Program-made: the position numbers and the translations under genes | Shown: positions 1-64,000 of the stretch, in pieces | Position numbering within the stretch: position 1 is the stretch's first letter | Layout of the letters: the number at the start of each line of letters is the position of its first letter | NCBI GenBank assembly: GCA_965221305.1 | Contig: OZ244881.1 | Location: forward strand, 854,091 to 918,090 | Direction: 5' to 3' | Length of the DNA: 64,000 nucleotides | Source: Vicinamibacterales bacterium | Lineage (GTDB): Bacteria; Acidobacteriota; Vicinamibacteria; Vicinamibacterales; UBA8438 | Notes under the pieces: model-generated | Databases searched by the model: none | Told to the model about the DNA's origin: nothing | The model's input: only the letters and a program-made list of their open reading frames with translations

Positions 1-72
1 ACCTGGATGCGCGCGTGAGGCTCGCGGTCCGGTTCACCGCTTGGCTTCGTCGCCTGTTCGGTTCCCGGCCCT

Positions 73-132
73 AACCTAACGCCGGGGCGGCGAGAGGGCG
101 ACAACCTAACGCCGGGGCGGCGAGAGGGCGAC
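73..132 (-). repeat. Perfect 30-bp tandem duplication covering the last 8 codons and stop of the FGE-like gene
   Basis: AACCTAACGCCGGGGCGGCGAGAGGGCGAC occurs at 73-102 and again at 103-132. The gene-proximal copy carries the real stop (106-108, minus strand). Confidence 0.9.
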
Positions 133-1071
133 TCGGAAGCCGATGAAGGGCCGGCGGGCGCCGGGGTCGGCGCCGCCGCGGGTGGTGGTCCGTAGGTTGC
201 GGGGCGGGTCGCTGAAGGAGCCGCCGCGCATGACCCACAGGGCGTCGGCGGCTGGGTCGCCGAAGTCTCGCGCATCGAACGGATAGGGCAGCAGCGGGCT
301 CCGGGTCCACTCCCAGACGTTGCCGCTCATGTCCAGCAGTCCGTAGGGGCACTCGGGGCACGGGAGGCTGCCGACGGGGGTTGCGGTCCCGCTCCCGGGT
401 GCGGCCCGGTCGCGCCGCATCTCGTCGCCCCACGGATAGCGGCGGCCGTCCGGCCCGCGCGCCGCCTTCTCCCACTGGGCTTCCGAGGGCAGGTCGACCT
501 GCCAGCCCGCCCGAAGGCGATCGGCCACGGTCGACGGCGTCTGCGGCGAGTCGCGCAACTCGGTGTCCAGCCACCGGCAGTAGGCGAGCGCGTCGGGCCA
601 CGATACGTTGCCGACGGGATGGTCGGGGGGGGCCTGGAGAGTCTGCGGGTCGGTGGGGAACCCGGTCGCGGCGACGAAGGCCGCGAACTGGGCGACGGTG
701 ACCTCGTAGCGGCCGATGAAGTAGGCGGAGAGGTCCACCGTCCCCTGGGCGGTCGTCGCCGACCAGCGCTCGTTGTCGAACGCCTCGGGGTCGGTCGTCG
801 GAGCGGCGCCCATCGAGAACGCCCCGGCCGGGATCTCCACGAAGCCGAGCTGTGCATCGTCGGGCAGGAACCAGGCGTCGGCGCGGAATCCCGGCAGCGC
901 GGTCGGCATCGCCGGTGAGGGGGCGCCGGCCGTCGCCCCGCGACCTCCAGGAACGGGTTGTACCCCGAGCCAGACGGCCGCTCCCGCAACCAGCACGGCC
1001 AGAATCGCGGGTCCGATCACGCCGTTCGGGCCGGTGTCGGCGGGGGCGGGGAGAGAGGTGTCGGTGGGCAT
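106..1071 (-). CDS. Formylglycine-generating enzyme (SUMF1/FGE-sulfatase) domain protein, N-terminally membrane-anchored or secreted
   Basis: 321-aa ORF with FGE-type strings seen by eye (GNVWEWT, MRGGSF, YFIGRYEVTVAQF). There is a hydrophobic N-terminal segment (ILAVLVAGAAVWL). Confidence 0.85.
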   Translation of the reverse strand: MPTDTSLPAPADTGPNGVIGPAILAVLVAGAAVWLGVQPVPGGRGATAGAPSPAMPTALPGFRADAWFLPDDAQLGFVEIPAGAFSMGAAPTTDPEAFDNERWSATTAQGTVDLSAYFIGRYEVTVAQFAAFVAATGFPTDPQTLQAPPDHPVGNVSWPDALAYCRWLDTELRDSPQTPSTVADRLRAGWQVDLPSEAQWEKAARGPDGRRYPWGDEMRRDRAAPGSGTATPVGSLPCPECPYGLLDMSGNVWEWTRSPLLPYPFDARDFGDPAADALWVMRGGSFSDPPRNLRTTTRGGADPGARRPFIGFRVALSPPRR

Positions 1072-1102
1072 CGCTACAGACCTGGGGGGCGAGCCGTGTA
1101 CT

Positions 1103-2746
1103 TCACGACCGGCAGGCGAACGACCAGCCGTGGTCGCAGGCCCGCGCGTAGAGCGCCGGCTCGGGCATGTCGAGCAGGTTGGGGCCGGCCTCGCGGAGCA
1201 GCAGCCGGAGGTCGATGGCGCGCGGACTTGCCCGCACCATCCCCTCGGGGTCGAGCAGGTTGACGCAGCCGGCCTGGAACCGCAGCTCGCAGGCCTGAGC
1301 GAAGTACTCGAGCGCGCGCTCGGGGCTGGCGGCGACCACGGCGCCCTCGCGGTGGTGCAGGCCGAGCTCGTTGCACGCCCATCCCGCGTTGTCGCCGCAG
1401 TAGTTGGTCTGGATCTGCACCAGCCGCGCGCACGCCTGCGGCCGGCCGTCGGCGCAGGCCTGCTCCCAGAAGGGGACGGTGTCGCCGCGGTGCCGGCTGT
1501 CCGTCGCGCCCGACACGGTCATCGCGGCGAAGAACAGCGCCCAGGCCGCCATGTGGACGAGGTTGGCCTGCGGCAGACCGGCGGGCGTCGGCGGCCGTGT
1601 TCCCGCGGGCCGCGGCGCGGCCTCGCGGCGGGCCCGGATGGCGGCGGCGAGCCGGTCGATGCGCTGCACCCCCAGGTTCAGCAGCGGCACGCACAGCAGC
1701 TTGTCGTAGAAGGTCGGTAGACCCAGCGCCCCCAGCAGCGCGTAGAGCGCGAACACCCCCGCCCCGTAGAGGGCGCCGAAGACGGCCTTGCCGAGCGGCG
1801 TCCGGGGAGACGTCGACGGGTCGGTGACGAGCAGGTGAAGCCCCAGGAACACCGCGCTCGGGATCTCCGAGTCGATGAAGTACGGCACCCCGGTGACGGC
1901 GGAGTACAGCGCGCTCGACCCGAAGAGCACGATCGCGGCCGAGCCCGCGATCAGGGTGATCGAGAACGCGTACATGACGACGAGCCCGATCAGGAACAGG
2001 AACAGGTAGATGCGCGGGGCGAGGGTCAGGGTCGAGGCGATGTCCTGGCCCCAGGTCAGGTCCGTGGTGCCGGTCGCGAGCAGGATCAGCGAGAACAGGC
2101 CGAGGGAGAAGGCGGAAGGGTTGAAGATGTGGGTGCTGCGCCCCTCGCGTCGCCAGCGCACGAAAGCCTTGCCCATGAAGCCGGCCGCGATCATCACAAA
2201 CTGCAGGTAGAACCAGTCGTCGCGGAACCAGAGGAAGAGGTTGGTGCTGAAGATGATGGGGAACGGGCCGAACCCCAGCCCGTAGCGCTCGCGGCGCGAC
2301 CACGCGAGCAGCAGGTCGAACGCGTAGGCGAAGAGGAGCTGACCCACGAGCAGCCACGCGTGGTCGTAGACGGGACGCCAGAAGTATCCCCAGTAGAGGA
2401 ACACCGAGAGCTGGACGGCGGCCTGCAGGTAGTGTTGCGGCCGCAGGACGAGCTGGAACGACCGGCCGGCCGGCTCCGCCCGGAGACGCAGATAGAGGAC
2501 CGCCTGCCAGATTGCCAGCGCCGCCGCGGCGGCCTGGAACGAGCCGGCGAGGATCGCGCTCGCCTGCACACGCGGCGCCAGCGACGCCGCGAGGAGCGCG
2601 AGGGTCAGCCCCAGAGGGACGGCCCAGACGGGGACGGCGGAACCGGACCCGGCGGGTCCGGAAGCGGTGGCGACTCGGCTCGCGCCGGTCGGGGACGGGG
2701 CGTGCCGTTCGGGCGGCCGGGGGCGCCGGCGTCGCGCGGCAGACAT
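1103..2746 (-). CDS. Polytopic membrane protein with an RnfD/NqrB-like core and a Cys-rich Sel1/Hcp-like C-terminal repeat domain
   Basis: ORF 1103..2923 trimmed to the ATG at 2746 (MSAARRRR). It has many TM segments, strings HIFNPSAF and LLVTDPSTSP, and the C-terminal string ALEYFAQACELRFQAGC. The start is uncertain. Confidence 0.6.
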   Translation of the reverse strand: MSAARRRRPRPPERHAPSPTGASRVATASGPAGSGSAVPVWAVPLGLTLALLAASLAPRVQASAILAGSFQAAAAALAIWQAVLYLRLRAEPAGRSFQLVLRPQHYLQAAVQLSVFLYWGYFWRPVYDHAWLLVGQLLFAYAFDLLLAWSRRERYGLGFGPFPIIFSTNLFLWFRDDWFYLQFVMIAAGFMGKAFVRWRREGRSTHIFNPSAFSLGLFSLILLATGTTDLTWGQDIASTLTLAPRIYLFLFLIGLVVMYAFSITLIAGSAAIVLFGSSALYSAVTGVPYFIDSEIPSAVFLGLHLLVTDPSTSPRTPLGKAVFGALYGAGVFALYALLGALGLPTFYDKLLCVPLLNLGVQRIDRLAAAIRARREAAPRPAGTRPPTPAGLPQANLVHMAAWALFFAAMTVSGATDSRHRGDTVPFWEQACADGRPQACARLVQIQTNYCGDNAGWACNELGLHHREGAVVAASPERALEYFAQACELRFQAGCVNLLDPEGMVRASPRAIDLRLLLREAGPNLLDMPEPALYARACDHGWSFACRS

Positions 2747-3036
2747 CGGCCACCATGATAGCCTGCGGCTCCGTGCGGCGGCGCGCCGGCCCCCGGCCTG
2801 GTCGGCTGGCGGCTCTCGCTGACCGGCGATTCCTCGCGGGCCTCGCGGCGCCGTGGAACTCTGTTTTTGTGGGTGTCCTCGCCAGGGCGGTTCCTTGCGG
2901 GCCTCGCGGAGCCCGTTGCGCACCGGCCCCGGTCCCCCTTCGAGGCGTAACGCCTATGCAGTCTGCATCGAGCCCGTCGCGTCGGGCCGGGTAAGCGTCC
3001 GCCCCGGCGTCCGCCCCACGAACGGCGCGCACGCCG

Positions 3037-3042
3037 TATAAT
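3037..3042 (+). promoter_or_regulatory. Candidate -10 hexamer (TATAAT) upstream of the decarboxylase operon
   Basis: A perfect TATAAT sits in a very GC-rich context about 40 nt upstream of GTG 3082. I see no convincing -35 element. Confidence 0.3.
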
Positions 3043-3081
3043 TGTCGCTGACCCGCCGTTCGACCGGCGGGGGAGCGCCCG

Positions 3082-3228
3082 GTGACCACGGCTACCGACA
3101 TCTTCGTCAACGGCGTCATCGGGGTCTTTACCGGCATCGCCGTCCTGTACGTCCTGATGCGCGTTCTCGCGGTCGTTCTCGGCCGCCCCGCCCCCGAATC
3201 GGCCCCGGCCGACCCGGCTTCCGACTAG
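3082..3228 (+). CDS. Small single-TM subunit of a Na+-translocating decarboxylase (OadG/GcdD-like gamma/delta chain)
   Basis: Hand translation from GTG 3082 gives VTTATDIFVNGVIGVFTGIAVLYVLMRVLAVVLGRPAPESAPADPASD*. It is 48 aa, so it falls below the ORF-track cutoff. Position and topology fit OadG-family subunits placed before the beta subunit. Confidence 0.55.
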   Translation: MTTATDIFVNGVIGVFTGIAVLYVLMRVLAVVLGRPAPESAPADPASD

Positions 3229-3336
3229 TGGACCGCCCCAGAGCTTCCTTTGCCGTCCTGTCGCTGGTTTTCGCTGGCAGACGCTGCGAAAACGCCCCGC
3301 GACATGGGCAGCTTCTCTCAGGGACGGTCCACTAGT
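3224..3336. mobile_element. MITE-like intercistronic repeat element (copy A, ~113 bp) with terminal inverted repeats
   Basis: ACTAGTGGACCG (3224-3235) is the reverse complement of CGGTCCACTAGT (3325-3336). The interior matches the two copies at 54403-54620 in reverse orientation, about 85% by eye. Confidence 0.8.
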
Positions 3337-4438
3337 GGCGTTCCTCGATCAGCTCGGCATCCTGGCCGTCACTCCGGGCATGGCGGTGATGTGGGCGATC
3401 GGGCTCACGTTGATCCACCTGGCCGTCCACCGCCGGTACGAGCCGCTGCTGCTGCTGCCGATCGGGTTCGGCATCCTCGTCGCGAACCTGCCCCTGACGG
3501 GACTGATGACCCCCGGCGAGGGCCTCATCTGGCGCTTCTACCACTACGGCATCGAGTGGGAGGTCATCCCTCCGCTCATCTTCCTGGGGCTCGGCGCGCA
3601 CACCGACTTCGGCCCCCTGCTGTCGCAGCCTCGCCTGATCTTTCTCGGGGCGGCGGCGCAGGGCGGCGTCTACGTCACGTTCTTCGCCGCCCACGCGTTC
3701 GGGTTCACCCTGGAGGAGGCGGCGGCCATCGGCATCATCGGCGGCGCGGACGGGCCGACCACGATCTTCCTCGCCTCGCAGCTGGCCCCCGAGCTGCTCG
3801 GCGCGTGCGCCGTCGCCGCCTACGCCTACATGGCGCTGGTGCCGATCATCCAGCCGCCGATCATGCGCCTGCTGACGACGGAAGGGGAGCGGAAGATACG
3901 CATGAGGAAGGCGCGCAAGGTGAGCGCCCGCGAGAAGCTCGTCTTCCCGATCGCGGCGGCGATGGGCATCGTGCTGTTGGTGCCCGCCTCGGCCCCGCTC
4001 ATCACCATGTTCATGCTCGGCAACCTCTTCCGCGAATCGAAGGTGGTCGAGCGGCTGACGGACACCGCGCAGAACGCCCTCATGAACATCGTCACCATCC
4101 TCCTCGGGGTGAGCGTCGGGGCCACGATGGACGCGCCGACGTTCCTGCGGCCCGACGTGTTGTTCATCTTCGCGCTCGGTCTCGCCGCCTTCGCCTTCGG
4201 CACCGCGAGCGGCGTGCTCCTCGCCAAGGCGATGAACCTCTTCACGAGCGATAAGATCAACCCGCTGGTGGGAGCGGCCGGCGTGTCGGCGGTGCCGATG
4301 GCGGCGCGGGTCGCGCACCGGGTCGGAGCCGAGGCCGACCGCAAGAACTACCTGCTGATGTTCGCCATGGGCCCGAACCTGGCCGGCGTCATCGGCACCG
4401 TCATCGCGGCCGGCGTTTTCCTGACGATGCTGCGGTAG
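3335..4438 (+). CDS. gcdB: Na+-transporting decarboxylase beta subunit (OadB/GcdB/MmdB family)
   Basis: 367-aa polytopic ORF containing YEPLLLLPIGFGILVANLP, which is typical of OadB-family beta subunits. It starts at a GTG inside the right end of the MITE. Confidence 0.85.
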   Translation: MAFLDQLGILAVTPGMAVMWAIGLTLIHLAVHRRYEPLLLLPIGFGILVANLPLTGLMTPGEGLIWRFYHYGIEWEVIPPLIFLGLGAHTDFGPLLSQPRLIFLGAAAQGGVYVTFFAAHAFGFTLEEAAAIGIIGGADGPTTIFLASQLAPELLGACAVAAYAYMALVPIIQPPIMRLLTTEGERKIRMRKARKVSAREKLVFPIAAAMGIVLLVPASAPLITMFMLGNLFRESKVVERLTDTAQNALMNIVTILLGVSVGATMDAPTFLRPDVLFIFALGLAAFAFGTASGVLLAKAMNLFTSDKINPLVGAAGVSAVPMAARVAHRVGAEADRKNYLLMFAMGPNLAGVIGTVIAAGVFLTMLR

Positions 4439-4774
4439 GAGCCGGCGCAATGCAACGGCGCGGACTCCTGGCGGGTTGGTCCGGCGCCAAGCGGAGTCGT
4501 TTCGCGACGACCGGCGCCCCAGGGCGGTCGGCGGCGACTCGGGCCGCGAGGTCGCCATCGTCGGGAAGCACGCGAGTCGCGACGCCGCGCGGACGACGGA
4601 GTTCGGCCGGGCGAGGGCGAGACCGCGGCGATGGATGGAGGCGCGGGCGGCGAGTGACGGCGGCTGGGGCGGTCAGGGGTTCGAGCCGCTTCCGGTGGGA
4701 CTCGCGAGCGAGTTCGCGGGCGCGGGCGGCGAGTGACGGCGGATGGGCGGGTAGAGGCAGGGAAGGACGATGAC

Positions 4775-4993
4775 ATGGCGGAAGACGTGGCGGCCCCGCT
4801 GGCCGGGAAGGTGCTGTCGATCGCGGTCGCGGTCGGCGCCGCCGTCGAGGAAGACGACGAGCTGCTGGTCCTCGAGGCGATGAAGATGGAGACGGTGGTG
4901 TACGCGCCGTGCGACGGCACGGTGACGGCGCTGCGGGTCGCGGTCGGCGACCAGGTCGACGAGGACGACCCGCTCGCGACGATCGGGGAGTGA
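4775..4993 (+). CDS. gcdC: Biotin carboxyl carrier subunit (biotinyl domain)
   Basis: ORF 4733..4993 trimmed to ATG 4775, which is preceded by GGAAGGA. It carries the biotinylation motif EAMKME. Confidence 0.8.
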   Translation: MAEDVAAPLAGKVLSIAVAVGAAVEEDDELLVLEAMKMETVVYAPCDGTVTALRVAVGDQVDEDDPLATIGE

Positions 4994-5002
4994 CGACGAG
5001 CC

Positions 5003-6160
5003 ATGGACTTCGAGCTGACGGGCGAGCAGAAGCTGGTGCAGGAGACGGCGCGCGAGTTCGCCGAGAACGACATCGCACCGACCCTCGTGGAGGAGGAGCG
5101 GGACCACGAGTTCCGGCTCGACCGGGTGCGGCGAATGGGTGAGCTGGGCTTCTTCTCCTGCGCCCTGCCGGAATCGCTGGGGGGCGCCGGGTTCGGCTTC
5201 GTGGAGTCGGTGCTCATGGCCGAGCAGGTCGCCAAGGTCTCGGCGTCGTGGCGGCTGCCGTTCAACATGCAGAACCTGGGGCCGGCCCTGACCGTGGCGA
5301 AGTTCGGCACCCCCGAGCAGCAGGAGCGGTTCGTTCCCGGCTGGGTGGCGGGCACGCAGATCGGCTTCTTCGGCATGACCGAGCCCGAGAGCGGCTCCGA
5401 CGTGGCGAGCATGACCACCGTGGCCCGCGACATGGGCGACCACTGGGAGCTGACGGGCAGCAAGATCTGGGTCTCGAACGCCACCCAGGGCGACGCGGGT
5501 CTGCTCTACGTCATGACCGATCCGGAGCGGAAGCACCGCGGCATGAGCGCGTTCATCCTCGAGCCGAAGAAGGTCGAGAACTTCGTGGCGACCGACATCG
5601 ACACCAAGCTCGGCCTGCACTGCGCGCCCACCGGGGAGATGGCGTTCCACGGCACGAAGCTTCCCAAGGACGCCCTGCTCGGCCAGCCCGGCGACGGGTT
5701 CCGGATCTGCATGTGGCAGCTCAACAACACGCGGCTGGGGTGCGCGGCGGGGGCCCTCGGGGTCGCCGGCGCGGCCCTCGACGCCGCCGTGAGCTACGCT
5801 AACGAGCGGACCCAGTTCGGCAAGCCCATCTCGCAGCACCAGATGGTGCAGGCGCAGATCGCGGAGATGGCGCTCGAGCACGAGGCGGCGCGGATGCTCG
5901 TGTACCGGGCCGCTTGGCTCAAGGACAACGGCCGTCCGAGCCAGTACGAGACGTCGCTGGCCAAGCTGCAGGCGAGCGAGGCGGCGGTGCACGCGGCCAA
6001 CGAGTGCATGAAGATCTACGGGTCGTACGGCTACTCCACGGAGTATCCGGCCGAGCGGCTCTACCGCGACGCCAAGTCGCTGCAGGTGGTCGAGGGCACG
6101 TCGAACGTGCAGAAGCTCATCATCTCGGGCATCGCCTGCGGCCATGCGCCGAACCGGTGA
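5003..6160 (+). CDS. Acyl-CoA dehydrogenase, possibly a glutaryl-CoA dehydrogenase
   Basis: 385-aa ORF with ACAD-family N-terminal, middle and C-terminal regions recognisable by eye (for example FGMTEPESGSDV and EGTSNVQKLIISG). It is embedded in the decarboxylase operon. Confidence 0.85.
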   Translation: MDFELTGEQKLVQETAREFAENDIAPTLVEEERDHEFRLDRVRRMGELGFFSCALPESLGGAGFGFVESVLMAEQVAKVSASWRLPFNMQNLGPALTVAKFGTPEQQERFVPGWVAGTQIGFFGMTEPESGSDVASMTTVARDMGDHWELTGSKIWVSNATQGDAGLLYVMTDPERKHRGMSAFILEPKKVENFVATDIDTKLGLHCAPTGEMAFHGTKLPKDALLGQPGDGFRICMWQLNNTRLGCAAGALGVAGAALDAAVSYANERTQFGKPISQHQMVQAQIAEMALEHEAARMLVYRAAWLKDNGRPSQYETSLAKLQASEAAVHAANECMKIYGSYGYSTEYPAERLYRDAKSLQVVEGTSNVQKLIISGIACGHAPNR

Positions 6161-6173
6161 AGAGGACCGCACA

Positions 6174-7907
6174 GTGAAGCCGTATTTCGAGACGATGGAC
6201 CGGTTCGGCAAGCCCCTCAAGCCGGGCAGGGCGAAGCGGGCGGCCGAGAGCGCGGAGGCGCTGCGGGCGGTGGAGGCGGACATCGCGGCGGCGGCCCGGA
6301 CGGCCGAGGAAGCCGGCTTCTCCACCGAGAAGATCAACCAGCGGGGCTGGATGACCGTGTACCAGCGGTTGGAGTACCTGTTGGACCCCGGCACGTGGCG
6401 CCCGCTTCACACCCTCTACAACCCGGCCGAGAACGACGAGGGCGTCACCAACGTCGTCGACGGCCTCGGGCGCATCGAGGGTCGATGGGCGGTGGTCATC
6501 GGGTTCGACAACAAGGTCATGGCGGGGGCGTGGCTGCCCGGCCAGTCCGAGAACATCCTGCGCGCCACCGACCTCGCGCGGCGGCTCAACGTGCCCCTCG
6601 TGTGGCTCGTCCACTGCAGTGGGGCGAAGCTGCCCGAGCAGGAGAAGTTCTACGCGAACCGGCGCGGGGCGGGGACGCCGTTCTTCCGGCACGCGGAGCT
6701 CGAGCAGGCCGGCATTCCGGTGCTGGCCGGCATCTACGGCACGAACCCCGCCGGCGGGGGGTACCAGTCGGTCAGCCCGACGATTCTGCTCGCGCACCAG
6801 GACGCCAACATGGCCGTCGGCGGGGTCGGCATCGTCTCCGGCATGGCGCCCAAGGGCGGGTTCGACACCGCCATGGTCGAGGAGATCATCGCGAGAACCC
6901 GCGAGTTCACGGCGCGCCCCCCCGGTGATGTCGCCACCCACCACGAGGCCACCGGTTTCTTCACGCGGGTCTACGACGAGGAGACCGGCGTCCTCGACGG
7001 GTTGAAGGAGTACATGCGCGCGACGCCCGCCTACGGCCCCGAGTTCTTCCGGGCGGCGGCGCCGAAAGACCCCGCGTTCCCGGTCGACGACCTCTACCAC
7101 CTGCTGCCCGTCAACCAGAAGGAGGTCTACGACTTCGACGAGGTGCTGGCCCGGCTCGTCGACGGCAGCGAGCGCCTCGAGTTCCGGCCCGACTACGGCC
7201 CCGAGGTGTTCACGGGGGTCTGCAAGGTCGACGGCCGGCTCGTCGGCTGCATCGGCAACCGGCAGGGCTATCTGGGGAAGGGCTATCCCGAGTACGGCGA
7301 CTACCCGGGCATGGGAGGCAAGCTCTACCGGCAGGGGCTCGTCAAGATGAACGAGTTCGTCACCCTCTGCGGCCGCGACCGGCTGCCCGTCGTCTGGTTC
7401 CAGGACACGTCGGGCATCGACGTCGGCGAGCGGGCCGAGCAGGCCGAGGTGCTCGGCCTCGGGCAGGCCCTGATCTACTCGATCCAGCAGACCGACGTGC
7501 CGATGATGCTAGTGGTCTTGCGGAAGGGCACGGCGGCCGCCCACTACGTCATGGGCGGCCCCACCGCCAACCGCCACAACGCGTTCACCCTCGGCACCCC
7601 CGCCACCGAGATCGAGGTGATGCACGGCGAGACCGCGGCCGTCGCCACCTACGCCCGCCGCGCCGCCAAGGAGCATGCCGCGGGGCGCTCCCTCGACCCC
7701 GTCATCGACCGCATGAACGCGCTGGTCGGCCGCTACCACGAGACCTCGCGGCCCGCCTACTGCGCCCGGCAGGGCTTCGTCGACGAGGTCGTGGCCCTCG
7801 CCGACCTGCGAGGCTACCTGCAGGCGTTCACCGGCGCCGCCTACCAGAATCCCGTCTCGATCTGCCCCCGGCACCACATGCTGCTCCCCCGCGTCATCCG
7901 GGGGTAG
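6174..7907 (+). CDS. gcdA: Glutaconyl-CoA decarboxylase alpha subunit-like carboxyltransferase
   Basis: Carboxyltransferase ORF whose strings I recall as GcdA-like (GIYGTNPAGGGYQSVSPTILLAHQDANMAVGG). I chose GTG 6174, which follows AAGAGGA. The alternative ATG 6144 would overlap the ACAD stop. Confidence 0.8.
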   Translation: MKPYFETMDRFGKPLKPGRAKRAAESAEALRAVEADIAAAARTAEEAGFSTEKINQRGWMTVYQRLEYLLDPGTWRPLHTLYNPAENDEGVTNVVDGLGRIEGRWAVVIGFDNKVMAGAWLPGQSENILRATDLARRLNVPLVWLVHCSGAKLPEQEKFYANRRGAGTPFFRHAELEQAGIPVLAGIYGTNPAGGGYQSVSPTILLAHQDANMAVGGVGIVSGMAPKGGFDTAMVEEIIARTREFTARPPGDVATHHEATGFFTRVYDEETGVLDGLKEYMRATPAYGPEFFRAAAPKDPAFPVDDLYHLLPVNQKEVYDFDEVLARLVDGSERLEFRPDYGPEVFTGVCKVDGRLVGCIGNRQGYLGKGYPEYGDYPGMGGKLYRQGLVKMNEFVTLCGRDRLPVVWFQDTSGIDVGERAEQAEVLGLGQALIYSIQQTDVPMMLVVLRKGTAAAHYVMGGPTANRHNAFTLGTPATEIEVMHGETAAVATYARRAAKEHAAGRSLDPVIDRMNALVGRYHETSRPAYCARQGFVDEVVALADLRGYLQAFTGAAYQNPVSICPRHHMLLPRVIRG

Positions 7908-8167
7908 GAGCCTGCGTGACCCCCGCTGGTCCGCCCCGCGTCGGGCCAACCCGGAATCCCGTTTCGATCTGCCCCCGGCACCACATGCTGCTCCCCCGCG
8001 TCATCCGGGGGTAGGAGCCTGCGTGACCCCCGCTGGTCCGCCCCGCGTCGGGCCAATTCGGAATCCCGTCTCGATCTGCCCCCGCCACTACATGCTGCTC
8101 CCCCGCGTCATCCGGGGGTAGGAGCCCGCGTGACCCCCGCTGGTCCGCCCCGCGTCGGGCCAATTCG
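7847..8167 (+). repeat. 107-bp tandem repeat, 3 copies, made of the last ~19 codons and stop of gcdA plus ~47 nt downstream
   Basis: GAATCCCGT starts at 7847, 7954 and 8061. I count 3-4 mismatches between copies, and each copy keeps the TAG stop in frame. Confidence 0.95.
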
Positions 8168-8289
8168 GCCATCCGTGGTCCGGCGTGGGGCCGGTCGTGG
8201 TGAGGGGCGGGAGCGAAATCCGCGCGGTTCGGCCATACGAGGGACCGTGGCGGGCACGGGAATGGCGCCCGACCGTCGACTCGGCGGCG

Positions 8290-9408
8290 TCACGGGCCGA
8301 GACGGTCGAACTTCTGCACGCGCTGGCCGACGTTGACCTCGGTCGTGTAGAGGTTGCCCCGGGTGTCGACGGCGAGGTTGTGCAGCCGGTAGAACTGGCC
8401 CGCGTTCTTGCCGAGACGGCCGAATCGGTCGCGCACCTCGAGGGTCTCGCGGTCGAGGATCCAGATGACGTTGTTGGTCCCGTCCGGGATGTACAGCCAG
8501 CGCTGCTCGGGGTCTTCGGAGAGCGTGACGCCCGAGACCGATCCGCTGCCGAGGGTCGCCGGGCGCACGAACGCCTCCCTGATGAACGTGCCCTGCTTGT
8601 CGAAGATCTGGAGGCGGTTGTTCGTGCGGTCGGCCACGTAGACGAGCCCGTCGTGGGCGATGGCGACGTCGTGTACGGGGCTGCGGTAGTGGCGGATGGG
8701 CTCGGCGTCGGGGTCGTAGGGGGGCAGGGGGCTGTCATCGGGGCGCTCGCCGTAGGCGCCCCAGTGCCGGCGGTACTCGCCGGTGTCGGCGTCGAAGACG
8801 ATGACGCGGCGGTTGCCGTAGCCGTCGGCGACGTAGACCTCGTTGGCCTCGGGGTCCACCCGGATGCCGGCGGGTCGCCCCAGATTCGCGGTGTCGTTGC
8901 TGCCGCCGCTCTGGCCCGCGCGGCCGATCTGCAGCAGGAACTCGCCGTCCTTGGTGAACTTCAGGATGTGGGCGTCGCCGGCCGCGTTCCCGCCGATCCA
9001 GACGTGTTCCTGATGGTCGACGTGGATGCCGTGCTCGCTCTCGGGCCACTCGTAGCCGTCGCCGGGTCCGCCCCACGACCGCAGGACGTTGCCGTCGGGG
9101 TCGAGCTCGATGACCGGCGGCGCGGGGACGCAGCACATCCCTTCCTCCCCACGCTGCCGGGCGTCGAGGGTCCGCGGCCGGTGGAGCACCCAGACGTGGT
9201 CGTCCGCATCGACGTCGATGCCCGAGACCTGCCCGAGCATCCAGTCGTCCGGCAGCTCGCGCGCCCAGAACGGGTCGACGCGGAACTGCGGGGCGTCCTC
9301 GCCGGGCTGCGCCGGCTGGGCCGGCCCGGGGTTCGCGGCGCCGGCGGCCAATGCGAGCGCCAGGAACAGGGCTGGCCTTCCGATCCGGTGGTCCCAATTC
9401 GTCATCAT
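8290..9408 (-). CDS. Secreted NHL-repeat beta-propeller protein (peptidylglycine-amidating-lyase-like)
   Basis: ORF 8290..9618 trimmed to ATG 9408 (MMTNWDHRIGRPALFLALALAAG signal). It has repeated YVADxxNxR-type NHL motifs. Confidence 0.7.
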   Translation of the reverse strand: MMTNWDHRIGRPALFLALALAAGAANPGPAQPAQPGEDAPQFRVDPFWARELPDDWMLGQVSGIDVDADDHVWVLHRPRTLDARQRGEEGMCCVPAPPVIELDPDGNVLRSWGGPGDGYEWPESEHGIHVDHQEHVWIGGNAAGDAHILKFTKDGEFLLQIGRAGQSGGSNDTANLGRPAGIRVDPEANEVYVADGYGNRRVIVFDADTGEYRRHWGAYGERPDDSPLPPYDPDAEPIRHYRSPVHDVAIAHDGLVYVADRTNNRLQIFDKQGTFIREAFVRPATLGSGSVSGVTLSEDPEQRWLYIPDGTNNVIWILDRETLEVRDRFGRLGKNAGQFYRLHNLAVDTRGNLYTTEVNVGQRVQKFDRLGP

Positions 9409-9711
9409 ACCGCCTACGATAACATCAGGACGCTGGGCCGGAGTCCGTCGGTCGGCCGGTGAGGGCCGAGGCTCTCGTCGGACGTGAAGCCCACCTCGCG
9501 CGGCCCCGAGCGGGATGGGGGGCACGTGGGATCGATGCACCGGAGTGGGAGGAACCGGCGGGCCGAGTCCGCTGCGGCGCGCACGGTCCACGATTGCACT
9601 ACAATGCCAGACCCACACACTGCTGGCCGGACCCGGTTTCCGCCGGTGGGGTCGCCGGGACCCGGCGAGAGACCCGGAACAGCGGCCGGCGGCGCCGAGG
9701 AGGAACGCGGA

Positions 9712-10515
9712 ATGAAGTGGCTATCGACCGTCGTCGTCGTGCTGGCCCTCGTGGCGCCGGCCCAAGCCCAGCTCGCCGTGCCCAACGAGGCCGGGATCAC
9801 CTACGGGCACGTTCACCTGAACGTCAGCGACATCGAGGTCCACAAGAAGCTGTGGGTCGAATGGTTCGGCGGCGAGGTCGTCGAAAGGGGGCCGTTGACC
9901 ACCATCCGCCTGCCCAACTTCCTGATCGCGTTGACGGAGCGGGAGCCGACGGGCCCCATGCAAGGCTCGGTGCTCGATCACTTCGGGTTCAAGGTGCGCA
10001 ACACCACCGAGTTCGTGCAGCGGTGGCGCGAGGCGGGCATGGAGGTCGGGCCGGAGTTCATCGGCTCGGAGGGGATGCCCAACGCCTACGTCATGGCTCC
10101 GGACGGCGTCTGGGTCGAACTGCAGGAGGACCCGTCACTGCACGTCCCCATCGCCGGTTACCACATTCACTTCTTCACGCCGCAGTACGAAGAGCTGCTG
10201 GACTGGTACACGGAGGTCTTCGGCCTCCGCATCCGTCCGCGCGGTCGTATCGAGACGACGACCGACGTGCCCGGCATGAACATGAGCTTCGGGGCGGGCA
10301 GCGTCGACGAACCGGCCGGGACACGCGGGCGCGCCCTCGACCACATCGGCTTCGAGGTGGACGACCTGGAGGCGTTCTGCGAGCGGCTCGAGGCGATGGG
10401 TATCGAGTTCGATGTCGAGTATCGCGAGATCGACAGCGTCCAACTGAAGGTCGCCTTCCTCACCGATCCCGCGGGCACTTACATCGAGCTGACGGAAGGC
10501 TACGACGCGTACTAG
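9712..10515 (+). CDS. Secreted two-domain VOC (glyoxalase/bleomycin-resistance/dioxygenase) family protein
   Basis: ORF trimmed to ATG 9712, which follows GAGGAGGA. It has the signal peptide MKWLSTVVVVLALVAPAQA and two VOC-like halves (HVHLNV... and LDHIGFEV...). Confidence 0.75.
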   Translation: MKWLSTVVVVLALVAPAQAQLAVPNEAGITYGHVHLNVSDIEVHKKLWVEWFGGEVVERGPLTTIRLPNFLIALTEREPTGPMQGSVLDHFGFKVRNTTEFVQRWREAGMEVGPEFIGSEGMPNAYVMAPDGVWVELQEDPSLHVPIAGYHIHFFTPQYEELLDWYTEVFGLRIRPRGRIETTTDVPGMNMSFGAGSVDEPAGTRGRALDHIGFEVDDLEAFCERLEAMGIEFDVEYREIDSVQLKVAFLTDPAGTYIELTEGYDAY

Positions 10516-10746
10516 CCCGCGCTCTCATCACCCGTGGTCGCCACTCTCCCGGTTGGGCCACGGGTGACGGGTCGCAGCGCGCGCTTCGATTCTGTGTGAA
10601 GTCCGCCCCGCGGGCACTTACATCGAGCTGACGGAAGGCTACGACGCGTATTAGCCCGCGCTCTCATCACCCGTGGTCGCCACTCTCCCGGTTGGGCCAC
10701 GGGTGACGGGTCGCAGCGCGCGCTTCGATTCTGTGTGAAGTCCGCC
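10468..10746 (+). repeat. 139-bp tandem duplication (2 copies) of the last ~15 codons and stop of the VOC gene plus its downstream hairpin
   Basis: GCGGGCACTT occurs at 10471 and 10610. I count a single difference between copies (TAC to TAT), which is synonymous. Confidence 0.95.
10528..10567 (+). terminator. Stem-loop downstream of the VOC gene, duplicated at 10667-10706
   Basis: TCACCCGTGG (10528-10537) pairs with CCACGGGTGA (10558-10567). There is no U-tract, so intrinsic-terminator function is uncertain. Confidence 0.4.
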
Positions 10747-10887
10747 TAGGGCGGCCACGGCGCAGGCCTGCCCCATATTGGACGACGGGCCGGCGCCGCG
10801 GTTGCGCGATGCCGGCCCGTCTCTCCGATTCCCCTTCCCCGTCGTGCCGAGAGCTGCCGCGATCCGCGGGGCTCCGCCCTCAGCCGG

Positions 10888-11877
10888 CTACGGCCGCAGC
10901 TCGCGGCCCTGGCGCTCTAGCTCGCGCGCGCCGGCGAGGATGCCGTAGAGGCCGATGTTGCCCTCGTGGCACGCGTACTCGAAGAGCGGGCCGTCGGTGC
11001 GGCGGAACGGCATCAACACCGTGTGCGGCGCGGTGTACACGGTCGGGTCGGTGATCGTGTACTCGTAGGCCACCCGATCCGGGCTGATCCGAGTGAACTT
11101 CTCGATGAGGTGCTTGTTCGGGCTGGTGCCGCGGCTCTCGCCCCCGCGGAACTGGGTGGTTTCGACGACGAACGTCTCGCCCTCCCAGTGGCCGCGCGAC
11201 ACCCCGGAGAACTGACTGAACGGCGGCTTGGCGACGTCGTCGATGGGGATGATGCGCGCGTTGTGCACCATCTCGTTCAGGATCACGACGTGATCCGGGG
11301 TCTGGAAGATCATCACGTTGTTGTTGTACGCGCTCGACGACATCGGCGGGCCCGCGTTGAAGCCCATGATGCAGCGGTCCATCAGGCTGCGGTTCTCGTA
11401 CGAGTCGTACATGTGCTCGCGACGATAGGCCGCCCGCTCACGTCCGGCCTCGATGGCCTCCGGCGTGCGGGGCGGAAGCCTCCCGTCCGGCGGATCGATG
11501 ATCAGCGACGTCCGCTTGTCGTCGGTCAGGTCGACGCCCCGCTCGTACCAGAACTCGTTGTAGGAGAGCACGCCGCCCTGAGCGCGCGGCGCGTACCCCG
11601 CGTTGGGGGCGCCCGCGACGGGGTCGAAGAGGTCGCGGTTCTGCCGCGTGCGCTCCGAGGCTTCGAACGCGGCCGCGGTCTCCGCGTCCAGGGTGTCGCG
11701 GTCCGCGAACTGCTGGGGGCGCTGCAGCGGCGTCAGCGTCCGGAACGTGAAGATTCCGGAGATGTCCGGGTCGCCGTGCGGCCTGCGCATCGGTTCCTCC
11801 GACTGGGCCAGGGCCGGCGCGCCGAGCGCCAGGGCCAAGGCCAAGGTGAACAACCCCGCGACGCATCTCGTCTTCAT
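10888..11877 (-). CDS. Secreted conserved hypothetical protein, paralog of 26833..27846
   Basis: ORF trimmed to ATG 11877 with an AGGAGA RBS and the signal MKTRCVAGLFTLALALALGAPALA. It shares long blocks with the paralog (NNNVMIFQTPDHVVILNEMVHNARIIP, EYACHEGN). Confidence 0.7.
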   Translation of the reverse strand: MKTRCVAGLFTLALALALGAPALAQSEEPMRRPHGDPDISGIFTFRTLTPLQRPQQFADRDTLDAETAAAFEASERTRQNRDLFDPVAGAPNAGYAPRAQGGVLSYNEFWYERGVDLTDDKRTSLIIDPPDGRLPPRTPEAIEAGRERAAYRREHMYDSYENRSLMDRCIMGFNAGPPMSSSAYNNNVMIFQTPDHVVILNEMVHNARIIPIDDVAKPPFSQFSGVSRGHWEGETFVVETTQFRGGESRGTSPNKHLIEKFTRISPDRVAYEYTITDPTVYTAPHTVLMPFRRTDGPLFEYACHEGNIGLYGILAGARELERQGRELRP

Positions 11878-12119
11878 CTGTGGCTCTCCTGCGGGCGGAC
11901 TGCCGCGGTTGCCGCGTGTCGACCCGATGGCTCCGGGGCCGCGCCCGGGCGGTCCGGCGCCGGTCCATGCTGCGCTGACCGCCTCGGGCCCGCTCGGAGC
12001 CCTGGCCAGACACAGAAGTTCAACTCGACAGCATACGCACCCGGCCATACGAATGCAAGCCGGAGGCGGACGCCCAAGCGACCCTGCAGGCGTCCGCGCC
12101 GTTCCACGGCGCAAGACTC

Positions 12120-12521
12120 TCAATCGGTGTCCGCGTCGGTCTCGCCCCGCCAATAGCGCTCCTCGATCTCCTCGATCTCCTCCTCGCTCAGCCCGAAGTA
12201 GTGGCCGAACTCGTGGATGACGGTCTCGCCGATGGCCTTGACGATGTCGTCCTCGTGCTCGCAGTCCTCGAGGATGGGCTCCTGGAAGATCGTGATCCGG
12301 TCGGGCAGCATGTTGCCGTGGGTCCAGTCCCGTTCCGGAAGCGGTATGCCCTGATAGAGGCCGTACAGCGTGTCCGGCGGCTCGATCTCCATCTCTTCCA
12401 GGAGGTCCGCCGACGGACGGGGCTCGACGACCACCGCCACGTTGTCCATCTCCCGGCGAAACCGGGCGGGGATGCCGCGCACGGCGCGGGCGACGAGTCG
12501 CTCGAAGCGCTTTCGAGTCAT
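12120..12521 (-). CDS. Small zincin-like metallopeptidase family protein (DUF1025-like)
   Basis: 133-aa ORF with the motif HEFGHYFG. Confidence 0.75.
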   Translation of the reverse strand: MTRKRFERLVARAVRGIPARFRREMDNVAVVVEPRPSADLLEEMEIEPPDTLYGLYQGIPLPERDWTHGNMLPDRITIFQEPILEDCEHEDDIVKAIGETVIHEFGHYFGLSEEEIEEIEERYWRGETDADTD

Positions 12522-12639
12522 TCCGAAACCAGCGTCAGGACGGGTACGAGGGCTATACGATGCTATTCTCGTCCCCGCCAGTCAATGGGCGCGCGGGCCG
12601 CGCGAGCGCGGTGCTCGCCTGCCGATGGAGGATCTCCTG

Positions 12640-14769
12640 ATGAGTTCGAACCGGATGCCGGCCCCGGCCGGGAAACCGTCCTGCGGCGCTGGAACCCGGT
12701 CGGCGCGTCGGCGAGGAGGCTGTCCCGTGCTGACCAGCGGGCGCCTCGGCGCCGCGCCGACTGAACCGCGCCGCCAGCCCGGCGTGCGCGGCGCGCGGGG
12801 CATGCTCCTCGCCGCGGTGCTGGGCACGGCGGCGGTCCTCCCCGCGGCCGCGCAACCGGCCGGCGAATGGCGCTACTTCGGCGGCGACGAGGCGTTCACG
12901 CGCTACTCGCCCCTCGACCGGATCGACCGCGGGAACGTCGGCGACCTCGAGATCGTCTGGCGCCGGCCCGGTCTCGACCCCGCGGTGCAGGAGGCGTTTC
13001 CCGACCTTCGGGTCAACGCGTACCTGCGGTCGACGCCGGTCATGATCGGCGGCGTGCTCTACGCCCCCAACGCGGTCGGGCTGCTCGAGGCGTTCGACCC
13101 CGCCACCGGCGAGACGGTCTGGCGGCAGGCGCCGTTCGCCGCCACGCTCCAGGAGGTCGCCGGCGGCAGCACGCGCGGGGCCGCCTGGTGGACCGACGGT
13201 TCGGCTCGGCGGCTTCTGTTCGTGCGGGGCGGGTATCTGTACTCGGTAGACGCGCGGACGGGCCGGCCCGCGCCGGGGTTCGGCCTCGCGGACCAGGGCC
13301 GCGTCGATCTGCGGTGGGACCACCCCCTCGCCGGCGACTTCGACTGGTCGGCGGGGCCGATCGTGGTCGGCGACGTGGTGGTCGTGGCCGGCATCACCGG
13401 CGGGGCCGGCGACGGCGGGGTGGTCCGCGAGGCCGCCCCCGAGGATGTCCGCGGCTTCGACGCCCGCACCGGCGAGTTGTTGTGGACGTTCCACGTCGTC
13501 CCCCGGCCGGGGGAGTTCGGGGCCGAGACCTGGGGCGGCGCCGCCGCCTACTCGGGGGACCTCGGGTCCTGGTGCTGCCTCGCCGCCGACGAGGCGCTGG
13601 GCCACGTCTACGTACCCCTGTCGGCGCCCACCGGGATGGTCTACGGCGGCCACCGGCCCGGCGACAACCTCTTCTCGGACAGCCTCGTCGCCCTCGACGC
13701 CGCGACCGGCGAGCGGGTGTGGCACTTCCAGATGGTGCACCACGACGTCTGGGAGTACGACACGGTGGGGCCGCCGACCCTCGGCGACATCGTCGTCGAC
13801 GGACGGCGCGTCCGGGCGGTGATGCAGCCGAGCAAGACGGCGTTCCTCTACGTGTTCGACCGGGAGACCGGCGAGCCGGTGTGGCCGATCGAGGAGCGTC
13901 CCGTGCCGCAGTCGATCGTGCCGGGAGAGCGGACGTCGCCGACCCAGCCGTTCCCCACGAAGCCGCCTCCGTTCGACCGGCAGGGCATCACCGAGGACGA
14001 CCTGATCGACTTCACCCCCGAGCTGCGCGCGGCGGCCCTCGAGGCGGTCGAGCAACTGGTGCTGGGGCCGCTGTTCACCCCGCCGTGGCCGCGGACGGGT
14101 GCGCCGGACGGCAAGCTGGGCACGCTGACCGCCCCCGGCGGCTGGGGCGCCGGCAACTGGCACACCGGGGCCTTCGACCCCGAGACCGGGATCTACTACG
14201 CGGTGTCGCACACCATGCCGACCGTGTGGAGCGTGGCCGCCACCACGGACGAGGACGCCACCCTGGCGTGGGCCACCCCCCGGGGCGAGGAGCTGCGCGT
14301 CCCGACCCCCCGGCCCCACGGGCTGCCGATCACCAAGCCGCCCTACGGACGGATCACCGCCCTCGACCTCAACCGCGGCGAGCTCGCGTGGATGGCCCCC
14401 AACGGCGACGGGCCGCGCGACCACCCGCGCCTGCGGCATCTCGACCTGCCACCGCTGGGCACGCCCAACCGTCCCGCCCCGCTCGTCACCGGCACGCTGC
14501 TCTTCCTCGGCGAGGGAAGCGACGCCATCATCGGCACGCAGCGCGGCGACGGCGACCCGTCCGATCCCGAGCAGGACCAGTCCTGGCGCTGGGGCCGGAC
14601 GTTCCGGGCCTACGACAAGGCGACGGGTGCGGTGGTCTGGGAGACGGAATTGCCCGCCGGCACCACCGGCGGTCCGATGACGTATCTGCACGAGGGCCGA
14701 CAGTACATCGTCGTCGCAGTCGGCGCCCGAGGGGAGATCCCCGAGTGGGTGGCCCTCGCCCTGCCGTAG
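12640..14769 (+). CDS. PQQ-dependent dehydrogenase (quinoprotein beta-propeller family), secreted
   Basis: Long ORF with PQQ-propeller strings (YLRSTPVMIGGVLY, GETVWRQ, GERVWHFQMVHHDVWEYD). ATG 12640 follows GGAGGA. An alternative start is 12802. Confidence 0.8.
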   Translation: MSSNRMPAPAGKPSCGAGTRSARRRGGCPVLTSGRLGAAPTEPRRQPGVRGARGMLLAAVLGTAAVLPAAAQPAGEWRYFGGDEAFTRYSPLDRIDRGNVGDLEIVWRRPGLDPAVQEAFPDLRVNAYLRSTPVMIGGVLYAPNAVGLLEAFDPATGETVWRQAPFAATLQEVAGGSTRGAAWWTDGSARRLLFVRGGYLYSVDARTGRPAPGFGLADQGRVDLRWDHPLAGDFDWSAGPIVVGDVVVVAGITGGAGDGGVVREAAPEDVRGFDARTGELLWTFHVVPRPGEFGAETWGGAAAYSGDLGSWCCLAADEALGHVYVPLSAPTGMVYGGHRPGDNLFSDSLVALDAATGERVWHFQMVHHDVWEYDTVGPPTLGDIVVDGRRVRAVMQPSKTAFLYVFDRETGEPVWPIEERPVPQSIVPGERTSPTQPFPTKPPPFDRQGITEDDLIDFTPELRAAALEAVEQLVLGPLFTPPWPRTGAPDGKLGTLTAPGGWGAGNWHTGAFDPETGIYYAVSHTMPTVWSVAATTDEDATLAWATPRGEELRVPTPRPHGLPITKPPYGRITALDLNRGELAWMAPNGDGPRDHPRLRHLDLPPLGTPNRPAPLVTGTLLFLGEGSDAIIGTQRGDGDPSDPEQDQSWRWGRTFRAYDKATGAVVWETELPAGTTGGPMTYLHEGRQYIVVAVGARGEIPEWVALALP

Positions 14770-14892
14770 GAGCCTGGGCCGCGGAACGGCGCAGGCTCCT
14801 GCTCGCGTCCCAACCGTAACGAGCCTCACGGATGCCCCGCGTCGGCGCTCGGCGTGGGCGGCGGCCATGGCGGCGCCGCGCTCCTCGATGAA

Positions 14893-15058
14893 CCGCCGCC
14901 GGTCGTCGGTCAACCGCCGCCGGTCGTCGGTCAACCGCCGCCGGTCGTCGGTCAACCGCCGCCGGTCGTCGGTCAACCGCCGCCGGTCGTCGGTCAACTG
15001 CCGCCGGCGCCGGTCAATTGCCGTCGGCGTCGGTCAACCGCCGCCGGTCGTCGGTCAA
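14893..15058. repeat. Tandem 21-bp direct repeat array (5 perfect, 2 degenerate and 1 further perfect unit), iteron- or centromere-like
   Basis: The unit is CCGCCGCCGGTCGTCGGTCAA. Units start at 14893, 14914, 14935, 14956, 14977, 14998 (degenerate), 15019 (19 bp) and 15038. Confidence 0.9.
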
Positions 15059-15240
15059 CCGTCGCCGCACCTCCTCGAACAACGCCGGCAGGGTGGCCTG
15101 CGCATCGGCCGCCACCCGTGCGTCGGCGGCCCCCGACGCGCTCGAACGCGGCCGGATCGAGCCGTGCTCGTGGTTGAAGCCGTCGCGTAGCGGGCCAGGG
15201 CGCAGCAGCCCGGGGGTAGTGCGGGAAACGCGGTTTACCC

Positions 15241-16086
15241 GTGAGCGCCGTTTCGTATATCGTGTTAGGAGTGACACTTCACGGAGTAGACAGTCTCGTA
15301 CAGGCGGTGCGGCAGCGAATCGAGACGGAAGGGCTGAGGCCGTTCGCGTTGCGGACCGGCATTCCCCTCGGTCAGCTCCGGAGCGTCGTGCAGGGCCGGG
15401 CCTCGCGCTACACGACCCTCGAGTCCATCGCCTCCGTCCTGGGAATGAGGCTCTTCATCGGCCCCGCGCAGGGGAGCGGAAAAGCTCCGCAGTTGCCGCA
15501 GGAGATCACCCGGGCCCTCCAGCTCCCCTCGGACGCCAGTGTCGTCGATGCGGTCGGCATGATCGACAAGGACGGCATGGCGTCTCAGCTTCGCGAGGGG
15601 ATGCGCGCCGTGCAGGAGTTGACACAGCGGGCGGCGGTGGCGGCGGAGCTGCTGCCGCGGCTGGCCGGAGCGTCGTCGACGACCCGCATGATGCCGGTGG
15701 CCGAGCACGTCCGGTTGAGGGCGGATACCGGCGAAGTGGAGTTCGAGGAGTCGCCTTACTTGTCGATCGCGGTTGCCGAGAAGGTGCTGCCGCGGTGGGC
15801 GCGGACGGACCACCTGACATGCGTCCGCGCGACCGGCGATTCGATGACGCCCACCATCCATGATGGTGACCTCGTGGTCGTCGACAAGGACCGACGGACC
15901 GCGGTGGACGATCAGTTGTTCGTCATCCTGACCGGCGAGGGGCTGGTGTTCAGGCGCCTGCGTCGAATCCGCGAATGGAACCTGGTCAGCGACAAGGCGG
16001 CTCGCCTGTCGAGGCCCATGGCCGCGGGCGACGTCATCGCGGGGCGGGTGGCATGGTGCCAACCTCACGGCGGTACGGTCGCCTGA
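15241..16086 (+). CDS. LexA/CI-like protein with an N-terminal HTH and a C-terminal S24 peptidase domain
   Basis: 281-aa ORF with the S24 motif GDSMTPTIHDGDLVVVD. The start codon is uncertain. Confidence 0.7.
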   Translation: MSAVSYIVLGVTLHGVDSLVQAVRQRIETEGLRPFALRTGIPLGQLRSVVQGRASRYTTLESIASVLGMRLFIGPAQGSGKAPQLPQEITRALQLPSDASVVDAVGMIDKDGMASQLREGMRAVQELTQRAAVAAELLPRLAGASSTTRMMPVAEHVRLRADTGEVEFEESPYLSIAVAEKVLPRWARTDHLTCVRATGDSMTPTIHDGDLVVVDKDRRTAVDDQLFVILTGEGLVFRRLRRIREWNLVSDKAARLSRPMAAGDVIAGRVAWCQPHGGTVA

Positions 16087-16299
16087 CCGCGCGTGGTGAG
16101 AGTCTCGCGTTGCACCGGCCCGGAGGTCGCCAGCCCGGCGCAGGGCGGGATGCGTCGCCGCCGGAATGCGGCGGGAGCTCTGCACGGGCGGCGGAGCCGC
16201 GGGTCGGCGTCGTGGAACGGCGCGGTCGGCTGGAGGGTTGGCCGGGCCCCGAGCGGCGCCGCAGGCTGCGGGTGGCGGGCCGGGCGATGTCGCCGGGGG

Positions 16300-16578
16300 T
16301 CAGCCGACCCGTCGATTCGCGCGGCTCCGTTTCGTGGCGTCGCCGGAGCGTGCAGGCCGGGGGATACCCACTGGCCAGGCGACCGTGTCCGGCCAGTGTT
16401 CGGATAGGTACAGTACGGCCCGGTCGAGTCTCTTGGTGGTTATCGTGCCGCCACGTCGCAACCGGGCCACCGTGTCACCGCTGCCCGTGGCGTGACGGGA
16501 AACAGTGGAAACACTCAACCCGGTGTGCTGTGCGAACCGACCCATCAGCGCAATCAACCGGCCAGCCGTGTCGTCCAA
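16300..16578 (-). CDS. Small hypothetical protein, possibly DNA-binding
   Basis: 92-aa ORF (MDDTAGRLIALMGRFAQHTGLSVSTVSR...) with a non-ATG start and no good RBS. It lies in a locally AT-richer region. Support is weak. Confidence 0.35.
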   Translation of the reverse strand: MDDTAGRLIALMGRFAQHTGLSVSTVSRHATGSGDTVARLRRGGTITTKRLDRAVLYLSEHWPDTVAWPVGIPRPARSGDATKRSRANRRVG

Positions 16579-16781
16579 GACACGGGCAGTTTGTCATGTT
16601 TCTCCCTGTATTGCAAGTGTTCGTTCCGTGACGTGTCTTATGTGTCACGGCTGTGCGAGCGTCGGCCGACGCGGAACGGGCCCCGGATCGCGATAGCGCC
16701 GAACCGCCCCTCCGGTCAGGGCGCGTCACCGTGATCGGACCGCGCGCGGCGGCGGGTCTCGGCGGTCCGGTCCCCCCAGCC

Positions 16782-17113
16782 CCCGCGACCGCCGTCCCGC
16801 CATCGCGTTCATTCCCCGCTCACCGCACCTCGGCATCGACGCCCTCCTCCCTCCGAGCGGGCGATGATGGCGGCGCCGGACGAGTCGCTGACCCGCGACC
16901 GCCGTCCCGCCATCGCGTTCATTCCCCGCTCAGCGCACCTCGGCATCGACGCCCTCCTCCCTCCGAGCGGGCGATGATGGCGGCGCCGGACGAGTCGCTG
17001 ACCCGCGACCGCCGTCCCGCCATCGCGTTCATTCCCCGCTCAGCGCACCTCGGCATCGACGCCCTCCTCTCCCTCCGAGCGGGCGATGATGGCGGCGCCG
17101 CACGAGTCGCTGA
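16782..17113 (-). repeat. ~110-bp tandem repeat, 3 copies, made of the last ~24 codons and stop of the GltP-like gene plus ~38 nt downstream
   Basis: CCCGCGACC occurs at 16782, 16892 and 17002. The gene-proximal copy differs from the distal copies by a 2-nt indel and one substitution. Confidence 0.95.
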
Positions 17114-18305
17114 AGATGTTGATGGCGGTGCGGTACATGTCGAGGGGACGGTCGATGGCGAGCATGGCGAGCACGATGGCCTCGGCCTGCGGATGGCCGC
17201 CCAGCCCGATGGCGTCGAGGACGATGAAGATGACCACCAGTCCCGCCGACGGTACCGCGGCCGCGCCGATCGACGCGAGCAGCGCCGTCATCACCGCCAC
17301 CACCTGGGCGCCGAGCGACAGGTCGAAGCCGATCACCTGGGCGATGAAGAGCGCTCCCACGCACTCGAACACCGCGGTGCCGTCCATGTTCACGGTGGCC
17401 CCCATGGGGAGGACGAACGAGGACACCTTGTTCGAGACCCCCACCCGCTCCTGAACCGTCCGCATCGTCACCGGAAGCGTCGCGGCCGACGAGCTCGTCG
17501 AGAACGCGATGAGCAGCGGGTTGCGCATGTTCTTGAAGTGGATGGCGGGGGAGATGCGCGCCAGCACGATCAGAACCAGCGGGAGGGTGACGAAGAGATG
17601 GACGGTGAGCCCCGTCCCCACCGTCAGGAAGTAGCGGATCAGCGGCGCGAACGCCTCGAACCCGGTGGTGCCGACCATCCGCGTGATGAGCGCGAACACC
17701 CCGATGGGCAGCAGCTTGATGATGCCGGAGGTCAGCGCCACCATCACCTGGAAGAACGCGTTGAAGAAGCGGGAGAGGGTGTCGCGGTGACCGTCCGTCT
17801 TCAGGGTCGCGATCGCGGCCCCGAGGAGGATGCTGAAGAAGATGATGGGCAGCATGTCGCCCGCGGCGGCCGACGACAGGACATTCGGCGGCACGATGTC
17901 GAGGAGCAGGTCGACCCCGGAGGTGGGGATGTCGAGCTCGGGCATTTCGCCGCCGGCAGTGGCGTCGCCGAGGGAGGCGCCGACCCCGGGCCGGAACAGG
18001 TTGACGACGATGAGGCCGGTGGACGCGGCGAGGAAGCTCGTCAGCAGGTAGTAGCCCATCGTCTTGCCGAAGAGCCGCCCGATGGCCCGTCCGCCCCCGA
18101 TCGAGGCGACTCCGGAGACGATGGAGGCGATGACCAGCGGTACGATGATCATGCGCAGCAGGCGCATGAACAGGTCGCCGATCCAGCCGACCGCGTTCGC
18201 CGCGCCCTCGCCGAAGATCAGGCCGGTGAGGGCGCCGAGGAGCATGGCGCCGAGGACCTGCCAGTGGAGCTTGAGGTACCAGAGCCGGTCTTGGTTGATG
18301 TCCAT
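17040..18305 (-). CDS. Dicarboxylate/amino acid:cation symporter (DAACS, GltP/DctA family)
   Basis: 421-aa polytopic ORF with typical DAACS strings (SSSAATLP, MDGTA). Confidence 0.85.
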   Translation of the reverse strand: MDINQDRLWYLKLHWQVLGAMLLGALTGLIFGEGAANAVGWIGDLFMRLLRMIIVPLVIASIVSGVASIGGGRAIGRLFGKTMGYYLLTSFLAASTGLIVVNLFRPGVGASLGDATAGGEMPELDIPTSGVDLLLDIVPPNVLSSAAAGDMLPIIFFSILLGAAIATLKTDGHRDTLSRFFNAFFQVMVALTSGIIKLLPIGVFALITRMVGTTGFEAFAPLIRYFLTVGTGLTVHLFVTLPLVLIVLARISPAIHFKNMRNPLLIAFSTSSSAATLPVTMRTVQERVGVSNKVSSFVLPMGATVNMDGTAVFECVGALFIAQVIGFDLSLGAQVVAVMTALLASIGAAAVPSAGLVVIFIVLDAIGLGGHPQAEAIVLAMLAIDRPLDMYRTAINIFSDSCGAAIIARSEGEEGVDAEVR

Positions 18306-18309
18306 GGTT

Positions 18310-19545
18310 TCAAGGGTCCTCGCGGGGAGTCGCGGCGGCGGGTGACCAGTCTGCGGCGCGTTGCTCGGCGTCGGCGAGTTCGCCGGGCGTGAGCTGTTGG
18401 GCGACGACGGCGCGCGCCTGCAGCAGGCCGGCCCGCGCCGGTTCGGGGGCCCGTGCGGCGGCGAGCGTGAGCCACAGGTACGAGGCGGCCGGGTCCTGCG
18501 GCACGCCGTCGCCGTTGGCGTACATCACGCCGAGGTTCTGCTGCGCGGCCGGGTCGCCGCGTTCGGCGGCGCGGCGGAACCAGCGCGCCGCCTCGGCCGC
18601 GTCGCGCGCGACCCCGGCGCCGTTATCGTAGCTCATCCCCAGGTTGAACTGCGCCCGCACGTGCCCCTGCTCGGCCGCGAGCCGGACCAGCCGGATCGCC
18701 TCCGCGAGGTCCTGCGCGACCCCGCGGCCGTTGAAGTAGAGGTTGGCGAGGGCGAACTGGCCCTCCGCGTAACCCTGGTCCGCCGCCCGACGGATCCAGC
18801 GGACCGCCTCGGCGTCGTCCTCGGGCACCCCGGCGCCGGCGTCGTGGAGATAACCCAGCGTGACCTGGGCGGCGGGGTCGCCCTGCACCGCGGCGAGGCG
18901 GTACCAGCGGGCGGCGAGGGCGAGGTTCCGGTCGACCCCCGAACCGGTCTCGTACATGCTGGCGAGGGTCACCTGTGCGGTGGGATTGCCCTGCGCCGCG
19001 GCCAACCGCACCCAGTGCGCGGCCCGCGCCTGGTCCCGCGGCGTCCCGCGCCCGTTGTAGTGCATCCGGCCGAGGTTGAACTGCGCCTCGGCGTGGCCCT
19101 GCTCGGCGGCGCGGCGGAACCAGCGGACCGCCTCGGCGTCGTCGCGGCCGACGCCGGTCCCGCGCGCGTACATCCGCCCCAGCCGGAACTGGGCCTCCCA
19201 GTGGCCCTGCTCGGCGGCGCGGCGGAACCAGCGGACCGCCTCGGCGTCGTCTTCGGGCACGCCGAGGCCCGCGTCGTAGCGCACCCCGAGCCCGTGCTGG
19301 GCGCCGGCGTGGCCCTGCTCGGCGGCCCTCCGGTACCAACGCGCGGCCCGTTCGTCGTCCCGGGGGACGCCGGTGCCGGTCACGTGGAGTCGGCCGAGGT
19401 TGAACTGCGCCGCCGCGTCGCCCGCCTCGGCCCGTTCGCGCAGGTCGTCGACGGTCTGTTGAGCCTCGGTCGGCGCCGCGAGCAGCGCCGCGGCGACGGC
19501 GATTGCGAGTGTTCGCAGGGGGTGGGGCGCCGTCCGCGCCGGCAT
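18310..19545 (-). CDS. Secreted SEL1-repeat (TPR-like) protein
   Basis: This is the C-terminal part of ORF 18310..21027, trimmed to ATG 19545 with the signal MPARTAPHPLRTLAIAVAAALLAAP. It has about 10 repeats of the AxxWYRRAAEQGHxxAQxxLG type. Confidence 0.8.
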   Translation of the reverse strand: MPARTAPHPLRTLAIAVAAALLAAPTEAQQTVDDLRERAEAGDAAAQFNLGRLHVTGTGVPRDDERAARWYRRAAEQGHAGAQHGLGVRYDAGLGVPEDDAEAVRWFRRAAEQGHWEAQFRLGRMYARGTGVGRDDAEAVRWFRRAAEQGHAEAQFNLGRMHYNGRGTPRDQARAAHWVRLAAAQGNPTAQVTLASMYETGSGVDRNLALAARWYRLAAVQGDPAAQVTLGYLHDAGAGVPEDDAEAVRWIRRAADQGYAEGQFALANLYFNGRGVAQDLAEAIRLVRLAAEQGHVRAQFNLGMSYDNGAGVARDAAEAARWFRRAAERGDPAAQQNLGVMYANGDGVPQDPAASYLWLTLAAARAPEPARAGLLQARAVVAQQLTPGELADAEQRAADWSPAAATPREDP

Positions 19546-19553
19546 GCCGATTC

Positions 19554-21224
19554 CTATCTCGCGGCCGGGATCGTCTCGGTGTCGACGATGCCCGCGCCCT
19601 CCTCGACGACGATCATCCGGTTCGCGGGGACGGCGCCGAGGCGGTCCACCGCGCCGCCGGGCCACGTCACCACGACCGAGTCGGCCTGCGCCTCGCCGCC
19701 GAGCCCGAAGGTCACCGGCAGCTCGCTCTGCGACAGGTAGCTCGAGCCCGTCTTGACGAGTTGCCACTGGTCGCGCCCCCCCGCCGTCACGTCGATGCGG
19801 GCCCCGATGCCGTCTCGGTTCGAGGTGGTCCCCACGGTCCGGATGCGCAGCAGGCGGTTCTCGTTGCCGCCGTCGTTGCGGAGCAGCCGCGGCGGGCCGC
19901 CGTTGGCGGTGACGATCACGTCGAGGTCGCCGTCGCGGTCGAAGTCGGCATAGGCGGCCCCGCGGCCGACCTGCGCCGCCGCGAGGGCGGTATCGGGGGC
20001 GTCGACCTCCTCGAACCGCCCGTCGGCGTTGCGGAAGAGCTGCGGCGGCTGCGCGTAGGTGATGCGGGCCTGCACGCGCTCGACGTCGTCGGCGACGTGC
20101 CCGTTGGCGGCGAAGATGTCCGGCCAGCCGTCGAGGTCGAAGTCGAAGAAGAAGCAGCCGAACGTCAGCGTCAGCAGGGTCGCCCGGCCGATGGCCGAGC
20201 GAGGCCCCTCGTCGATGAACAGGCCGTTGCCCTCGTTGTGGTAGAGGGCCATCATCTCGGTCGAGAAGTGGCCGATGACGAGGTCGGGCCGGCCCGACCC
20301 GTCGTAGTCGGCGGCGTCCGCGCCCATGCCGGCGCGGGCCACGCCGGCATCGCTGAACGCCACCCCGGCGAGGACCCCGATGTCCTCGAACGTGCCGTCG
20401 CCGCGGTTCTCGAAGAGCTGGTCGGGCTGGGTGTCGTTGGCGACGAACAGGTCCATCCAGCCGTCGTCGTTGTGGTCGAGCATGACGACCCCGAGCGCCT
20501 TCGACGAGGGGGCGCGCAGACCCGCCGCGTCGGTGACGTCCTCGAAGGTGCCGTCTCCCCGGTTCCGGTACAGCGTGCCGCTCCGGCCCTGGTACGACTC
20601 GGGCGTGCAGTACGACTTGGCGTCGCCGGACAGCGAGCAGAACAGGTCGGTCTCCGGCGTCCACTGCACGTAATTGCCGACGAACAGGTCGAGGTGTCCG
20701 TCCTCGTCGTAGTCGAACCAGAGGGCGGCGGTCGAGAACGCCGGGTCGCCGACCCCGGCCGCCGCCGTCACGTCGGTGAAGGCGCCGTCTCCGGTCCCCT
20801 TGAGCAGGCGGTTGGGCCCGAGCACGGTGAGGTAGATGTCGACGTGCCCGTCGTTGTCGTAGTCGGCGGCGGCCCCGCCCATCCCGTAGAGGGGGACGTC
20901 GAGCCCCGAGCCGCGGGTGATGTCGGTGAACGTGCCGTCGCGGTCGTTGCGGTACAGCGCGGCGTGCGTCTCCGCCTCGCCGCGCCCGGACCACGCGGTG
21001 CCGTTGACGAGCAACAGGTCCTGCCACCCGTCGCCGTCGGCGTCGAGCCAGAGGGCGCCCGAGCCGAACGTCTCCGGCATGTACTTGGCGCCGAAGGCGC
21101 CGGTGTTGTGGGTGAAGCGGATGCCGGCCGTTTCGGTGACGTCGGTGAAGACGACCGGGGTGGCGGCCATCACGACGAAGGTCGAGGCCGACGCTGCGAG
21201 GGTCAGGGCGATCAAGCGTGTCAT
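19554..21224 (-). CDS. CRTAC1-family FG-GAP/VCBS repeat protein with an ASPIC/UnbV C-terminus
   Basis: 556-aa ORF with repeated DxDxDGxxD FG-GAP motifs and a C-terminal NRDGIGARI...GSSYLSQSE string. Confidence 0.8.
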   Translation of the reverse strand: MTRLIALTLAASASTFVVMAATPVVFTDVTETAGIRFTHNTGAFGAKYMPETFGSGALWLDADGDGWQDLLLVNGTAWSGRGEAETHAALYRNDRDGTFTDITRGSGLDVPLYGMGGAAADYDNDGHVDIYLTVLGPNRLLKGTGDGAFTDVTAAAGVGDPAFSTAALWFDYDEDGHLDLFVGNYVQWTPETDLFCSLSGDAKSYCTPESYQGRSGTLYRNRGDGTFEDVTDAAGLRAPSSKALGVVMLDHNDDGWMDLFVANDTQPDQLFENRGDGTFEDIGVLAGVAFSDAGVARAGMGADAADYDGSGRPDLVIGHFSTEMMALYHNEGNGLFIDEGPRSAIGRATLLTLTFGCFFFDFDLDGWPDIFAANGHVADDVERVQARITYAQPPQLFRNADGRFEEVDAPDTALAAAQVGRGAAYADFDRDGDLDVIVTANGGPPRLLRNDGGNENRLLRIRTVGTTSNRDGIGARIDVTAGGRDQWQLVKTGSSYLSQSELPVTFGLGGEAQADSVVVTWPGGAVDRLGAVPANRMIVVEEGAGIVDTETIPAAR

Positions 21225-21228
21225 CGTG

Positions 21229-24042
21229 TCAGGGGGCGGCGGGCCGCGGGTCCGGGCGCCGGTGCTCGTGGATGGCCTGCCGTTCGTTGTTGTCCTCGGG
21301 CGAGGCGCGGCGGAAGCCCCCGGTTATCGCCTGGGCGGCTTCGTCAGCCTTGAACCGTTCGTACAGCGCGCGCTCGCGCGCCGCCTCCTCCCGGTTGCCC
21401 GCGCCCTGGTGGGCGAGCATCAGATTGTAGTGGGCGGCCACGTCCTCGGGGTCGATCGCGAGCACTGCCCGGTAGGTGTCGATGGCCGCCTCGAACTGCC
21501 GGTCGAGAAACTGCAGGCGTCCGATCTGGCCGAGGACCACGCGGTCGCGAGGATACTGCTCGCGCGCCACCGCCAGGTGCTCCATCGCCTCCTCGTAGCG
21601 CCCGAGCGCCCGCAGGGCGGTGCCGAGGAAGAAGTGGGCGCGGGCGAGGTCCGGCTCGAGGGCGAGAGCCTGTTCGAGGAGGGGGATCGCGGCGTCGACG
21701 TCGCCCTCCTGCAACCGGGCCCGCGCCGCGTTCACCGGCCCGTCCGGATACTCGGGGTCGATTGTCATCACTCGCCGGAACGCCGCCTCCGCCCCCCGCA
21801 GGTCGCCCTGCAGCAGCAACCCGATGCCGTAGTCGTTCCAGCGTCCCCGTTGCCGGGCGTCGCCCCGGGGGATCGCCGGCGCTGGCGAGAGGGGCGCGTC
21901 GGCGTCGACGACGGCCAGCGTCGCGGTCGCCTCCGCCATCACCGTGGTGGGGATGTCGGGAATCGCCTTCACTTGGCCCGACACGCCGCTCGTGTCGCCG
22001 GTGAACACCCACCGCCCGTCGTCGTGGGCGCTCGTGACCGACGGCGCCGGGTCGGACGGATCGCGGACCCCGGCGAACGCCCACTGGGTGAACCACCACG
22101 CGAACTTCCGGTAGTTGACCTTCGCGCGCAGGGTGATGCGGTCGCCGGCGTCCTCGGGAATCTCGAGCCGGTAGTGGACGGTGTCGGCGGCGCCGGGGGG
22201 GATGAGCCGCACGTAGGCGACGGACCGGGTCGCCCAGGCGTTCCGCTTGTTGATGGGGTTGCCGTGCTCGTCGAGTTGCAGGCTGCGGTAGAAGTGGGCG
22301 CCGGGGTCGACCGGCCCGCTGCCCCCGTCCGCCGCCTCGCCGCTGTGCAGGATCACGCGGCCGCGGTCGTCCACCGCCTCGAGCTCGACCCAGACGTCGA
22401 AGGCGTCGACGGTGCCCCCGGGGAAGAAGTGGCCGACGTTCCGGGTGCGGACCACCACCTCCAGGCGCACCGACTCGCCGCGGCGCACCGCCACCGGCGT
22501 CAGGTCGAGGGGCGCGACGACCTCGGCCGGCGCCGGCCCGCCGGGCAGGCGTCGGGCCGCCCCGAACTGCAGCGACTCCTCGCCGACCGCGAACGTGCTC
22601 GATAGGGCGGGATCGCCCCCCGGCAGGACCGCCGCGGCGGGCGGCGCCGCGTCGGCCACGCGGGTGATGCCGAAGACGTCGATCGAAACCTGCCCGGCCC
22701 GCAGGAAGTCCTGCACCGCCTCGAGCTGCGCCTGGTCGCGGTTGACGAACGGCAGGGCGGTGTTGGCGCCGGGGAAGCGGTGCGACCGCACGTATCCGTC
22801 ACGGGCGGCGGGGTCGTCGGACCGTACCAGGGGCATGTGGCACGAGCTGCACGTCTGCGGCGTCTCGGGGTAGTAGAACGACCGCGCCCCCTGGCCGGAG
22901 ACGCCCGACGCCTGCCAGTTGTCGTACTCGTTGAACCCCCGCACCCAGCGGTAGTCGTTGACCGGCGCGTCGAGGTGCACCTTGTGGCACGCCGAGCAGA
23001 ACTCGGCGCTCTGCTCGGTGTGGAACGGCTTCATGAACGTGTCGCGGTGGGGTCGGGGGGCGAGCCGCAGCAGCAGGTCGTGCACGCCTTGCAGCAGCGG
23101 GTGCTCGCTCGCCGCGAGGTCGTGCAGCGGCGGGTACTCGATGGTGAAGTCGCCCTGGCCCATGGTGCTGCCGACGTGCACGATGGAGTGGCACGAGGTA
23201 CAGCCGAGCCCCGCCTGCGCCTCGACGGTGTCGATCTGATCGACGATCGGCGTGTCGAAGCGACCGTTGAAGAACACCGCGTGGTCGTGGCAGCCGGCGC
23301 ACCACTTCGAAGGCCGGGTGCCCACGACCTCCTGCATGTACTCGATGGACCGCCGGTACCACTGGTTGTTGAACGACGAGAAGTGGTGGGCCGACCCGTT
23401 CCACTGCTCGTAGATGTCGGCGTGGCAGCGGCCGCAGGTCTCGCTGGTCAGGAAGAAGTCGGCGGGAATCGTGTCGCCGGTATTGGTCGTGGCCGACGAC
23501 GGCGCGAACGGGCTCGACGCGCCGTCCCCCTCCTCGTCCATGGTCGCGGGGGGGCGGAGGGGGTTCTCGATGCGGTGCGTCTCGCGCCACTCCGCGTCGC
23601 GCACCGCGCGCACGAGCGGCGCCGCGAGGGCGGCCGTCGCGGCGACGACGAGGCCGACGCGAACGGTCCGGGTCCACGCGGGCGTCCCCTCGGTGGTGCG
23701 CCACAAGTGGATGCCCCAAGACAGCGCGCCGGCGGCCGAGACCGCGACGTGGATCTGCAGCAGCCAGGCGGTCTGTCGGGTGACTCCGATGGCGGCCGCC
23801 GCCAGTCCGAGGGCGAGCCCGGCCCCGAGCAGGCCGACCCCGGCCGCCGCCGGGAGGCTCCGCCTCCACGGCCGCCGCCACGCCTCCAGGACGAGCCCCC
23901 CCACGAGCACCAAGCCCAGCAGGGGATGCAGGGCGACGGAGGCGAAGTACGCGAGGGCGGCGGCCGGGGCCGCGACGAGATGGGCCGCAGTCAGAAGCAG
24001 GGCGATGAAGCCGAGCGTCGCCACGCGGGACGTGCTCATCAC
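21229..24042 (-). CDS. Membrane-anchored pentaheme c-type cytochrome fused to C-terminal TPR repeats
   Basis: 937-aa ORF with N-terminal TM helices and five CxxCH motifs (CGRCH, CAGCH, CTSCH, CSACH, CSSCH). TPR repeats lie at the C-terminus. Confidence 0.8.
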   Translation of the reverse strand: MMSTSRVATLGFIALLLTAAHLVAAPAAALAYFASVALHPLLGLVLVGGLVLEAWRRPWRRSLPAAAGVGLLGAGLALGLAAAAIGVTRQTAWLLQIHVAVSAAGALSWGIHLWRTTEGTPAWTRTVRVGLVVAATAALAAPLVRAVRDAEWRETHRIENPLRPPATMDEEGDGASSPFAPSSATTNTGDTIPADFFLTSETCGRCHADIYEQWNGSAHHFSSFNNQWYRRSIEYMQEVVGTRPSKWCAGCHDHAVFFNGRFDTPIVDQIDTVEAQAGLGCTSCHSIVHVGSTMGQGDFTIEYPPLHDLAASEHPLLQGVHDLLLRLAPRPHRDTFMKPFHTEQSAEFCSACHKVHLDAPVNDYRWVRGFNEYDNWQASGVSGQGARSFYYPETPQTCSSCHMPLVRSDDPAARDGYVRSHRFPGANTALPFVNRDQAQLEAVQDFLRAGQVSIDVFGITRVADAAPPAAAVLPGGDPALSSTFAVGEESLQFGAARRLPGGPAPAEVVAPLDLTPVAVRRGESVRLEVVVRTRNVGHFFPGGTVDAFDVWVELEAVDDRGRVILHSGEAADGGSGPVDPGAHFYRSLQLDEHGNPINKRNAWATRSVAYVRLIPPGAADTVHYRLEIPEDAGDRITLRAKVNYRKFAWWFTQWAFAGVRDPSDPAPSVTSAHDDGRWVFTGDTSGVSGQVKAIPDIPTTVMAEATATLAVVDADAPLSPAPAIPRGDARQRGRWNDYGIGLLLQGDLRGAEAAFRRVMTIDPEYPDGPVNAARARLQEGDVDAAIPLLEQALALEPDLARAHFFLGTALRALGRYEEAMEHLAVAREQYPRDRVVLGQIGRLQFLDRQFEAAIDTYRAVLAIDPEDVAAHYNLMLAHQGAGNREEAARERALYERFKADEAAQAITGGFRRASPEDNNERQAIHEHRRPDPRPAAP

Positions 24043-24064
24043 CTCTCATCGTAACGCAGGACCG

Positions 24065-24255
24065 CCGTCGCGTGGTGCGACGCGTCGGGGCGCCCGGCGG
24101 GGCGGCCGGAGGTTGCTCGGGCGCGAGCTCCGGCTCGTGCGCGCCGTCGCGTGGTGCGACGCGTCGGGGCGCCCGGCGGGGCGGCCGGAGGTTGCTGGGG
24201 CGCGCGCTCCGGCTCATGCGCGCCGTCGCGTGGTGCGACGCGTCGGGGCGTCCGG
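24065..24255. repeat. 79-bp tandem repeat (~2.4 copies) in a divergent intergenic region
   Basis: CCGTCGCGTGGTGCGACGCGTCGGGGCG starts at 24065, 24144 and 24223. Confidence 0.85.
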
Positions 24256-24358
24256 CGCCCCGGTCCCCCGGGCGGTGGGGTTCGCGGCGCGGCGCGGACG
24301 CGGTCGTGGGCGGAGCCCGCGGCGCCGGAACGGCGGCCGGGAGGGCCTGGAGGCTCGG

Positions 24359-24367
24359 TGTTAGAAT
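24359..24367 (+). promoter_or_regulatory. Candidate extended -10 promoter (TGtTAGAAT) placed for a leaderless transcript
   Basis: TGTTAGAAT ends 7 nt before ATG 24375, and no Shine-Dalgarno sequence lies in between. Confidence 0.3.
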
Positions 24368-24374
24368 CGCCGCG

Positions 24375-25826
24375 ATGTCTGTGTCGCGAGTCTCCGCTGC
24401 GCGCCTCGTCTGGTCCTCCGTGCCGGCCGCCGTGGCCGCCCTCGCGCTGGCTGCGCCGGCCGCCGAGCGCGAGTGGCTGGCCGGCGACTCGCACATCCAC
24501 AGCCACTGGAGCGCCGGCTACGACTACCGCACCAGCCCGCCGACGCCCATCAAGGCGCGGGACGCCCTCTACTCGACGCCGCGGAATGCGGCGATGGCCC
24601 GGCGGTTCGGCCTGCGGTGGATGGTGACGACGGACCACGGCGGTCCGAACCACGCCAAGCTGAACTTCGAACAGGCGTACCGCGAGCTGACCCTGTCGCG
24701 CGAGCTCGTGCCCGACGTGCTGCAGTTCTACGGTCTGGAGCTGAACATGCCGGGCATGGACCACCACACGCTGATCATCCCGCGGGCGGACGACGAGGCG
24801 CGGGTGCTCCACGAGATCGAGAGCCGGTTCGACGCTAACGAGGACTGGGCCCTGCCTCCCGATCCGCGCCGGCGGTCGGCGGCGCTCCGGCGGCAGGCGC
24901 TGGCCCACATGCAGGGGCTCGAGCGGCTGCCGGTCCTGTTCGCGAATCACCCTTCCCGCTCGGCGTCGGCGATCGGCCGCTACGGCCGCGACGAGCCGTG
25001 GGAGCTCCGCGAGAACAACGACCTCGCGCCCGACGTGTACCGCGGCATGGAGGGCGCGCCCGGCCACCAGGCCGCGACCCTCACCGACCGGAACGGCAGC
25101 ACCTACCGAGGCTCCTACTGGAACCCGGGGGCGCAGACCCTGGGCGGCTTCGACCAGATGACCGCCGTCGTCGGCGGTCTGTGGGACGCGCTCCTCGGCG
25201 AGGGGCGCCGCTTCTGGATCGTGGCCTCGTCCGACTCGCACTTCCACTACACCGAGACGGTGAGGGCGGGAAGCGACTTCTGGCCCGGCGAGTTCCACAA
25301 GACCTGGGTCCACGCCCGCCCGACCTATGACGATGTCCTCGATGGGCTCCGGCAGGGCCGCGTCTTCGCGGTCGCCGGCGACCTCGTCACCGAGCTGGAC
25401 TTCGGCCTGAACAACGCCGAGGGGGGCGAGGCGGGGCTCGGCGGCACGTTGCGGGTCGCGCGCGGGGCGCAGGTCACCGCGACGGTCCGTTTCCGCGACC
25501 CGGAGACCCCGAACGGGGCGGGAGAGAACCCCGCCGTCCGGCGGGTCGACGTCATCGTGGGCGAGGTGCGGGGACCGGCCTCGGATCCCTCGAACGACCA
25601 CAACCCCACGACGCGCGTGCTCGCCCGGTTCGACCGCGACGCGCTGGCCCGCGACGGGGACCGGTTCACCCTCGAGGCGGCGCTGCCGGCCGTCGACCGC
25701 GACCTCTACGTCCGCGTGCGCGGCACCAGCACCGAAGACCTCGAGCCCCTGATGGACGGGCCCGACGAGGACCCGTGGCGCGACCTCTGGTTCTATTCGA
25801 ACCCGATCTTCATCGAGGTCGAGTGA
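24375..25826 (+). CDS. Secreted PHP/CehA-like metal-dependent phosphoesterase family protein
   Basis: ORF 24072..25826 trimmed to ATG 24375 with a signal-like N-terminus. It has the strings GDSHIHSHWS and TTDHGG. Confidence 0.55.
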   Translation: MSVSRVSAARLVWSSVPAAVAALALAAPAAEREWLAGDSHIHSHWSAGYDYRTSPPTPIKARDALYSTPRNAAMARRFGLRWMVTTDHGGPNHAKLNFEQAYRELTLSRELVPDVLQFYGLELNMPGMDHHTLIIPRADDEARVLHEIESRFDANEDWALPPDPRRRSAALRRQALAHMQGLERLPVLFANHPSRSASAIGRYGRDEPWELRENNDLAPDVYRGMEGAPGHQAATLTDRNGSTYRGSYWNPGAQTLGGFDQMTAVVGGLWDALLGEGRRFWIVASSDSHFHYTETVRAGSDFWPGEFHKTWVHARPTYDDVLDGLRQGRVFAVAGDLVTELDFGLNNAEGGEAGLGGTLRVARGAQVTATVRFRDPETPNGAGENPAVRRVDVIVGEVRGPASDPSNDHNPTTRVLARFDRDALARDGDRFTLEAALPAVDRDLYVRVRGTSTEDLEPLMDGPDEDPWRDLWFYSNPIFIEVE

Positions 25827-25836
25827 CGGTCCCCTC

Positions 25837-26580
25837 TTGATCGTCGATCCCTGGTTCTACGTCGTCGCGACGGTCGCGGTGCTCATCGTCGGCATCGCCA
25901 AGGGCGGGCTCGGCGGCGGCATCGCGGTGGTCGGGGTGCCGCTGATGGCGATGGTCATCAGCCCCGCCCGGGCCGCCGCGGTGTTGTTGCCGATCCTCAT
26001 GGTGATGGACGTCCTCGCGGTTCGCGCCTACCGCGGGGCGTGGGATCGGCCCAACCTCCGCGTGCTGGTGCCGGCCGCGCTGCTCGGCACGGCGCTCGGC
26101 GCGGTGACCTTCGGCTACCTGACCCCCGACGGCCTGCGGGCGCTGGTGGGGGTCATCGCCCTGACCTACTCGCTGCAGTACTTCGCGCCGCGGGCGGCGT
26201 CGCCCCGGCGGTCGCCCCGCCGCGCGGCCGGCGTCTTCTGGGGGGCGCTGGCGGGGTTCGCGAGCTTCTCGGTGCACGCGGGGGGACCGCCCCTCCACGC
26301 CTACCTGCTGCCGCAGCGCATGGGCCGCACGACGTTCCAGGCCACCGGGGTGGCGTTCTTCTTCGTCGTGAACTGGTCGAAGGTGGGCCCGTACGCGTGG
26401 CTGGGTCAGTGGAACACCGACAACCTGCTCACCTCGCTCGTGCTGCTGCCCCTCGCGCCGGTGGGTGTCTGGATCGGGCGCCGGCTGCATGAGCGCGCCA
26501 CCGACGAGCTGTTCTTCCGCATCGTCCACGCCTCGCTCTTCGTCATCGGCGTGAAGCTGTTGTACGACGTGACGACGTGA
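25837..26580 (+). CDS. TauE/SafE (DUF81) family anion exporter
   Basis: 247-aa polytopic ORF with a typical TauE-like two-half organisation and Gly-rich TM1 (IAKGGLGGGIAVVGVPLM). Confidence 0.75.
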   Translation: MIVDPWFYVVATVAVLIVGIAKGGLGGGIAVVGVPLMAMVISPARAAAVLLPILMVMDVLAVRAYRGAWDRPNLRVLVPAALLGTALGAVTFGYLTPDGLRALVGVIALTYSLQYFAPRAASPRRSPRRAAGVFWGALAGFASFSVHAGGPPLHAYLLPQRMGRTTFQATGVAFFFVVNWSKVGPYAWLGQWNTDNLLTSLVLLPLAPVGVWIGRRLHERATDELFFRIVHASLFVIGVKLLYDVTT

Positions 26581-26601
26581 CGACGTGACGACGTGACGAC
26601 G
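26565..26601 (+). repeat. 8-bp microsatellite (CGACGTGA, ~4.6 units) spanning the TauE stop codon
   Basis: Units start at 26565, 26573, 26581 and 26589, with a partial unit at 26597. The stop is the TGA at 26578-26580. Confidence 0.9.
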
Positions 26602-26832
26602 CGGCCGTGCGACCGACCCCGCTCCGGCTCCCGGCCCGGTCGGATGTTCCGCGACCGGTCCGCCGAAGCCGCCGTCGCCGAAGCCGGCCGGCCCCGGCCG
26701 GTCTTCGCGTCGAGAGCGAGCAGCCGCAGGTCGGTCCGCCGCCCCGGTCCAATCCGGGTCGATTCAACGGTACGAGGGCGCGACGCGCATTGTAGAATCC
26801 ACTATTCGGCACATCTTGCGAGGAGAGCATCC

Positions 26833-27846
26833 GTGAGCAATCGAACCGTCGTGTGGTGCGTGGCCGCAGCCCTGGTGGGCGCGGCGGTGGTTCCCGCGTC
26901 CGGACAGGCGCCGGGCGAGGCCTGGGAGCCTCGCCGGTTGAGCGACGGCCGCCCCGATCTGCAGGGGGTCTGGGACTTCCGCACCGCCACCCCGTTCGAG
27001 CGCCCCGAGGGGCTCGGCGAGACGCTGACCGAGGAGCAGGCGGCGGCCGTCGAGTCGTTCGCGGCGGCGGCCCAGCAGTCGGCCGACCGGCCCCCGGCCG
27101 AGGGCAACGTGGGCGCCTACAACGCCTTCTGGCTAGACTTCGGCACCTCCGTCGGCGACGACCGGCGCTCGTCCCTCATCGTCGATCCCGCGAACGGCCG
27201 CATGCCCGAACGGGTCGAGGGCGCCGCCCGCCAGGCGGGATCGCTCGATGTCGACGTCCCCGGCGAGCGCCCCTGGCGCGTGCGGTCGGCCGGCATCGGG
27301 GCCGACGGCCCCGAGGACCGCGGCCTCGCCGAGCGGTGCCTCGTCGGATTCAATTCCGGCCCCCCGATGATGCCGAGCGCCTACAACAACAACATGCAGC
27401 TCTTCCAGAACGAGGACCACGTGGTCATCCTGAACGAGATGGTCCACGACGCCCGCATCATCCCCCTCGATTCGCGCGACCATCTGCCTCCCACCGTGCT
27501 CCAGTTGAACGGCGACTCCCGCGGCCGTTGGGAGGGCGACACCCTGGTCGTCGAGAGCCGCAACTACTCGGACATGCGGGCGAGTTTCGAGCCGAACGCG
27601 CTGGTCGCGCTGGGCCTCGGCTCGACCCTGCGGCTGACCGAGCGGTTCACTCGGGTGAGCGACGACACGCTGCTCTACGAGTACACCGTCGACGACCCTT
27701 CGACGTTCACGGCGCCGTTCACCGCCGCGCTGCCGATGCGGCGCTCGGACTCGCTCATCTACGAGTACGCGTGCCACGAGGGCAACTACGGCATGATCAA
27801 CGCCCTGAGCGGGGCGCGGGCGGCCGACGCGTCGTCGGGGCGGTAG
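26833..27846 (+). CDS. Secreted conserved hypothetical protein, paralog of 10888..11877
   Basis: Starts at GTG 26833, 6 nt after AGGAGA, with a signal peptide. It shares blocks with the paralog (NNNMQLFQNEDHVVILNEMVHDARIIP, EYACHEGNYG). Confidence 0.7.
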   Translation: MSNRTVVWCVAAALVGAAVVPASGQAPGEAWEPRRLSDGRPDLQGVWDFRTATPFERPEGLGETLTEEQAAAVESFAAAAQQSADRPPAEGNVGAYNAFWLDFGTSVGDDRRSSLIVDPANGRMPERVEGAARQAGSLDVDVPGERPWRVRSAGIGADGPEDRGLAERCLVGFNSGPPMMPSAYNNNMQLFQNEDHVVILNEMVHDARIIPLDSRDHLPPTVLQLNGDSRGRWEGDTLVVESRNYSDMRASFEPNALVALGLGSTLRLTERFTRVSDDTLLYEYTVDDPSTFTAPFTAALPMRRSDSLIYEYACHEGNYGMINALSGARAADASSGR

Positions 27847-28050
27847 ACGCGACGCGTGGAGGTCTCATCGGCGCCGGGCGCTCCGTCGTTCGACCCGCGC
27901 ACAGGGACGAGGTTCGGGAGTCGCTTGCCGAGGACGGTCGTCGGATGACGGCGCTCTAGGGACGAGACGCGGGAGGCTCCGATGGCCCGATCGCCGGGGT
28001 GGGTTGCGCCACGCGGGCCGAGGGCCTACCATCACCCTTCGGGAGATGCC

Positions 28051-31000
28051 ATGCGTATGACGATTCTGCGGGTGTTGACGGTGCTGGGCGCGACGGTGGC
28101 GGCGGGGCTCCACTTGGACCGCGGTCCGGAAGCGGCCTTCGCCCAGGCGCCCGAGCCGGTCGAGTTCCACCGCGACGTGCGGCCGGTGCTCGCCGAGGCG
28201 TGCTTCGCCTGCCACGGGGCGTCCGAGGCGACCCGACAGGCCGAGCTGCGGCTCGACACCGTCGATTTCATCGAGACCCACGTGCGGCCCGGCGACGCCG
28301 AAGGCAGCCCGCTGTTCCAGCGGCTGACGACGGAGGAGCCGGTCGCCCTCATGCCGCCGGCCTCGTCGGGGCGGTCGCTGACGCTCGACCAGGTCCAGCT
28401 CGTGCGGACCTGGATCGACCAGGGCGCGCATCTCGGCGCCGCCCCCGCGGCGGCGGGCGCCGCCTCGGCCGCGGCGGCCGGGCGCACCGTCGACTTCACC
28501 CGCGAGGTGCGGCCTCTCCTGGCCGAGAGCTGCTTCTCGTGCCACGGGCCCGACGAGGCGACGCGCCAGGCCGGCCTCCGGCTCGACGTGCCCGAGGGCC
28601 CGTTCGCGGACCGCGGCCGCTACGGCGGCCCCGCCGTGATCGCCGGAGACTCGGCCGCGAGCCTCCTCGTGCACCGCGTGTCGGCTGACGATGCCCGGGT
28701 GCGGATGCCCCGCGGCGGCGAGGCCCTCGACGAGGCCGAGGTCGAGACCCTGCGCCTCTGGATCGACCAGGGCGCGGCGTGGGAGTCGCACTGGGCGTTC
28801 ATTCCGCCCGAACGGCCCGCCGTGCCCCCCGTCGCCGACGTCGGGTGGCCGCGCAACGACATCGACAACTTCGTGCTGCGGCGGATCGAGGCGGAGGGCC
28901 TGGTCCCGTCCGACGAGGCCGACCGCGCGACCCTGCTGCGCCGCGTCACCCTCGACCTCACCGGCGTGCCCCCGACCCCCACCGAGATCGCCGATTTCCT
29001 GAACGACGATTCCGCCGACGCCTACGAGGAAGCCGTCGACCGGTTGCTCGCGTCGCCGCGTTACGGCGAGCGCATGGCCGTGGAGTGGCTCGACGCCGCC
29101 CGTTACGCCGACACCAACGGCTACCAGACCGACGGCGAGCGGTCGATGTGGCGCTGGCGCGACTGGGTCATCGACGCCTACAACGCCAACATGCCGTTCG
29201 ACCGGTTCACGATCGAGCAGCTCGCGGGCGACATGCTGCCCGACGCGACCCTGGAGCAGCGCGTCGCCACCGCGTTCAACCGCAACCACAGCCTGAACAG
29301 CGAGGGCGGCATCGTCGTCGACGAGTTCCTCGCCGAGTACGGCGTGGACCGCGTGTCGACCACCGGCACCGTCTGGATGGGCCTGACCCTGGGCTGCGCG
29401 CGCTGCCACGACCACAAGTTCGACCCGATCTCGCAGCAGGAGTTCTACGAGGTCATGGCGAACTTCAACAACATCCCCGAGCGGGGCAAGGGCTTCAAGT
29501 ACGTGAACTCGCCGCCCCTGGTGACCGCGCCGACGGGCGAGCAGCAGGCCGAGCTGGACGCGCTCGACGCCGAGCTCGCCGAGGCGCGGGCGGCGCTCGC
29601 CGCCCTCGACGCCGAGGCCGCGGCGGCGCAGGCCGAGTGGGAGGCCTCGCTCGACCGGGCGGGGCCGGTCGACTGGAACCTCCGCGACGGGCTGCTCGCG
29701 TACCACGCCTTCGAGGGGACCATCGACGGCATCCAGACGTCGACGGACGTGCCCGCGGTGCTCGAGGACGGACTGCCGCAGTTCTACCCCGGCGTCCTCG
29801 GCTACGCCGCGAGCTTCGACGGGCGGCGCTTCGTCAACGCCGGCGACCACCCCGACGTCGGCTACGACGACGCGTTCAGCCTCGCGGCGTGGATGTACCC
29901 GACGGCCGAGAACGGCGTGGTCGTCTCGCGCGCGGCCGGCGGCGACCAGGGGGAGGTCGGCTGGGGCCTCTATCTGGAGGACGGCAGGATCCGGATGAAC
30001 CTGTCGACCCGCGTCCTCGACGACGGGGTCGCGGCGGAGACCATCGGGGAGGTCGCCCTCGGCCGGTGGCAGCACGTCGTCGCCACCTACGACGGCTCGA
30101 AGACCCCCGAGGGCATCCGCATCTACGTCGACGGCCGCCTGCAGGCGACCGAGCCTCTGCTCGACCTCGTCGGCAACCGGCTGCCCGCCACCCGCTATCC
30201 CCTCCGCATCGGGGCGAGCGGGTCGGACAAGCCGCGGTTCCGGGGCAACCTCGACGAAGTCCGCGTCTACGAGGGCGCGCTCTCTCCGGCCGAGGCCGCG
30301 GTGGTCGCGACCCCCGAGACCCTCGGCCGGATCGCCCTCCTCGAGCCCGGGCAGCGGACCGCGGCCCAGGCCGACAAGCTGCGCCTCGCGTTCCTCGACC
30401 AGTACGCGCCGGCGGCGGTCCAGGCGGCGGTGCGCGACGTGGCCCGGCTCGAGCGGCAGCGCGACGAGCTGTGGGCGAGCTTCCCGACCGTCATGGTCAT
30501 GGAGGAGCGGACCGTCCGCAAGCCCACCTACCGGCTGAACCGCGGCGCCTACGACAACCCCGCCGAAGAGGTGTTCCCCGGCGTGCCCGCGGTCCTGCCG
30601 CCGCTGCCGGAGGGTGTCGAGGCCAACCGCCTGTCGTTCGCGCGGTGGCTCGTCGACCCCGGGCATCCCCTGACGGCCCGGGTCACGGTGAACCGGTTCT
30701 GGCAGATGTACTTCGGGACCGGCCTCGTGAAGACGGCCGAGAACTTCGGCGCCCAGGGCGAGTTCCCCAGTCATCCCGAGCTGCTCGACTGGCTCGCCGT
30801 CGAGTTCGTCGAGTCGGGCTGGGACGTCAAGGCGTTGCAGCGCGCCATCGTGACGAGCGCCGCCTACCGCCAGGCGTCGCACGTGACGGCCGACGAGTTC
30901 GAGAGCGACCCCGAGAACCGGCTGCTCGCGCGCGGACCCCGGCTGCGCCTCCCGGCCCCGATGATCCGCGACCAGGCCCTCGCCGTGTCCGGCCTCCTCG

Positions 31001-31569
31001 TCGAGCGGGTCGGGGGGCCGTCGGTCAAGCCGTATCAGCCGGAAGGCCTCTGGGCCGACATGGTCGAGGGGGGCTACGGCGACTACGTGCAGGCGACCGG
31101 CGACGACCTCTACCGCCGCAGCCTCTACACGTTCTGGAAGCGCACCCTCGGGCCGCCGACGATGATGACGTTCGACGCGTCGACCCGGGAGACGTGCATC
31201 GTACGCACCGGCCGCACCAACACGCCGCTCCAGGCCCTGAACCTGATGAACGACGTGACCTACGTCGAAGCGGCCCGCCGCCTCGCCGAGCGCATGATGA
31301 CCGAGGGAGGCGAGACCCCGGAGGACCGCATCGGCTATGCGTACCTCCTGTCCACCGCCCATCGGCCCCCGCCGGCCGCGCGCGACATTCTGGTGGACGG
31401 CTACCGGCGCCACCTCGACCGCTACCAAGCCGACCGCGGCGCCGCCCTCGATCTCGTCAGCCAGGGCGAGTCGGGGCGCGACGAGACGTTGGACGTAGCC
31501 GAGCTGGCGTCCTACACCATGATCGCCAACCTGATCCTGAACTTCGACGGCACGATCACGAAGGAATAG
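28051..31569 (+). CDS. PSCyt (Planctomycete cytochrome c) / DUF1549 / LamG-like / DUF1553 (PSD1) protein
   Basis: ORF trimmed to ATG 28051. It has two CxxCHG motifs (CFACHG, CFSCHG), a DUF1549-like region ([12 protein letters not shown]), the LamG-like string LDEVRVY, and a DUF1553-like C-terminus. Confidence 0.85.
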
Positions 31570-31675
31570 CGCGAGTCGGGGCGCGGCGAGACCGTCGGCG
31601 CGGCCGAGCCCGCGTCGCCCCGGCGGTCGCCACCCGATGCTGAACTTCGGCGGCAGGCTCACCAAAGGAATGACG

Positions 31676-33145
31676 ATGGACGCGCACCTCGAACGCCTCA
31701 TGACCCGGCGGCGGTTCTTCGAGCTCACGAGCACCGGCATCGGGACGGCGGCCCTGGCGACCCTGTTCGGGCAGGACCTCGCGGCCCAGGTCCCCGGCGG
31801 CGGCGCCCCCGGGGCGGCGGCCGGCTTCGGGGCCCTGCCCGGCCTGCCCCACCACGCGCCGAAGGCGAAGCGCATCATCTACCTGTTCCAGTCCGGCGCC
31901 CCGTCGCAGCACGAGTTGTGGGACTACAAGCCGGCCCTCGCGCGGATGGTCGGCGAGGACCTGCCGCCGTCGGTGCGCGGCGACCAGCGCGTCACCACGA
32001 TGACGGCGGGGCAGGAGCGGTTCCCGCTCGTGCCGTCGATGTTCGAGTTCAGGCAGCACGGCGCCACGGGCACGTGGGTCAGCGACCTCATGCCCCACAC
32101 CGCCAAGATCGTCGACGAGCTGACGTTCATCAAGTCGATGCACACCGAGGCGATCAACCACGACCCCGGCATCACCTTCTTCCAGACGGGGGCCCAGCTC
32201 GCGGGGCGGCCCAGCATGGGGGCCTGGCTCTCCTACGGCCTCGGCAGCATGAACGCCGACTTGCCGACCTTCGTCGCGATGATCTCGAAGGGCTCGGCCC
32301 AGACCGGCCAGCCCCTCTACGACCGCCTGTGGGGCAGCGGCTTCCTGCCCACCCGCTACCAGGGGGTGAAGTTCCTCTCGACCGGCGACCCCGTGCTGTA
32401 CCTGTCGAACCCGGCCGGCGTCGACCCCGGCACGCGCCGCCGCTTCCTCGACGACCTCGGGGCCCTGAACCGCCTGAAGGAGGCCGAGTACGGCGACCCC
32501 GAGACGAGCACGCGCATCGCCCAGTACGAGATGGCGTACCGCATGCAGAGCTCGGTGCCCGAGCTGACCGACCTGTCGGACGAGCCCGACAGCACCTTCG
32601 AGCTCTACGGCCCCGACTCGCGCACCCCCGGCACCTTCGCCCGCAACTGCCTGCTCGCCCGGCGGCTCGCCGAGCGCGACGTCCGGTTCATCCAGTGCTT
32701 CCACCGCGGGTGGGACCAGCACACCCGCCTGCCCCAGGGCATCCGGCGCCAGGCGAAGGACGTCGACCAGGCCCAGGCCGCCCTCGTGACGGATCTCAAG
32801 CAGCGCGGCCTCCTCGACGACACCCTCGTCGTCTGGGGCGGCGAGTTCGGCCGCAGCGCCTACTGCCAGGGCGTCTTCACCGAGGACACCTACGGCCGCG
32901 ACCACCACCCCCGCTGCTTCACCATCTGGATGGCCGGCGGCGGCGTCAAGCCCGGCGTCACCCACGGCGCGAGCGACGATTTCTCGTACAACATCGTCCG
33001 CGACCCCGTGCACATCCACGACCTGCACGCCACGATGCTGCACCTCCTCGGCATCGACCACACGCGGCTGACCTACGCCTACCAGGGGCGGAACTTCCGC
33101 CTGACCGACGTGGCGGGCAGGGTCGTGGACCCGATTCTGGCGTGA
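31676..33145 (+). CDS. DUF1501 (sulfatase-fold) protein with a twin-arginine signal
   Basis: It has the Tat motif TRRRFFE and DUF1501 strings (GGEFGR, RDHH). The start could be 31670 or 31676. Confidence 0.85.
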
Positions 33146-33164
33146 GGGAATTCTGGCGTGACGG
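33133..33164 (+). repeat. 16-bp tandem duplication including the DUF1501 gene stop codon
   Basis: ATTCTGGCGTGA occurs at 33134-33145, where it contains the real stop, and again at 33150-33161. Confidence 0.85.
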
Positions 33165-33352
33165 AGAGCGGCACCGGCAGGTTCGTGTCGCTGACGCGTC
33201 TGGAGAGGGCCGTCTGTTGAGTCAACCGGTTGTCGTGATCCGGAGCGGCTAGAAGGCGGCCGCGCCCTGCTGCAAGGCTCGGGTCCAGAGCTGGGCCTCC
33301 GGCGCGAGATCGTCGCGCGCACGGGCGACCGGCGGCAGGCCGAGCGCCTGTG

Positions 33353-33774
33353 CACGACCAAGCCCTGCTGCGGGAGGTCATGAACACCGTCGGCCGGCCC
33401 GGCGCCTTCGGCGGGTCCGTCCGCTGCGTGGTCCCATCTCGATGGTGACCGAGGGCTGAGACGCCCGCACCGTCACCCACATCCTGGGCGTGCGCGCCTT
33501 CGGCACCCAGCTGCTCTGCGAGCAGGTCGTCGGGCGCGCCCTGCGCCGGCAGTCGTACGACATCAACGAGCACGGTCTGTTCGACGTCGAGTACGCCGAC
33601 GTGCTCGGCATCCCCTTCGACTTCACGGCCAAGCCGACGCTGGCCTTCGCCGAGCTGACCGATGTCTACGCCATGGAGGAAGACTTCGAGGCGGCGGTAA
33701 GGGTGCGGTTCCAGGCGGTGGTCGAGCAGGCGGATGAGCTATCCGCGGTGGCGCTGGCTCGGTCTCGGCGCTAA
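33353..33774 (+). pseudogene. C-terminal fragment of a type III restriction enzyme Res / DEAD-helicase subunit, disrupted
   Basis: The hand translation reads LLREVMNTVGRPGAFGGSVRCVV, then a 1-nt frameshift, then ISMVTEG, then TGA at 33457-33459 where Trp is expected, then DARTVTHILGVRAFGTQLLCEQVVGRALRR. This covers only the helicase motif V/VI region. No N-terminal part is present. Confidence 0.7.
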
Positions 33775-33792
33775 CTTGTCGGCGCTAACTTG
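33765..33792 (+). repeat. 14-bp tandem duplication including the stop of the res-fragment ORF
   Basis: TCGGCGCTAACTTG occurs at 33765-33778 and again at 33779-33792. Confidence 0.85.
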
Positions 33793-33825
33793 ACGGTGAG
33801 TGGTCAACGGCATAGGCTAGTTCAT

Positions 33826-34086
33826 ATGCCTGCATCGTCCAACGCGCACTCCCCTGTCCGCCGCGTGCGGTTGTTCCGTAATGGACGCAACCAGGCGCTG
33901 CGGATTCCCCGCGAATTCGAGCTGGAGGGGTCAGAGGCCATCCTGCGGCGGGAGTCGGACTGCCTGGTCATCGAGCCTGTCCGTCGGGGGCGGCTGCTCC
34001 GCCTGCTGGCCGACCTGCCGCCCCTGGCGGAAGCGTTCCCCGACGTGGACGGCACGCTCGGGCCGCTCGACGATGTGGACGTGTGA
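33826..34086 (+). CDS. vapB: VapB-type antitoxin (AbrB/SpoVT fold)
   Basis: 86-aa ORF starting at ATG 33826, with the string VRLFRNGRNQALRIPREFEL. Its end overlaps the following PIN gene. Confidence 0.8.
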   Translation: MPASSNAHSPVRRVRLFRNGRNQALRIPREFELEGSEAILRRESDCLVIEPVRRGRLLRLLADLPPLAEAFPDVDGTLGPLDDVDV

Positions 34087-34526
34087 CCGTGCCGCGACGG
34101 TTTCTGCTCGACACGAACGTCGTTTCCGACGTGGCGCGGTTTCCGCAGGGTCCGGTCGCCGCTCGCATCGCGGCGGTCGGCGAGGCTCAGGTGTGCACCA
34201 GCATCGTGGTGGCCGCCGAGTTGCGCTACGGGGCCGCCCGCAAGGGGTCCGAACGCCTGATCCGACGCATCGACGTCATTCTCTCGGGGCTCGACGTCCT
34301 GCCGTTCGACGCGCCGGCCGACCTGCACTACGCCGAGTTGCGAACGCACCTCGAGCGTCACGGCACACCGATCGGTCCGAACGACATGCTAATCGCCGCC
34401 CAGGCGTTGGCCTCGGACCTGACGGTGGTCACGGCGAACGGCGCCGAGTTCCGCCGGGTGCCCGGACTGCTCGTCGAGGACTGGCGGGCCGGGGCGGGTC
34501 CCGCCGTGCCGCGTTTCCCGCGTTGA
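34083..34526 (+). CDS. vapC: PIN-domain toxin VapC
   Basis: 147-aa ORF with FLLDTNVVSD near the N-terminus. It overlaps vapB by 4 nt. Confidence 0.85.
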   Translation: MTVPRRFLLDTNVVSDVARFPQGPVAARIAAVGEAQVCTSIVVAAELRYGAARKGSERLIRRIDVILSGLDVLPFDAPADLHYAELRTHLERHGTPIGPNDMLIAAQALASDLTVVTANGAEFRRVPGLLVEDWRAGAGPAVPRFPR

Positions 34527-34713
34527 CGAGGCGGCGGCATGCCGGGTCGGCAGTGAGGCGACGCCGGCATGCCGACGGTTGACATGTTCCTCGGCGAGAG
34601 CCTGGAGGACCGCAGCATCGCCGACGCATCGACGGGCTGACGGTCGTCGACGCACGGGACGCACGGGACGCGAAGAACAGATATCCGGTATCATTACCGG
34701 AAAGAAGGGAGGC

Positions 34714-34995
34714 GTGGCGAAGAGGCAAACGCTCGCCGTGCGTGACTATCGCGACCGGCTGAAGCGAGGCGGATGGGTCCGTTGCGAGGTCAAGGTGCGC
34801 CACGACGACGTCGAGCTCATTCGCACCGTGGCCACCGCGCTGCGCGATCCGGATCGCCACGCCGCCACGCGTGCACTGCTGCGTGACCGTTTGGGTGGCC
34901 CGCGCCCGCGCGGCTTCAGGGAGCTGCTCGCCTCGTGTCCGGTCGACCTCGACATCGATCGGCCCCGCGATCTCGGTCGCGACATCGGGGTTTGA
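34714..34995 (+). CDS. VapB/FitA-like antitoxin
   Basis: Starts at GTG 34714 after GAAGGGAGG. The C-terminal tail ...DIDRPRDLGRDIGV is typical of PIN-partner antitoxins. Its stop overlaps the next gene's start (TGATG). Confidence 0.6.
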   Translation: MAKRQTLAVRDYRDRLKRGGWVRCEVKVRHDDVELIRTVATALRDPDRHAATRALLRDRLGGPRPRGFRELLASCPVDLDIDRPRDLGRDIGV

Positions 34996-35405
34996 TGTTC
35001 CTCCTCGACACCAACGTCATCTCGGAAGTGCGCAAGGCGGACCGTTGCAACGCCGGCGTGGCCAAGTGGTTCTCCGGCGTGAACGATGCCGACCTGTTCA
35101 TCAGCGTCGTTGTGACCGGCGAGATCCGGCAAGGCATCGAGCGCCTCCGCCGGCGCGATTCCCGCCAGGCGGAGACCCTCGAGCGTTGGCTAGTGGACGT
35201 CGTGACGTCGTACGCCGACCGCGTCCTGCCGATTGACGGTCGCGTCGCCGACGCCTGGGGCCGCCTGGGCGCCGTCCGTCCGGTGCCGGTCATCGACGGG
35301 CTTCTGGCCGCCACCGCCCGTGTGCACGACATGACCCTCGTCACCCGCAACGCCCCGGACGTCGAGGGTCTCGGCGCCCAGGTCCTGAATCCCTTCGACG
35401 CGTGA
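34995..35405 (+). CDS. vapC: PIN-domain toxin (VapC/FitB-like)
   Basis: 136-aa ORF starting at ATG 34995, beginning MFLLDTNVISE and containing TRN near the C-terminus. Confidence 0.85.
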   Translation: MFLLDTNVISEVRKADRCNAGVAKWFSGVNDADLFISVVVTGEIRQGIERLRRRDSRQAETLERWLVDVVTSYADRVLPIDGRVADAWGRLGAVRPVPVIDGLLAATARVHDMTLVTRNAPDVEGLGAQVLNPFDA

Positions 35406-35527
35406 TGCGCGCGCGGTCTCGTTCGCGGCGTGGCGCCCTGACGGCACATCGCGACCGACGAGTTCGAGCTGTAGCACGGCCGTGCGGTCGTACAATGCCG
35501 GGTGAGTCCATCCACGGTTCCGCTGCC

Positions 35528-35842
35528 ATGCTCAAGAGGCGAGCCACGAAGTCCGAGGCGCTCAGGCCCGGCGGGGCGTCGCGCAAGAACATCCCGACCG
35601 CCGAGTTCCGGCCGGTGATGGCTCGGTCCGAGCAGAGTCCCGTCCGGGTGGCCTACGAGCGGCGCAACCACGACCTCGACCCGCAGCTCGTCTGGCGCGG
35701 CAAGGACGCGCAGAACGCGTCTGACCTCGTCGTGCAGGCGCCGCCGCTCTACATCCAGGAGAGGGTGCACCCCAAGGTGCTCGTCGACGACCTGCGCCGG
35801 CAGCAGGGAACGGCACTGGAACGCGACAGGGCGAACGAGGGG
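35528..35842 (+). pseudogene. N-terminal fragment (~100 aa) of a type III R-M Mod-like DNA methyltransferase
   Basis: The strings RKNIPTAEFRPVM...LDPQLVWRGKD...APPLYIQERVHPKVLVDDLRR match the conserved N-terminus of type III Mod proteins. No catalytic domain follows. It reads in frame into a HicB-like segment. Confidence 0.6.
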
Positions 35843-36073
35843 ATGCGCATGGGGTACACCGCGGTCGTGAAGCAATCCGGGGAATGGTGGATCGGCTGGA
35901 TCGAGGAAATTCCGGGGGTCAACTGCCAGGAGCGCACGCATGAGGAATTGCGGCGAAGCCTCGCAGTTGCGCTTGCGGAAGCGTTGGAGTTCAGACACGG
36001 AGAGATCAACGATGTCCTGGCTCGCAAGATCTGTCGCGACCTCGGCGTCGATGCGATCGGACGAAGCAGGTAG
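35843..36073 (+). CDS. HicB-like antitoxin segment (UPF0150) with an aberrant C-terminal tail
   Basis: The string MRMGYTAVVKQSGEWWIGWIEEIPGVNCQERTHEELRRSLAVALAEALEF is typical of short HicB proteins. It shares a reading frame with the Mod fragment, and no hicA partner is seen. Confidence 0.55.
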   Translation: MRMGYTAVVKQSGEWWIGWIEEIPGVNCQERTHEELRRSLAVALAEALEFRHGEINDVLARKICRDLGVDAIGRSR

Positions 36074-36200
36074 GCGCAGAGGGCGGCCGGCCGGCTTCGT
36101 CGCGACGGGACGTGCAGGATGGGTTGCGTCCGAAGTGCGCGCGGCGCCCGCCGCAGCGGGCGACCTGCCCGGACGGTATTCGGGCGGGTGACGATCGACG

Positions 36201-37337
36201 GTGATGACCATGGAACTGGAGACGATCACGAGGGTCTCGGTGGAGCGGCTGCGCCTGGACCGGATGAACCCGCGGCTGGTCGGCGAGGGCGAGAACGCGT
36301 CGGACGAGTGGATCATCGCGCGGCTCTGGCGCTCGGCTGAGCTGGACGAGCTGTTGCAGTCGATGTCGGCCAACGGCTATCTGGACATCGAGCCGCTCGT
36401 CGTGCTGGCCGAGAGCGGCGTCGGCGACGATGCGTTGACCGTGCTGGAGGGCAACCGGCGGCTCGCCACGCTGCGACTGCTGCGGGAGCCGGCCCTGGTC
36501 GCCAGGATCGCGTCCGCCGAGAGCGCCCGCATCACGGTTCCGAAGATCAGCGAGGCGGTACTGGGGACGCTCGACGAGGTCTCGGTGTACCCGGTTGGGG
36601 ACCGAAGCCGCGCGCGGGCGTTCATCGGCTTCAAGCACATCAACGGCCCGGAGAAATGGGACGCCTATGCGAAGGCGCGGTTCGCGGCGGAGTGGTATCA
36701 GGAAGGCCGGAGCCAGGGCATCGGACTCGACGACATAGCGAACGCCATCGGCGATCGCCACGATACGGTGAAGCGAATGGTGGCAGGGATCTACGTGCTG
36801 GACCAAGCGCGAAATGAAGGCCTGTTCGACATCGAGGATCGCCACTCCCGGAGATTCAATTTCTCGCACCTGTATACGGCGCTCGCGCGGTCTCAGTACA
36901 TGGACTATCTGGGGCTGGAGAGCGCTTGGTCGCGATACGACCCGCGAGTGGAACCGGTGCCAGCGGACAGGCTCCAGCGGCTGAGACAGGTGCTCGTCTG
37001 GATCTACGGTTCCAAGGCCGACGACGTAGAGCCGGTCGTACAACAGCAGAACCCCGATATCAAGCGGCTCGGCGAAGTGCTCGCCAACGCGGAGAGCCGC
37101 CTGGTTCTCGAGCATACGGCCGACCTGGACGAGGCTCACGCCAGTACGGAGTCGACGGACCGGCGCTTCACGGCGTCGCTGTTGCGGGCGCGCGACGAGC
37201 TGCGAGACGCGGCCGGAGCGACGAGAGCCTACGACGGGCGGGACCAGTCGCTGCTCGACATCGCCGAGGACGTAAAGGAAACGGCCGATGTCGTGTACTC
37301 GCGGATGGCGAAGAAGCGACGGGAGGCGACGGCGTGA
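36201..37337 (+). CDS. ParB/Srx N-terminal-domain protein (378 aa) with a C-terminal region of unknown function
   Basis: N-terminal strings VERLRLDRMNPRL and LEGNRRLATLRLL form a ParB-box-like GxxRR arginine patch. Its stop overlaps the next start. Confidence 0.7.
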   Translation: MMTMELETITRVSVERLRLDRMNPRLVGEGENASDEWIIARLWRSAELDELLQSMSANGYLDIEPLVVLAESGVGDDALTVLEGNRRLATLRLLREPALVARIASAESARITVPKISEAVLGTLDEVSVYPVGDRSRARAFIGFKHINGPEKWDAYAKARFAAEWYQEGRSQGIGLDDIANAIGDRHDTVKRMVAGIYVLDQARNEGLFDIEDRHSRRFNFSHLYTALARSQYMDYLGLESAWSRYDPRVEPVPADRLQRLRQVLVWIYGSKADDVEPVVQQQNPDIKRLGEVLANAESRLVLEHTADLDEAHASTESTDRRFTASLLRARDELRDAAGATRAYDGRDQSLLDIAEDVKETADVVYSRMAKKRREATA

Positions 37338-38332
37338 TGGCTCTCTACCTGCCGATCGACGAGGTGACGGGCCCGACAATTGACATCGATCGCGCGGCCG
37401 ACTTCCTGGAGCTGAGTGCGTTCGTGGCGACGGATTCCTCGGTGAGAACGTCCGGCCTGGCGGGTGCGGTCTCGGTCGGCGCCGCTGAAGACCATCACGA
37501 CGTGGACAACGAGATGCAAGGGGGCGACGAGGACATCGGTCGTGAGACGGTGGACCGAATCGACTCGCGGCAGTCCGCGCTGGGTGAGGTCTATCCGTTC
37601 GCGCTCGACGAGAGCGGCGGCGTGCTGACGTGCGAGGCGACGGCACCGTCGGTCGGGCAGGCCGCCTACCTGCTGAGCCTGTTGCTGTCTAATCTCCGGG
37701 CCGTGACGCCGATGCTCGAAAACTCCGGCATTCACCCGACCGACGCCGAGGTCCGACTACTGCGGTCCCACTTCCAGTGCTGCGCCACGGCGGCGCTGGC
37801 CGCGGAAGTGCAGGGCGACGCCTGGTCGTTCGGATTCCCGCGGTCGGACGGCTCCGGGTTCCTGGACAAGCTAAAAGAGATCTGGCAGAGCCTCGGGGAC
37901 GGGAACGTCGAACGGCAACCCGGAGCGCCGACGCGGCCGCAGGACGATCAAGTCGATGTCTTCGCCGCGCGCCTGCACGCCGACGGCCTGCCCGGATTCC
38001 TGCTCGCCGCGGCGCAAGTAGCTACCGGGAAGGACGCGCGAGAGAAGTCGCTGAAGGGGCATTTGGGCGCGTTCAGGAGCCGCTGGTTCAGTACGCAGCC
38101 CGTGACGGAGTTCATTCCCTACATGATCGTGCCGTTCGCCATCGAGGACAGTCGGTTCATCGACGACGTGCGCGTGATGGGCAACGTCCTGCACCGCCTC
38201 CGTGTGCCTCGTCTTGTAGCGGCAGCCGCACCGTTGGCGGAGGCGGGCGTGACGGTCGAAGGGTACAATCGTCTGCCCGAGGTCGTCCGATGGGTCGGCG
38301 ACTACCGCAACCGGGCGAGGACGGCGGCATGA
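37337..38332 (+). CDS. Hypothetical protein (331 aa) with no recognisable domain
   Basis: The ATG at 37337 shares one nucleotide with the upstream TGA (TGATG). Its stop overlaps the downstream ATG (ATGA). Coding-like GC3 runs throughout. Confidence 0.65.
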   Translation: MALYLPIDEVTGPTIDIDRAADFLELSAFVATDSSVRTSGLAGAVSVGAAEDHHDVDNEMQGGDEDIGRETVDRIDSRQSALGEVYPFALDESGGVLTCEATAPSVGQAAYLLSLLLSNLRAVTPMLENSGIHPTDAEVRLLRSHFQCCATAALAAEVQGDAWSFGFPRSDGSGFLDKLKEIWQSLGDGNVERQPGAPTRPQDDQVDVFAARLHADGLPGFLLAAAQVATGKDAREKSLKGHLGAFRSRWFSTQPVTEFIPYMIVPFAIEDSRFIDDVRVMGNVLHRLRVPRLVAAAAPLAEAGVTVEGYNRLPEVVRWVGDYRNRARTAA

Positions 38333-39417
38333 GGCATCGGTTCCACTCGATCTGTCCGTATTTCGCGATGTTCCCGGAGACGTTCGTCGAGAAGCACCTC
38401 GCGGCGACGCCGCACCGCGGCGTGGTCTTCGATCCGTACTGCGGGCGGGGCACCACGGTGTTCCAGGCGCTGCTGCAGGGCAGAGCCGCGGCCGGCTCCG
38501 ACGTGAATCCCGTCGCGGTCTGCGTCTCGGGCGCGAAGGGCGATCCGCCGGCGTCGGCGGACGCGAGGGCGCGCCTCGATGCGCTGCGGCAGGGCTGCCG
38601 CGAGCCGCGCGACGAGGGTTGGCAGGGTGAGATCGAGCCGTTCTTCGATCTCTGCTTTCATCGAGACACGCTGCGGCAGGTGCGCTATCTGCGGTCCGTG
38701 CTCGACTGGCGGAACCGCAGGGACGATCGCTTCATCGCCGCCCTGTGCCTCGGCGCGCTGCACGGCGAGTCGCACAAGTCGCCGAACTGCTTCAGCAACC
38801 GCATGCCGCGGACGATCAGCACGAAGCCGGACTACTCGGTTCGGTGGTGGACCCGGCGCGCGTACGCGCCGCCGGCGCGGGACGTCTTCGAGATCCTCGA
38901 ACGGATGATCGAGTACCGGTTCCGGAGCGCCCCGCCGACGGGACGGGCGACGGTGGTGCAGACGGACGCGCGCCGAGCCGCGGCGGCGTTCCCGGCCCTG
39001 GCCGGCCGCGTGACGGACGTGATCACGTCGCCGCCCTACCTCGACACCACCAACTACCGCGAGGACCAGTGGCTGCGGCTCTGGTTTCTCGGCGGGGCGG
39101 CGCGGATGCCCCAGGGTCGGCGCGACGACCGGCACTACGACAAGGGTATCTATTGGACGTTCATCCAGGAGTCGATGGCGGGGTTGGCGCCGCTGCTGGC
39201 CGACCGCGCGAGGCTGGTCCTCCGCATCGGGGGACGGCGGCTGGAGAAGTCGGAGCTGCGGGAGGGCCTGGTGCGTTCTCTGGGGCGCGGCCTGGGGCGC
39301 GACGTGCGGCTCGTCGACGACGGCGTCACGACGGAAGTCGGCAAGACCCAGGCCAACGTGTTCCGGGGCGCGAGGGTGTCGCGCTTCGAGGAACACGATT
39401 TCTGCTTCGCGGTGTGA
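38329..39417 (+). CDS. DNA methyltransferase (N6-A/N4-C type, SPPY catalytic motif)
   Basis: 362-aa ORF with the AdoMet motif FDPYCGRGTT at residues 34-43, preceded by CPYFAMFP. The motif TSPPY lies at residues 233-237. Confidence 0.75.
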   Translation: MRHRFHSICPYFAMFPETFVEKHLAATPHRGVVFDPYCGRGTTVFQALLQGRAAAGSDVNPVAVCVSGAKGDPPASADARARLDALRQGCREPRDEGWQGEIEPFFDLCFHRDTLRQVRYLRSVLDWRNRRDDRFIAALCLGALHGESHKSPNCFSNRMPRTISTKPDYSVRWWTRRAYAPPARDVFEILERMIEYRFRSAPPTGRATVVQTDARRAAAAFPALAGRVTDVITSPPYLDTTNYREDQWLRLWFLGGAARMPQGRRDDRHYDKGIYWTFIQESMAGLAPLLADRARLVLRIGGRRLEKSELREGLVRSLGRGLGRDVRLVDDGVTTEVGKTQANVFRGARVSRFEEHDFCFAV

Positions 39418-39574
39418 GGCGCGCGCGCCCGATGCGCTTGCCCCGCGGATCCCGCGCCCGCCGGGGCGCCTTCGAACCGCCGCGGTCGAGCCGGAGGCGC
39501 CCGCGCCCGATGCGCTTGTCCCGCGGATCCCGCGCGCGCCGGGGCCCCTTCGAACCGCCGCGGTCGAACCGACC
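39418..39574. repeat. 78-bp tandem duplication between the methyltransferase and helicase genes
   Basis: CCCGATGCGCTTG occurs at 39428 and 39506. The copies are about 90% identical by eye. Confidence 0.85.
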
Positions 39575-39601
39575 GAGCCTGGACATCCGTGCGCTCCTCT
39601 C

Positions 39602-40972
39602 GTGACTGTCCGCCTTCGCTTCGCCGCCGGCACGCTGGACATCAGCGGGTTCGACAGAGCCGCCGAACCGCCTCTGCCCGACGCCTGCCGGTGGGACCCG
39701 CGGACCCGGCGGTTCCGCGCGCCGGCCGCCGCCTATGCGCCGGTGGTGCGGGCCCTGCTGCGCCGCCGGATCGCATACGAGGACGAGGCCCGGGGCTACG
39801 GCGTCCTCGACGGGGGCCTGCGGGTGCGCCGCGAGCCTCGACCCTTCCAGGACGAGGCGGTCGAGGCATGGCGGGCCGCGCACGGGCGCGGGGTCGTCGT
39901 CCTGCCGACGGGGGCCGGCAAGACCGAGGTGGCGCTGCTGGCCGTGGACGCCGTGCGCCGCGACACCATCGTGGTGGCGCCGACCCTCGATCTGGTGGGG
40001 CAGTGGCACCGGCTGCTGCGCGAGCGGTTTCGGACGGAGATCGGCGTCCTCGGCGGCGGCGACCATCGCGTCGAGGCCATCACCGTCTCGACCTACGACT
40101 CGGCCTACATCCACATGGAGCACCTCGGCGCGCGCTTCGGCCTCGCCGTGTTCGACGAGTGCCATCACCTGCCCGGCCCCGCCTACGCGCTGGCGGCCGA
40201 GCGCTGCCTCTCGCCCTATCGGCTCGGCCTGACCGCGACCCCGGAGCGCCTGGACGGCCGCCACGCCGACCTCGAATCGCTGGTCGGACCCGTCGTCTAC
40301 CGCAAGCGGGTCCGCGACCTCACCGGCGAGTACCTCGCCGACCACGATGTCGAGCGCATTCTCGTGGAGCTGACCGACGACGAGCGCCGCGCCTACGACG
40401 AGGCGCGCGCGGTCTACCGGTCGTTCGTCGTGGGCAAGGGCATTCGGATGTCGAGCCCCGACGGGTGGTCGCAGTTCGTCATGCGCTCGTCGCAGAGCGC
40501 GGAGGGGCGGCGCGCGATGGCCGCTTACCAGCGCCACAAGGAGATCGCGTTCGCGGCGCCCTCCAAGCTCGCCTACGTCGACGAGCTGCTGCACCGGCAC
40601 CGGCGCGACCGTGCGCTGCTGTTCACCGAGCGCAACCGCACCGCGTACGCCTTGTCCCGCCGGTTCCTCCTGCCCATCATCACCCACCAGACGAAGGTCT
40701 CCGAGCGCACCCGCATCCTCGATGACCTCGGCGCCGGCGTCTACAACGCGCTCGTCACGTCGAAGGTCCTGAACGAGGGCGTGGACCTGCCCGCCGCGAG
40801 CGTCGGCATCGTCATCTCCGGCAGCGGCTCGGCGCGCGAGCACGTGCAGCGGCTCGGCCGCCTCCTCCGCAAGCAGGGCGACAAGACCGCGGTCCTCTAC
40901 GAGCTCGTCGCGAACGACACGACCGAGGTGTTCACGAGCGAGCGGCGCCGGGAAGCCCATGCCGAGGGCTGA
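39602..40972 (+). CDS. XPB/Rad25-like superfamily-2 DNA helicase
   Basis: 456-aa ORF with LPTGAGKT (Walker A), FDECHHL, GLTATPER, and a short N-terminal damage-recognition-like domain. It starts at GTG. Confidence 0.8.
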   Translation: MTVRLRFAAGTLDISGFDRAAEPPLPDACRWDPRTRRFRAPAAAYAPVVRALLRRRIAYEDEARGYGVLDGGLRVRREPRPFQDEAVEAWRAAHGRGVVVLPTGAGKTEVALLAVDAVRRDTIVVAPTLDLVGQWHRLLRERFRTEIGVLGGGDHRVEAITVSTYDSAYIHMEHLGARFGLAVFDECHHLPGPAYALAAERCLSPYRLGLTATPERLDGRHADLESLVGPVVYRKRVRDLTGEYLADHDVERILVELTDDERRAYDEARAVYRSFVVGKGIRMSSPDGWSQFVMRSSQSAEGRRAMAAYQRHKEIAFAAPSKLAYVDELLHRHRRDRALLFTERNRTAYALSRRFLLPIITHQTKVSERTRILDDLGAGVYNALVTSKVLNEGVDLPAASVGIVISGSGSAREHVQRLGRLLRKQGDKTAVLYELVANDTTEVFTSERRREAHAEG

Positions 40973-41040
40973 TCGGGCGCGGGTGCGGGCGCGCGGCGCC
41001 CTTGCCCCGAACGCGGAGGGCGTCGGCGCCGAGAACGAAC

Positions 41041-42267
41041 ATGCTGACGACTGACCTCGTGCGCGTGCGGCGGCGCGGCGGTCGCATCGAGGCCCGCCGG
41101 CTGGGCCGCGCCGAGCGCGGGCGCCTGTTGGAAGCGGCCGACGGTTACGTCGCGGCCGCGCAGGCCGGGGTCGGCCGGCCCCGTGCGGCGTTCGAGGCGG
41201 CGTGCGACGACGTGCCGTGCGAGCCCACCGACTACAAGCTGCTCCGGGGCCTTCGGAAGCTCGTGCGGGACCGCTGCGTCTTCGAGACGCCGGCGGACGT
41301 GGACGCGCCGGCCTTGCGGCGCGCCGTCTTCGCCCGCGCCGCCGCGGCTCGGCGCGCCCTGAACGACGACGACGCGTTCGAGCGCGACGCCGTCATCGCG
41401 CCGGCCGCCGCCGAGTGCGGCCTGACGGCGCGCGACGTGCCCGACGCGCTCTTCGCTGACCTGAAGGAGCACCAGGTCCTGGCACGGTTCGACGCCGTCG
41501 GGGGGCCGGCCCTCGTCGCCGCCTACGAGACCGCGCAGCACCAGGCGATACTCCTGCGGGCGGTTCGCGTCGTCGTCACGTTCGACCGGCCCGACCCCGG
41601 CGGGTTCCGGCTCTTCTTCCGCCGGCTGAAGTTCCATCGGCTGCTCTACGTCGCGACCCGGCCGTCCGCGGGGGTGTGCCGCGTCGAGATCGACGGGCCG
41701 TTCAGCCTGTTCCGGTCCGTCACCGCCTACGGCCTGCAGCTCGCGCTCCTGCTGCCGGCCCTCGATGCCTGCGGCTGCCGCTGGGAGCTCGACGCCGACG
41801 TCCTGTGGGGCCCCGAGCGGCAGGCGCTCGAGTTCCATCTCGAAGGCGAGCCGGCGACCGGGGTCGCCGACGAGGAAGCGCGCCTGCCCGACGAGGTCGC
41901 CCGGTTGCGCGACCGGTTCCGGCGGATGAAGACGCGGTGGACGGTCGCGGTGGCGCACGAGCTGCTCGACGTGCCCGGCTTCGGTCTGTGCGTCCCCGAC
42001 CTCGTCTTCACCCACGCCGGCACCGGCCGCCGGGTCTACTTCGAGGCGCTGGGCTACTGGAGCCGCGAGGCCGTGTGGCGCCGGGTGGATCTGGTCGAGG
42101 CGGGGCTCCCTCATCCGGTCATCTTCGCCGTCAGCCGCCGGCTGCGGGTCAGCGAGGAGGTCCTCGACGAGCAGCTTCCCGGCCAGCTCTACGTCTACGC
42201 GGGCGCCATCAGCGCCCGCGCCGTCGAAGAGCGCCTCGAGGCCGGCCTGGCCGCGCCGCGCAGTTGA
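41041..42267 (+). CDS. DUF790 (Bax1-like) endonuclease
   Basis: Trimmed to ATG 41041, beginning MLTTDLVRVRRRGGRIEARRL. The C-terminal nuclease-like block CVPDLVF...RRVYFEALGYWS matches the DUF790 layout as I recall it. Confidence 0.75.
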   Translation: MLTTDLVRVRRRGGRIEARRLGRAERGRLLEAADGYVAAAQAGVGRPRAAFEAACDDVPCEPTDYKLLRGLRKLVRDRCVFETPADVDAPALRRAVFARAAAARRALNDDDAFERDAVIAPAAAECGLTARDVPDALFADLKEHQVLARFDAVGGPALVAAYETAQHQAILLRAVRVVVTFDRPDPGGFRLFFRRLKFHRLLYVATRPSAGVCRVEIDGPFSLFRSVTAYGLQLALLLPALDACGCRWELDADVLWGPERQALEFHLEGEPATGVADEEARLPDEVARLRDRFRRMKTRWTVAVAHELLDVPGFGLCVPDLVFTHAGTGRRVYFEALGYWSREAVWRRVDLVEAGLPHPVIFAVSRRLRVSEEVLDEQLPGQLYVYAGAISARAVEERLEAGLAAPRS

Positions 42268-42376
42268 TTCGATACGCGCCGATCCTGTCGTCGGCCTGCT
42301 CGCGGCGGCCGGAAATGGTTCGAGATCGAACGATCAGGGCCACGCGGTAGCGAAGTTCGCGCCGCTCCGTCACTCG

Positions 42377-43672
42377 TCACGCCAGCCCCCGCAGGAACTC
42401 GATGAGCAGCCGCGCCGTCTCCTCCGGCTGCTCCTGCTGCACCCAGTGGCCGGCGCCGTCGACCATGTGCACGCCCCGCATGTCGGTGCACGCCTGCTCC
42501 TGCATCCGCTCGAGGCTGCCCGGACTCTGGTAGCTGCCCCAGTCGCTCGACCCGGCGATGAAGATCGACGGCTGGTCGATGGTCAATCCCGCGAAGAGCT
42601 GCTGCTCGGGGGCGCCGATGCCGCCCGAGCGGTAGTGGTTCAGGCCTCCCTGGAAGCCGGTGCGCTCGTACTCCTCGGTGTAGACCCCCAGCTCGTCGTC
42701 GGGCAGCCAGGTGTTGGCGGCGATGTGGTCGGCCGACGGCATGTGCTTGGCGACGGTCTCGGCCATGCCGTCGGCGAGGTCCATGATGTAGTAGGTCGGC
42801 ATCTTCGCCATCTCGGCCGCCGTCCGCGCCGCGAGCCGGTACGGCCGGTTGCCCGGCCAGTCGGCGCTCTTGTAGTGGTAGTAGCCGCGCAGGAAGGCGT
42901 GCAGGCCCTGGGTGGCGCGCCACATGTTGGCGTTGGCCTCGCGGGTCCGGTAGTACCGCTGATAGTGCTTGCGGGGCCGCGGCAGGGCCGCGAGGTCGTC
43001 GAACAGGGTGGGGCCGGGCTCGGCGGGCTCCGCCGGCGGGTCGTCCGCGGTGTCGAACGGCAGGTCGGCGACCCCGCCGTTGGGGGCGCTCATCATCGCC
43101 ACCGCCCGGAACACGTCGGGGCGGATGCGCGCGCACCACGCCGCGATCGGCGAGCCGAAGTCGTGCCCGATGACCGCGGCCACCTCGCGGTAGCCGAACG
43201 CGTGCACCAGCCCCAGGGCGTCGCGCACGACGTTGAGGCGGCGGAACGAGGCGAGGTCGCCGTCGTAGTCGGCGTCCCAGCCCGTCGTGCGGCCGTAGCC
43301 GCGCATGTCGGGGGCGAAGACGTGGTAGCCCTCCTCGGCCAGGGGCACGAGCACGTTGCGCCAGCTGTAGGCGAGCTCGGGAAAGCCGTGGAGCAGCAGC
43401 AGGGCGGGGCGGTCGCCCGCGTAGCCGGCCTCGAGGACGTGGACGCGGAGGCCGTTGACGTCGTGCACGAAGCGAGACCGCACCCCCGCGGGCAGCACGT
43501 CGGGGTCGTAGGGGCCGACCGGGGCGGGCTGCGCGGCCGTGCGCGGGCGGGCGGTGGCCGCGGGCCGGGCCGGCGGCCGGGGAGCCGCCGCGGTCGGGGC
43601 GGCGAGGGCGGCGGCCGGGCCGAGAGCGGCGAGGCCTTGGATGGCTTGGCGTCGGGTCATGGTCTTGGACAT
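42377..43672 (-). CDS. Tat-exported alpha/beta hydrolase (epoxide-hydrolase-like)
   Basis: ATG 43672 follows GGAGGGAGA, and the Tat motif is TRRQAIQG. It has the strings HGFPELAYSWR and GHDFGS. Confidence 0.8.
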   Translation of the reverse strand: MSKTMTRRQAIQGLAALGPAAALAAPTAAAPRPPARPAATARPRTAAQPAPVGPYDPDVLPAGVRSRFVHDVNGLRVHVLEAGYAGDRPALLLLHGFPELAYSWRNVLVPLAEEGYHVFAPDMRGYGRTTGWDADYDGDLASFRRLNVVRDALGLVHAFGYREVAAVIGHDFGSPIAAWCARIRPDVFRAVAMMSAPNGGVADLPFDTADDPPAEPAEPGPTLFDDLAALPRPRKHYQRYYRTREANANMWRATQGLHAFLRGYYHYKSADWPGNRPYRLAARTAAEMAKMPTYYIMDLADGMAETVAKHMPSADHIAANTWLPDDELGVYTEEYERTGFQGGLNHYRSGGIGAPEQQLFAGLTIDQPSIFIAGSSDWGSYQSPGSLERMQEQACTDMRGVHMVDGAGHWVQQEQPEETARLLIEFLRGLA

Positions 43673-43935
43673 GATGGTTCTCCCTCCGAGTCGCGGCAGC
43701 GCGCGGTGACGTGTCGGCGGGTCGACCGCAGCCGTGCGCTCGCGAGTCGCTCGTGAGTCGCTCGTGAGTCGAGGAGCCCGTGGCGAAGGCCGCGCCGCAT
43801 TCGAGCGGCGAGGCATCCCGCCACTCGTTGCGACGCGGTCTTCAGCACGGGCCCCGAGTCGTCCGCCAGTATAGAGCCTCGGGCGGGGCGCGCGGTGGTT
43901 CGGGCGGGCGCCCGTCTGCGTTACCATTGGGGGGC

Positions 43936-45033
43936 ATGATTCGGTGGGTCCCTCGCCTCGTCGCCTGCGCCGGTCTCGCCGCTGCGGCCTGGACGCCCGC
44001 GCCGGTCGCGGCGCACCCTGCGCCGTTCAGCTTCGTCGACCTCCGCCTCCAGTCCGAGACCATCGAGCTGGAGGTCGTCGTCCACGCCTTCGACGTCGCC
44101 TACGAGCTCGCCGTCCAACCGCCCAACCGGGTGCTGGAGCCGGGCGGGCTGGGGGGTCGCGCGCAGCGCCTCGTCGACCTGGTCAGGGAGCGCCTGGTCA
44201 TCACCGTGGACGGCGCCCGAATCGACGTCGCGGCCTGGTCCGACCCCGAGCCGCTGCCGGAGCGGCAGTCGGTCAGCCTGCGCGCCCGCGTGGCGCTCGA
44301 GGGGGCGCCCGGGCGGATCGACGTCGAGGCGGTCATGTTCCCCTACGACCCCCAGCACCAGACCTTCGTCAACGTCTACGACGAAGGGGTCCTGACGTCG
44401 CAGGCGATCCTGAGCGGCGGCGACCCCCGCTACGAGTACTTCGTCGGCAGCACGCAGGGCACGCTGGCCGTCATCCGGCGCTTCGTGCCCCAGGGCATCC
44501 ACCACATCCTGATCGGCCCCGACCACCTGCTGTTCCTGGTCGGACTGCTGCTGCTCGGCGGCTCCCTGCGCCGGCTGCTGCTCGTCATCACCGCATTCAC
44601 CCTCGCCCACAGCATCACCCTCGCCCTCGCGGTGCTCGACGTGGTGAGGCCGCCCGGCAACGTCGTCGAGCCGATCATCGCGCTGAGCATCATCTACGTC
44701 GGGGCCGACAACCTGCTGGTGCGGGGCGGGCGCGACATGCGGGTGTGGATCGCCCTGGTTTTCGGCCTCATCCACGGGTTCGGCTTCGCGAGCGTGCTGC
44801 GCGAGATGGGATTGCCGACGGGGGCCCTGGGCTGGTCGCTGTTCTCGTTCAACTTCGGCGTCGAGATCGGGCAGGTGGCGGTGGCGGTGGTCGTCGCCTC
44901 GGCTCTCGCCTGGCTGCGGGCGCGCAACGAGAAGGCGGGTCGGCAACTGGCGGTGGCGGGGTCGGTCGGGGTCATCGCGGCCGGGACGTTCTGGTTCGTT
45001 CAGCGGGTTTTTCTTTCGGGAGGAATGTCATGA
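43936..45033 (+). CDS. HupE/UreJ family membrane protein
   Basis: Trimmed to ATG 43936. It has a signal peptide, a periplasmic domain, and TM helices with GIHHILIGPDHLLFLVGL. Confidence 0.7.
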   Translation: MIRWVPRLVACAGLAAAAWTPAPVAAHPAPFSFVDLRLQSETIELEVVVHAFDVAYELAVQPPNRVLEPGGLGGRAQRLVDLVRERLVITVDGARIDVAAWSDPEPLPERQSVSLRARVALEGAPGRIDVEAVMFPYDPQHQTFVNVYDEGVLTSQAILSGGDPRYEYFVGSTQGTLAVIRRFVPQGIHHILIGPDHLLFLVGLLLLGGSLRRLLLVITAFTLAHSITLALAVLDVVRPPGNVVEPIIALSIIYVGADNLLVRGGRDMRVWIALVFGLIHGFGFASVLREMGLPTGALGWSLFSFNFGVEIGQVAVAVVVASALAWLRARNEKAGRQLAVAGSVGVIAAGTFWFVQRVFLSGGMS

Positions 45034-45935
45034 GAAGAGCGATGATGCTCGGCGCGGTGGTGCTGGCGGGCGTGGTCTCGGTCGCAGGCCTCGCCGGCCA
45101 GCAGGGGGAGCGGACCCTCGAGGTCGAGCAGCTCGAAGACAACCTGTTCGTCCTCCGCGGCGGGGGCGGCAACTCGGCTGCGTTCGTGACCGACGGCGGG
45201 GTGGTGCTCGTCGACAGCAAGCTCGAGGGATGGGGACAGCCCCTCATCGACAAGATCGGCGAGCTGACCTCGAACCCCGTCACCACCATCATCAACACCC
45301 ACGCCCACTTCGACCACGTGGACGGCAACGTCGAGTTCCCGGCGTCGGTCGATTTCGTGGCCCACGAGAACACGCAGCGGCTGATCGGCGAGAACAACGC
45401 GGTCCGGGGCCTCGGCCGCCCCGCGCGGCCGAGCCCGTTCGGGGCTGACGGGCACGGGGTGCCGGAGATCACGTTCAGTGACCGGTTGACGTTGGGCGAC
45501 GGCGACGACGCGGTCGAGCTGCACTACTTCGGCCGCGCCCACACCGGCGGCGACGCGTGGGTGGTGTTCCCGGCCCTCGGCGTGATGCACGCCGGCGACG
45601 CGTTCCCCGGCAAGAACCTGCCGATCATGGACTCGAACAACGGCGGCAGCGGAATCGATTATCCCGAGACCCTGCGCAAGGCCTCGGAGGGCGTCGACGG
45701 GGTCGAGCGCATCATCACCGGGCACAGCAGCGTGATGACCCCGGCCGATCTCGCCGAGTACGCCGAGTTCGTCGGCGCTTTCGTCGCCGACGCCCAGGCC
45801 GCGAAGGCGGCCGGCCGGTCGGCCGCCGACTTCGTGGCGGGCTGGGAGGTGCCGGCGCGGTTCGCGGGCTACGCCAGCGGGGCGCCGGAGAGGCTGACGC
45901 CGTACGTCGAGGACATCTACGCGGCGACGCCGTAG
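45030..45935 (+). CDS. Secreted MBL-fold metallo-hydrolase
   Basis: An ATGA overlap links it to the upstream gene. It has a signal peptide and the motif HAHFDH. Confidence 0.8.
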   Translation: MRRAMMLGAVVLAGVVSVAGLAGQQGERTLEVEQLEDNLFVLRGGGGNSAAFVTDGGVVLVDSKLEGWGQPLIDKIGELTSNPVTTIINTHAHFDHVDGNVEFPASVDFVAHENTQRLIGENNAVRGLGRPARPSPFGADGHGVPEITFSDRLTLGDGDDAVELHYFGRAHTGGDAWVVFPALGVMHAGDAFPGKNLPIMDSNNGGSGIDYPETLRKASEGVDGVERIITGHSSVMTPADLAEYAEFVGAFVADAQAAKAAGRSAADFVAGWEVPARFAGYASGAPERLTPYVEDIYAATP

Positions 45936-46213
45936 GCGGGCTTGCGGCGGGACGGCGTCGGCAGCGCCGCGCGCGGTGGGCCACGGCCGCCGTGAACGGG
46001 CATGGCCCGGCGCGGCGATCGCGGCAGACTAGGTTCGAGGCCTGCAGGTTCGACCTGTACACGCGCCTGGACCAACGGATCCGCGCGTGACCGGGAGCGA
46101 GCCGCGGCGCGACCGTCGGAAATGCTGGTAACATGGCTGCGGTCGGGCTTGGCCCGGCCGCGAGATCCATCCGGAAGCGGCGGCGGAGCCGCAGGTTCGA
46201 AGGGGAAGAGACG

Positions 46214-47377
46214 ATGCCGAAACAGACCACGCGTCGCGATGTACTCAAGGGGGGGGCCGCGCTGGGCGGGCTCGCGGCCTTCGGTGTGCCCGAGTGGGCG
46301 TTCCCGGCGTTGGCGCAGGGCGAGGAGCTGGTGGAGTTCACCGACCTGCCGGAAGAGATAGTGCTGGAGCGGACGCCCGACCGCCGCATCATCGACGTCC
46401 GGCACATCGACGGGCCGATCACGCCGGCCGACCAGTGGTTCACCACCCAGCACCACGGCCATCCGGATGTCGACATCTCCACCTACCGGCTCCAGGTGTC
46501 GGGCATGGTGGACCGCCCGCTCAACCTGTCGCTGACCGACCTCAGGAACTTCCCGAGCCGCGAGCTGGTGTTCGGGTTCGAGTGCTCGGGCAACCGCGGG
46601 CCCCTGAACGGGCTCTCGAGCAACGGCCGGTGGACCGGCGTGCCGCTGCGAACGGTGCTGGAGGGGGCCGGCCTGCAGGACCGGGCGCGCGAGATCGTCT
46701 TCCTGGGGGCCGACCGCGGCGAGGAAGAGGTGGTCTTCCGTGGCCGCACCTACAACGTCGACCAGCAGTACGGCCGCAGCCTGCCGCGCGACATCGCCCT
46801 GTCGGACGAGCCGCTGCTCGCCTACGCGTTGAACGGCGAGCCCCTGAGCGCGCATCAGGGCCGCCCGCTCCGCCTGCTGGTGCCGGGCTGGTACGGGGCG
46901 CCGAACGTCAAGTACCTGTCCGAGATACACGTGCAGGAGGACCCCTATCTGGGCAAGTGGCAGGCGCGCTGGTACCGCACCCTGAGGGGGGAGATGATCA
47001 ACGGCGAGCTGAAGTGGGTCGAGACCGCGATCACGAAGATGCGGTTGAAGTCCTACATCGCCCGCGTGACCAAGGTGGGCGACCATCACCGCGTCTTCGG
47101 GGTGATCCTGCACGACGGCACCCCGATCGAGTCGGTAGAGGTGCGGGTGGACGACGGCCCGTGGGAGGCGGCGACCCTCGACGCCTCGATGACCGAGAAG
47201 TACTCGTGGAAGTTCTTCACCTACGAGTGGCGCGGGGCGACGCCGGGCGAGCACACCGTCACCTCGCGCGCGACCGACGCCAACGGCTACCGGCAGCCGA
47301 CGGCCGAGGAGCTCGAGGTCAAGCAGACGTTCCTCGAGCAGAACAACCAGCATCCGCGGACGCTGATCATCACCTAA
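46214..47377 (+). CDS. Molybdopterin-dependent oxidoreductase of the sulfite-oxidase family (SorA/YedY-like), Tat-exported
   Basis: Trimmed to ATG 46214. It has the Tat motif TRRDVLKG, FECSGN with the Moco-ligand Cys context, and an Ig-like dimerisation C-terminus. Confidence 0.8.
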   Translation: MPKQTTRRDVLKGGAALGGLAAFGVPEWAFPALAQGEELVEFTDLPEEIVLERTPDRRIIDVRHIDGPITPADQWFTTQHHGHPDVDISTYRLQVSGMVDRPLNLSLTDLRNFPSRELVFGFECSGNRGPLNGLSSNGRWTGVPLRTVLEGAGLQDRAREIVFLGADRGEEEVVFRGRTYNVDQQYGRSLPRDIALSDEPLLAYALNGEPLSAHQGRPLRLLVPGWYGAPNVKYLSEIHVQEDPYLGKWQARWYRTLRGEMINGELKWVETAITKMRLKSYIARVTKVGDHHRVFGVILHDGTPIESVEVRVDDGPWEAATLDASMTEKYSWKFFTYEWRGATPGEHTVTSRATDANGYRQPTAEELEVKQTFLEQNNQHPRTLIIT

Positions 47378-47641
47378 CGGCGGCGCCCCGGCGCCCCGTG
47401 CACCTTCGCGACGGCCCTGTGGACACGTTCTGCAGGGCCGTCGTCGCTTGCGGCCCGCGGCCGCCGTGGAGGCAGGCGCGGCCGCGGGGAACGACGGTCC
47501 GGGCCCGGGGGCGACGGGGGGACGCCTGACGGCAGGAGCGGCCGCAGGGAACGACGCCGCGGGATGCATCGCCGGCCGCCGGCAGCGCGTCCTCCACCGC
47601 GGCTCCGGAAGGCGCGTGCGGGAACGAACCCCAGGTGCGGC

Positions 47642-49855
<2,214 letters not shown>

Positions 49856-50004
49856 GCCGCCCATCGTCGCCCAACCGACCCTTCAGGAGTCCGCGCCGTT
49901 CTGCGGCGCCGACTCCCGGACGCAGCGCCGCGGTGGGAAGCGGGGGTCGGGACGTCCGCCGCGGCCGCCGCGGCGCCGCGGGCCGCGGACCTTGGGCCCG
50001 GTCG

Positions 50005-50901
50005 ATGGCAAGGGACGACATCGTGGCATGCATCCTCGTCGTGGACGACTCGGCGGCCGACCGCGAGCTGGCCGGGACGCTGCTGGAGCGGGCATCCTGG
50101 CAGGTGCTGTACGCCGAGCACGGCCGGGACGCCCTGGCCCGAATGCGAGAGCGCGCGGTCGACCTGGTGCTGACGGACGTGGTGATGCCCGAGCTGGACG
50201 GGCTCGCGTTCGTCGAGCACGCCAAGGAGGACCATCCCCTCGTCCCCGTGGTGCTGATGACCGCGCGGGGGAGCGAGGAGCTCGCGGCGCGGGCCCTCGA
50301 GGCCGGCGCCGCCAGCTACGTGCCGAAGAAGCTGCTCGTGCGCGACCTCGTCGAGGTGGTCAAGCGCATCCTCGACGTGTTCAGGGAGCGCCAGAGCGAC
50401 ACGCTCCTGCAGGGACGCCTGCGGGCGGCGTCGTTCGTCCTCGAGAACGACCTCGACATGCTCTCGTCGCTCGTCGGCTACCTGACCGGCGTCCTCCGGC
50501 ACTCGGGCATGTTCGACGAGTCCGACTGCCACCGCGTCTCCACCGCCCTCGACGAGGCCCTGACCAACGCCTGCTACCACGGCAACCTGGAGGTGCGCTC
50601 GGAGATACGCGACCACGACCCGCGCGCGTACCGGGCCCTCGCGAAGGAGCGCCGCCTCGCCGCCCCCTATCGGGACCGGCGGATTCACGTCAGCGTGAGC
50701 CTGGAGGCGGACGGGGCGCGCTTCGTCATCCGGGACGAGGGGCGGGGGTTCGACGCCGCCGGGGTGCGGGACCCGACCGCCCCCGAGCAGTTGGAGCGGC
50801 CCACCGGCCGGGGCATCTTCCTGATGAAGACGTTTCTCGACGACGTGCGCTACAACGCCAGCGGCAATCAGGTGACCCTGCTGAAGCGCCGCCGCTCCTG
50901 A
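50005..50901 (+). CDS. Response-regulator receiver fused to an RsbW/SpoIIAB-like anti-sigma-factor kinase domain
   Basis: It has canonical REC residues (VVDDS, LTDVVMP, LMTA, YVPKK) and a HATPase_c_2-like C-terminus (EALTNACYHGN..., GRGIFLMK). Confidence 0.75.
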   Translation: MARDDIVACILVVDDSAADRELAGTLLERASWQVLYAEHGRDALARMRERAVDLVLTDVVMPELDGLAFVEHAKEDHPLVPVVLMTARGSEELAARALEAGAASYVPKKLLVRDLVEVVKRILDVFRERQSDTLLQGRLRAASFVLENDLDMLSSLVGYLTGVLRHSGMFDESDCHRVSTALDEALTNACYHGNLEVRSEIRDHDPRAYRALAKERRLAAPYRDRRIHVSVSLEADGARFVIRDEGRGFDAAGVRDPTAPEQLERPTGRGIFLMKTFLDDVRYNASGNQVTLLKRRRS

Positions 50902-50955
50902 GCTCGTGGAACGCTCGCGCCGGCGGCATCTCGCCGCGGCCGTCAGGTCGCGCGG

Positions 50956-52107
50956 TCAGCCGTCCACCGAGCGGATCACCATGACGGTCTTGTCGTCGCC
51001 GGGGTCCGGGTTCCCGCGCTCGAACCGCTCTGCCGCGTGGCAGATGCGTCGGGCCAGCTCGGGCGCGGACGCGTCGGGGTGCTCGGCCATCACCGTTCGG
51101 ATCCCGTCCAGGTCGAAGAACCGGTCGGCCTCGTTCTGCGCCTCCGTCACCCCGTCGCTGTAGATGACGAGCCGGCCGCCCTCGGCGATGGTGACGGTCT
51201 GCGCCTCCCACGCAGCGTCGGCGAACAGCCGGAGCGGCGGCCCCGTCGAGACGAGGGCCGATTCGGCGTCGCCGTCGAGCAGCAGAGCCCGCGGGTGTCC
51301 GGCGTTGACGAAGGTGAACTCGCCGGTCGAGAGGGTCAGCTCGCCGTAGAAGAGGGTGACGAAGCGGTCCTGGCTCTTCTCGTGGAGCAGCGCCCGGTTC
51401 AGGGTCTGCACGAGCTCGATCGGCGTCGCGCACGTCGAGGCCTCCGCGCGCAGGATGCCCTGGGTCTCGGCCATGAGGATCGCCCCGGGAATGCCCTTGC
51501 CCGACGCGTCGCCCACCGCCAGGGCCACCCGGTCGTCCGGCAGATCGATGCAGTCGTAGAAGTCGCCGCCGACCTGGCCGCTGGCGTGCAGGTAGGCCCC
51601 GATGTCGTGGCGGGGGGCCGCCGGCATGGCCGCCGGCAGGAAGGACTGCTGGACGAACGCGGCGATCTTCAGCTCGTATTCCAGGCGCCGGTTCTGCTCG
51701 GCGAGCAGCCGGTGTCGCTCGCGCGCGTAGCGGATGCTGCGCACGAGCGACTCGGGGCTCAGGTCGTCCTTGACGAGGTAGTCCTGAGCGCCGCGCTTGA
51801 CCGCCTTGACCGCGATCTCTTCGTCGTCGAAAGCGCCGAGGACGACCACCGGCGCGGTCTTGTCGAGATGCCGGATGATCGCGAATCCCTCGCCGCTTCG
51901 GGCCGCCTCGGGCGAGAGCCCCAGCAGCACCGCGTCGTAGGGGCGGGTGTCCGTCTCCGCCGACTCGTCCGGGGCGGCGGGCGTCACCTCGACGGTGAAC
52001 CGGGGGCGCCGCGTCTCCTGCAGGAGAGCGCGCACCCGCTCGGCGCCGGCGGGGTCGTTCTCGATGAGCAGCACGCGAACGACGCCCGAGGGAACCTGAG
52101 TGGACAC
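50956..52107 (-). CDS. Receiver-like domain fused to a PP2C (SpoIIE/RsbU-type) phosphatase
   Basis: 383-aa ORF with PP2C strings GGDFYD and GDASGKG. The N-terminal REC-like domain lacks the usual acceptor Asp (LLGLSPE). Confidence 0.8.
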   Translation of the reverse strand: MSTQVPSGVVRVLLIENDPAGAERVRALLQETRRPRFTVEVTPAAPDESAETDTRPYDAVLLGLSPEAARSGEGFAIIRHLDKTAPVVVLGAFDDEEIAVKAVKRGAQDYLVKDDLSPESLVRSIRYARERHRLLAEQNRRLEYELKIAAFVQQSFLPAAMPAAPRHDIGAYLHASGQVGGDFYDCIDLPDDRVALAVGDASGKGIPGAILMAETQGILRAEASTCATPIELVQTLNRALLHEKSQDRFVTLFYGELTLSTGEFTFVNAGHPRALLLDGDAESALVSTGPPLRLFADAAWEAQTVTIAEGGRLVIYSDGVTEAQNEADRFFDLDGIRTVMAEHPDASAPELARRICHAAERFERGNPDPGDDKTVMVIRSVDG

Positions 52108-52232
52108 GCGTTATCGACTCGCCGGCTCGACGCCGGGGCTGCGCCGCGGGTGGGGCGCACCCCCGGCAGGGTTGGTCCAGGCGGCGGCGCCGCGGGGCGG
52201 CGACGGGCCGCCGGCGACGGTCTCCGTCCGGT

Positions 52233-52574
52233 CTACGAGAAGCTCTGCACCGCGTCCGACTCCGACTCGAACGTGTCGAACACCATCTCCAGCTTGGTCG
52301 TCACCATCAGGTCCATGATGCGCTCGTTCAGGTTGAGCAGCTTGAGCTCGCCGCCCGCGCCGAGGACGGCGGAGCGCTTCGACAGCAGGCCGCCGAGCGC
52401 CGCGCTGTCGATGAAGGACACGCCGCCGAGGTTGAGGACCAGCTTCGTGTTGCCGGCGTCGAGCAGATCGTCGATTCGGTCCCACAGCGCGTCGGCGGCG
52501 TCGCCGGCCACTTTGCCGCTGAGATCGAGAACCTTGACGGCGTCGACGTCCCGTTGGTCGATACGAAGTGCCAT
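52233..52574 (-). CDS. STAS-domain anti-sigma-factor antagonist (RsbV/SpoIIAA-like)
   Basis: Trimmed to ATG 52574, which follows GGGAGG. It is 113 aa and contains FIDSAALG with the phosphorylatable Ser context. Confidence 0.8.
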   Translation of the reverse strand: MALRIDQRDVDAVKVLDLSGKVAGDAADALWDRIDDLLDAGNTKLVLNLGGVSFIDSAALGGLLSKRSAVLGAGGELKLLNLNERIMDLMVTTKLEMVFDTFESESDAVQSFS

Positions 52575-52894
52575 GGCAACCTCCCTGGGAGCCCTGGCGG
52601 AACCCGTTGCACGGGATCGGCGCCGCAACGCCGATCGAATGCGGCGGGAGTGTCAACGTGGGCTCCCGAGCCCATGCTGACCCAAACCCGGCGGGAACGC
52701 AAACCGGTCGGCCCGGTCGGCTTCGTCCGCGACCGCCCGGTTCCGTCGAGGGGGGCGACCCCCGTTGCGGCGCGGCGGCCGCGGGAGGATGGAAGCCGTT
52801 CCCGGTCGGGCAGGGTTGCGGACTCGGCGTTCGAGTTGCATCATTAGAGCCGGTACCGGTGCGTCCAGGCGACGGATCGACGGTTGGAGGAGCG

Positions 52895-54406
52895 ATGATG
52901 GGGGCCGGGAGGCGGTATCGCGGGTGGTGCGGGCTGGCGGCGTGCCTGCTCGCCGCGCCGGCGGGGGCGGCGGCGGGGGCGGCCGACGACGACGGCCGGG
53001 CCCTGATCGCGGCGGCCCGGGCGCGGGACGTCGAAGCGTCGCGGGCGTTGATCGACCGGGGTGTCGACCTCGACGCGGCCCAGCCAGACGGCGCGACCGC
53101 GCTGCACTGGGCGGCGTACCACGGCGCCGTCGAGCTCGTCGACCTGCTGGTCGGGGCGGGCGCCGCCGTCGACGCGGCCAACGACTACGGGGTGACGCCG
53201 CTCGGACTCGCCTGCGAGAGCGGCGCGGCGGCCGCGGTGACCCGGCTCCTCGCGGCGGGGGGCGACCCTAACCGGGCCCGCGGCTCGGGAGAGACGCCGA
53301 TCATGACCTGCGCGCGGACCGGCTCGGTCGAGGCGGTTCGCGCGCTCCTCGCCCACGGCGCCGACCCGTCCGCGGTCGAGCCGTGGCACGGCCAGACCGC
53401 GCTCATGTGGGCGGCCGGCGCGGGGCACGGGGACGCGGCCCGGGCCCTGATCGAGCACGGCGCCGCCGTGGCGGCCCGTTCGAGAGGCGGGTTCACGGCG
53501 CTGCTGATCGCCGCGCGCGAGGACGACCCGGCGCTCGTCGGCGACCTCGTCGCGGCGGGGGCGGACGTGAACGCGGCGGCGCCCGACGGCACCACGCCGC
53601 TGCACGTCGCGGTCGTGCGCGGTCACGCCGGTCTCGCGATGGTGCTGCTCGAGCACGGGGCGGACCCGAACGCCGACGGCCCCGGCTACACCGCCCTGCA
53701 CTGGGCGGCGGGGTCCTGGCACACCGAGCTGACCGGCCGCCTGCGGGGCATCGACACCGGCGCCGACCCGGAATGGCGCTCGCTCAACGGCCTGCGCGGC
53801 GGCAAGCCGGCCCTCGTCGACGCGCTGCTGGCCCACGGGGCCGACCCCGATGTCCGGCTCGGCCGCCACCCGCCCCAGTTCGGCTTCGCGAGCCAGCGCT
53901 TCCGGGTCAGCCTGCTGGGCGCCACCCCGTTCCTGCTCGCCGCGATGGACGCCGACGTCGAGGTGATGCGCCGCCTCGTGGCCGCCGGCGCGGACACGCG
54001 GACCGCGACCGACGAGGACACCACGCCGCTCATGGTCGCGGCGGGGCTGGGGCAGGTGCCGGCGGAGACGCGCGTGACCGGTGACGAGGCCCGCGAGGCG
54101 GTCGAACTGCTGCTGGAGCTGGGGGCCGATGTCAACGCCGTGAACCTGAGGGGCCGCAGCGCCCTGTACGGGGCCGCCCACATCCGGTCGGACGCGATCG
54201 TGAAGCTGCTCGTCGACCGGGGAGCGCTGGTGAACCTCGAGGATGATCGCGGCATCACGCCCCTGATGGTCGCCGAGGGAGGCGGCCACATCCTGCTGCC
54301 GGGACTCGGGGGCGGCAGCACCGCCGACCTGCTGCGGGCGCTCGGCAGCGACGAGACGGTGCGGTCGAGCTTCATCGAGAACTTCAGCCGGGGGGCCATC
54401 CGCTAG
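52895..54406 (+). CDS. Secreted ankyrin-repeat protein
   Basis: Trimmed to ATG 52895, which follows GGAGGA, and it has a signal peptide. It contains many G(A/T)TALHWAA...GADVNA ankyrin units. Confidence 0.85.
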   Translation: MMGAGRRYRGWCGLAACLLAAPAGAAAGAADDDGRALIAAARARDVEASRALIDRGVDLDAAQPDGATALHWAAYHGAVELVDLLVGAGAAVDAANDYGVTPLGLACESGAAAAVTRLLAAGGDPNRARGSGETPIMTCARTGSVEAVRALLAHGADPSAVEPWHGQTALMWAAGAGHGDAARALIEHGAAVAARSRGGFTALLIAAREDDPALVGDLVAAGADVNAAAPDGTTPLHVAVVRGHAGLAMVLLEHGADPNADGPGYTALHWAAGSWHTELTGRLRGIDTGADPEWRSLNGLRGGKPALVDALLAHGADPDVRLGRHPPQFGFASQRFRVSLLGATPFLLAAMDADVEVMRRLVAAGADTRTATDEDTTPLMVAAGLGQVPAETRVTGDEAREAVELLLELGADVNAVNLRGRSALYGAAHIRSDAIVKLLVDRGALVNLEDDRGITPLMVAEGGGHILLPGLGGGSTADLLRALGSDETVRSSFIENFSRGAIR

Positions 54407-54514
54407 TTGACCGTCCGTGAGACGGAGCTGCCCATGTCGCGGGGCGTCTTCGCAGCGTTTGCCGGCGAACGCCAGCGACAGGACGGCAAGGGAAGCTCGG
54501 GGACAGTCCGCTGG
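54403..54514. mobile_element. MITE-like repeat element, copy B
   Basis: It begins with CTAG, overlapping the ankyrin gene's TAG stop. It is about 85% identical by eye to the reverse complement of copy A (3224-3336). Confidence 0.8.
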
Positions 54515-54620
54515 TTGACCGTCCTTGAAGAAGTGGCCCACGTCGCGGGGCGTTTTGGCAGCGTTTGCCAGCGCAGAACCAGCGACAGGACCGCAATGGA
54601 AGCTGCGGGACGTCCGCTAG
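54515..54620. mobile_element. MITE-like repeat element, copy C, head-to-tail with copy B
   Basis: It has the same core (GCCCACGTCGCGGGGCGTTTTGGCAGCGTTTGCCAGCG...) and ends ...GGGACGTCCGCTAG at 54620. Confidence 0.75.
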
Positions 54621-54639
54621 TGTCGTGGAGGAGACGGCG

Positions 54640-57120
54640 ATGATGCGCGAGGGTCGGTCCGCGGCGAACGCGCTGGGCGCGGCGGTGCTGGCGTGTGGGG
54701 GCATCCTCGCCGTCGCGGCGTCGGCGGCCGGACAGCCGGCGAGCGCTGTCGCACCGCCTGCGCAGGCGGTCGGGGCGCGGGGGGGCGCGCCCGCGCAGGC
54801 CGCGGTTGCGACGGCGTCACCGACGGGAGGCGAGGCTGCCGCCTACCGGGCGATCCTCGACCGCTACTGCGTGGCCTGCCACAACCGGCGCACGCTGGCC
54901 GGGAGCCTCGCCCTCGACGACCTCGATCTGGAGCAGGTCGGCCCGCAGGCGGAGCTGTGGGAGAAGGTTCTCGAGAAGGTGCGCACGCGGTCGATGCCGC
55001 CTCCGCGCCGCCCGCGGCCCGATCCGGCCGTCTACGACGCGTTCGGCGGGTGGCTGGAGCGGGCGCTCGACCAGTGGGCGGCCGACCATCCGAATCCGGG
55101 GCGTCCCGCCATCCACCGCCTCAATCGGCTCGAGTACGCCAACGCGGTGCGCGACCTGCTGCACCTAGAGGTCGACGCGCAGGCCCTGCTGCCGGCCGAC
55201 GACATGGCGTTCGGCTTCGACAACAACGCCGCCATCCTCACCATCGCGCCCGGGTCGTTCTCGCGATACATGTCCGCGGCGCGCACCGTGAGCCGGCTCG
55301 CCGTCGGGGACGCCTCGATCGAGGCCGACGTCGTGCGCTATCCGGTGTCGCCGCTGCTGGCGCAGGACGGCCGCATGGGCGACGACCTGCCGTTCGGCTC
55401 GCGCGGCGGCGCCGCGGTTCGGCACCACTTTCCGCGCGACGGCGACTACGTGCTGCGCATTGCGCTGCGGCGGAACGGAGGCCGCAACGAGCCCCAGGAG
55501 ATCGACGTTCGGGTGGACGGCGAGCGCGTCGCCCTGCTGCGCGCCGGCCGCTGGCCGGACGACGCGCCGTCGGGGTCGCCCGGCGCGCGCGCGGCGGACG
55601 AGGGTCTCGCCGTGCGCTTTCCGGCGCGCGCGGGGACACGGCCGGTGTCGGTCTCGTTCACGGGGCGCCGGATGACTCCGGAGGGGGTGGCGCCGGCCCG
55701 CCTGCCGCTGTGGACCTTCTCGACCGGCCGCGGCTACGTCGAGCCGATGGCCCTCGACAGCTTCGAGATCGAGGGTCCGTACGACGGCCCGGAGGCCGCC
55801 GGCGCGCGCGCGTCCGACACCCCCAGCCGCCGGCGCATCTTCGTCTGCGAGCCGGCGTCGGCGGCCGACGAGGAGGCGTGCGCAGCGCAGATCGTCGGGA
55901 CGCTGGCGCGGCGGGCGTTCCGTCGTTCGGTGACCGAGGACGATTTGCAGGATCTGCTCGCCTTCTACCGCGAGGGGCGGGCGGAGGGCGACTTCCGGGC
56001 CGGCATCCGGCGCGCCCTCGAGAGCATCCTCGTCGACCCCGAGTTCCTCTTCCGCATCGAGCGCGACCCGCCGGGCGCCGCCCCCGCGACCGCGTACCGT
56101 CTGAGCGACGTCGAGCTCGCGGCGCGCATCTCGTTCTTCCTCTCGGCGAGCATCCCGGACGACGAGCTCCTCGAGGCGGCGGTGGCGGGCCGGCTGCGCG
56201 ACCCCGACGTGCTCGAGGCGCAGGTGCGACGCATGCTCGCCGACGAGCGCGCCGGGACCCTGGTGACGAGCTTCGCCGCGCAGTGGCTGCACCTGCGGCG
56301 CATGCGCACCGTCACCCCCGACGTGAACGCCTTCCCCGCCTTCGACGAGAACCTGCGGGACGCCCTCATCCGCGAGACCGAGCTGTTCGTCGGCAGCCAG
56401 TTGCGGGACGACCGCAGCGTGGTCGAGCTGCTGACCGCCGACTACACGTTCGTCAACGAGCGGTTGGCCCGCCACTACGGCATCCCCGGCGTTTACGGCC
56501 CCCGCTTCCGGCGCGTCGAGTGGGACGACGACCGGCGCCGCGGGCTGCTGGGGCAGGGCAGCATCCTCACCGTGACCTCGCTCGCCACCCGCACCTCGCC
56601 GGTGGTGCGGGGCAAGTGGATTCTCGAGAACGTGCTCGGCACCCCCCCGCCGCCCCCGCCCCCCGACGTGCCGGAGCTGCCCGAGCGCGAGGAGAGCGGC
56701 GAGCCCGCCTCGCTGCGGGCGCGGCTCGAGGCGCACCGCGCCAACCCCGTCTGCTCGGGCTGCCACTCGCGCATGGACCCGTTGGGCTTCGCCCTCGAGA
56801 ACTTCGACGCGGTGGGCCAGTGGCGCGACGCCGACGCGGGCGGGGCCCCCATCGACACCGCCGGGGTGCTGCCCGACGGCGCCGCCTTCGACGGGCTGCC
56901 GGCGCTGCGCGACATCCTGCACGGCCGCCGCGACGAGTTCGTCGCCACCGTCACCGAGAAGCTCCTGACCTATGCCCTCGGGCGCGGCGTCGAGCACTAC
57001 GACCGCCCGGCCATCCGCGCCATCGTGCGCGAGGCGGCCGCCGACGACTACCGCTGGTCGTCGATAATCCTCGGCATCACCCGCAGTCTCCCGTTCCAGA
57101 TGAGGAGATCGGAATCATGA
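54640..57120 (+). CDS. DUF1592/DUF1595/DUF1587/DUF1588/DUF1585 family protein with an N-terminal heme-binding CxxCH
   Basis: Trimmed to ATG 54640, which follows GGAGGAGA. It has the strings YCVACHN, CSGCHSRMDPLGFALENFD and RTRSMPP. Confidence 0.85.
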   Translation: MMREGRSAANALGAAVLACGGILAVAASAAGQPASAVAPPAQAVGARGGAPAQAAVATASPTGGEAAAYRAILDRYCVACHNRRTLAGSLALDDLDLEQVGPQAELWEKVLEKVRTRSMPPPRRPRPDPAVYDAFGGWLERALDQWAADHPNPGRPAIHRLNRLEYANAVRDLLHLEVDAQALLPADDMAFGFDNNAAILTIAPGSFSRYMSAARTVSRLAVGDASIEADVVRYPVSPLLAQDGRMGDDLPFGSRGGAAVRHHFPRDGDYVLRIALRRNGGRNEPQEIDVRVDGERVALLRAGRWPDDAPSGSPGARAADEGLAVRFPARAGTRPVSVSFTGRRMTPEGVAPARLPLWTFSTGRGYVEPMALDSFEIEGPYDGPEAAGARASDTPSRRRIFVCEPASAADEEACAAQIVGTLARRAFRRSVTEDDLQDLLAFYREGRAEGDFRAGIRRALESILVDPEFLFRIERDPPGAAPATAYRLSDVELAARISFFLSASIPDDELLEAAVAGRLRDPDVLEAQVRRMLADERAGTLVTSFAAQWLHLRRMRTVTPDVNAFPAFDENLRDALIRETELFVGSQLRDDRSVVELLTADYTFVNERLARHYGIPGVYGPRFRRVEWDDDRRRGLLGQGSILTVTSLATRTSPVVRGKWILENVLGTPPPPPPPDVPELPEREESGEPASLRARLEAHRANPVCSGCHSRMDPLGFALENFDAVGQWRDADAGGAPIDTAGVLPDGAAFDGLPALRDILHGRRDEFVATVTEKLLTYALGRGVEHYDRPAIRAIVREAAADDYRWSSIILGITRSLPFQMRRSES

Positions 57121-58475
57121 TCATCACCCGACAGGCGCTTCCCCGACGCACCGTGCTCCGCGGCCTCGGGACCGCGGTGGCCCTGCCGCTTCTCGACGGG
57201 ATGGTTCCGGCCCTGACCGCGCTCGAGCGGACGGCGGCCAGGGCGAAGCCGCGGCTGGGGGTGGTCTACGTCCCGCACGGGGCGGTCATGAACAACTGGA
57301 CCCCCGCCGCCGAGGGCCGCGGGTTCGGCTTCTCTCCGATTCTGCAACCCTTGGAACCGTTTCGCGACCGCCTGCAGGTGCTGACCGGGCTCGACCACGC
57401 CCCCGCCGCCCAGATGCCGGGCGACCCCGCGGGCGGCCACGGACGCATCACCGGCGCGTTCCTCACCGGCGTGCACGCCAAGCCGACGGAGGGGGCGGAC
57501 TTCCGGGCCGGCACCTCGGTGGACCAGATCGCGGCGAGGGTGCTCGGCCGGGAGACCCAGCTCGCGTCGCTGGAGGTGGGCATCGGCCTGCCCGAGTTCG
57601 GCGGGGCCTGCGACGCCGGCTTCAGTTGCGCCTACATCAGCACGCTGTGCTGGAGCACGCCCACGACCCCGCTGCCGATGGAGAGCAACCCGCGGGCGCT
57701 CTTCGAGCGGCTGTTCGGCGACGGCGCCACCACCGACCCCGCGGCGCGTCGAGCGCGGCGGCGCGAAGACAGGAGCATCCTCGACGCCGTGACCCGCAAG
57801 GTGGCGCGGCTGCGCAAGGGGCTCGGTGCGGCCGACCAGGCCAAGCTGACCGACTATCTCGCGGCGGTGCGGGACGTCGAGCGGCGCATCCAGCGGGCCG
57901 AGGCCCAGTCTGACCAGGAGCTGCCCGTCGTCGAGCGGCCGTCGGCGAGCGCGCCGGCCTCGTTCAGCGAGTACGTCAAGGTGATGTTCGACCTGCAGGT
58001 GCTCGCCTACCAGACCGACATGACCCGAGTCGTCAGCTTCCTGATGACGCCCGAGCTGACCGCCCAGACCTATCCCGAGATCGGCGTGCCCGACCCGCAC
58101 CACGCGCTGTCGCACCACGAGAACAAGCCCGAGAGCCTCGCCAAGCTCATCAAGGTCGGCGCCCATCACACCGGGCTCTTCGCCTGGTATCTCGACCGGC
58201 TGCGGGAGACGCCGGACGGCGACGGGTCGCTGCTCGACCAGGTGATGGTGCTCTACGGCAGCGGCATGAGCAACAGCAACCTGCACAACATCCAGAACCT
58301 GCCGATCCTGCTCGCGGGCGGCGGAGCGGGACATCTGCGGGGCGGCCGACACATCCGCTTCGCCGAAGGGACGCCGCTGACCAACCTCTACCTGTCGCTG
58401 CTCGGCAAGCTGGACGTGCCGGCGGAGCAGGTGGGCGACAGCACCGGCCGGCTGAGCGAGTTGAGCGACGTGTGA
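57117..58475 (+). CDS. DUF1552 family protein
   Basis: An ATGA overlap links it to the upstream gene. It has a Tat-like N-terminus (ITRQALPRRTVLRGLG) and the typical DUF1592/DUF1552 pairing. Confidence 0.85.
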   Translation: MIITRQALPRRTVLRGLGTAVALPLLDGMVPALTALERTAARAKPRLGVVYVPHGAVMNNWTPAAEGRGFGFSPILQPLEPFRDRLQVLTGLDHAPAAQMPGDPAGGHGRITGAFLTGVHAKPTEGADFRAGTSVDQIAARVLGRETQLASLEVGIGLPEFGGACDAGFSCAYISTLCWSTPTTPLPMESNPRALFERLFGDGATTDPAARRARRREDRSILDAVTRKVARLRKGLGAADQAKLTDYLAAVRDVERRIQRAEAQSDQELPVVERPSASAPASFSEYVKVMFDLQVLAYQTDMTRVVSFLMTPELTAQTYPEIGVPDPHHALSHHENKPESLAKLIKVGAHHTGLFAWYLDRLRETPDGDGSLLDQVMVLYGSGMSNSNLHNIQNLPILLAGGGAGHLRGGRHIRFAEGTPLTNLYLSLLGKLDVPAEQVGDSTGRLSELSDV

Positions 58476-58579
58476 TCGGCCGCCGCGGGCGGCCTCCCGC
58501 CGGCCGTCCGCACCGGCCGGCTGAGCGAGTTGAGCGACGTGCGATTGGCCGCCGCGGGCGGCCTCCCGCCGGCCGTGTG
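58442..58579 (+). repeat. 69-bp tandem duplication of the last 11 codons and stop of the DUF1552 gene plus a GC hairpin
   Basis: CACCGGCCGGCTGAGCGAGTTGAGCGACGTG occurs at 58442 and 58511. The second copy has TGA changed to CGA. Each copy contains the palindrome GGCCGCCGCGGGCGGCC. Confidence 0.95.
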
Positions 58580-58848
58580 CGACGGGCCCCTTCGGTCGAC
58601 CGGGCGAGCGCGAGCGCCGGGCCGAAGCCCGTGGGCCGGGCCGAAGCCCGTGGTACGACGGTGGGTTGCCCATCACTCGCGCGCGTCTCTTTATTCCCAC
58701 CCGGCCGGGTAGAGCTCGGGGAGCGTCGCCGCGCCCGAGGCCGGCTCGCCGGCGCCATCCCGCCGTTTCCGGCGCGCGTCCCTGCTATCATGCCGCCGCG
58801 GCGTCGTCTTCCAAGCCGCCGCCCGTCGGCAACCGGACCTCGACCACG

Positions 58849-61800
58849 ATGAGGATGAGCGTGTCTGAATCTCGAAGGCTCGCGGCGTGCGTCGCCGCGC
58901 TTACCCTCGGTCTCGCCGCCTGCGGGGGCGCGCCCACCGGCGTCTCGTCGCAGATATCACCCGAGTACCGCGAGACGGTGCGCGCGTTCTACCGGGGTTT
59001 GGCCTCCCTGGAGGTCGGACTGCTCGACGACGCGCAGACCGCGTTCGAGCGGGCGGCGGCGCTCGCCCCCGACGAGCCCGCGATCCGAGCCAACCTGGCC
59101 GTCGTGCACGTCGGGTTCGGCAACGAGACGGAGGCGGCGGGGCACATCGAGGCGGCCCGCGGTCTCGCTCCCGACAGCGCCGACGTGCGCTTCCTCGAGG
59201 CCCAGCTCGCGGGGTTCCAGGGCCGTTTCGAGGACGCCGTCGCGGGGTACCGCCAGGTGATCGATCTCGACCCCGACCATCTGCGGGCTCGCTACGCCCT
59301 CGCCCAGGAGCTCGACCGGGCCGGCGGCGACGCCGAGGCGGCCGAGGCCCAGGCTCAGCTCGAGGCGATTCGCGACCGCCGACCCGGCAACCTCGCGGTT
59401 CTCGTGCAGCATGCACGGGTGGCCGCCCGCCGCCAGGACGCGCCGGCCCTCGCCGACACCGTCGATCGCCTGCAAGGGATGACCGACGGCTGGCCGGATC
59501 TGGCCGTCAGCCAGCTCGAAGGGCTGTCGGCGGCGGTCGCCGAGGCGGACCTGGAAGGGGCCCAGAGGCCGGCCCAGCTCCTGCGCAACGTCCTCGTGCG
59601 GCTGCCCGCGTTCCGGGAGGACCAAGCCCGGGTCAGCGTCAGCGCCGAGGCCATCGCCGAGCCGTTGATGCGCTTTCTCGTGCTGCCTTCTCCCCCGGCC
59701 ACCGCCTCGCCCCGCGACGAGAGCCTCGCCTATGACGCCGAGCCGCTCGATCCCGACGTAGCCGACGACCAAGTCGTGGTGGCGGTGGTGCCCGGCGGGG
59801 AGGAGCCCCCGATGGTCGTCGCCGCGAACGGGCGGGAGGCGCGCCGCCTCGGCGCTCCGGGCGACGCCGCCGGTCTCCCGTTTCCGGCCGGGACGGGCCC
59901 GGCGGGGCCGGCGCCGCCGTCCTCCGACGGCGTGCTCGTCCTCGACTGGACCGGCGACTACCGGATGGACCTGGTGCTGGCCGGGCCCGGAGGGATCCGA
60001 CTGTGGTTGGGGGATGAGTTCGGCGATGGTTTCGTGCCGGAGGCCGGTTTCACGGAGGTCGTCGGCATCCCGGGGGACGATCCCGCGGTTCGCGGCGCCT
60101 ACGGGGTCTGGGCCGCCGACACCGAGATGGACGGCGACCTCGACATCGTCTTCGGGGCGATCACCGGGGCGCCGTCGGTCCTCCGCAACAACGCCGACGG
60201 GACGTGGCGCCGGGAGAGCCCGTTTCCCGGCGTGGTCGCCCTCCGAGACTTCGGTTGGGGCGATTTCGACGGCGACGGCGACCCCGACGCCGTGCTGCTC
60301 GACGGAGACGGCGTGCTGCACCTCTTCGAGAACCGTCAGGCGGGCCGGTTCGACCCGGCCGCGCCCCTCGAGCTGCCGGCGGCGGCGGTCGCCCTCGCGG
60401 TCGGCGACCTCGACGCCGGCGGCCGGCTCGACCTCGCGCTGCTGGACGCCGACGGTCGGTTGTGGCGGGGAAGCAGGGACGGGGCCGCGTGGGAGACGGC
60501 CGAGGCCGGGTTCTGGGACGCCTTCCCCGCCGGGGCCGCCCCCGGCTCCCACCGGCTGCTTCTGGCCGACCTCGACAACAACGGGGCGCTGGACGTGCTC
60601 GCGTCGGGCCCGTCAGGCACCCGGATGTGGCTGGCCGACGAGGGGTCCCGTCTCGAGCCGCACGACGCGGGCGTCGATGCCGAGGTGTTCGCCGCCCACG
60701 ACCTGACCGGCGACGGCCTGCTCGACCTCGTCGGCATCGACGACGGCACGCCGGTCCGGCTGACCGCGCGGGCCGACGCCGGCTACGGCTGGCAGCAGAT
60801 CCGGCCCCGCGCCAACACCGCGGCCGGCGACCAGCGCATCAACGCGTTCGGGGTGGGCGGCGAGATCGAGGTGCGGGCCGGCCTGCTCGTCCAGAAGCAG
60901 GTGCTGACCGGCGCGCCCGCCCACTTCGGGCTCGGGGTGCAGACCCAGGCCGACGTCACCCGCATCAGCTGGCCGAACGGCGTGACCCAGGCCGACTTCG
61001 AGTTCGCGGCCGACCAGGTCATCGTGGCCGAGCAGCGGCTCAAGGGGTCGTGCCCGTGGCTCTTCGCCCACGACGGGAGCCGGGTGCGGTTCGTCACCGA
61101 CTTCATTTGGCGCTCGCCCCTCGGGCTGCGCATCAACGCCCAGGACACCGCCGACATCGCCTTCACCGAGGACCGCGTGCTCGTTCGGGGCGATCAGCTC
61201 GCCGCGGTGGACGGCGAGTACGACCTGCGCATCACCGCCGACCTGTGGGAAACGCACTTCTTCGACCACGTGTCGCTGCTGGTGGTCGACCACCCGCCCG
61301 ACACCGAGGTATGGGTGGACGAACGTTTCGCCCGCGACCCGGTGCCCCTCGACACCGTCGTCACCGGCCCCGCCCGCACCGTCACCCGCGCCTGGGACGA
61401 CGCCGGGACCGATGTGAGCGAGCTCGTCGCGAAGCGGGACAACCGCTACGTGGCGTCGTTCGACGAGGGCACCCACCAGGGCGTCGCCGAGCCGCACTAC
61501 CTCGAGCTGGAGCTCGACGAGGCGACGGAGACGTGGGACGCGGTGACCCTGCTCGCCTACGGCTGGGTCTATCCCACCGACAGCAGCATCAACGTGGCTC
61601 TCGGTCAGGGCGCCCATCCCATTCCCCGCGGGGTGGCGATGGAGGGGCAGGACGCGAAGGGGAGCTGGGTCGTGCTGCACGCGGATCTCGGCTTCCCGGC
61701 CGGCAAGCTCAAGACCATGGTCGTCGACGTGCCGCGTCTCCCGGACGGCACGCGGCCGCGGCGACTGCGCCTGCGGACCAACCTAGAGATCTACTGGGAC

Positions 61801-62376
61801 TGGATCGGTCAGGCCCCGCGGCTCGATCCCGGTCTGGCGCGGGAGACGCGGCTCGACCCCGCCGTGGCCGACCTCGGCTACCGCGGCTACTCGCGGACGG
61901 CGCTGCTCGGGCCGCGCGGACTCGAGTTGCCGGACTACGAGATCGGCAACCACCGTCCCCGGTGGCGCGATCTCGTCGGCTTCCACACCCGCTTCGGCGA
62001 CGTGCGCGAGCTGCTCGCCGGCGTCGACGACCGTTACGTCATCATGAACGCCGGCGACGAGATGAAGCTCCGCTTCGAAGCCCCGCCCCCGCCCGAGGCG
62101 GGGTGGCGGCGCGACTTCGTGCTCATCGGCGACGGCTGGGTCAAGGACGGCGACTTCAACACCACCCACGCGAAGACGGTGGGGCCGCTGCCGTCGCACG
62201 ACCAGCCGGTCTACGACCCGGCGGCGTCGGCCGTGCTCGAAGACGACCCCGTGTACCGGCGACACGAGGACGACTGGCTGAACTGGCACACCCGTTACGT
62301 CGCCCCGGACCACTTCCTGCGCGGCCTTCGGCGGGTCGAGCGGGAACCTCAGCCGGCGGGGGAGCCGAGCCCGTGA
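58849..62376 (+). CDS. Large lipoprotein with N-terminal TPR repeats, FG-GAP/VCBS repeats and an ASPIC/UnbV-like region
   Basis: Trimmed to ATG 58849. It has the lipobox LGLAAC, TPR-like helices, repeated DxDGDGxxD motifs and INAFGVGGEIEV. Confidence 0.8.
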   Translation: MRMSVSESRRLAACVAALTLGLAACGGAPTGVSSQISPEYRETVRAFYRGLASLEVGLLDDAQTAFERAAALAPDEPAIRANLAVVHVGFGNETEAAGHIEAARGLAPDSADVRFLEAQLAGFQGRFEDAVAGYRQVIDLDPDHLRARYALAQELDRAGGDAEAAEAQAQLEAIRDRRPGNLAVLVQHARVAARRQDAPALADTVDRLQGMTDGWPDLAVSQLEGLSAAVAEADLEGAQRPAQLLRNVLVRLPAFREDQARVSVSAEAIAEPLMRFLVLPSPPATASPRDESLAYDAEPLDPDVADDQVVVAVVPGGEEPPMVVAANGREARRLGAPGDAAGLPFPAGTGPAGPAPPSSDGVLVLDWTGDYRMDLVLAGPGGIRLWLGDEFGDGFVPEAGFTEVVGIPGDDPAVRGAYGVWAADTEMDGDLDIVFGAITGAPSVLRNNADGTWRRESPFPGVVALRDFGWGDFDGDGDPDAVLLDGDGVLHLFENRQAGRFDPAAPLELPAAAVALAVGDLDAGGRLDLALLDADGRLWRGSRDGAAWETAEAGFWDAFPAGAAPGSHRLLLADLDNNGALDVLASGPSGTRMWLADEGSRLEPHDAGVDAEVFAAHDLTGDGLLDLVGIDDGTPVRLTARADAGYGWQQIRPRANTAAGDQRINAFGVGGEIEVRAGLLVQKQVLTGAPAHFGLGVQTQADVTRISWPNGVTQADFEFAADQVIVAEQRLKGSCPWLFAHDGSRVRFVTDFIWRSPLGLRINAQDTADIAFTEDRVLVRGDQLAAVDGEYDLRITADLWETHFFDHVSLLVVDHPPDTEVWVDERFARDPVPLDTVVTGPARTVTRAWDDAGTDVSELVAKRDNRYVASFDEGTHQGVAEPHYLELELDEATETWDAVTLLAYGWVYPTDSSINVALGQGAHPIPRGVAMEGQDAKGSWVVLHADLGFPAGKLKTMVVDVPRLPDGTRPRRLRLRTNLEIYWDWIGQAPRLDPGLARETRLDPAVADLGYRGYSRTALLGPRGLELPDYEIGNHRPRWRDLVGFHTRFGDVRELLAGVDDRYVIMNAGDEMKLRFEAPPPPEAGWRRDFVLIGDGWVKDGDFNTTHAKTVGPLPSHDQPVYDPAASAVLEDDPVYRRHEDDWLNWHTRYVAPDHFLRGLRRVEREPQPAGEPSP

Positions 62377-62470
62377 GCTTCCCGTTACGTCGTCCCGGAC
62401 CACTTCCTGCGCGGCCTTCGGCGGGTCGAGCGGGAGCCTCAGCCGGCGGGGCGCCGAGCCCGTGACCTTC
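62291..62470 (+). repeat. 90-bp tandem duplication of the last 28 codons and stop of the TPR/FG-GAP gene
   Basis: CCCGTTACGTCG occurs at 62291 and 62381. I count about 6 differences. TGA is retained in both copies. Confidence 0.95.
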
Positions 62471-62643
62471 GGCGAGGTGCCCGGCGTCGGTCGGGCGTGC
62501 CGAGATTCGGCGGCGGCGTGACGGCGGCGAAATCCGTGACCTTCGGGCGAGGCCGCCGCGCGACCCGGCGACGGGACACGCCCGGCGGGCACGGGGTCGG
62601 CGAGGCGGCGACGACGACGCCGCATCCACACGTGGAGGCAGCC

Positions 62644-63864
62644 ATGAGAGTGCAGAGACGCGGCTCGCGCGGATCCCCGATGGTGAGTCTGGCGCTGGTC
62701 TGCGGGTGCGCGCTGACCGCGTCGGCGCACGCCGCCGCCCAGCTCCCCGGCCTGCCCCCGGTGCCGCTGCCGGACGAACCCCGTATCTTCGCCACCGCGG
62801 AGGAGCCGCAGGTCCGGGTGACGGTGGTGACCCGCGGGCTGGAGCATCCCTGGGGGCTGGCGTTCCTGCCTGACGGCGCCTTGCTGGTGACCGAACGGCC
62901 GGGGAGGCTGCGCATCGTCCGCGACGGCGTGCTCCACCCCGAGCCCGTCGCCGGGGTCCCCGAGGTCTACGCGGAGGGCTTGGCCGGCCTCATGGACGTG
63001 GCCCTGCACCCGCGGTTCGCCGACAACCAACTCGTGTACCTGACCTACTCGAAGCCGGCCGGCGACGGCGCGCGGGTGACGCTGGCGCGGGGGCGGCTGG
63101 CCGAGCACGGGCTCGTCGACGTCGAGGACCTCTTCCGGTCCGACCCGGTCGGCGGCACCGCCGCCTCGCGCGTCGCCTTCGCCCCCGACGGCAGCCTCTA
63201 CATGACGGTGGGCGGCGCGTTCGGGGCCGCCACCGGGGGCCTCCGGGCCCAGGACCCCGCCGACACGGTCGGCAAGGTCGTCCGGCTGCTCGACGACGGC
63301 GGCATTCCCGACGACAACCCCTTCGTGGGCCGCGACGGCCACCGGCCCGAGGTCTACTCCCTCGGCCACCGGAACCAGCTCGGGGCCGCCATCCATCCCG
63401 CGACGGGGGAGCTGTGGGCCAACGAAAACGGCCCCCTCGGCGGCGACGAGGTCAACCGCATCCTCCCCGGCGCCAACTACGGCTGGCCGGTCGTCTCCTA
63501 CAGCCGCGAGTACGCCGGCGGCCGCGTCGCGGACCGGACCTACCGGGAGGGCATGGAGCCGGCCGAGATCGTCTGGCTCCCGTCGGTCGCCCCGTCCGGC
63601 ATGGCGTTCTACGCCGGCGACCGCTTCCCCAACTGGCGCGGCCACCTCTTCGTCGGCTCCCTGCGCACCGGCATGATCCGCAACACCGGCCACCTCGAAC
63701 GCATCGTCTTCAACGAGCAGGGCCAGGAGGCCCGTCGCGAGTGGCTGCTCACCGAGCTGCGCCAGCGCATCCGCGACGTCCGCCAGGGCCCCGACGGGCT
63801 GCTCTACGTGCTCACCGACGCCGACGACGGGGCGATCCTCCGCCTCGAGCCGGTCGAACCATGA
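62644..63864 (+). CDS. PQQ-dependent sugar dehydrogenase (soluble aldose/sorbosone dehydrogenase family)
   Basis: Trimmed to ATG 62644, which follows GGAGGC. It has the strings HPWGLAFLPDGALLVTERPGRLRIV and GWP. Confidence 0.8.
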   Translation: MRVQRRGSRGSPMVSLALVCGCALTASAHAAAQLPGLPPVPLPDEPRIFATAEEPQVRVTVVTRGLEHPWGLAFLPDGALLVTERPGRLRIVRDGVLHPEPVAGVPEVYAEGLAGLMDVALHPRFADNQLVYLTYSKPAGDGARVTLARGRLAEHGLVDVEDLFRSDPVGGTAASRVAFAPDGSLYMTVGGAFGAATGGLRAQDPADTVGKVVRLLDDGGIPDDNPFVGRDGHRPEVYSLGHRNQLGAAIHPATGELWANENGPLGGDEVNRILPGANYGWPVVSYSREYAGGRVADRTYREGMEPAEIVWLPSVAPSGMAFYAGDRFPNWRGHLFVGSLRTGMIRNTGHLERIVFNEQGQEARREWLLTELRQRIRDVRQGPDGLLYVLTDADDGAILRLEPVEP

Positions 63865-64000
63865 CGGGGAGCCGCGCACCGAGACCGAGTGCGGACGCGG
63901 CCATGGCGGGCGATCCGCCGGTGCTCGACGTCTTCGCGTTGCGCGACAGCGTCGTCGGCGAATACGAGCGCTTCGCCACGTCGTTCACGACGATTCGCGC
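63861..64000 (+). CDS. 5' end of a probable DEAD/DEAH-box helicase gene, truncated by the window edge
   Basis: The ATG at 63861 overlaps the upstream stop (ATGA). The N-terminal string VFALRDSVVGEYERFATSFTTIR resembles the starts of large SF2 helicases. Only 46 codons are visible. Confidence 0.35.
   Translation, partial: MTGSRAPRPSADAAMAGDPPVLDVFALRDSVVGEYERFATSFTTIR

Follow-up and report, generated by a model that had tools for sequence, protein, structure and literature searches.

Nine gene ends are duplicated in tandem

Why should genes in one stretch of bacterial DNA so often be followed by a second copy of their own end? A preliminary description of 64,000 nucleotides from an uncultured Vicinamibacterales bacterium of the Acidobacteriota (the window, which is the whole stretch that was analysed) listed nine loci at which a gene's 3′ end, stop codon included, was tandemly repeated, and argued for a systematic process acting at gene ends or terminators. 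The question raised is whether gene ends attract such duplications or are the places where duplications survive.

Repeats were defined by Tandem Repeats Finder and direct copy comparison, genes by a codon-model gene map and gene names by Pfam. All nine loci were recovered as tandem duplications, with copies 94–100% identical as originally described, and each takes in the stop codon that ends an intact gene or a remnant of one. At every locus the unit extends from within the coding 3′ end, across the stop codon and into the spacer. Both strands are involved, as had been stated. The units also proved to be locus-specific and not members of a dispersed family, all-against-all BLAST of the units detecting no similarity between loci. 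The Pfam matches agreed with the gene names and the domain models extend to the C-termini; the proteins are therefore intact with the first copy alone.

Two of the nine loci belong to minus-strand genes. The 30 bp unit at 73–132, present twice with 100% identity, comprises the final 24 nt of coding sequence, the stop codon TAG (106–108) and 3 nt beyond it, and ends an FGE-sulfatase-domain gene (106–1071). At 16782–17113, three copies of a 110/112 bp unit each correspond to 71 nt of coding tail, TGA (17040–17042) and 38 nt of the region following a sodium:dicarboxylate symporter gene (17040–18305).

The remaining genes are on the plus strand. The carboxyltransferase (gcdA-like) gene (6174–7907) ends in three copies of a 107 bp unit (7847–8167; 58 nt of coding tail, TAG at 7905–7907 and 46 nt) with 3–5 differences between copies. 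The sole tRNA call, a tRNA-Cys at 7382–7470, lies inside this gene and was taken as a false positive. A glyoxalase/VOC gene (9712–10515) ends in two copies of a 139 bp unit with a single difference (10468–10745; 45 nt, TAG at 10513–10515 and 91 nt). The ACGACGTG microsatellite at 26564–26601, 8 bp repeated 4.8 times across the TGA stop codon of a TauE gene (25837–26580), is of a different class from the other loci and is slippage-expanded. Short units were found twice each at the end of a DUF1501 gene (31637–33145), where 16 bp at 33134–33165 (9 nt, TGA at 33143–33145 and 4 nt) differ at one position between copies, and at 33765–33792, where 14 bp (7 nt, TAA at 33772–33774 and 4 nt) end an open reading frame (33490–33774). 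The latter, originally annotated as a Res fragment, is a chimeric remnant of two decayed restriction-system genes. The two copies of the 69 bp unit at 58441–58578 (32 nt, TGA at 58473–58475 and 34 nt), at the end of a DUF1552 gene (57117–58475), have four differences, and the stop codon is lost in the second copy (TGA to CGA). Finally, a TPR/FG-GAP gene (58978–62376) ends in two 94% identical copies of a 90 bp unit (62291–62469; 83 nt, TGA at 62374–62376 and 4 nt).

Three repeats absent from the original list were found at 39416–39571, 31466–31672 and 54392, the first two being of the gene-tail kind. The plus-strand repeat at 39416–39571 consists of two 93% identical copies of 78 bp, its first base being the second of the TGA (39415–39417) that ends a methylase fragment (38368–39417). 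The other is an old duplication of about 105 bp (31466–31570 and 31571–31672, plus strand) of the tail of a PSCyt/PSD1 gene (28057–31569), the copies of which are only about 77% identical. Of these, the second now makes up the spacer in front of the DUF1501 gene together with that gene's ribosome-binding and start region, and resembles copy 2 of a 120 bp array, repeated 2.5 times, at the orthologous site in the relative L087. Further tandem repeats were intergenic: a 79 bp unit repeated 2.5 times between divergent genes (24063–24257), spanning no stop codon; two perfect copies of 19 bp in the spacer 40 bp 3′ of the 69 bp array (58616–58653); and 8.5 copies of a 21 bp unit (14891–15067) located 122 bp 3′ of a PQQ-dehydrogenase gene, which have the multi-copy form of a VNTR rather than that of a two-copy duplication. 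The open reading frame overlapping this last array had no Pfam match.

The repeat at 54392, two copies of 106 bp, has its basis in a mobile element and is separate from the gene-tail duplications. A 103-bp element at 54407–54618 and 3229–3331 has terminal inverted repeats, a flanking duplication of fixed length, dispersed copies and CTAG flanks, and it inserts at CTAG sequences in which TAG is a stop codon. Given its third copy elsewhere, its inverted repeats and its flanks, 54392 was dropped as a tenth gene-tail duplication.

The duplications are derived and unusually dense

At eight of the nine loci, related species (86–92% nucleotide identity) carry a single copy or, at the 8-bp repeat, fewer units, indicating that the duplications are recent insertions in this lineage. 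One copy is present in L001 and L002 at the 73–132 locus, and in L083 and L084 at both 58441–58578 and 62291–62469. Every relative is single-copy at 7847–8167, where both flanks align in L005 and L006, and all are single-copy at 10468–10745. The symporter locus (16782–17113) is single-copy in L088, an independent metagenome contig of 92.5% nucleotide identity, and the DUF1501 locus (33134–33165) is single-copy in L087, in which the microsatellite at 26564–26601 is represented at the same place by 2–3 imperfect units. For 33765–33792, the relatives yielded no ortholog that could be aligned over the exact tail. Consistent with a recent origin, the copies differ by 0–6%, as compared to 8–14% between species even in alignable DNA, and the events are therefore younger than the species split.

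The relatives have duplications of their own. L014 carries an independent 122 bp duplication, in two copies, at the same FGE gene end as 73–132, and one relative shows that such arrays are reproducible, with identical ones on three contigs from two samples. Density sets the window apart. Long repeats (unit of 45 bp or more) number 7 per 64 kb in the window versus 9 per 603 kb in relatives; other taxa had 3 in 922 kb and none in 795 kb (about 3 per 1.7 Mb).

Junctions are blunt and breakpoints are not anchored to the stop codon

Duplication by replication slippage would predict direct repeats of about 4 bp or more flanking the unit. None were present; exact extension at the junctions was 0–2 bp in the window and 0–3 bp in relatives, which is about the chance level for the base composition (the genome is 72% GC). 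Because the junctions carry only 0–2 bp of microhomology, classical replication slippage is not the cause. The original doubt about random slippage thus holds for all loci except 26564–26601, where 4.8 units of 8 bp versus 2–3 imperfect units in L087 fit a slippage microsatellite.

Whether breakpoints have a fixed relation to the end of the gene was addressed from the units themselves. The stop codon lies at fractional positions from 0 to 0.92 along the unit, roughly uniformly, and hence the breakpoints are not anchored to it. No boundary motif common to the units was found, and folding of each unit revealed no structure in common. Canonical terminators were absent from the loci, and a terminator scan was not above the shuffled expectation; together with the unanchored breakpoints, these results speak against the terminator-linked process that had been proposed. 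GC skew provided no orientation signal distinguishing affected from unaffected genes, and genes of both orientations are affected as often as their numbers predict. Four unrelated events share a unit length of 122 bp, and one further unit is 120 bp long; no hidden similarity was detected among these five units of about 120 bp.

Differences between copies are spread alike over the coding-derived and spacer-derived parts. Read from the gene copy to the downstream copy, 13 of 29 substitutions were G/C to A/T, with C-to-T the commonest (11/29), as would be expected of unconstrained DNA; adenine was involved in only 5 of the 29. Each copy of the two three-copy arrays has private substitutions.

Survivorship probably accounts for most of the stop-codon association

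If repeats were placed uniformly, 0.6 stop-spanning units would be expected among 12, and the probability of 10 or more in the 64-kb window is 7.5e-13. An association with stop codons far beyond random placement, as first described, was therefore confirmed. Uniform placement assumes that all positions tolerate duplication equally. Under survivorship nulls, which assume the loss of any duplication lying entirely within a gene, 2.8–4.7 of 12 units were expected to span a stop codon versus 8 observed (P 0.0008–0.03, for a window chosen after the fact and with nulls that rest on approximate gene starts and an assumed duplication tolerance of spacers). Among units outside genes in the window, three of the five short ones (14, 16 and 30 bp) span a stop codon, for which the chance per unit is only 6–22%.

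Relatives match the survivorship null, with 5 of 24 non-internal repeats at stop codons. Their long repeats comprise four at stops, two at starts and three that are intergenic, and their short repeats one at a stop and 14 that are intergenic. Tail copies are present at 6 of 39 genes in the window and head copies at none (0/39); among 371 genes, there were 10 tail copies versus 2 head copies. Stop-codon enrichment alone is no proof of targeting, and the assertion that a process acting at gene ends is required is not supported: survivorship leaves a modest excess, and the relatives fit the null.

Origin of the duplications

With moderate confidence, the repeats are attributed to a lineage-specific burst of homology-independent tandem duplication, filtered by selection. 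The link to stop codons is probably for the most part a matter of where duplications do no harm, and not of targeting of gene ends. In the proposed model, tandem duplications of 14–139 bp would have arisen in the lineage of this species by a homology-free process, which may have been blunt end joining after a staggered break had been filled in or, alternatively, template switching with minimal homology at a stalled fork. Two of the arrays would have expanded afterwards to three copies. Either the rate of the process or the retention of its products would be unusually high in this genome, with a lower level across the genus-level clade.

Selection would then determine which products are seen. 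A duplication inside a gene would break the gene, and one of a start codon would leave an upstream decoy start; a duplicated stop codon would spare the first copy of the reading frame and add only a dead tail. Because spacers are short and 87–93% of the genome is coding, a duplication of about 100 bp that survives would usually overlap a gene 3′ end. Duplications spanning the 5′ end do exist, with two cases in L015, and in one of these the decoy ATG has been lost. What was directly observed is that the duplications exist, are derived, have blunt junctions and are present in excess; both the repair mechanism and the role of selection rather than targeting in setting the positions are what we infer from these patterns. 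On sequence, the homology-free junctions and head-to-tail copies of unique local DNA are as expected of end joining or fill-in; no Ku, LigD or other end-joining gene was present among the 45 called genes of the 64-kb window.

The strongest alternative, though a doubtful one, is a mutational hot spot at gene ends, at which breaks or fork stalling where translation and transcription end would lead to duplication through error-prone repair. Possible sources are R-loops on untranslated RNA past the stop codon, RNA polymerase stalled at termination meeting the replication fork, and gyrase acting on positive supercoils 3′ of genes. A hot spot would account for the excess of stop-spanning units over the survivorship nulls and for the preponderance of tail over head copies, and the recurrent 122 bp length hints at a physical ruler. 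Independent events were also found at the same gene ends in different species, namely at the FGE gene (window and L014), the PSD1 tail (window and L087) and the DUF1552–TPR spacer (window and L084). However, the breakpoints are anchored neither to the stop codon nor to any hairpin, canonical terminators are absent, both gene orientations are hit in proportion to their numbers, and the proportions in relatives are those expected from survivorship alone. The bias of 3′ over 5′ duplications is equally explicable by selection against decoy starts and displaced promoters. A more specific proposal, that an undescribed mutational process tied to the end of translation or transcription makes breaks near gene 3′ ends whose repair yields blunt tandem duplications, the preferred length of which might be about 107–122 bp and set by a protein–DNA complex, would make the species a natural hyper-duplicator and is considered unlikely.

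That the copies are kept for a function, as tandem terminators, 3′ UTR structures, back-up stops or regulatory RNAs, is improbable. Some copies are old enough to have diverged by 6% or even 23%, and that of the PSD1 tail has been put to use by the next gene. Nevertheless, relatives do well with single copies, and no Rfam family was matched anywhere in the window. The suggestion of back-up stops or terminators also fared poorly, as unit lengths are mostly not multiples of three, placing the downstream stops out of frame, the downstream copy at 58441 has lost its stop, and the downstream copies are distinguished from the gene copy mainly by C-to-T changes, with differences leaning from G/C to A/T in coding-derived and spacer-derived parts alike.

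An error of assembly or consensus, in which uncollapsed overlaps of co-existing strains produce false copies differing by strain divergence, is very improbable, even though the source is a metagenome assembly known from assembled sequence rather than reads and the density in the window is far above that of related assemblies. Units of 14–30 bp and three-copy arrays with private substitutions are unlike unmerged overlaps. Events of the same kind occur in several independent assemblies, including the arrays repeated identically between samples; the old 77%-identical copy is common to the window and a related species; and other taxa, in assemblies of the same naming scheme, rarely show such repeats.

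Footprints of genetic elements (transposon target-site duplications, attachment-site repeats or the template/variable pair of a diversity-generating retroelement) are extremely improbable and, for the nine loci, largely refuted: a CTAG-inserting element does share the window and one affected gene has the FGE-sulfatase/C-type-lectin fold that such retroelements often target, but the copies directly adjoin each other, lengths range from 14 to 139 bp without terminal inverted repeats or a shared motif, and no integrase, transposase or reverse transcriptase domain was found among the 45 called genes. The earlier idea of elements that target gene ends applies to the separate 103-bp element only, which alone has the features of a MITE, the units at the nine loci being unique and of variable length. 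Attachment-site repeats were rejected on the direct abutment of copies and the lack of an integrase in the window, and a retroelement, prompted by the FGE-fold gene, on the lack of a reverse transcriptase domain in the window's called genes and on the predominance of C-to-T over changes involving adenine.

Comparison with known systems

If the rate estimated from these 64 kb, about one event per 6–9 kb, held genome-wide, the total in the species would be in the region of several hundred events. At such a density the bacterium would offer a natural system for homology-independent duplication in bacteria and for the lifetime and recycling of copies, as exemplified by the old PSD1 tail, now spacer and start region for the DUF1501 gene. 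A practical warning also follows, in that gene calling, and the analysis of terminators or 3′ UTRs, can be misled by dead gene tails past stop codons.

Among known repeats, slipped-strand microsatellites resemble the array at 26564–26601, with many short units that are fewer and imperfect in a relative; the other loci, unlike these, have long units, occur as two or three copies and lack direct repeats at their flanks. Mycobacterial MIRU units, 40–100 bp long, are intergenic and can overlap with adjacent genes at their stop and start codons. With VNTR/MIRU loci the window repeats share a similar unit size, a tandem intergenic arrangement that touches gene ends and copy numbers that vary between relatives. 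MIRUs, however, are a dispersed family of related units, whereas the window units are copies of the local gene tail, mostly two at each locus, and a MIRU-type origin was rejected since BLAST did not group them into one sequence family.

In Borg extrachromosomal elements, about half of the repeat regions lie between genes or begin with a unit placed in a gene end, and the repeats are perfect and A-rich, with three or more short units and partial repeats at the flanks (bioRxiv 10.1101/2022.05.18.492195). The window repeats are likewise pervasive, recently formed, specific to one genome and absent from relatives. They were not classified with Borg repeats, being GC-rich (in a genome of 72% GC), mostly in two copies of 94–100% identity, up to 139 bp long and without partial flanking repeats.

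The literature searched provided no direct precedent for stop-codon-spanning tandem duplications in bacteria, nor a description of homology-free small tandem duplications as a pervasive feature of bacterial genomes, and a paper on end joining in Pseudomonas did not mention duplications. As a mutational signature, small tandem duplications lacking junction homology have been well studied in eukaryotes. Such duplications arise by fill-in of staggered or overhanging breaks and end joining, for example through Pol alpha-primase at break termini (PMC8355091). The window duplications differ from these in their bacterial host and in the lack of Ku or LigD in the window. They resemble them in being tens to somewhat more than 100 bp long, head to tail and locus-specific, with junctions that carry 0–2 bp of microhomology.

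Gene-tail repeats and their ancestral state

Nine tandem repeats at gene 3′ ends, starting at positions 73, 7847, 10468, 16782, 26564, 33134, 33765, 58441 and 62291, were all recovered by Tandem Repeats Finder with the placement and unit sizes of the preliminary description, and the reported copy identity of 94-100% was reproduced in a side-by-side printout of the copies. A codon-usage model trained on long ORFs yielded a map of 45 genes, with approximate gene starts, in which every unit of the nine began within a coding 3′ end, held the stop codon and ran on into the spacer, again as described. Both strands were affected, minus-strand genes lying at 73-132 and 16782-17113. Pfam upheld the gene names (FGE-sulfatase, carboxyltransferase, glyoxalase/VOC, sodium:dicarboxylate symporter, TauE, DUF1501, DUF1552 and TPR/FG-GAP), and the domain models extended to the final residues of these proteins, which are therefore intact with the gene-proximal copy. 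A tRNA-Cys called by ARAGORN (7382-7470, 89 nt) sits within the carboxyltransferase coding sequence and is very likely a false positive.

The ORF termed a Res fragment is what remains of two genes that have decayed, and parts of the Res C-terminus were spread over three reading frames at 33237-33561. The surrounding region, 33200-39500, is a decayed restriction-modification island with a methylase N-terminal fragment (35528-35803), a methylase-domain fragment within the ORF 38368-39417 and two PIN-domain genes (34083-34526 and 34995-35405). Both Res and a 949-aa methylase are intact in L087, one of the related loci used for comparison. Beyond the island, 39602-42267 encodes an XPB-type helicase, complete with damage-recognition domain, and then a DUF790 gene; the pair resembles the archaeal XPB-Bax1 helicase-nuclease module.

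A scan at one genome per species put the window among uncultured Vicinamibacterales (Acidobacteriota), in a clade with many members assembled as contigs of several megabases. The closest proteins were 96% identical to those of the window. Alignable DNA of the relatives was 86-92% identical at the nucleotide level, so the relatives are different species. The nearest metagenome contig carries an LXNJ01 accession, a prefix that we take to denote a sponge metagenome. Sponge symbionts frequently encode ankyrin-repeat proteins, and the window has one such protein.

As proposed, orthologue comparison distinguished the window from its relatives. The FGE, carboxyltransferase, VOC, symporter, DUF1501, DUF1552 and TPR/FG-GAP tails were single copy in the relatives, and in L005 and L006 one copy of the 107-bp unit lay between two aligning flanks. 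At the TauE position relatives had fewer units, one of them with 2-3 imperfect ones, and this 8-bp array is an ordinary microsatellite. Because orthologous sites are single copy or have fewer units, these repeats are real insertions that arose in the window lineage after its split from the sampled species. The microsatellite, ACGACGTG (26564-26601), bears, between TauE and the ORF that follows (start 26593), a GTGA motif in which stop and start overlap, so a change in copy number could move the start of the downstream gene.

Additional repeats and a CTAG-inserting element

Further repeats were found in the window. The first base of a 78-bp unit in two copies (39416-39571) is the second base of a stop codon, and no stop codon was touched by 79 bp x2.5 between divergent genes (24063-24257), 19 bp x2 (58616-58653) or 21 bp x8.5 (14891-15067). 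A sensitive comparison of the last 120 nt of each gene with the 400 nt downstream revealed an old duplication of the PSCyt/PSD1 gene tail, in which the original (31466-31570) is followed immediately by a ~77% identical copy (31571-31672) that now forms the spacer and the start region of the DUF1501 gene. This duplication is common to the window and L087, where the tail was duplicated again (120 bp x2.5, 9616-9918) in an array with a 19 bp x2 repeat nested within it and crossing the stop.

The 106-bp repeat at 54392 was rejected as a gene-tail duplication on the basis of a third copy, terminal inverted repeats and CTAG flanks. It represents two tandem copies of a 103-bp MITE-like element on the plus strand after the ankyrin gene (54407-54510 and 54515-54618); the third copy, on the minus strand at 3229-3331, is 87% identical (90/104 positions). 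Its terminal inverted repeats are TGGACCGYCCC..., and the flanking CTAG includes at both sites the TAG that ends the upstream gene, namely the ankyrin gene and a 48-aa ORF preceding the OAD-beta gene. It was absent from relatives at both sites. CTAG is ~10-fold rarer in the window than base composition predicts (16 sites versus 163 expected). This is the sole case in the window of an element truly landing on stop codons, and its target sequence is the reason. Another rare CTAG starts at 10746, the base immediately following copy 2 of the 139-bp unit, which itself contains CTAG at the gene's stop; its abutting the repeat may be coincidence.

Structure of the duplications

Repeats overran whole units by 0-2 bp in the window and 0-3 bp in relatives, values near chance level for sequence of 72% GC, as in the window, and the junctions are thus effectively blunt. 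Units contained 0-83 nt of coding sequence, with the stop codon at 0 to 0.92 of the unit length, and neither the stop nor a hairpin serves as an anchor. Between gene-proximal and downstream copies there were 29 substitutions, 11 of them C in the gene to T downstream and two G to A, a pattern resembling that of dead copies under neutral decay. It does not fit a diversity-generating retroelement, adenine being involved in only 5 of the 29.

Density and placement relative to stop codons

Long repeats (unit at least 45 bp, matches at least 85%, at least 1.9 copies) numbered seven in the 64 kb of the window, nine in 603 kb of the clade (31 non-redundant loci) and three in 922 kb of other taxa (52 loci, same query). 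A further 79 metagenome loci of other taxa gave none in 795 kb, a weaker control since short-read assemblies may collapse repeats. The comparison of gene tails with downstream sequence was above background for 6/39 window genes versus 4 of ~330 genes in relatives. The phenomenon is therefore clade-wide, yet ~10 times denser in the source species, at least within this 64-kb window.

Examples in related loci at gene ends were 96 bp x2 in L004, 122 bp x1.9 in L020 (20113-20341), where the repeat begins at a stop, and in L014 both 24 bp x2 at another stop and 122 bp x2 (3814-4059) at the end of the FGE gene, the one bearing 30 bp x2 in the window. L015 contained two start-codon-spanning duplications, and its carboxyltransferase gene has a duplicated head; in the duplication at 2487-2727 the upstream decoy copy has lost the ATG, reading CGG versus ATG in the downstream copy. 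A 122-bp unit occurs in four unrelated duplications in four genomes, those in L014, L015 (2487-2727), L020 and L083 (7274-7522), with the 120-bp unit of L087 a fifth of near size, and the window has three units of 106-110 bp, one being the mobile element. This recurrence of similar lengths may reflect either chance or a length preference. An 83-bp unit, tandem in L009 (6710-6898) and scattered as single copies in L004, L011, L015, L020, L085 and L086, constitutes the clade's second small family of dispersed repeats.

The claim of non-random placement held, as a uniform null predicts 0.6 of 12 units to include a stop codon (P for at least 10, 7.5e-13). This null leaves selection out. For a survivorship null, the window was collapsed to its pre-duplication state, every placement of each unit length was enumerated and wholly intragenic placements were removed, with gene starts at two extremes and start-spanning events permitted or barred. 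Given the approximate gene starts, 2.8-4.7 stop-spanning events of 12 were expected, and 8 were observed by a strict count (P 0.0008-0.03). For long units in short spacers the predicted chance of overlapping a stop was 30-70%, and the excess was carried mainly by three short units (14, 16 and 30 bp). Relatives had four long repeats at stops, two at starts and three intergenic, and one short repeat at a stop with 14 intergenic, proportions that agree with the survivorship null.

Discussion

The explanation we favor, with somewhat better than an even chance of being correct, is homology-independent duplication occurring or being retained at a high rate in the source species and then filtered by selection. 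Duplications would form independently of homology, and in this species they would either arise unusually often or be retained unusually well. One candidate route is staggered-break fill-in followed by blunt joining, fill-in with joining having been shown to generate small tandem duplications in eukaryotes (PMC8355091); another is template switching with almost no pairing. Selection would purge duplications that break genes or disturb starts, leaving as survivors a harmless class that contains the stop codon. Unequal exchange would then yield three-copy arrays, and aged copies would decay or become spacer, as at 31571-31672.

The main rival, a true hot spot at the ends of transcription or translation, is considerably less probable. 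In its favor are the stop-spanning excess left after the survivorship null, the bias of 3′ over 5′ ends, repeated events at shared gene ends across species and the curious recurrence of units of 122 bp. Of the process at gene ends invoked in the preliminary description, what stands is a residual excess at P 1e-2 to 1e-3; this is weak evidence for targeting because the window was singled out for showing the pattern, and the relatives fit the null.

A selected function of the copies is unlikely; the downstream copy of the 69-bp repeat has lost the stop codon, and a consensus scan found no intrinsic terminators at the repeat loci. Footprints of genetic elements are likewise improbable, the units sharing neither likeness across loci nor a boundary motif at either end. 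An assembly artefact is also unlikely; identical arrays were present on three contigs from two samples (L084-L086), so such arrays are reproducible between assemblies.

Homology-independent duplication filtered by selection thus remains our preferred reading. No description of a stop-spanning duplication pattern in bacteria was found in the literature. [quoted passage not shown]

Follow-up and report, generated by a model that had tools for sequence, protein, structure and literature searches.

A ParB-like protein, a predicted nuclease and a DNA methyltransferase form a candidate defence operon related to PD-lambda-5

PD-lambda-5 is an experimentally validated, methylase-containing defence system of E. 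coli prophages, the only one of 21 validated systems to bear a methylase, and its authors call it a compacted RM+Abi system (Vassallo et al. 2022; PMC9519451). In E. coli it confers protection from nine of ten phages tested, and cloning it required a host deleted for mrr, which points to active methylation (PMC9519451). A ParB-related domain also occurs in the ParB-DUF262 sensors (GmrSD, SspE, DndB and Menshen NsnA), which join a ParB-superfamily NTPase to a DNA-binding domain and sense DNA or its modification, coupled to a nuclease effector (PMC12065111). ParB-fold proteins can bind NTPs besides CTP, and their NTP preference is not predictable from sequence alone (bioRxiv 10.1101/2025.10.10.680097, PMC12704722).

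The locus described here lies in a 64,000-nucleotide stretch (the window) of contig OZ244881.1 from a Vicinamibacterales bacterium, and comprises three forward-strand genes, termed A, B and C. As the initial annotation had it, these are joined by two stop/start overlaps indicative of translational coupling, TGATG at 37335-37339 (A/B) and ATGA at 38329-38332 (B/C), and both overlaps were found exactly as claimed. Gene A ends at 37337; its ORF call of 378 residues counts from the GTG at 36201, while a start at the ATG of 36204 or 36210 is more likely on comparison with a database gene call of 377 residues and with the many homologues of 375. Gene B (37337-38332) is an ORF of 331 residues and gene C (38329-39417) one of 362. 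In 23 of 25 related genome loci A likewise runs into B through TGATG or ATGA, and the overlap is therefore no accident; the four-nucleotide ATGA-type geometry is again present at the B/C boundary in relatives.

Gene A was proposed to carry a ParB/Srx domain with an arginine patch, and several matches bear this out. The protein contains LEGNRRLATLRLL, with EGNRR at residue 82 of the product counted from ATG 36204, and its N-terminus has the motifs of a ParB/Srx domain of NTP-binding type (LRLDxxNPR, EPLVV, LEGNRRLA and KHxNGPxKW). Across 48 diverse homologues LxLDxxNPR, EPL, EGNRR and KHxNGPxxW are invariant, as is the extended EGNRRLA, which corresponds to the GxxRxxA arginine box. Foldseek matches the AF2 model of A to Noc, ParB and Spo0J (probability 1.0, E 1e-4), and the layout is that of an N-terminal ParB/Srx domain followed by a helix-turn-helix (HTH) region and a helical C-terminal tail. 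The family phrog_3694 matches A over its full length (2e-79), the PADLOC PD-Lambda-5_A models match its N-terminus (1e-17) and PDC-M38A matches residues 46-355 (4.6e-18); phage homologues are named 'ParB N-terminal domain-containing protein' in RefSeq, and one homologue has a precomputed PF02195 match. The suggested Pfam check on A itself failed, with no ParBc (PF02195) match, or any other, even at E<=10, and NCBIfam and PDB sequence searches returned nothing. By its predicted structure, A is a ParB/Noc-fold protein with the arginine box LEGNRRLA; its NTP-pocket signature is intact, and it may use a nucleotide. It resembles the CTP-dependent clamps ParB, Noc and KorB in the order of N-terminal fold and HTH and in the motifs NPR, EPL(V)V and GxRRxxA. 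Unlike them, it has a different C-terminus and no Pfam ParBc match, and in place of ParA it is accompanied by a nuclease-like protein and a methylase. The ParB-DUF262 sensors share with the triad a ParB-superfamily NTPase domain plus DNA-binding domain acting with a nuclease partner. However, they carry the DUF262 DGQQR/QRxxxW signature and are modification-dependent (type IV) or tied to phosphorothioation or an ABC ATPase, whereas A comes with a methylase. PADLOC, Pfam and NCBIfam gave A no match to DUF262, GmrSD, Ssp, Dnd or Menshen, and neither Pfam at E<=10 nor PADLOC revealed a DUF262 or a DUF1524 HNH domain, the two parts of GmrSD/type IV enzymes.

The middle protein, in which nothing had been recognised at first, proved just as elusive in database searches. 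It has no sequence match in Pfam, NCBIfam, PADLOC or the PDB; a profile of 84 diverse homologues matched no PDB sequence, none of these members matched Pfam individually, and tblastn against the phage collection gave no match. Its relatives emerged through PHROGs (phrog_14650 matches B at 1e-21), pairwise BLASTP and common invariant residues, which tie it to 'hypothetical' proteins of P2, and the family numbers about 870 representative clusters at 50% identity. Down to 17% identity, all 84 sequences compared keep D203, D207, Q227 and R287, and almost all keep K237. The AF2 model of B (pLDDT 80, pTM 0.85) has a small N-terminal helical or winged-helix-like part and a C-terminal alpha-beta-beta-beta-alpha-beta core. 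The structure search that had been proposed for 37337-38332 thus started from a good model, but the Foldseek matches are weak (E 4e-3 to 1, low TM-scores). The best of them are restriction or CARF-associated PD-(D/E)xK nucleases, namely VC1899, MspJI, Can2, Ecl18kI and Bse634I, along with viral proteins called 'restriction endonuclease' or Mrr. B has alanine where (D/E)xK enzymes canonically have the lysine, so that K237 would have to serve as the catalytic lysine. MspJI has the catalytic motif D...QxK, and D207...Q227 of B are similarly spaced; the match has an E-value of about 1e-2 and a low TM-score, and MspJI differs in acting as a single modification-dependent chain that includes an SRA-like domain. 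On the strength of the model, B is probably a restriction-endonuclease-fold protein and the predicted effector, although it is not a known restriction enzyme in the sense of belonging to any catalogued family.

Gene C was taken for an SPPY-type DNA methyltransferase, and this identification holds. It matches Pfam N6_N4_Mtase (PF01555, 1.3e-8) and, over residues 12-308, PADLOC MTase_II (PDLC03325, 2.3e-26). The order of its motifs is permuted, with the AdoMet motif DPYCGRGT at residue 35 preceding the catalytic SPPY at residue 234. By these motifs C is a DNA methyltransferase of the permuted N6/N4 amino-methyltransferase superfamily, and since it has SPPY, either N4-cytosine or N6-adenine could be its target. 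Orthologues that are 67-88% identical lie directly 3' of B in 24 genome loci.

The proposed neighbourhood check shows that the three genes are kept as a unit in other genomes. A, B and C are colinear in 24 of 25 genome loci, at 57-88% identity and across at least five phyla or classes, which include Acidobacteriota, Latescibacterota, Alpha- and Gammaproteobacteria and Thermoanaerobaculia; many of the loci come from Vicinamibacterales, so that part of this synteny reflects shared ancestry. A and B also form a pair on viral contigs and on P2-like prophages, the latter in 140 of 5426 complete E. coli genomes (2.6%). A search of IMG/VR with a 14-sequence alignment as query yielded 28 related loci, in which A lies immediately 5' of B wherever the flank is present, and the gene that follows encodes a D12 N6-adenine methylase in 19 of 20 cases and an N6_N4 methylase in the other. 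A convergent C5-cytosine methylase adjoins the pair in P2-like phages from E. coli, Yersinia and Pseudomonas. One A-B pair is therefore found beside three unrelated methylase families in both orientations, and such exchange of the methylase around a constant A-B is the pattern expected of a restriction-modification (R-M) system. The earlier suggestion of modification-based immunity is in keeping with a methylase neighbour that is retained despite the change of family, with defence and methylation themselves being predicted features.

PD-lambda-5 and the triad are alike in that both associate a protein bearing a ParB-like N-terminal domain with a DNA methyltransferase and both are prophage-borne. 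The homology of A to PD-Lambda-5_A-type proteins covers the first ~190 residues only, including the EGNRR box (hhalign 98%): with gp27 of Marinobacter phage AS1, an undoubted member, the alignment ends near residue 190, and A covers profile positions ~4-165 (up to 235) of models that are 440-500 residues long. PD-Lambda-5_A has another C-terminal half, whereas A has 375 residues and a helical tail, and the triad has as a constant member the separate 331-residue protein B. The idea that B is the missing C-terminal half of PD-Lambda-5_A is unsupported, since hhalign finds no similarity between them. The D12 methylases that adjoin A-B in viral contigs are PD-Lambda-5_B proteins (1.7e-94), a partner found only in these viral relatives. 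In the window, C is of the N6_N4 type with SPPY, whereas the methylase of PD-lambda-5 is a D12-class N6-adenine enzyme; the best 25 of 32 PADLOC matches to C include no PD-Lambda-5_B, all being MTase_II or oMTase models of the N6_N4 type. PD-lambda-5 is also a two-gene system, and the locus described here has three genes. By the ParB-domain homology of A and the PD-Lambda-5_B identity of the D12 neighbours, the triad is an unnamed three-gene relative of PD-lambda-5 and is not categorically new. The initial annotation of a candidate undescribed defence module is thus right in that PADLOC, Pfam and NCBIfam assign the triad to no named system, and too strong in that it has this described kin. No description of a named system of ParB, nuclease and methylase was found in the literature, nor one of the PADLOC candidate PDC-M38.

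The triad, with B as a probable nuclease-fold protein, also has much in common with classical type II (and III) R-M systems, in which a methyltransferase lies beside a nuclease-fold protein, is transferred with it and may be exchanged for one of another family, the genes being convergent or co-directional, translationally coupled and set in defence islands. It differs from them in its obligatory ParB/Noc-fold third component and in the absence of a helicase (Res) subunit. The claim that the triad stands outside R-M types I-III is accurate as far as the uncatalogued family of B goes, but because B probably has a restriction-endonuclease fold, the triad is best seen as an unusual R-M variant that remains within R-M logic. 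The exclusion of BREX, DISARM and Dnd can be upheld: none of A, B and C has a PADLOC or NCBIfam match to the hallmarks of BREX (PglZ, BrxC), DISARM (DrmA/B), Dnd-Ssp (DndACDE or SspBCD) or Dpd (DpdA).

The explanation favoured here, with somewhat better than even confidence, is that the triad is a horizontally mobile defence operon of R-M type and a three-gene relative of PD-lambda-5. C would methylate host DNA at a short motif, on N4-cytosine or N6-adenine. A would act as the DNA sensor by binding to unmarked DNA, on which it might also close as a clamp and slide. B would be a nuclease with a PD-(D/E)xK-like core (D...D...Q...K), recruited or licensed by A to cut the unmarked DNA. The defence function, the division into sensor and cutter, the use of an NTP and the blocking of attack by methylation are all steps that we infer. 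A bolder version, advanced only tentatively and rather doubtful, makes the triad the prototype of a separate R-M class, with a ParB-type NTP (possibly CTP) switch taking the place of the ATP-driven motor of types I and III. After loading at unmethylated sites, A would form a closed, sliding clamp and bring in or activate B, so that clamp loading and not direct site recognition by the nuclease would license cleavage. PD-lambda-5 would then be a fused, compact form of the same principle, and the helicase-nucleases that often lie just downstream (NERD/UvrD, HsdR-like and, here, XPB-Bax1) would be optional degradative add-ons.

The triad might instead be an ordinary two-component type II R-M system, with B as endonuclease, C as methylase and A as a mere transcriptional controller or timer, a large ParB/KorB/VirB-type analogue of a C-protein with no part in sensing or cleavage. 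The restriction-endonuclease-like core of B and the MTase_II call for C would suit such an arrangement, as would the HTH region that A shares with ParB and Noc, and the ParB-fold proteins KorB and VirB are CTP-dependent transcription regulators. Known C-proteins, however, are small HTH proteins, and A equals C in the strictness of its conservation and the tightness of its coupling to B, and has NTP-pocket motifs that are invariant over deep divergence. Moreover, the ParB-like domain is fused into the sole non-methylase protein of the working PD-lambda-5, which suggests a core role for this part, and a mere controller in the triad is accordingly unlikely.

It is more improbable still that A and B form a methylation-independent defence or abortive-infection nuclease pair, with the methylases as passengers (orphan or anti-restriction) that share the same hotspots. 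Phages often carry orphan methylases, and one genome locus, L026, has the A-B pair with no detectable methylase adjoining. Two E. coli P2-like phages, Wphi and vB_EcoM-12474III, share a methylase at 98% identity, though A and B are 32% and 25% identical between them, as if the cassettes had been swapped independently, and this would be awkward if A-B must match the specificity of the methylase. On the other side, a methylase directly adjoins the pair in 24 of 25 genome loci, in each of 20 viral loci sampled and in every P2-type locus inspected, and in the clade of the window it is ATGA-coupled to B; hitch-hiking would hardly account for three methylase families in two orientations. A non-defence role, in ParB-type partition or maintenance or as a mobile-element module for epigenetic regulation or DNA modification, has very little to recommend it beyond the ParB/Noc fold and HTH of A and the presence of the module on prophages and islands, given that no ParA-like gene was found in any locus examined and no parS-like array was seen, that the partners are a nuclease-like protein and an obligatory methylase, that the module is located in defence islands on chromosomes and, in P2, beside the portal gene, a known defence hotspot (PMC9519451), and that its relative PD-lambda-5 is a defence system by experiment.

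If the R-M-type defence operon is the correct reading, a widespread methylation-linked immune module has so far gone unnamed. Its B family, an effector family without a Pfam entry, reaches from soil Acidobacteriota to E. coli prophages, and A has a ParB-CTPase fold, whose roles beyond chromosome segregation are just beginning to be mapped. The triad would offer a way into the mechanism of PD-lambda-5, which is validated yet unexplained, and would put to the test whether DNA clamps with a nucleotide switch have come to serve in discrimination between self and non-self. The versions on E. coli P2 prophages, for example those of E. coli O145 RM9872 and E. coli W, make these ideas directly testable in a model host.

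The chromosomal neighbours of the triad include R-M genes of types III and I, genes for NERD/UvrD helicases, PIN and AAA_21 genes and toxin-antitoxin (TA) modules, and the TA modules and R-M debris that had been reported near it in the window are both real and lie upstream. Membership of a type III R-M system can be rejected, as the neighbouring Mod and Res belong to a separate system: their genes have decayed to fragments in the window, where the triad is intact. Housekeeping genes directly follow C in five loci, and together with the intact triad beside a decayed type III system this indicates that the triad is autonomous. An obligatory fourth gene for a helicase-nuclease is likewise rejected, with NERD/UvrD or HsdR-like genes after C in about 15 loci as against these five; the phage versions have no helicase-nuclease gene 3' of the module. 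The downstream XPB-Bax1 pair, initially considered a possible companion, is no component of the system, neither gene adjoining the triad in any of the 25 loci, and XPB has no more than helicase-level similarity to PbeA and dnd_restrict_1, far under the cut-offs. A consensus scan of 35700-39700 for promoters and terminators found none and is uninformative for this high-GC organism. The impression that the region is lower in GC is confirmed by measurement: the triad has 67.9% GC against 71.9% for the window, and a GC3 of 83-92% against 94-99% for the flanking genes, which is consistent with horizontal acquisition.

The triad of A, B and C is a real, conserved, mobile and methylase-linked three-gene module without a name in current catalogues. 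On the forward strand it comprises a gene for a ParB/Noc-like protein (A, 36201-37337), a gene for a 331-aa protein (B, 37337-38332) and a DNA methyltransferase gene (C, 38329-39417), and the stop/start overlaps reported in the initial annotation are both exact, with TGATG at 37335-37339 joining A to B and ATGA at 38329-38332 joining B to C. The longest form of A begins at GTG 36201, but ATG 36204 or 36210 is the more likely start, given a database gene call of 377 aa and a length of 375 aa in many orthologues. The sequence LEGNRRLATLRLL is present in A. The third gene had been read correctly as an SPPY-type DNA methyltransferase: C matches Pfam N6_N4_Mtase (1.3e-8) and PADLOC MTase_II (2.3e-26), and its AdoMet motif, DPYCGRGT at residue 35, lies ahead of its catalytic motif, SPPY at residue 234. 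The triad is also lower in GC, as had been claimed, at 67.9% against 71.9% for the window, and its GC3 is 83-92% compared with 94-99% in the flanking genes.

A has no match in Pfam (E<=10), NCBIfam or PDB sequences. Its entire length matches PHROG 3694 (2e-79), and it also matches PADLOC PD-Lambda-5_A models, for the most part within the first ~165 residues of these 440-500 aa profiles and in one case up to position 235. Together with its phage homologues it also matches positions ~58-355 of PDC-M38A (PDLC04607, 715 positions), an unpublished candidate-system model in PADLOC, and this match extends further than their match to PD-Lambda-5_A; no description of the composition of PDC-M38 was found in the papers searched. 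The ParB-type character proposed for A is borne out by its AF2 model (moderate, pLDDT 70), which matches Noc, C. crescentus ParB and Spo0J over the N-terminal domain and HTH region (Foldseek probability 1.0, E 1e-4 to 1e-2). The N-domain alone also matches sulfiredoxin and SerK, and the last ~90 residues are predicted, with low confidence, to form long helices. The motifs LxLDxxNPR, EPL, V-L-E-G-N-R-R-L-A and K-H-x-N-G-P-x-x-W vary little or not at all among 48 diverse homologues, and we take them to be the equivalents of ParB boxes I, II and III.

B, in which nothing had been recognised initially, has no match in Pfam, NCBIfam, PADLOC or PDB sequences, its sole family match being PHROG 14650, of unknown function (1e-21). 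Its AF2 model is good (pLDDT 80, pTM 0.85). Foldseek gave no strong structural match; the top PDB matches (E 4e-3 to ~3) are VC1899, MspJI, Can2, Ecl18kI, Bse634I and Cdn1, a small part resembles forkhead/winged-helix domains, and among the top viral matches are several proteins labelled ‘restriction endonuclease’, Mrr-domain or PD-(D/E)xK (E 3e-2 to ~1). From residue 136 the modelled order of helix, strand, helix insert, strand, strand, helix, strand fits a PD-(D/E)xK core. Among 84 sequences, down to 17% identity, D22, E25, R78, Y86, P87, D203, D207, Q227 and R287 are invariant and K237 nearly so. We tentatively predict that B is probably a divergent nuclease of the restriction-endonuclease fold.

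Relatives of B are numerous (814 scored in 90% clusters; 870 representative clusters at 50% identity). A scan with one genome per species yielded 25 related loci from Vicinamibacterales and other Acidobacteriota, Latescibacterota, Alpha- and Gammaproteobacteria, Thermodesulfobacteriota and Thermoanaerobaculia. The triad is kept as a unit in these genomes, A, B and C being colinear in 24/25 loci (tblastn with the window proteins as queries; 60-81%, 57-78% and 67-88% identity, respectively), with TGATG or ATGA at the A/B boundary in 23/25. The flanks vary. Upstream, ten loci have a type III Mod gene and others a PIN-like gene or an AAA_21 ATPase; C is followed by a NERD/UvrD-like helicase in ten loci, by a lone HsdR-like protein in four, by plain housekeeping genes in five, or else by a SNF2 fragment. 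With flanks so variable around a constant A-B-C, the triad is therefore an autonomous core within defence islands, and the downstream helicase or HsdR-like gene may be an optional fourth component.

The NERD/UvrD-like genes, about ten overall and directly downstream, include those of related loci L004, L008, L013, L014, L017, L021 and L024 (about 8080-10300 in each); they begin 3-4 nt past the methylase in L004, L008 and L024, and the L017 helicase carries a NOV_C domain. The HsdR-like protein occurs without HsdM/S in L012, L023, L027 and L028. The weakly PIN-like gene (~165-225 aa) lies directly 5' of A in L005 (4191-4868), L006 (473-1150), L025 (4191-4868), L008 (4080-4577) and L021 (4180-4668), overlaps the start of A by 4 nt in the first three, and is absent from the window.

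The same pair is carried by phages. In tblastn searches of phage genomes A found 16 records, 15 of them full-length: 13 from P2-like phages that infect E. coli or Yersinia, one from a Pseudomonas Peduoviridae phage and one from an unclassified human faecal phage. The three records examined, those of two P2-like E. coli phages and of the Pseudomonas phage, all show an A-like gene, named ‘ParB N-terminal domain-containing protein’ in RefSeq, then a hypothetical protein of ~300-370 aa and a convergent C5-cytosine methylase. The hypothetical protein is a B homologue (vB_EcoM-12474III protein, pairwise E 2e-7 over 292 residues), and the invariant residues of the B family are common to all three. 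The P2-type arrangement occurs in 140 of 5426 complete E. coli genomes. IMG/VR holds 28 further loci with B, with A directly upstream wherever flank exists; among 20 sampled, the gene after A-B encodes a D12-class N6-adenine methylase in 19 and an N6_N4 methylase in one. Three unrelated methylase families, encoded in the same direction as A-B or convergently, are thus linked to a single type of A-B pair, as would be expected if A-B supplies the restriction function in an R-M-like system.

The closest described system is PD-lambda-5, which was discovered by functional selection in E. coli, protected against nine of ten phages tested, required an mrr-deleted host and was the sole methylase-bearing system among 21 new ones (PMC9519451). 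Marinobacter phage AS1 supplies a bona fide case in gp27 (PD-Lambda-5_A at 1e-42, covering most of the protein) and gp26 (PD-Lambda-5_B, 4e-103). The alignment of A with gp27 is confined to residues 1-190 (hhalign 98%, 26% identity), and B does not align with gp27. The D12 methylase beside A-B in viral contigs is PD-Lambda-5_B (1.7e-94). The two systems are therefore sister architectures, with the ParB-type module in common and, for some of the triad family, also the methylase; PD-lambda-5, however, has an unrelated C-terminal half where the triad has a separate gene, B, for the rest of the non-methylase function. Among the papers searched, we found none describing the three-gene form. A survey of ParB-CTPase folds covers methylase fusions and prophage enrichment but not the A-B-C operon (PMC12704722). 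ParB-DUF262 sensors in GmrSD, SspE, DndB and Menshen are a precedent for ParB-superfamily DNA sensors coupled to nucleases (PMC12065111); A is not a DUF262 protein (PADLOC, Pfam). The proposal of an undescribed defence module is partly supported, in that the triad is a conserved, mobile and uncatalogued unit of predicted function; it is a variant within the R-M/PD-lambda-5 kind, however, rather than a categorically new system.

To the observed architecture, coupling, folds, invariant residues and exchange of methylases we add a mechanism, favoured with moderate confidence as the most likely, in which we infer every activity. C would place a mark on self DNA, A would engage DNA without the mark through its HTH region and nucleotide-controlled N-domain, and B, bound to or activated by A, would do the cutting; this division of labour between A and B draws on analogy with ParB/Noc, DUF262 sensors and PD-(D/E)xK nucleases. 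The main rival, in which B and C are a plain type II pair and A is a KorB/VirB-like regulator, seems unlikely. Improbable, too, is a methylation-independent A-B nuclease with methylases as passengers. An exception to the methylase linkage is L026 (4874-6984), a locus near a TraC gene on a conjugative element in a Thermodesulfobacteriota MAG, where the A-B pair has no detectable adjacent methylase and neither of the two ORFs that follow it (255 and 165 aa) matches a Pfam family. The C5 methylases of vB_EcoM-12474III and Wphi (L001, NC_049457; L003, NC_005056) are 98% identical, with A at 32% and B at 25%, a contrast that fits no proposed reading cleanly and would not be expected if restriction and modification had to have the same specificity. 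It may be that one and the same methylation is read by very different A-B pairs, that discrimination depends less on a matched sequence than it does in classical R-M, or that the methylase of P2 phages has some independence. A non-defence role is very improbable; the triad of the two E. coli phages is flanked by the portal gene and replication gene A, and the site next to the P2 portal has been documented as a defence hotspot (PMC9519451). With the E. coli prophage versions, decisive experiments are easy.

In the window the triad is intact; the adjoining type III genes are decayed. As had been noted, toxin-antitoxin modules and R-M debris accompany it; they lie upstream. Sequence comparison places Res C-terminal pieces at 33436-33732 and Mod residues 10-89 at 35546-35785, remnants 80-89% identical to intact genes of related genomes, and this type III system was recently broken up. 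Between them lie two VapBC-type pairs (33790-34526 and about 34735-35405) and a HicB-like piece. Downstream of the triad, an XPB-type helicase with an XPB damage-recognition domain (39602-40972) and a Bax1/DUF790 nuclease (41002-42267) have normal genomic GC and fill the slot that holds NERD/UvrD or HsdR-like helicase-nucleases in relatives; neither was found by tblastn beside the triad in the 25 related loci. A 78-bp unit without further copies elsewhere in the window, rich in CCGCGG-type palindromes, is present in two tandem copies (93% identical) at 39416-39571 and spans the gap from the methylase stop to the XPB start.
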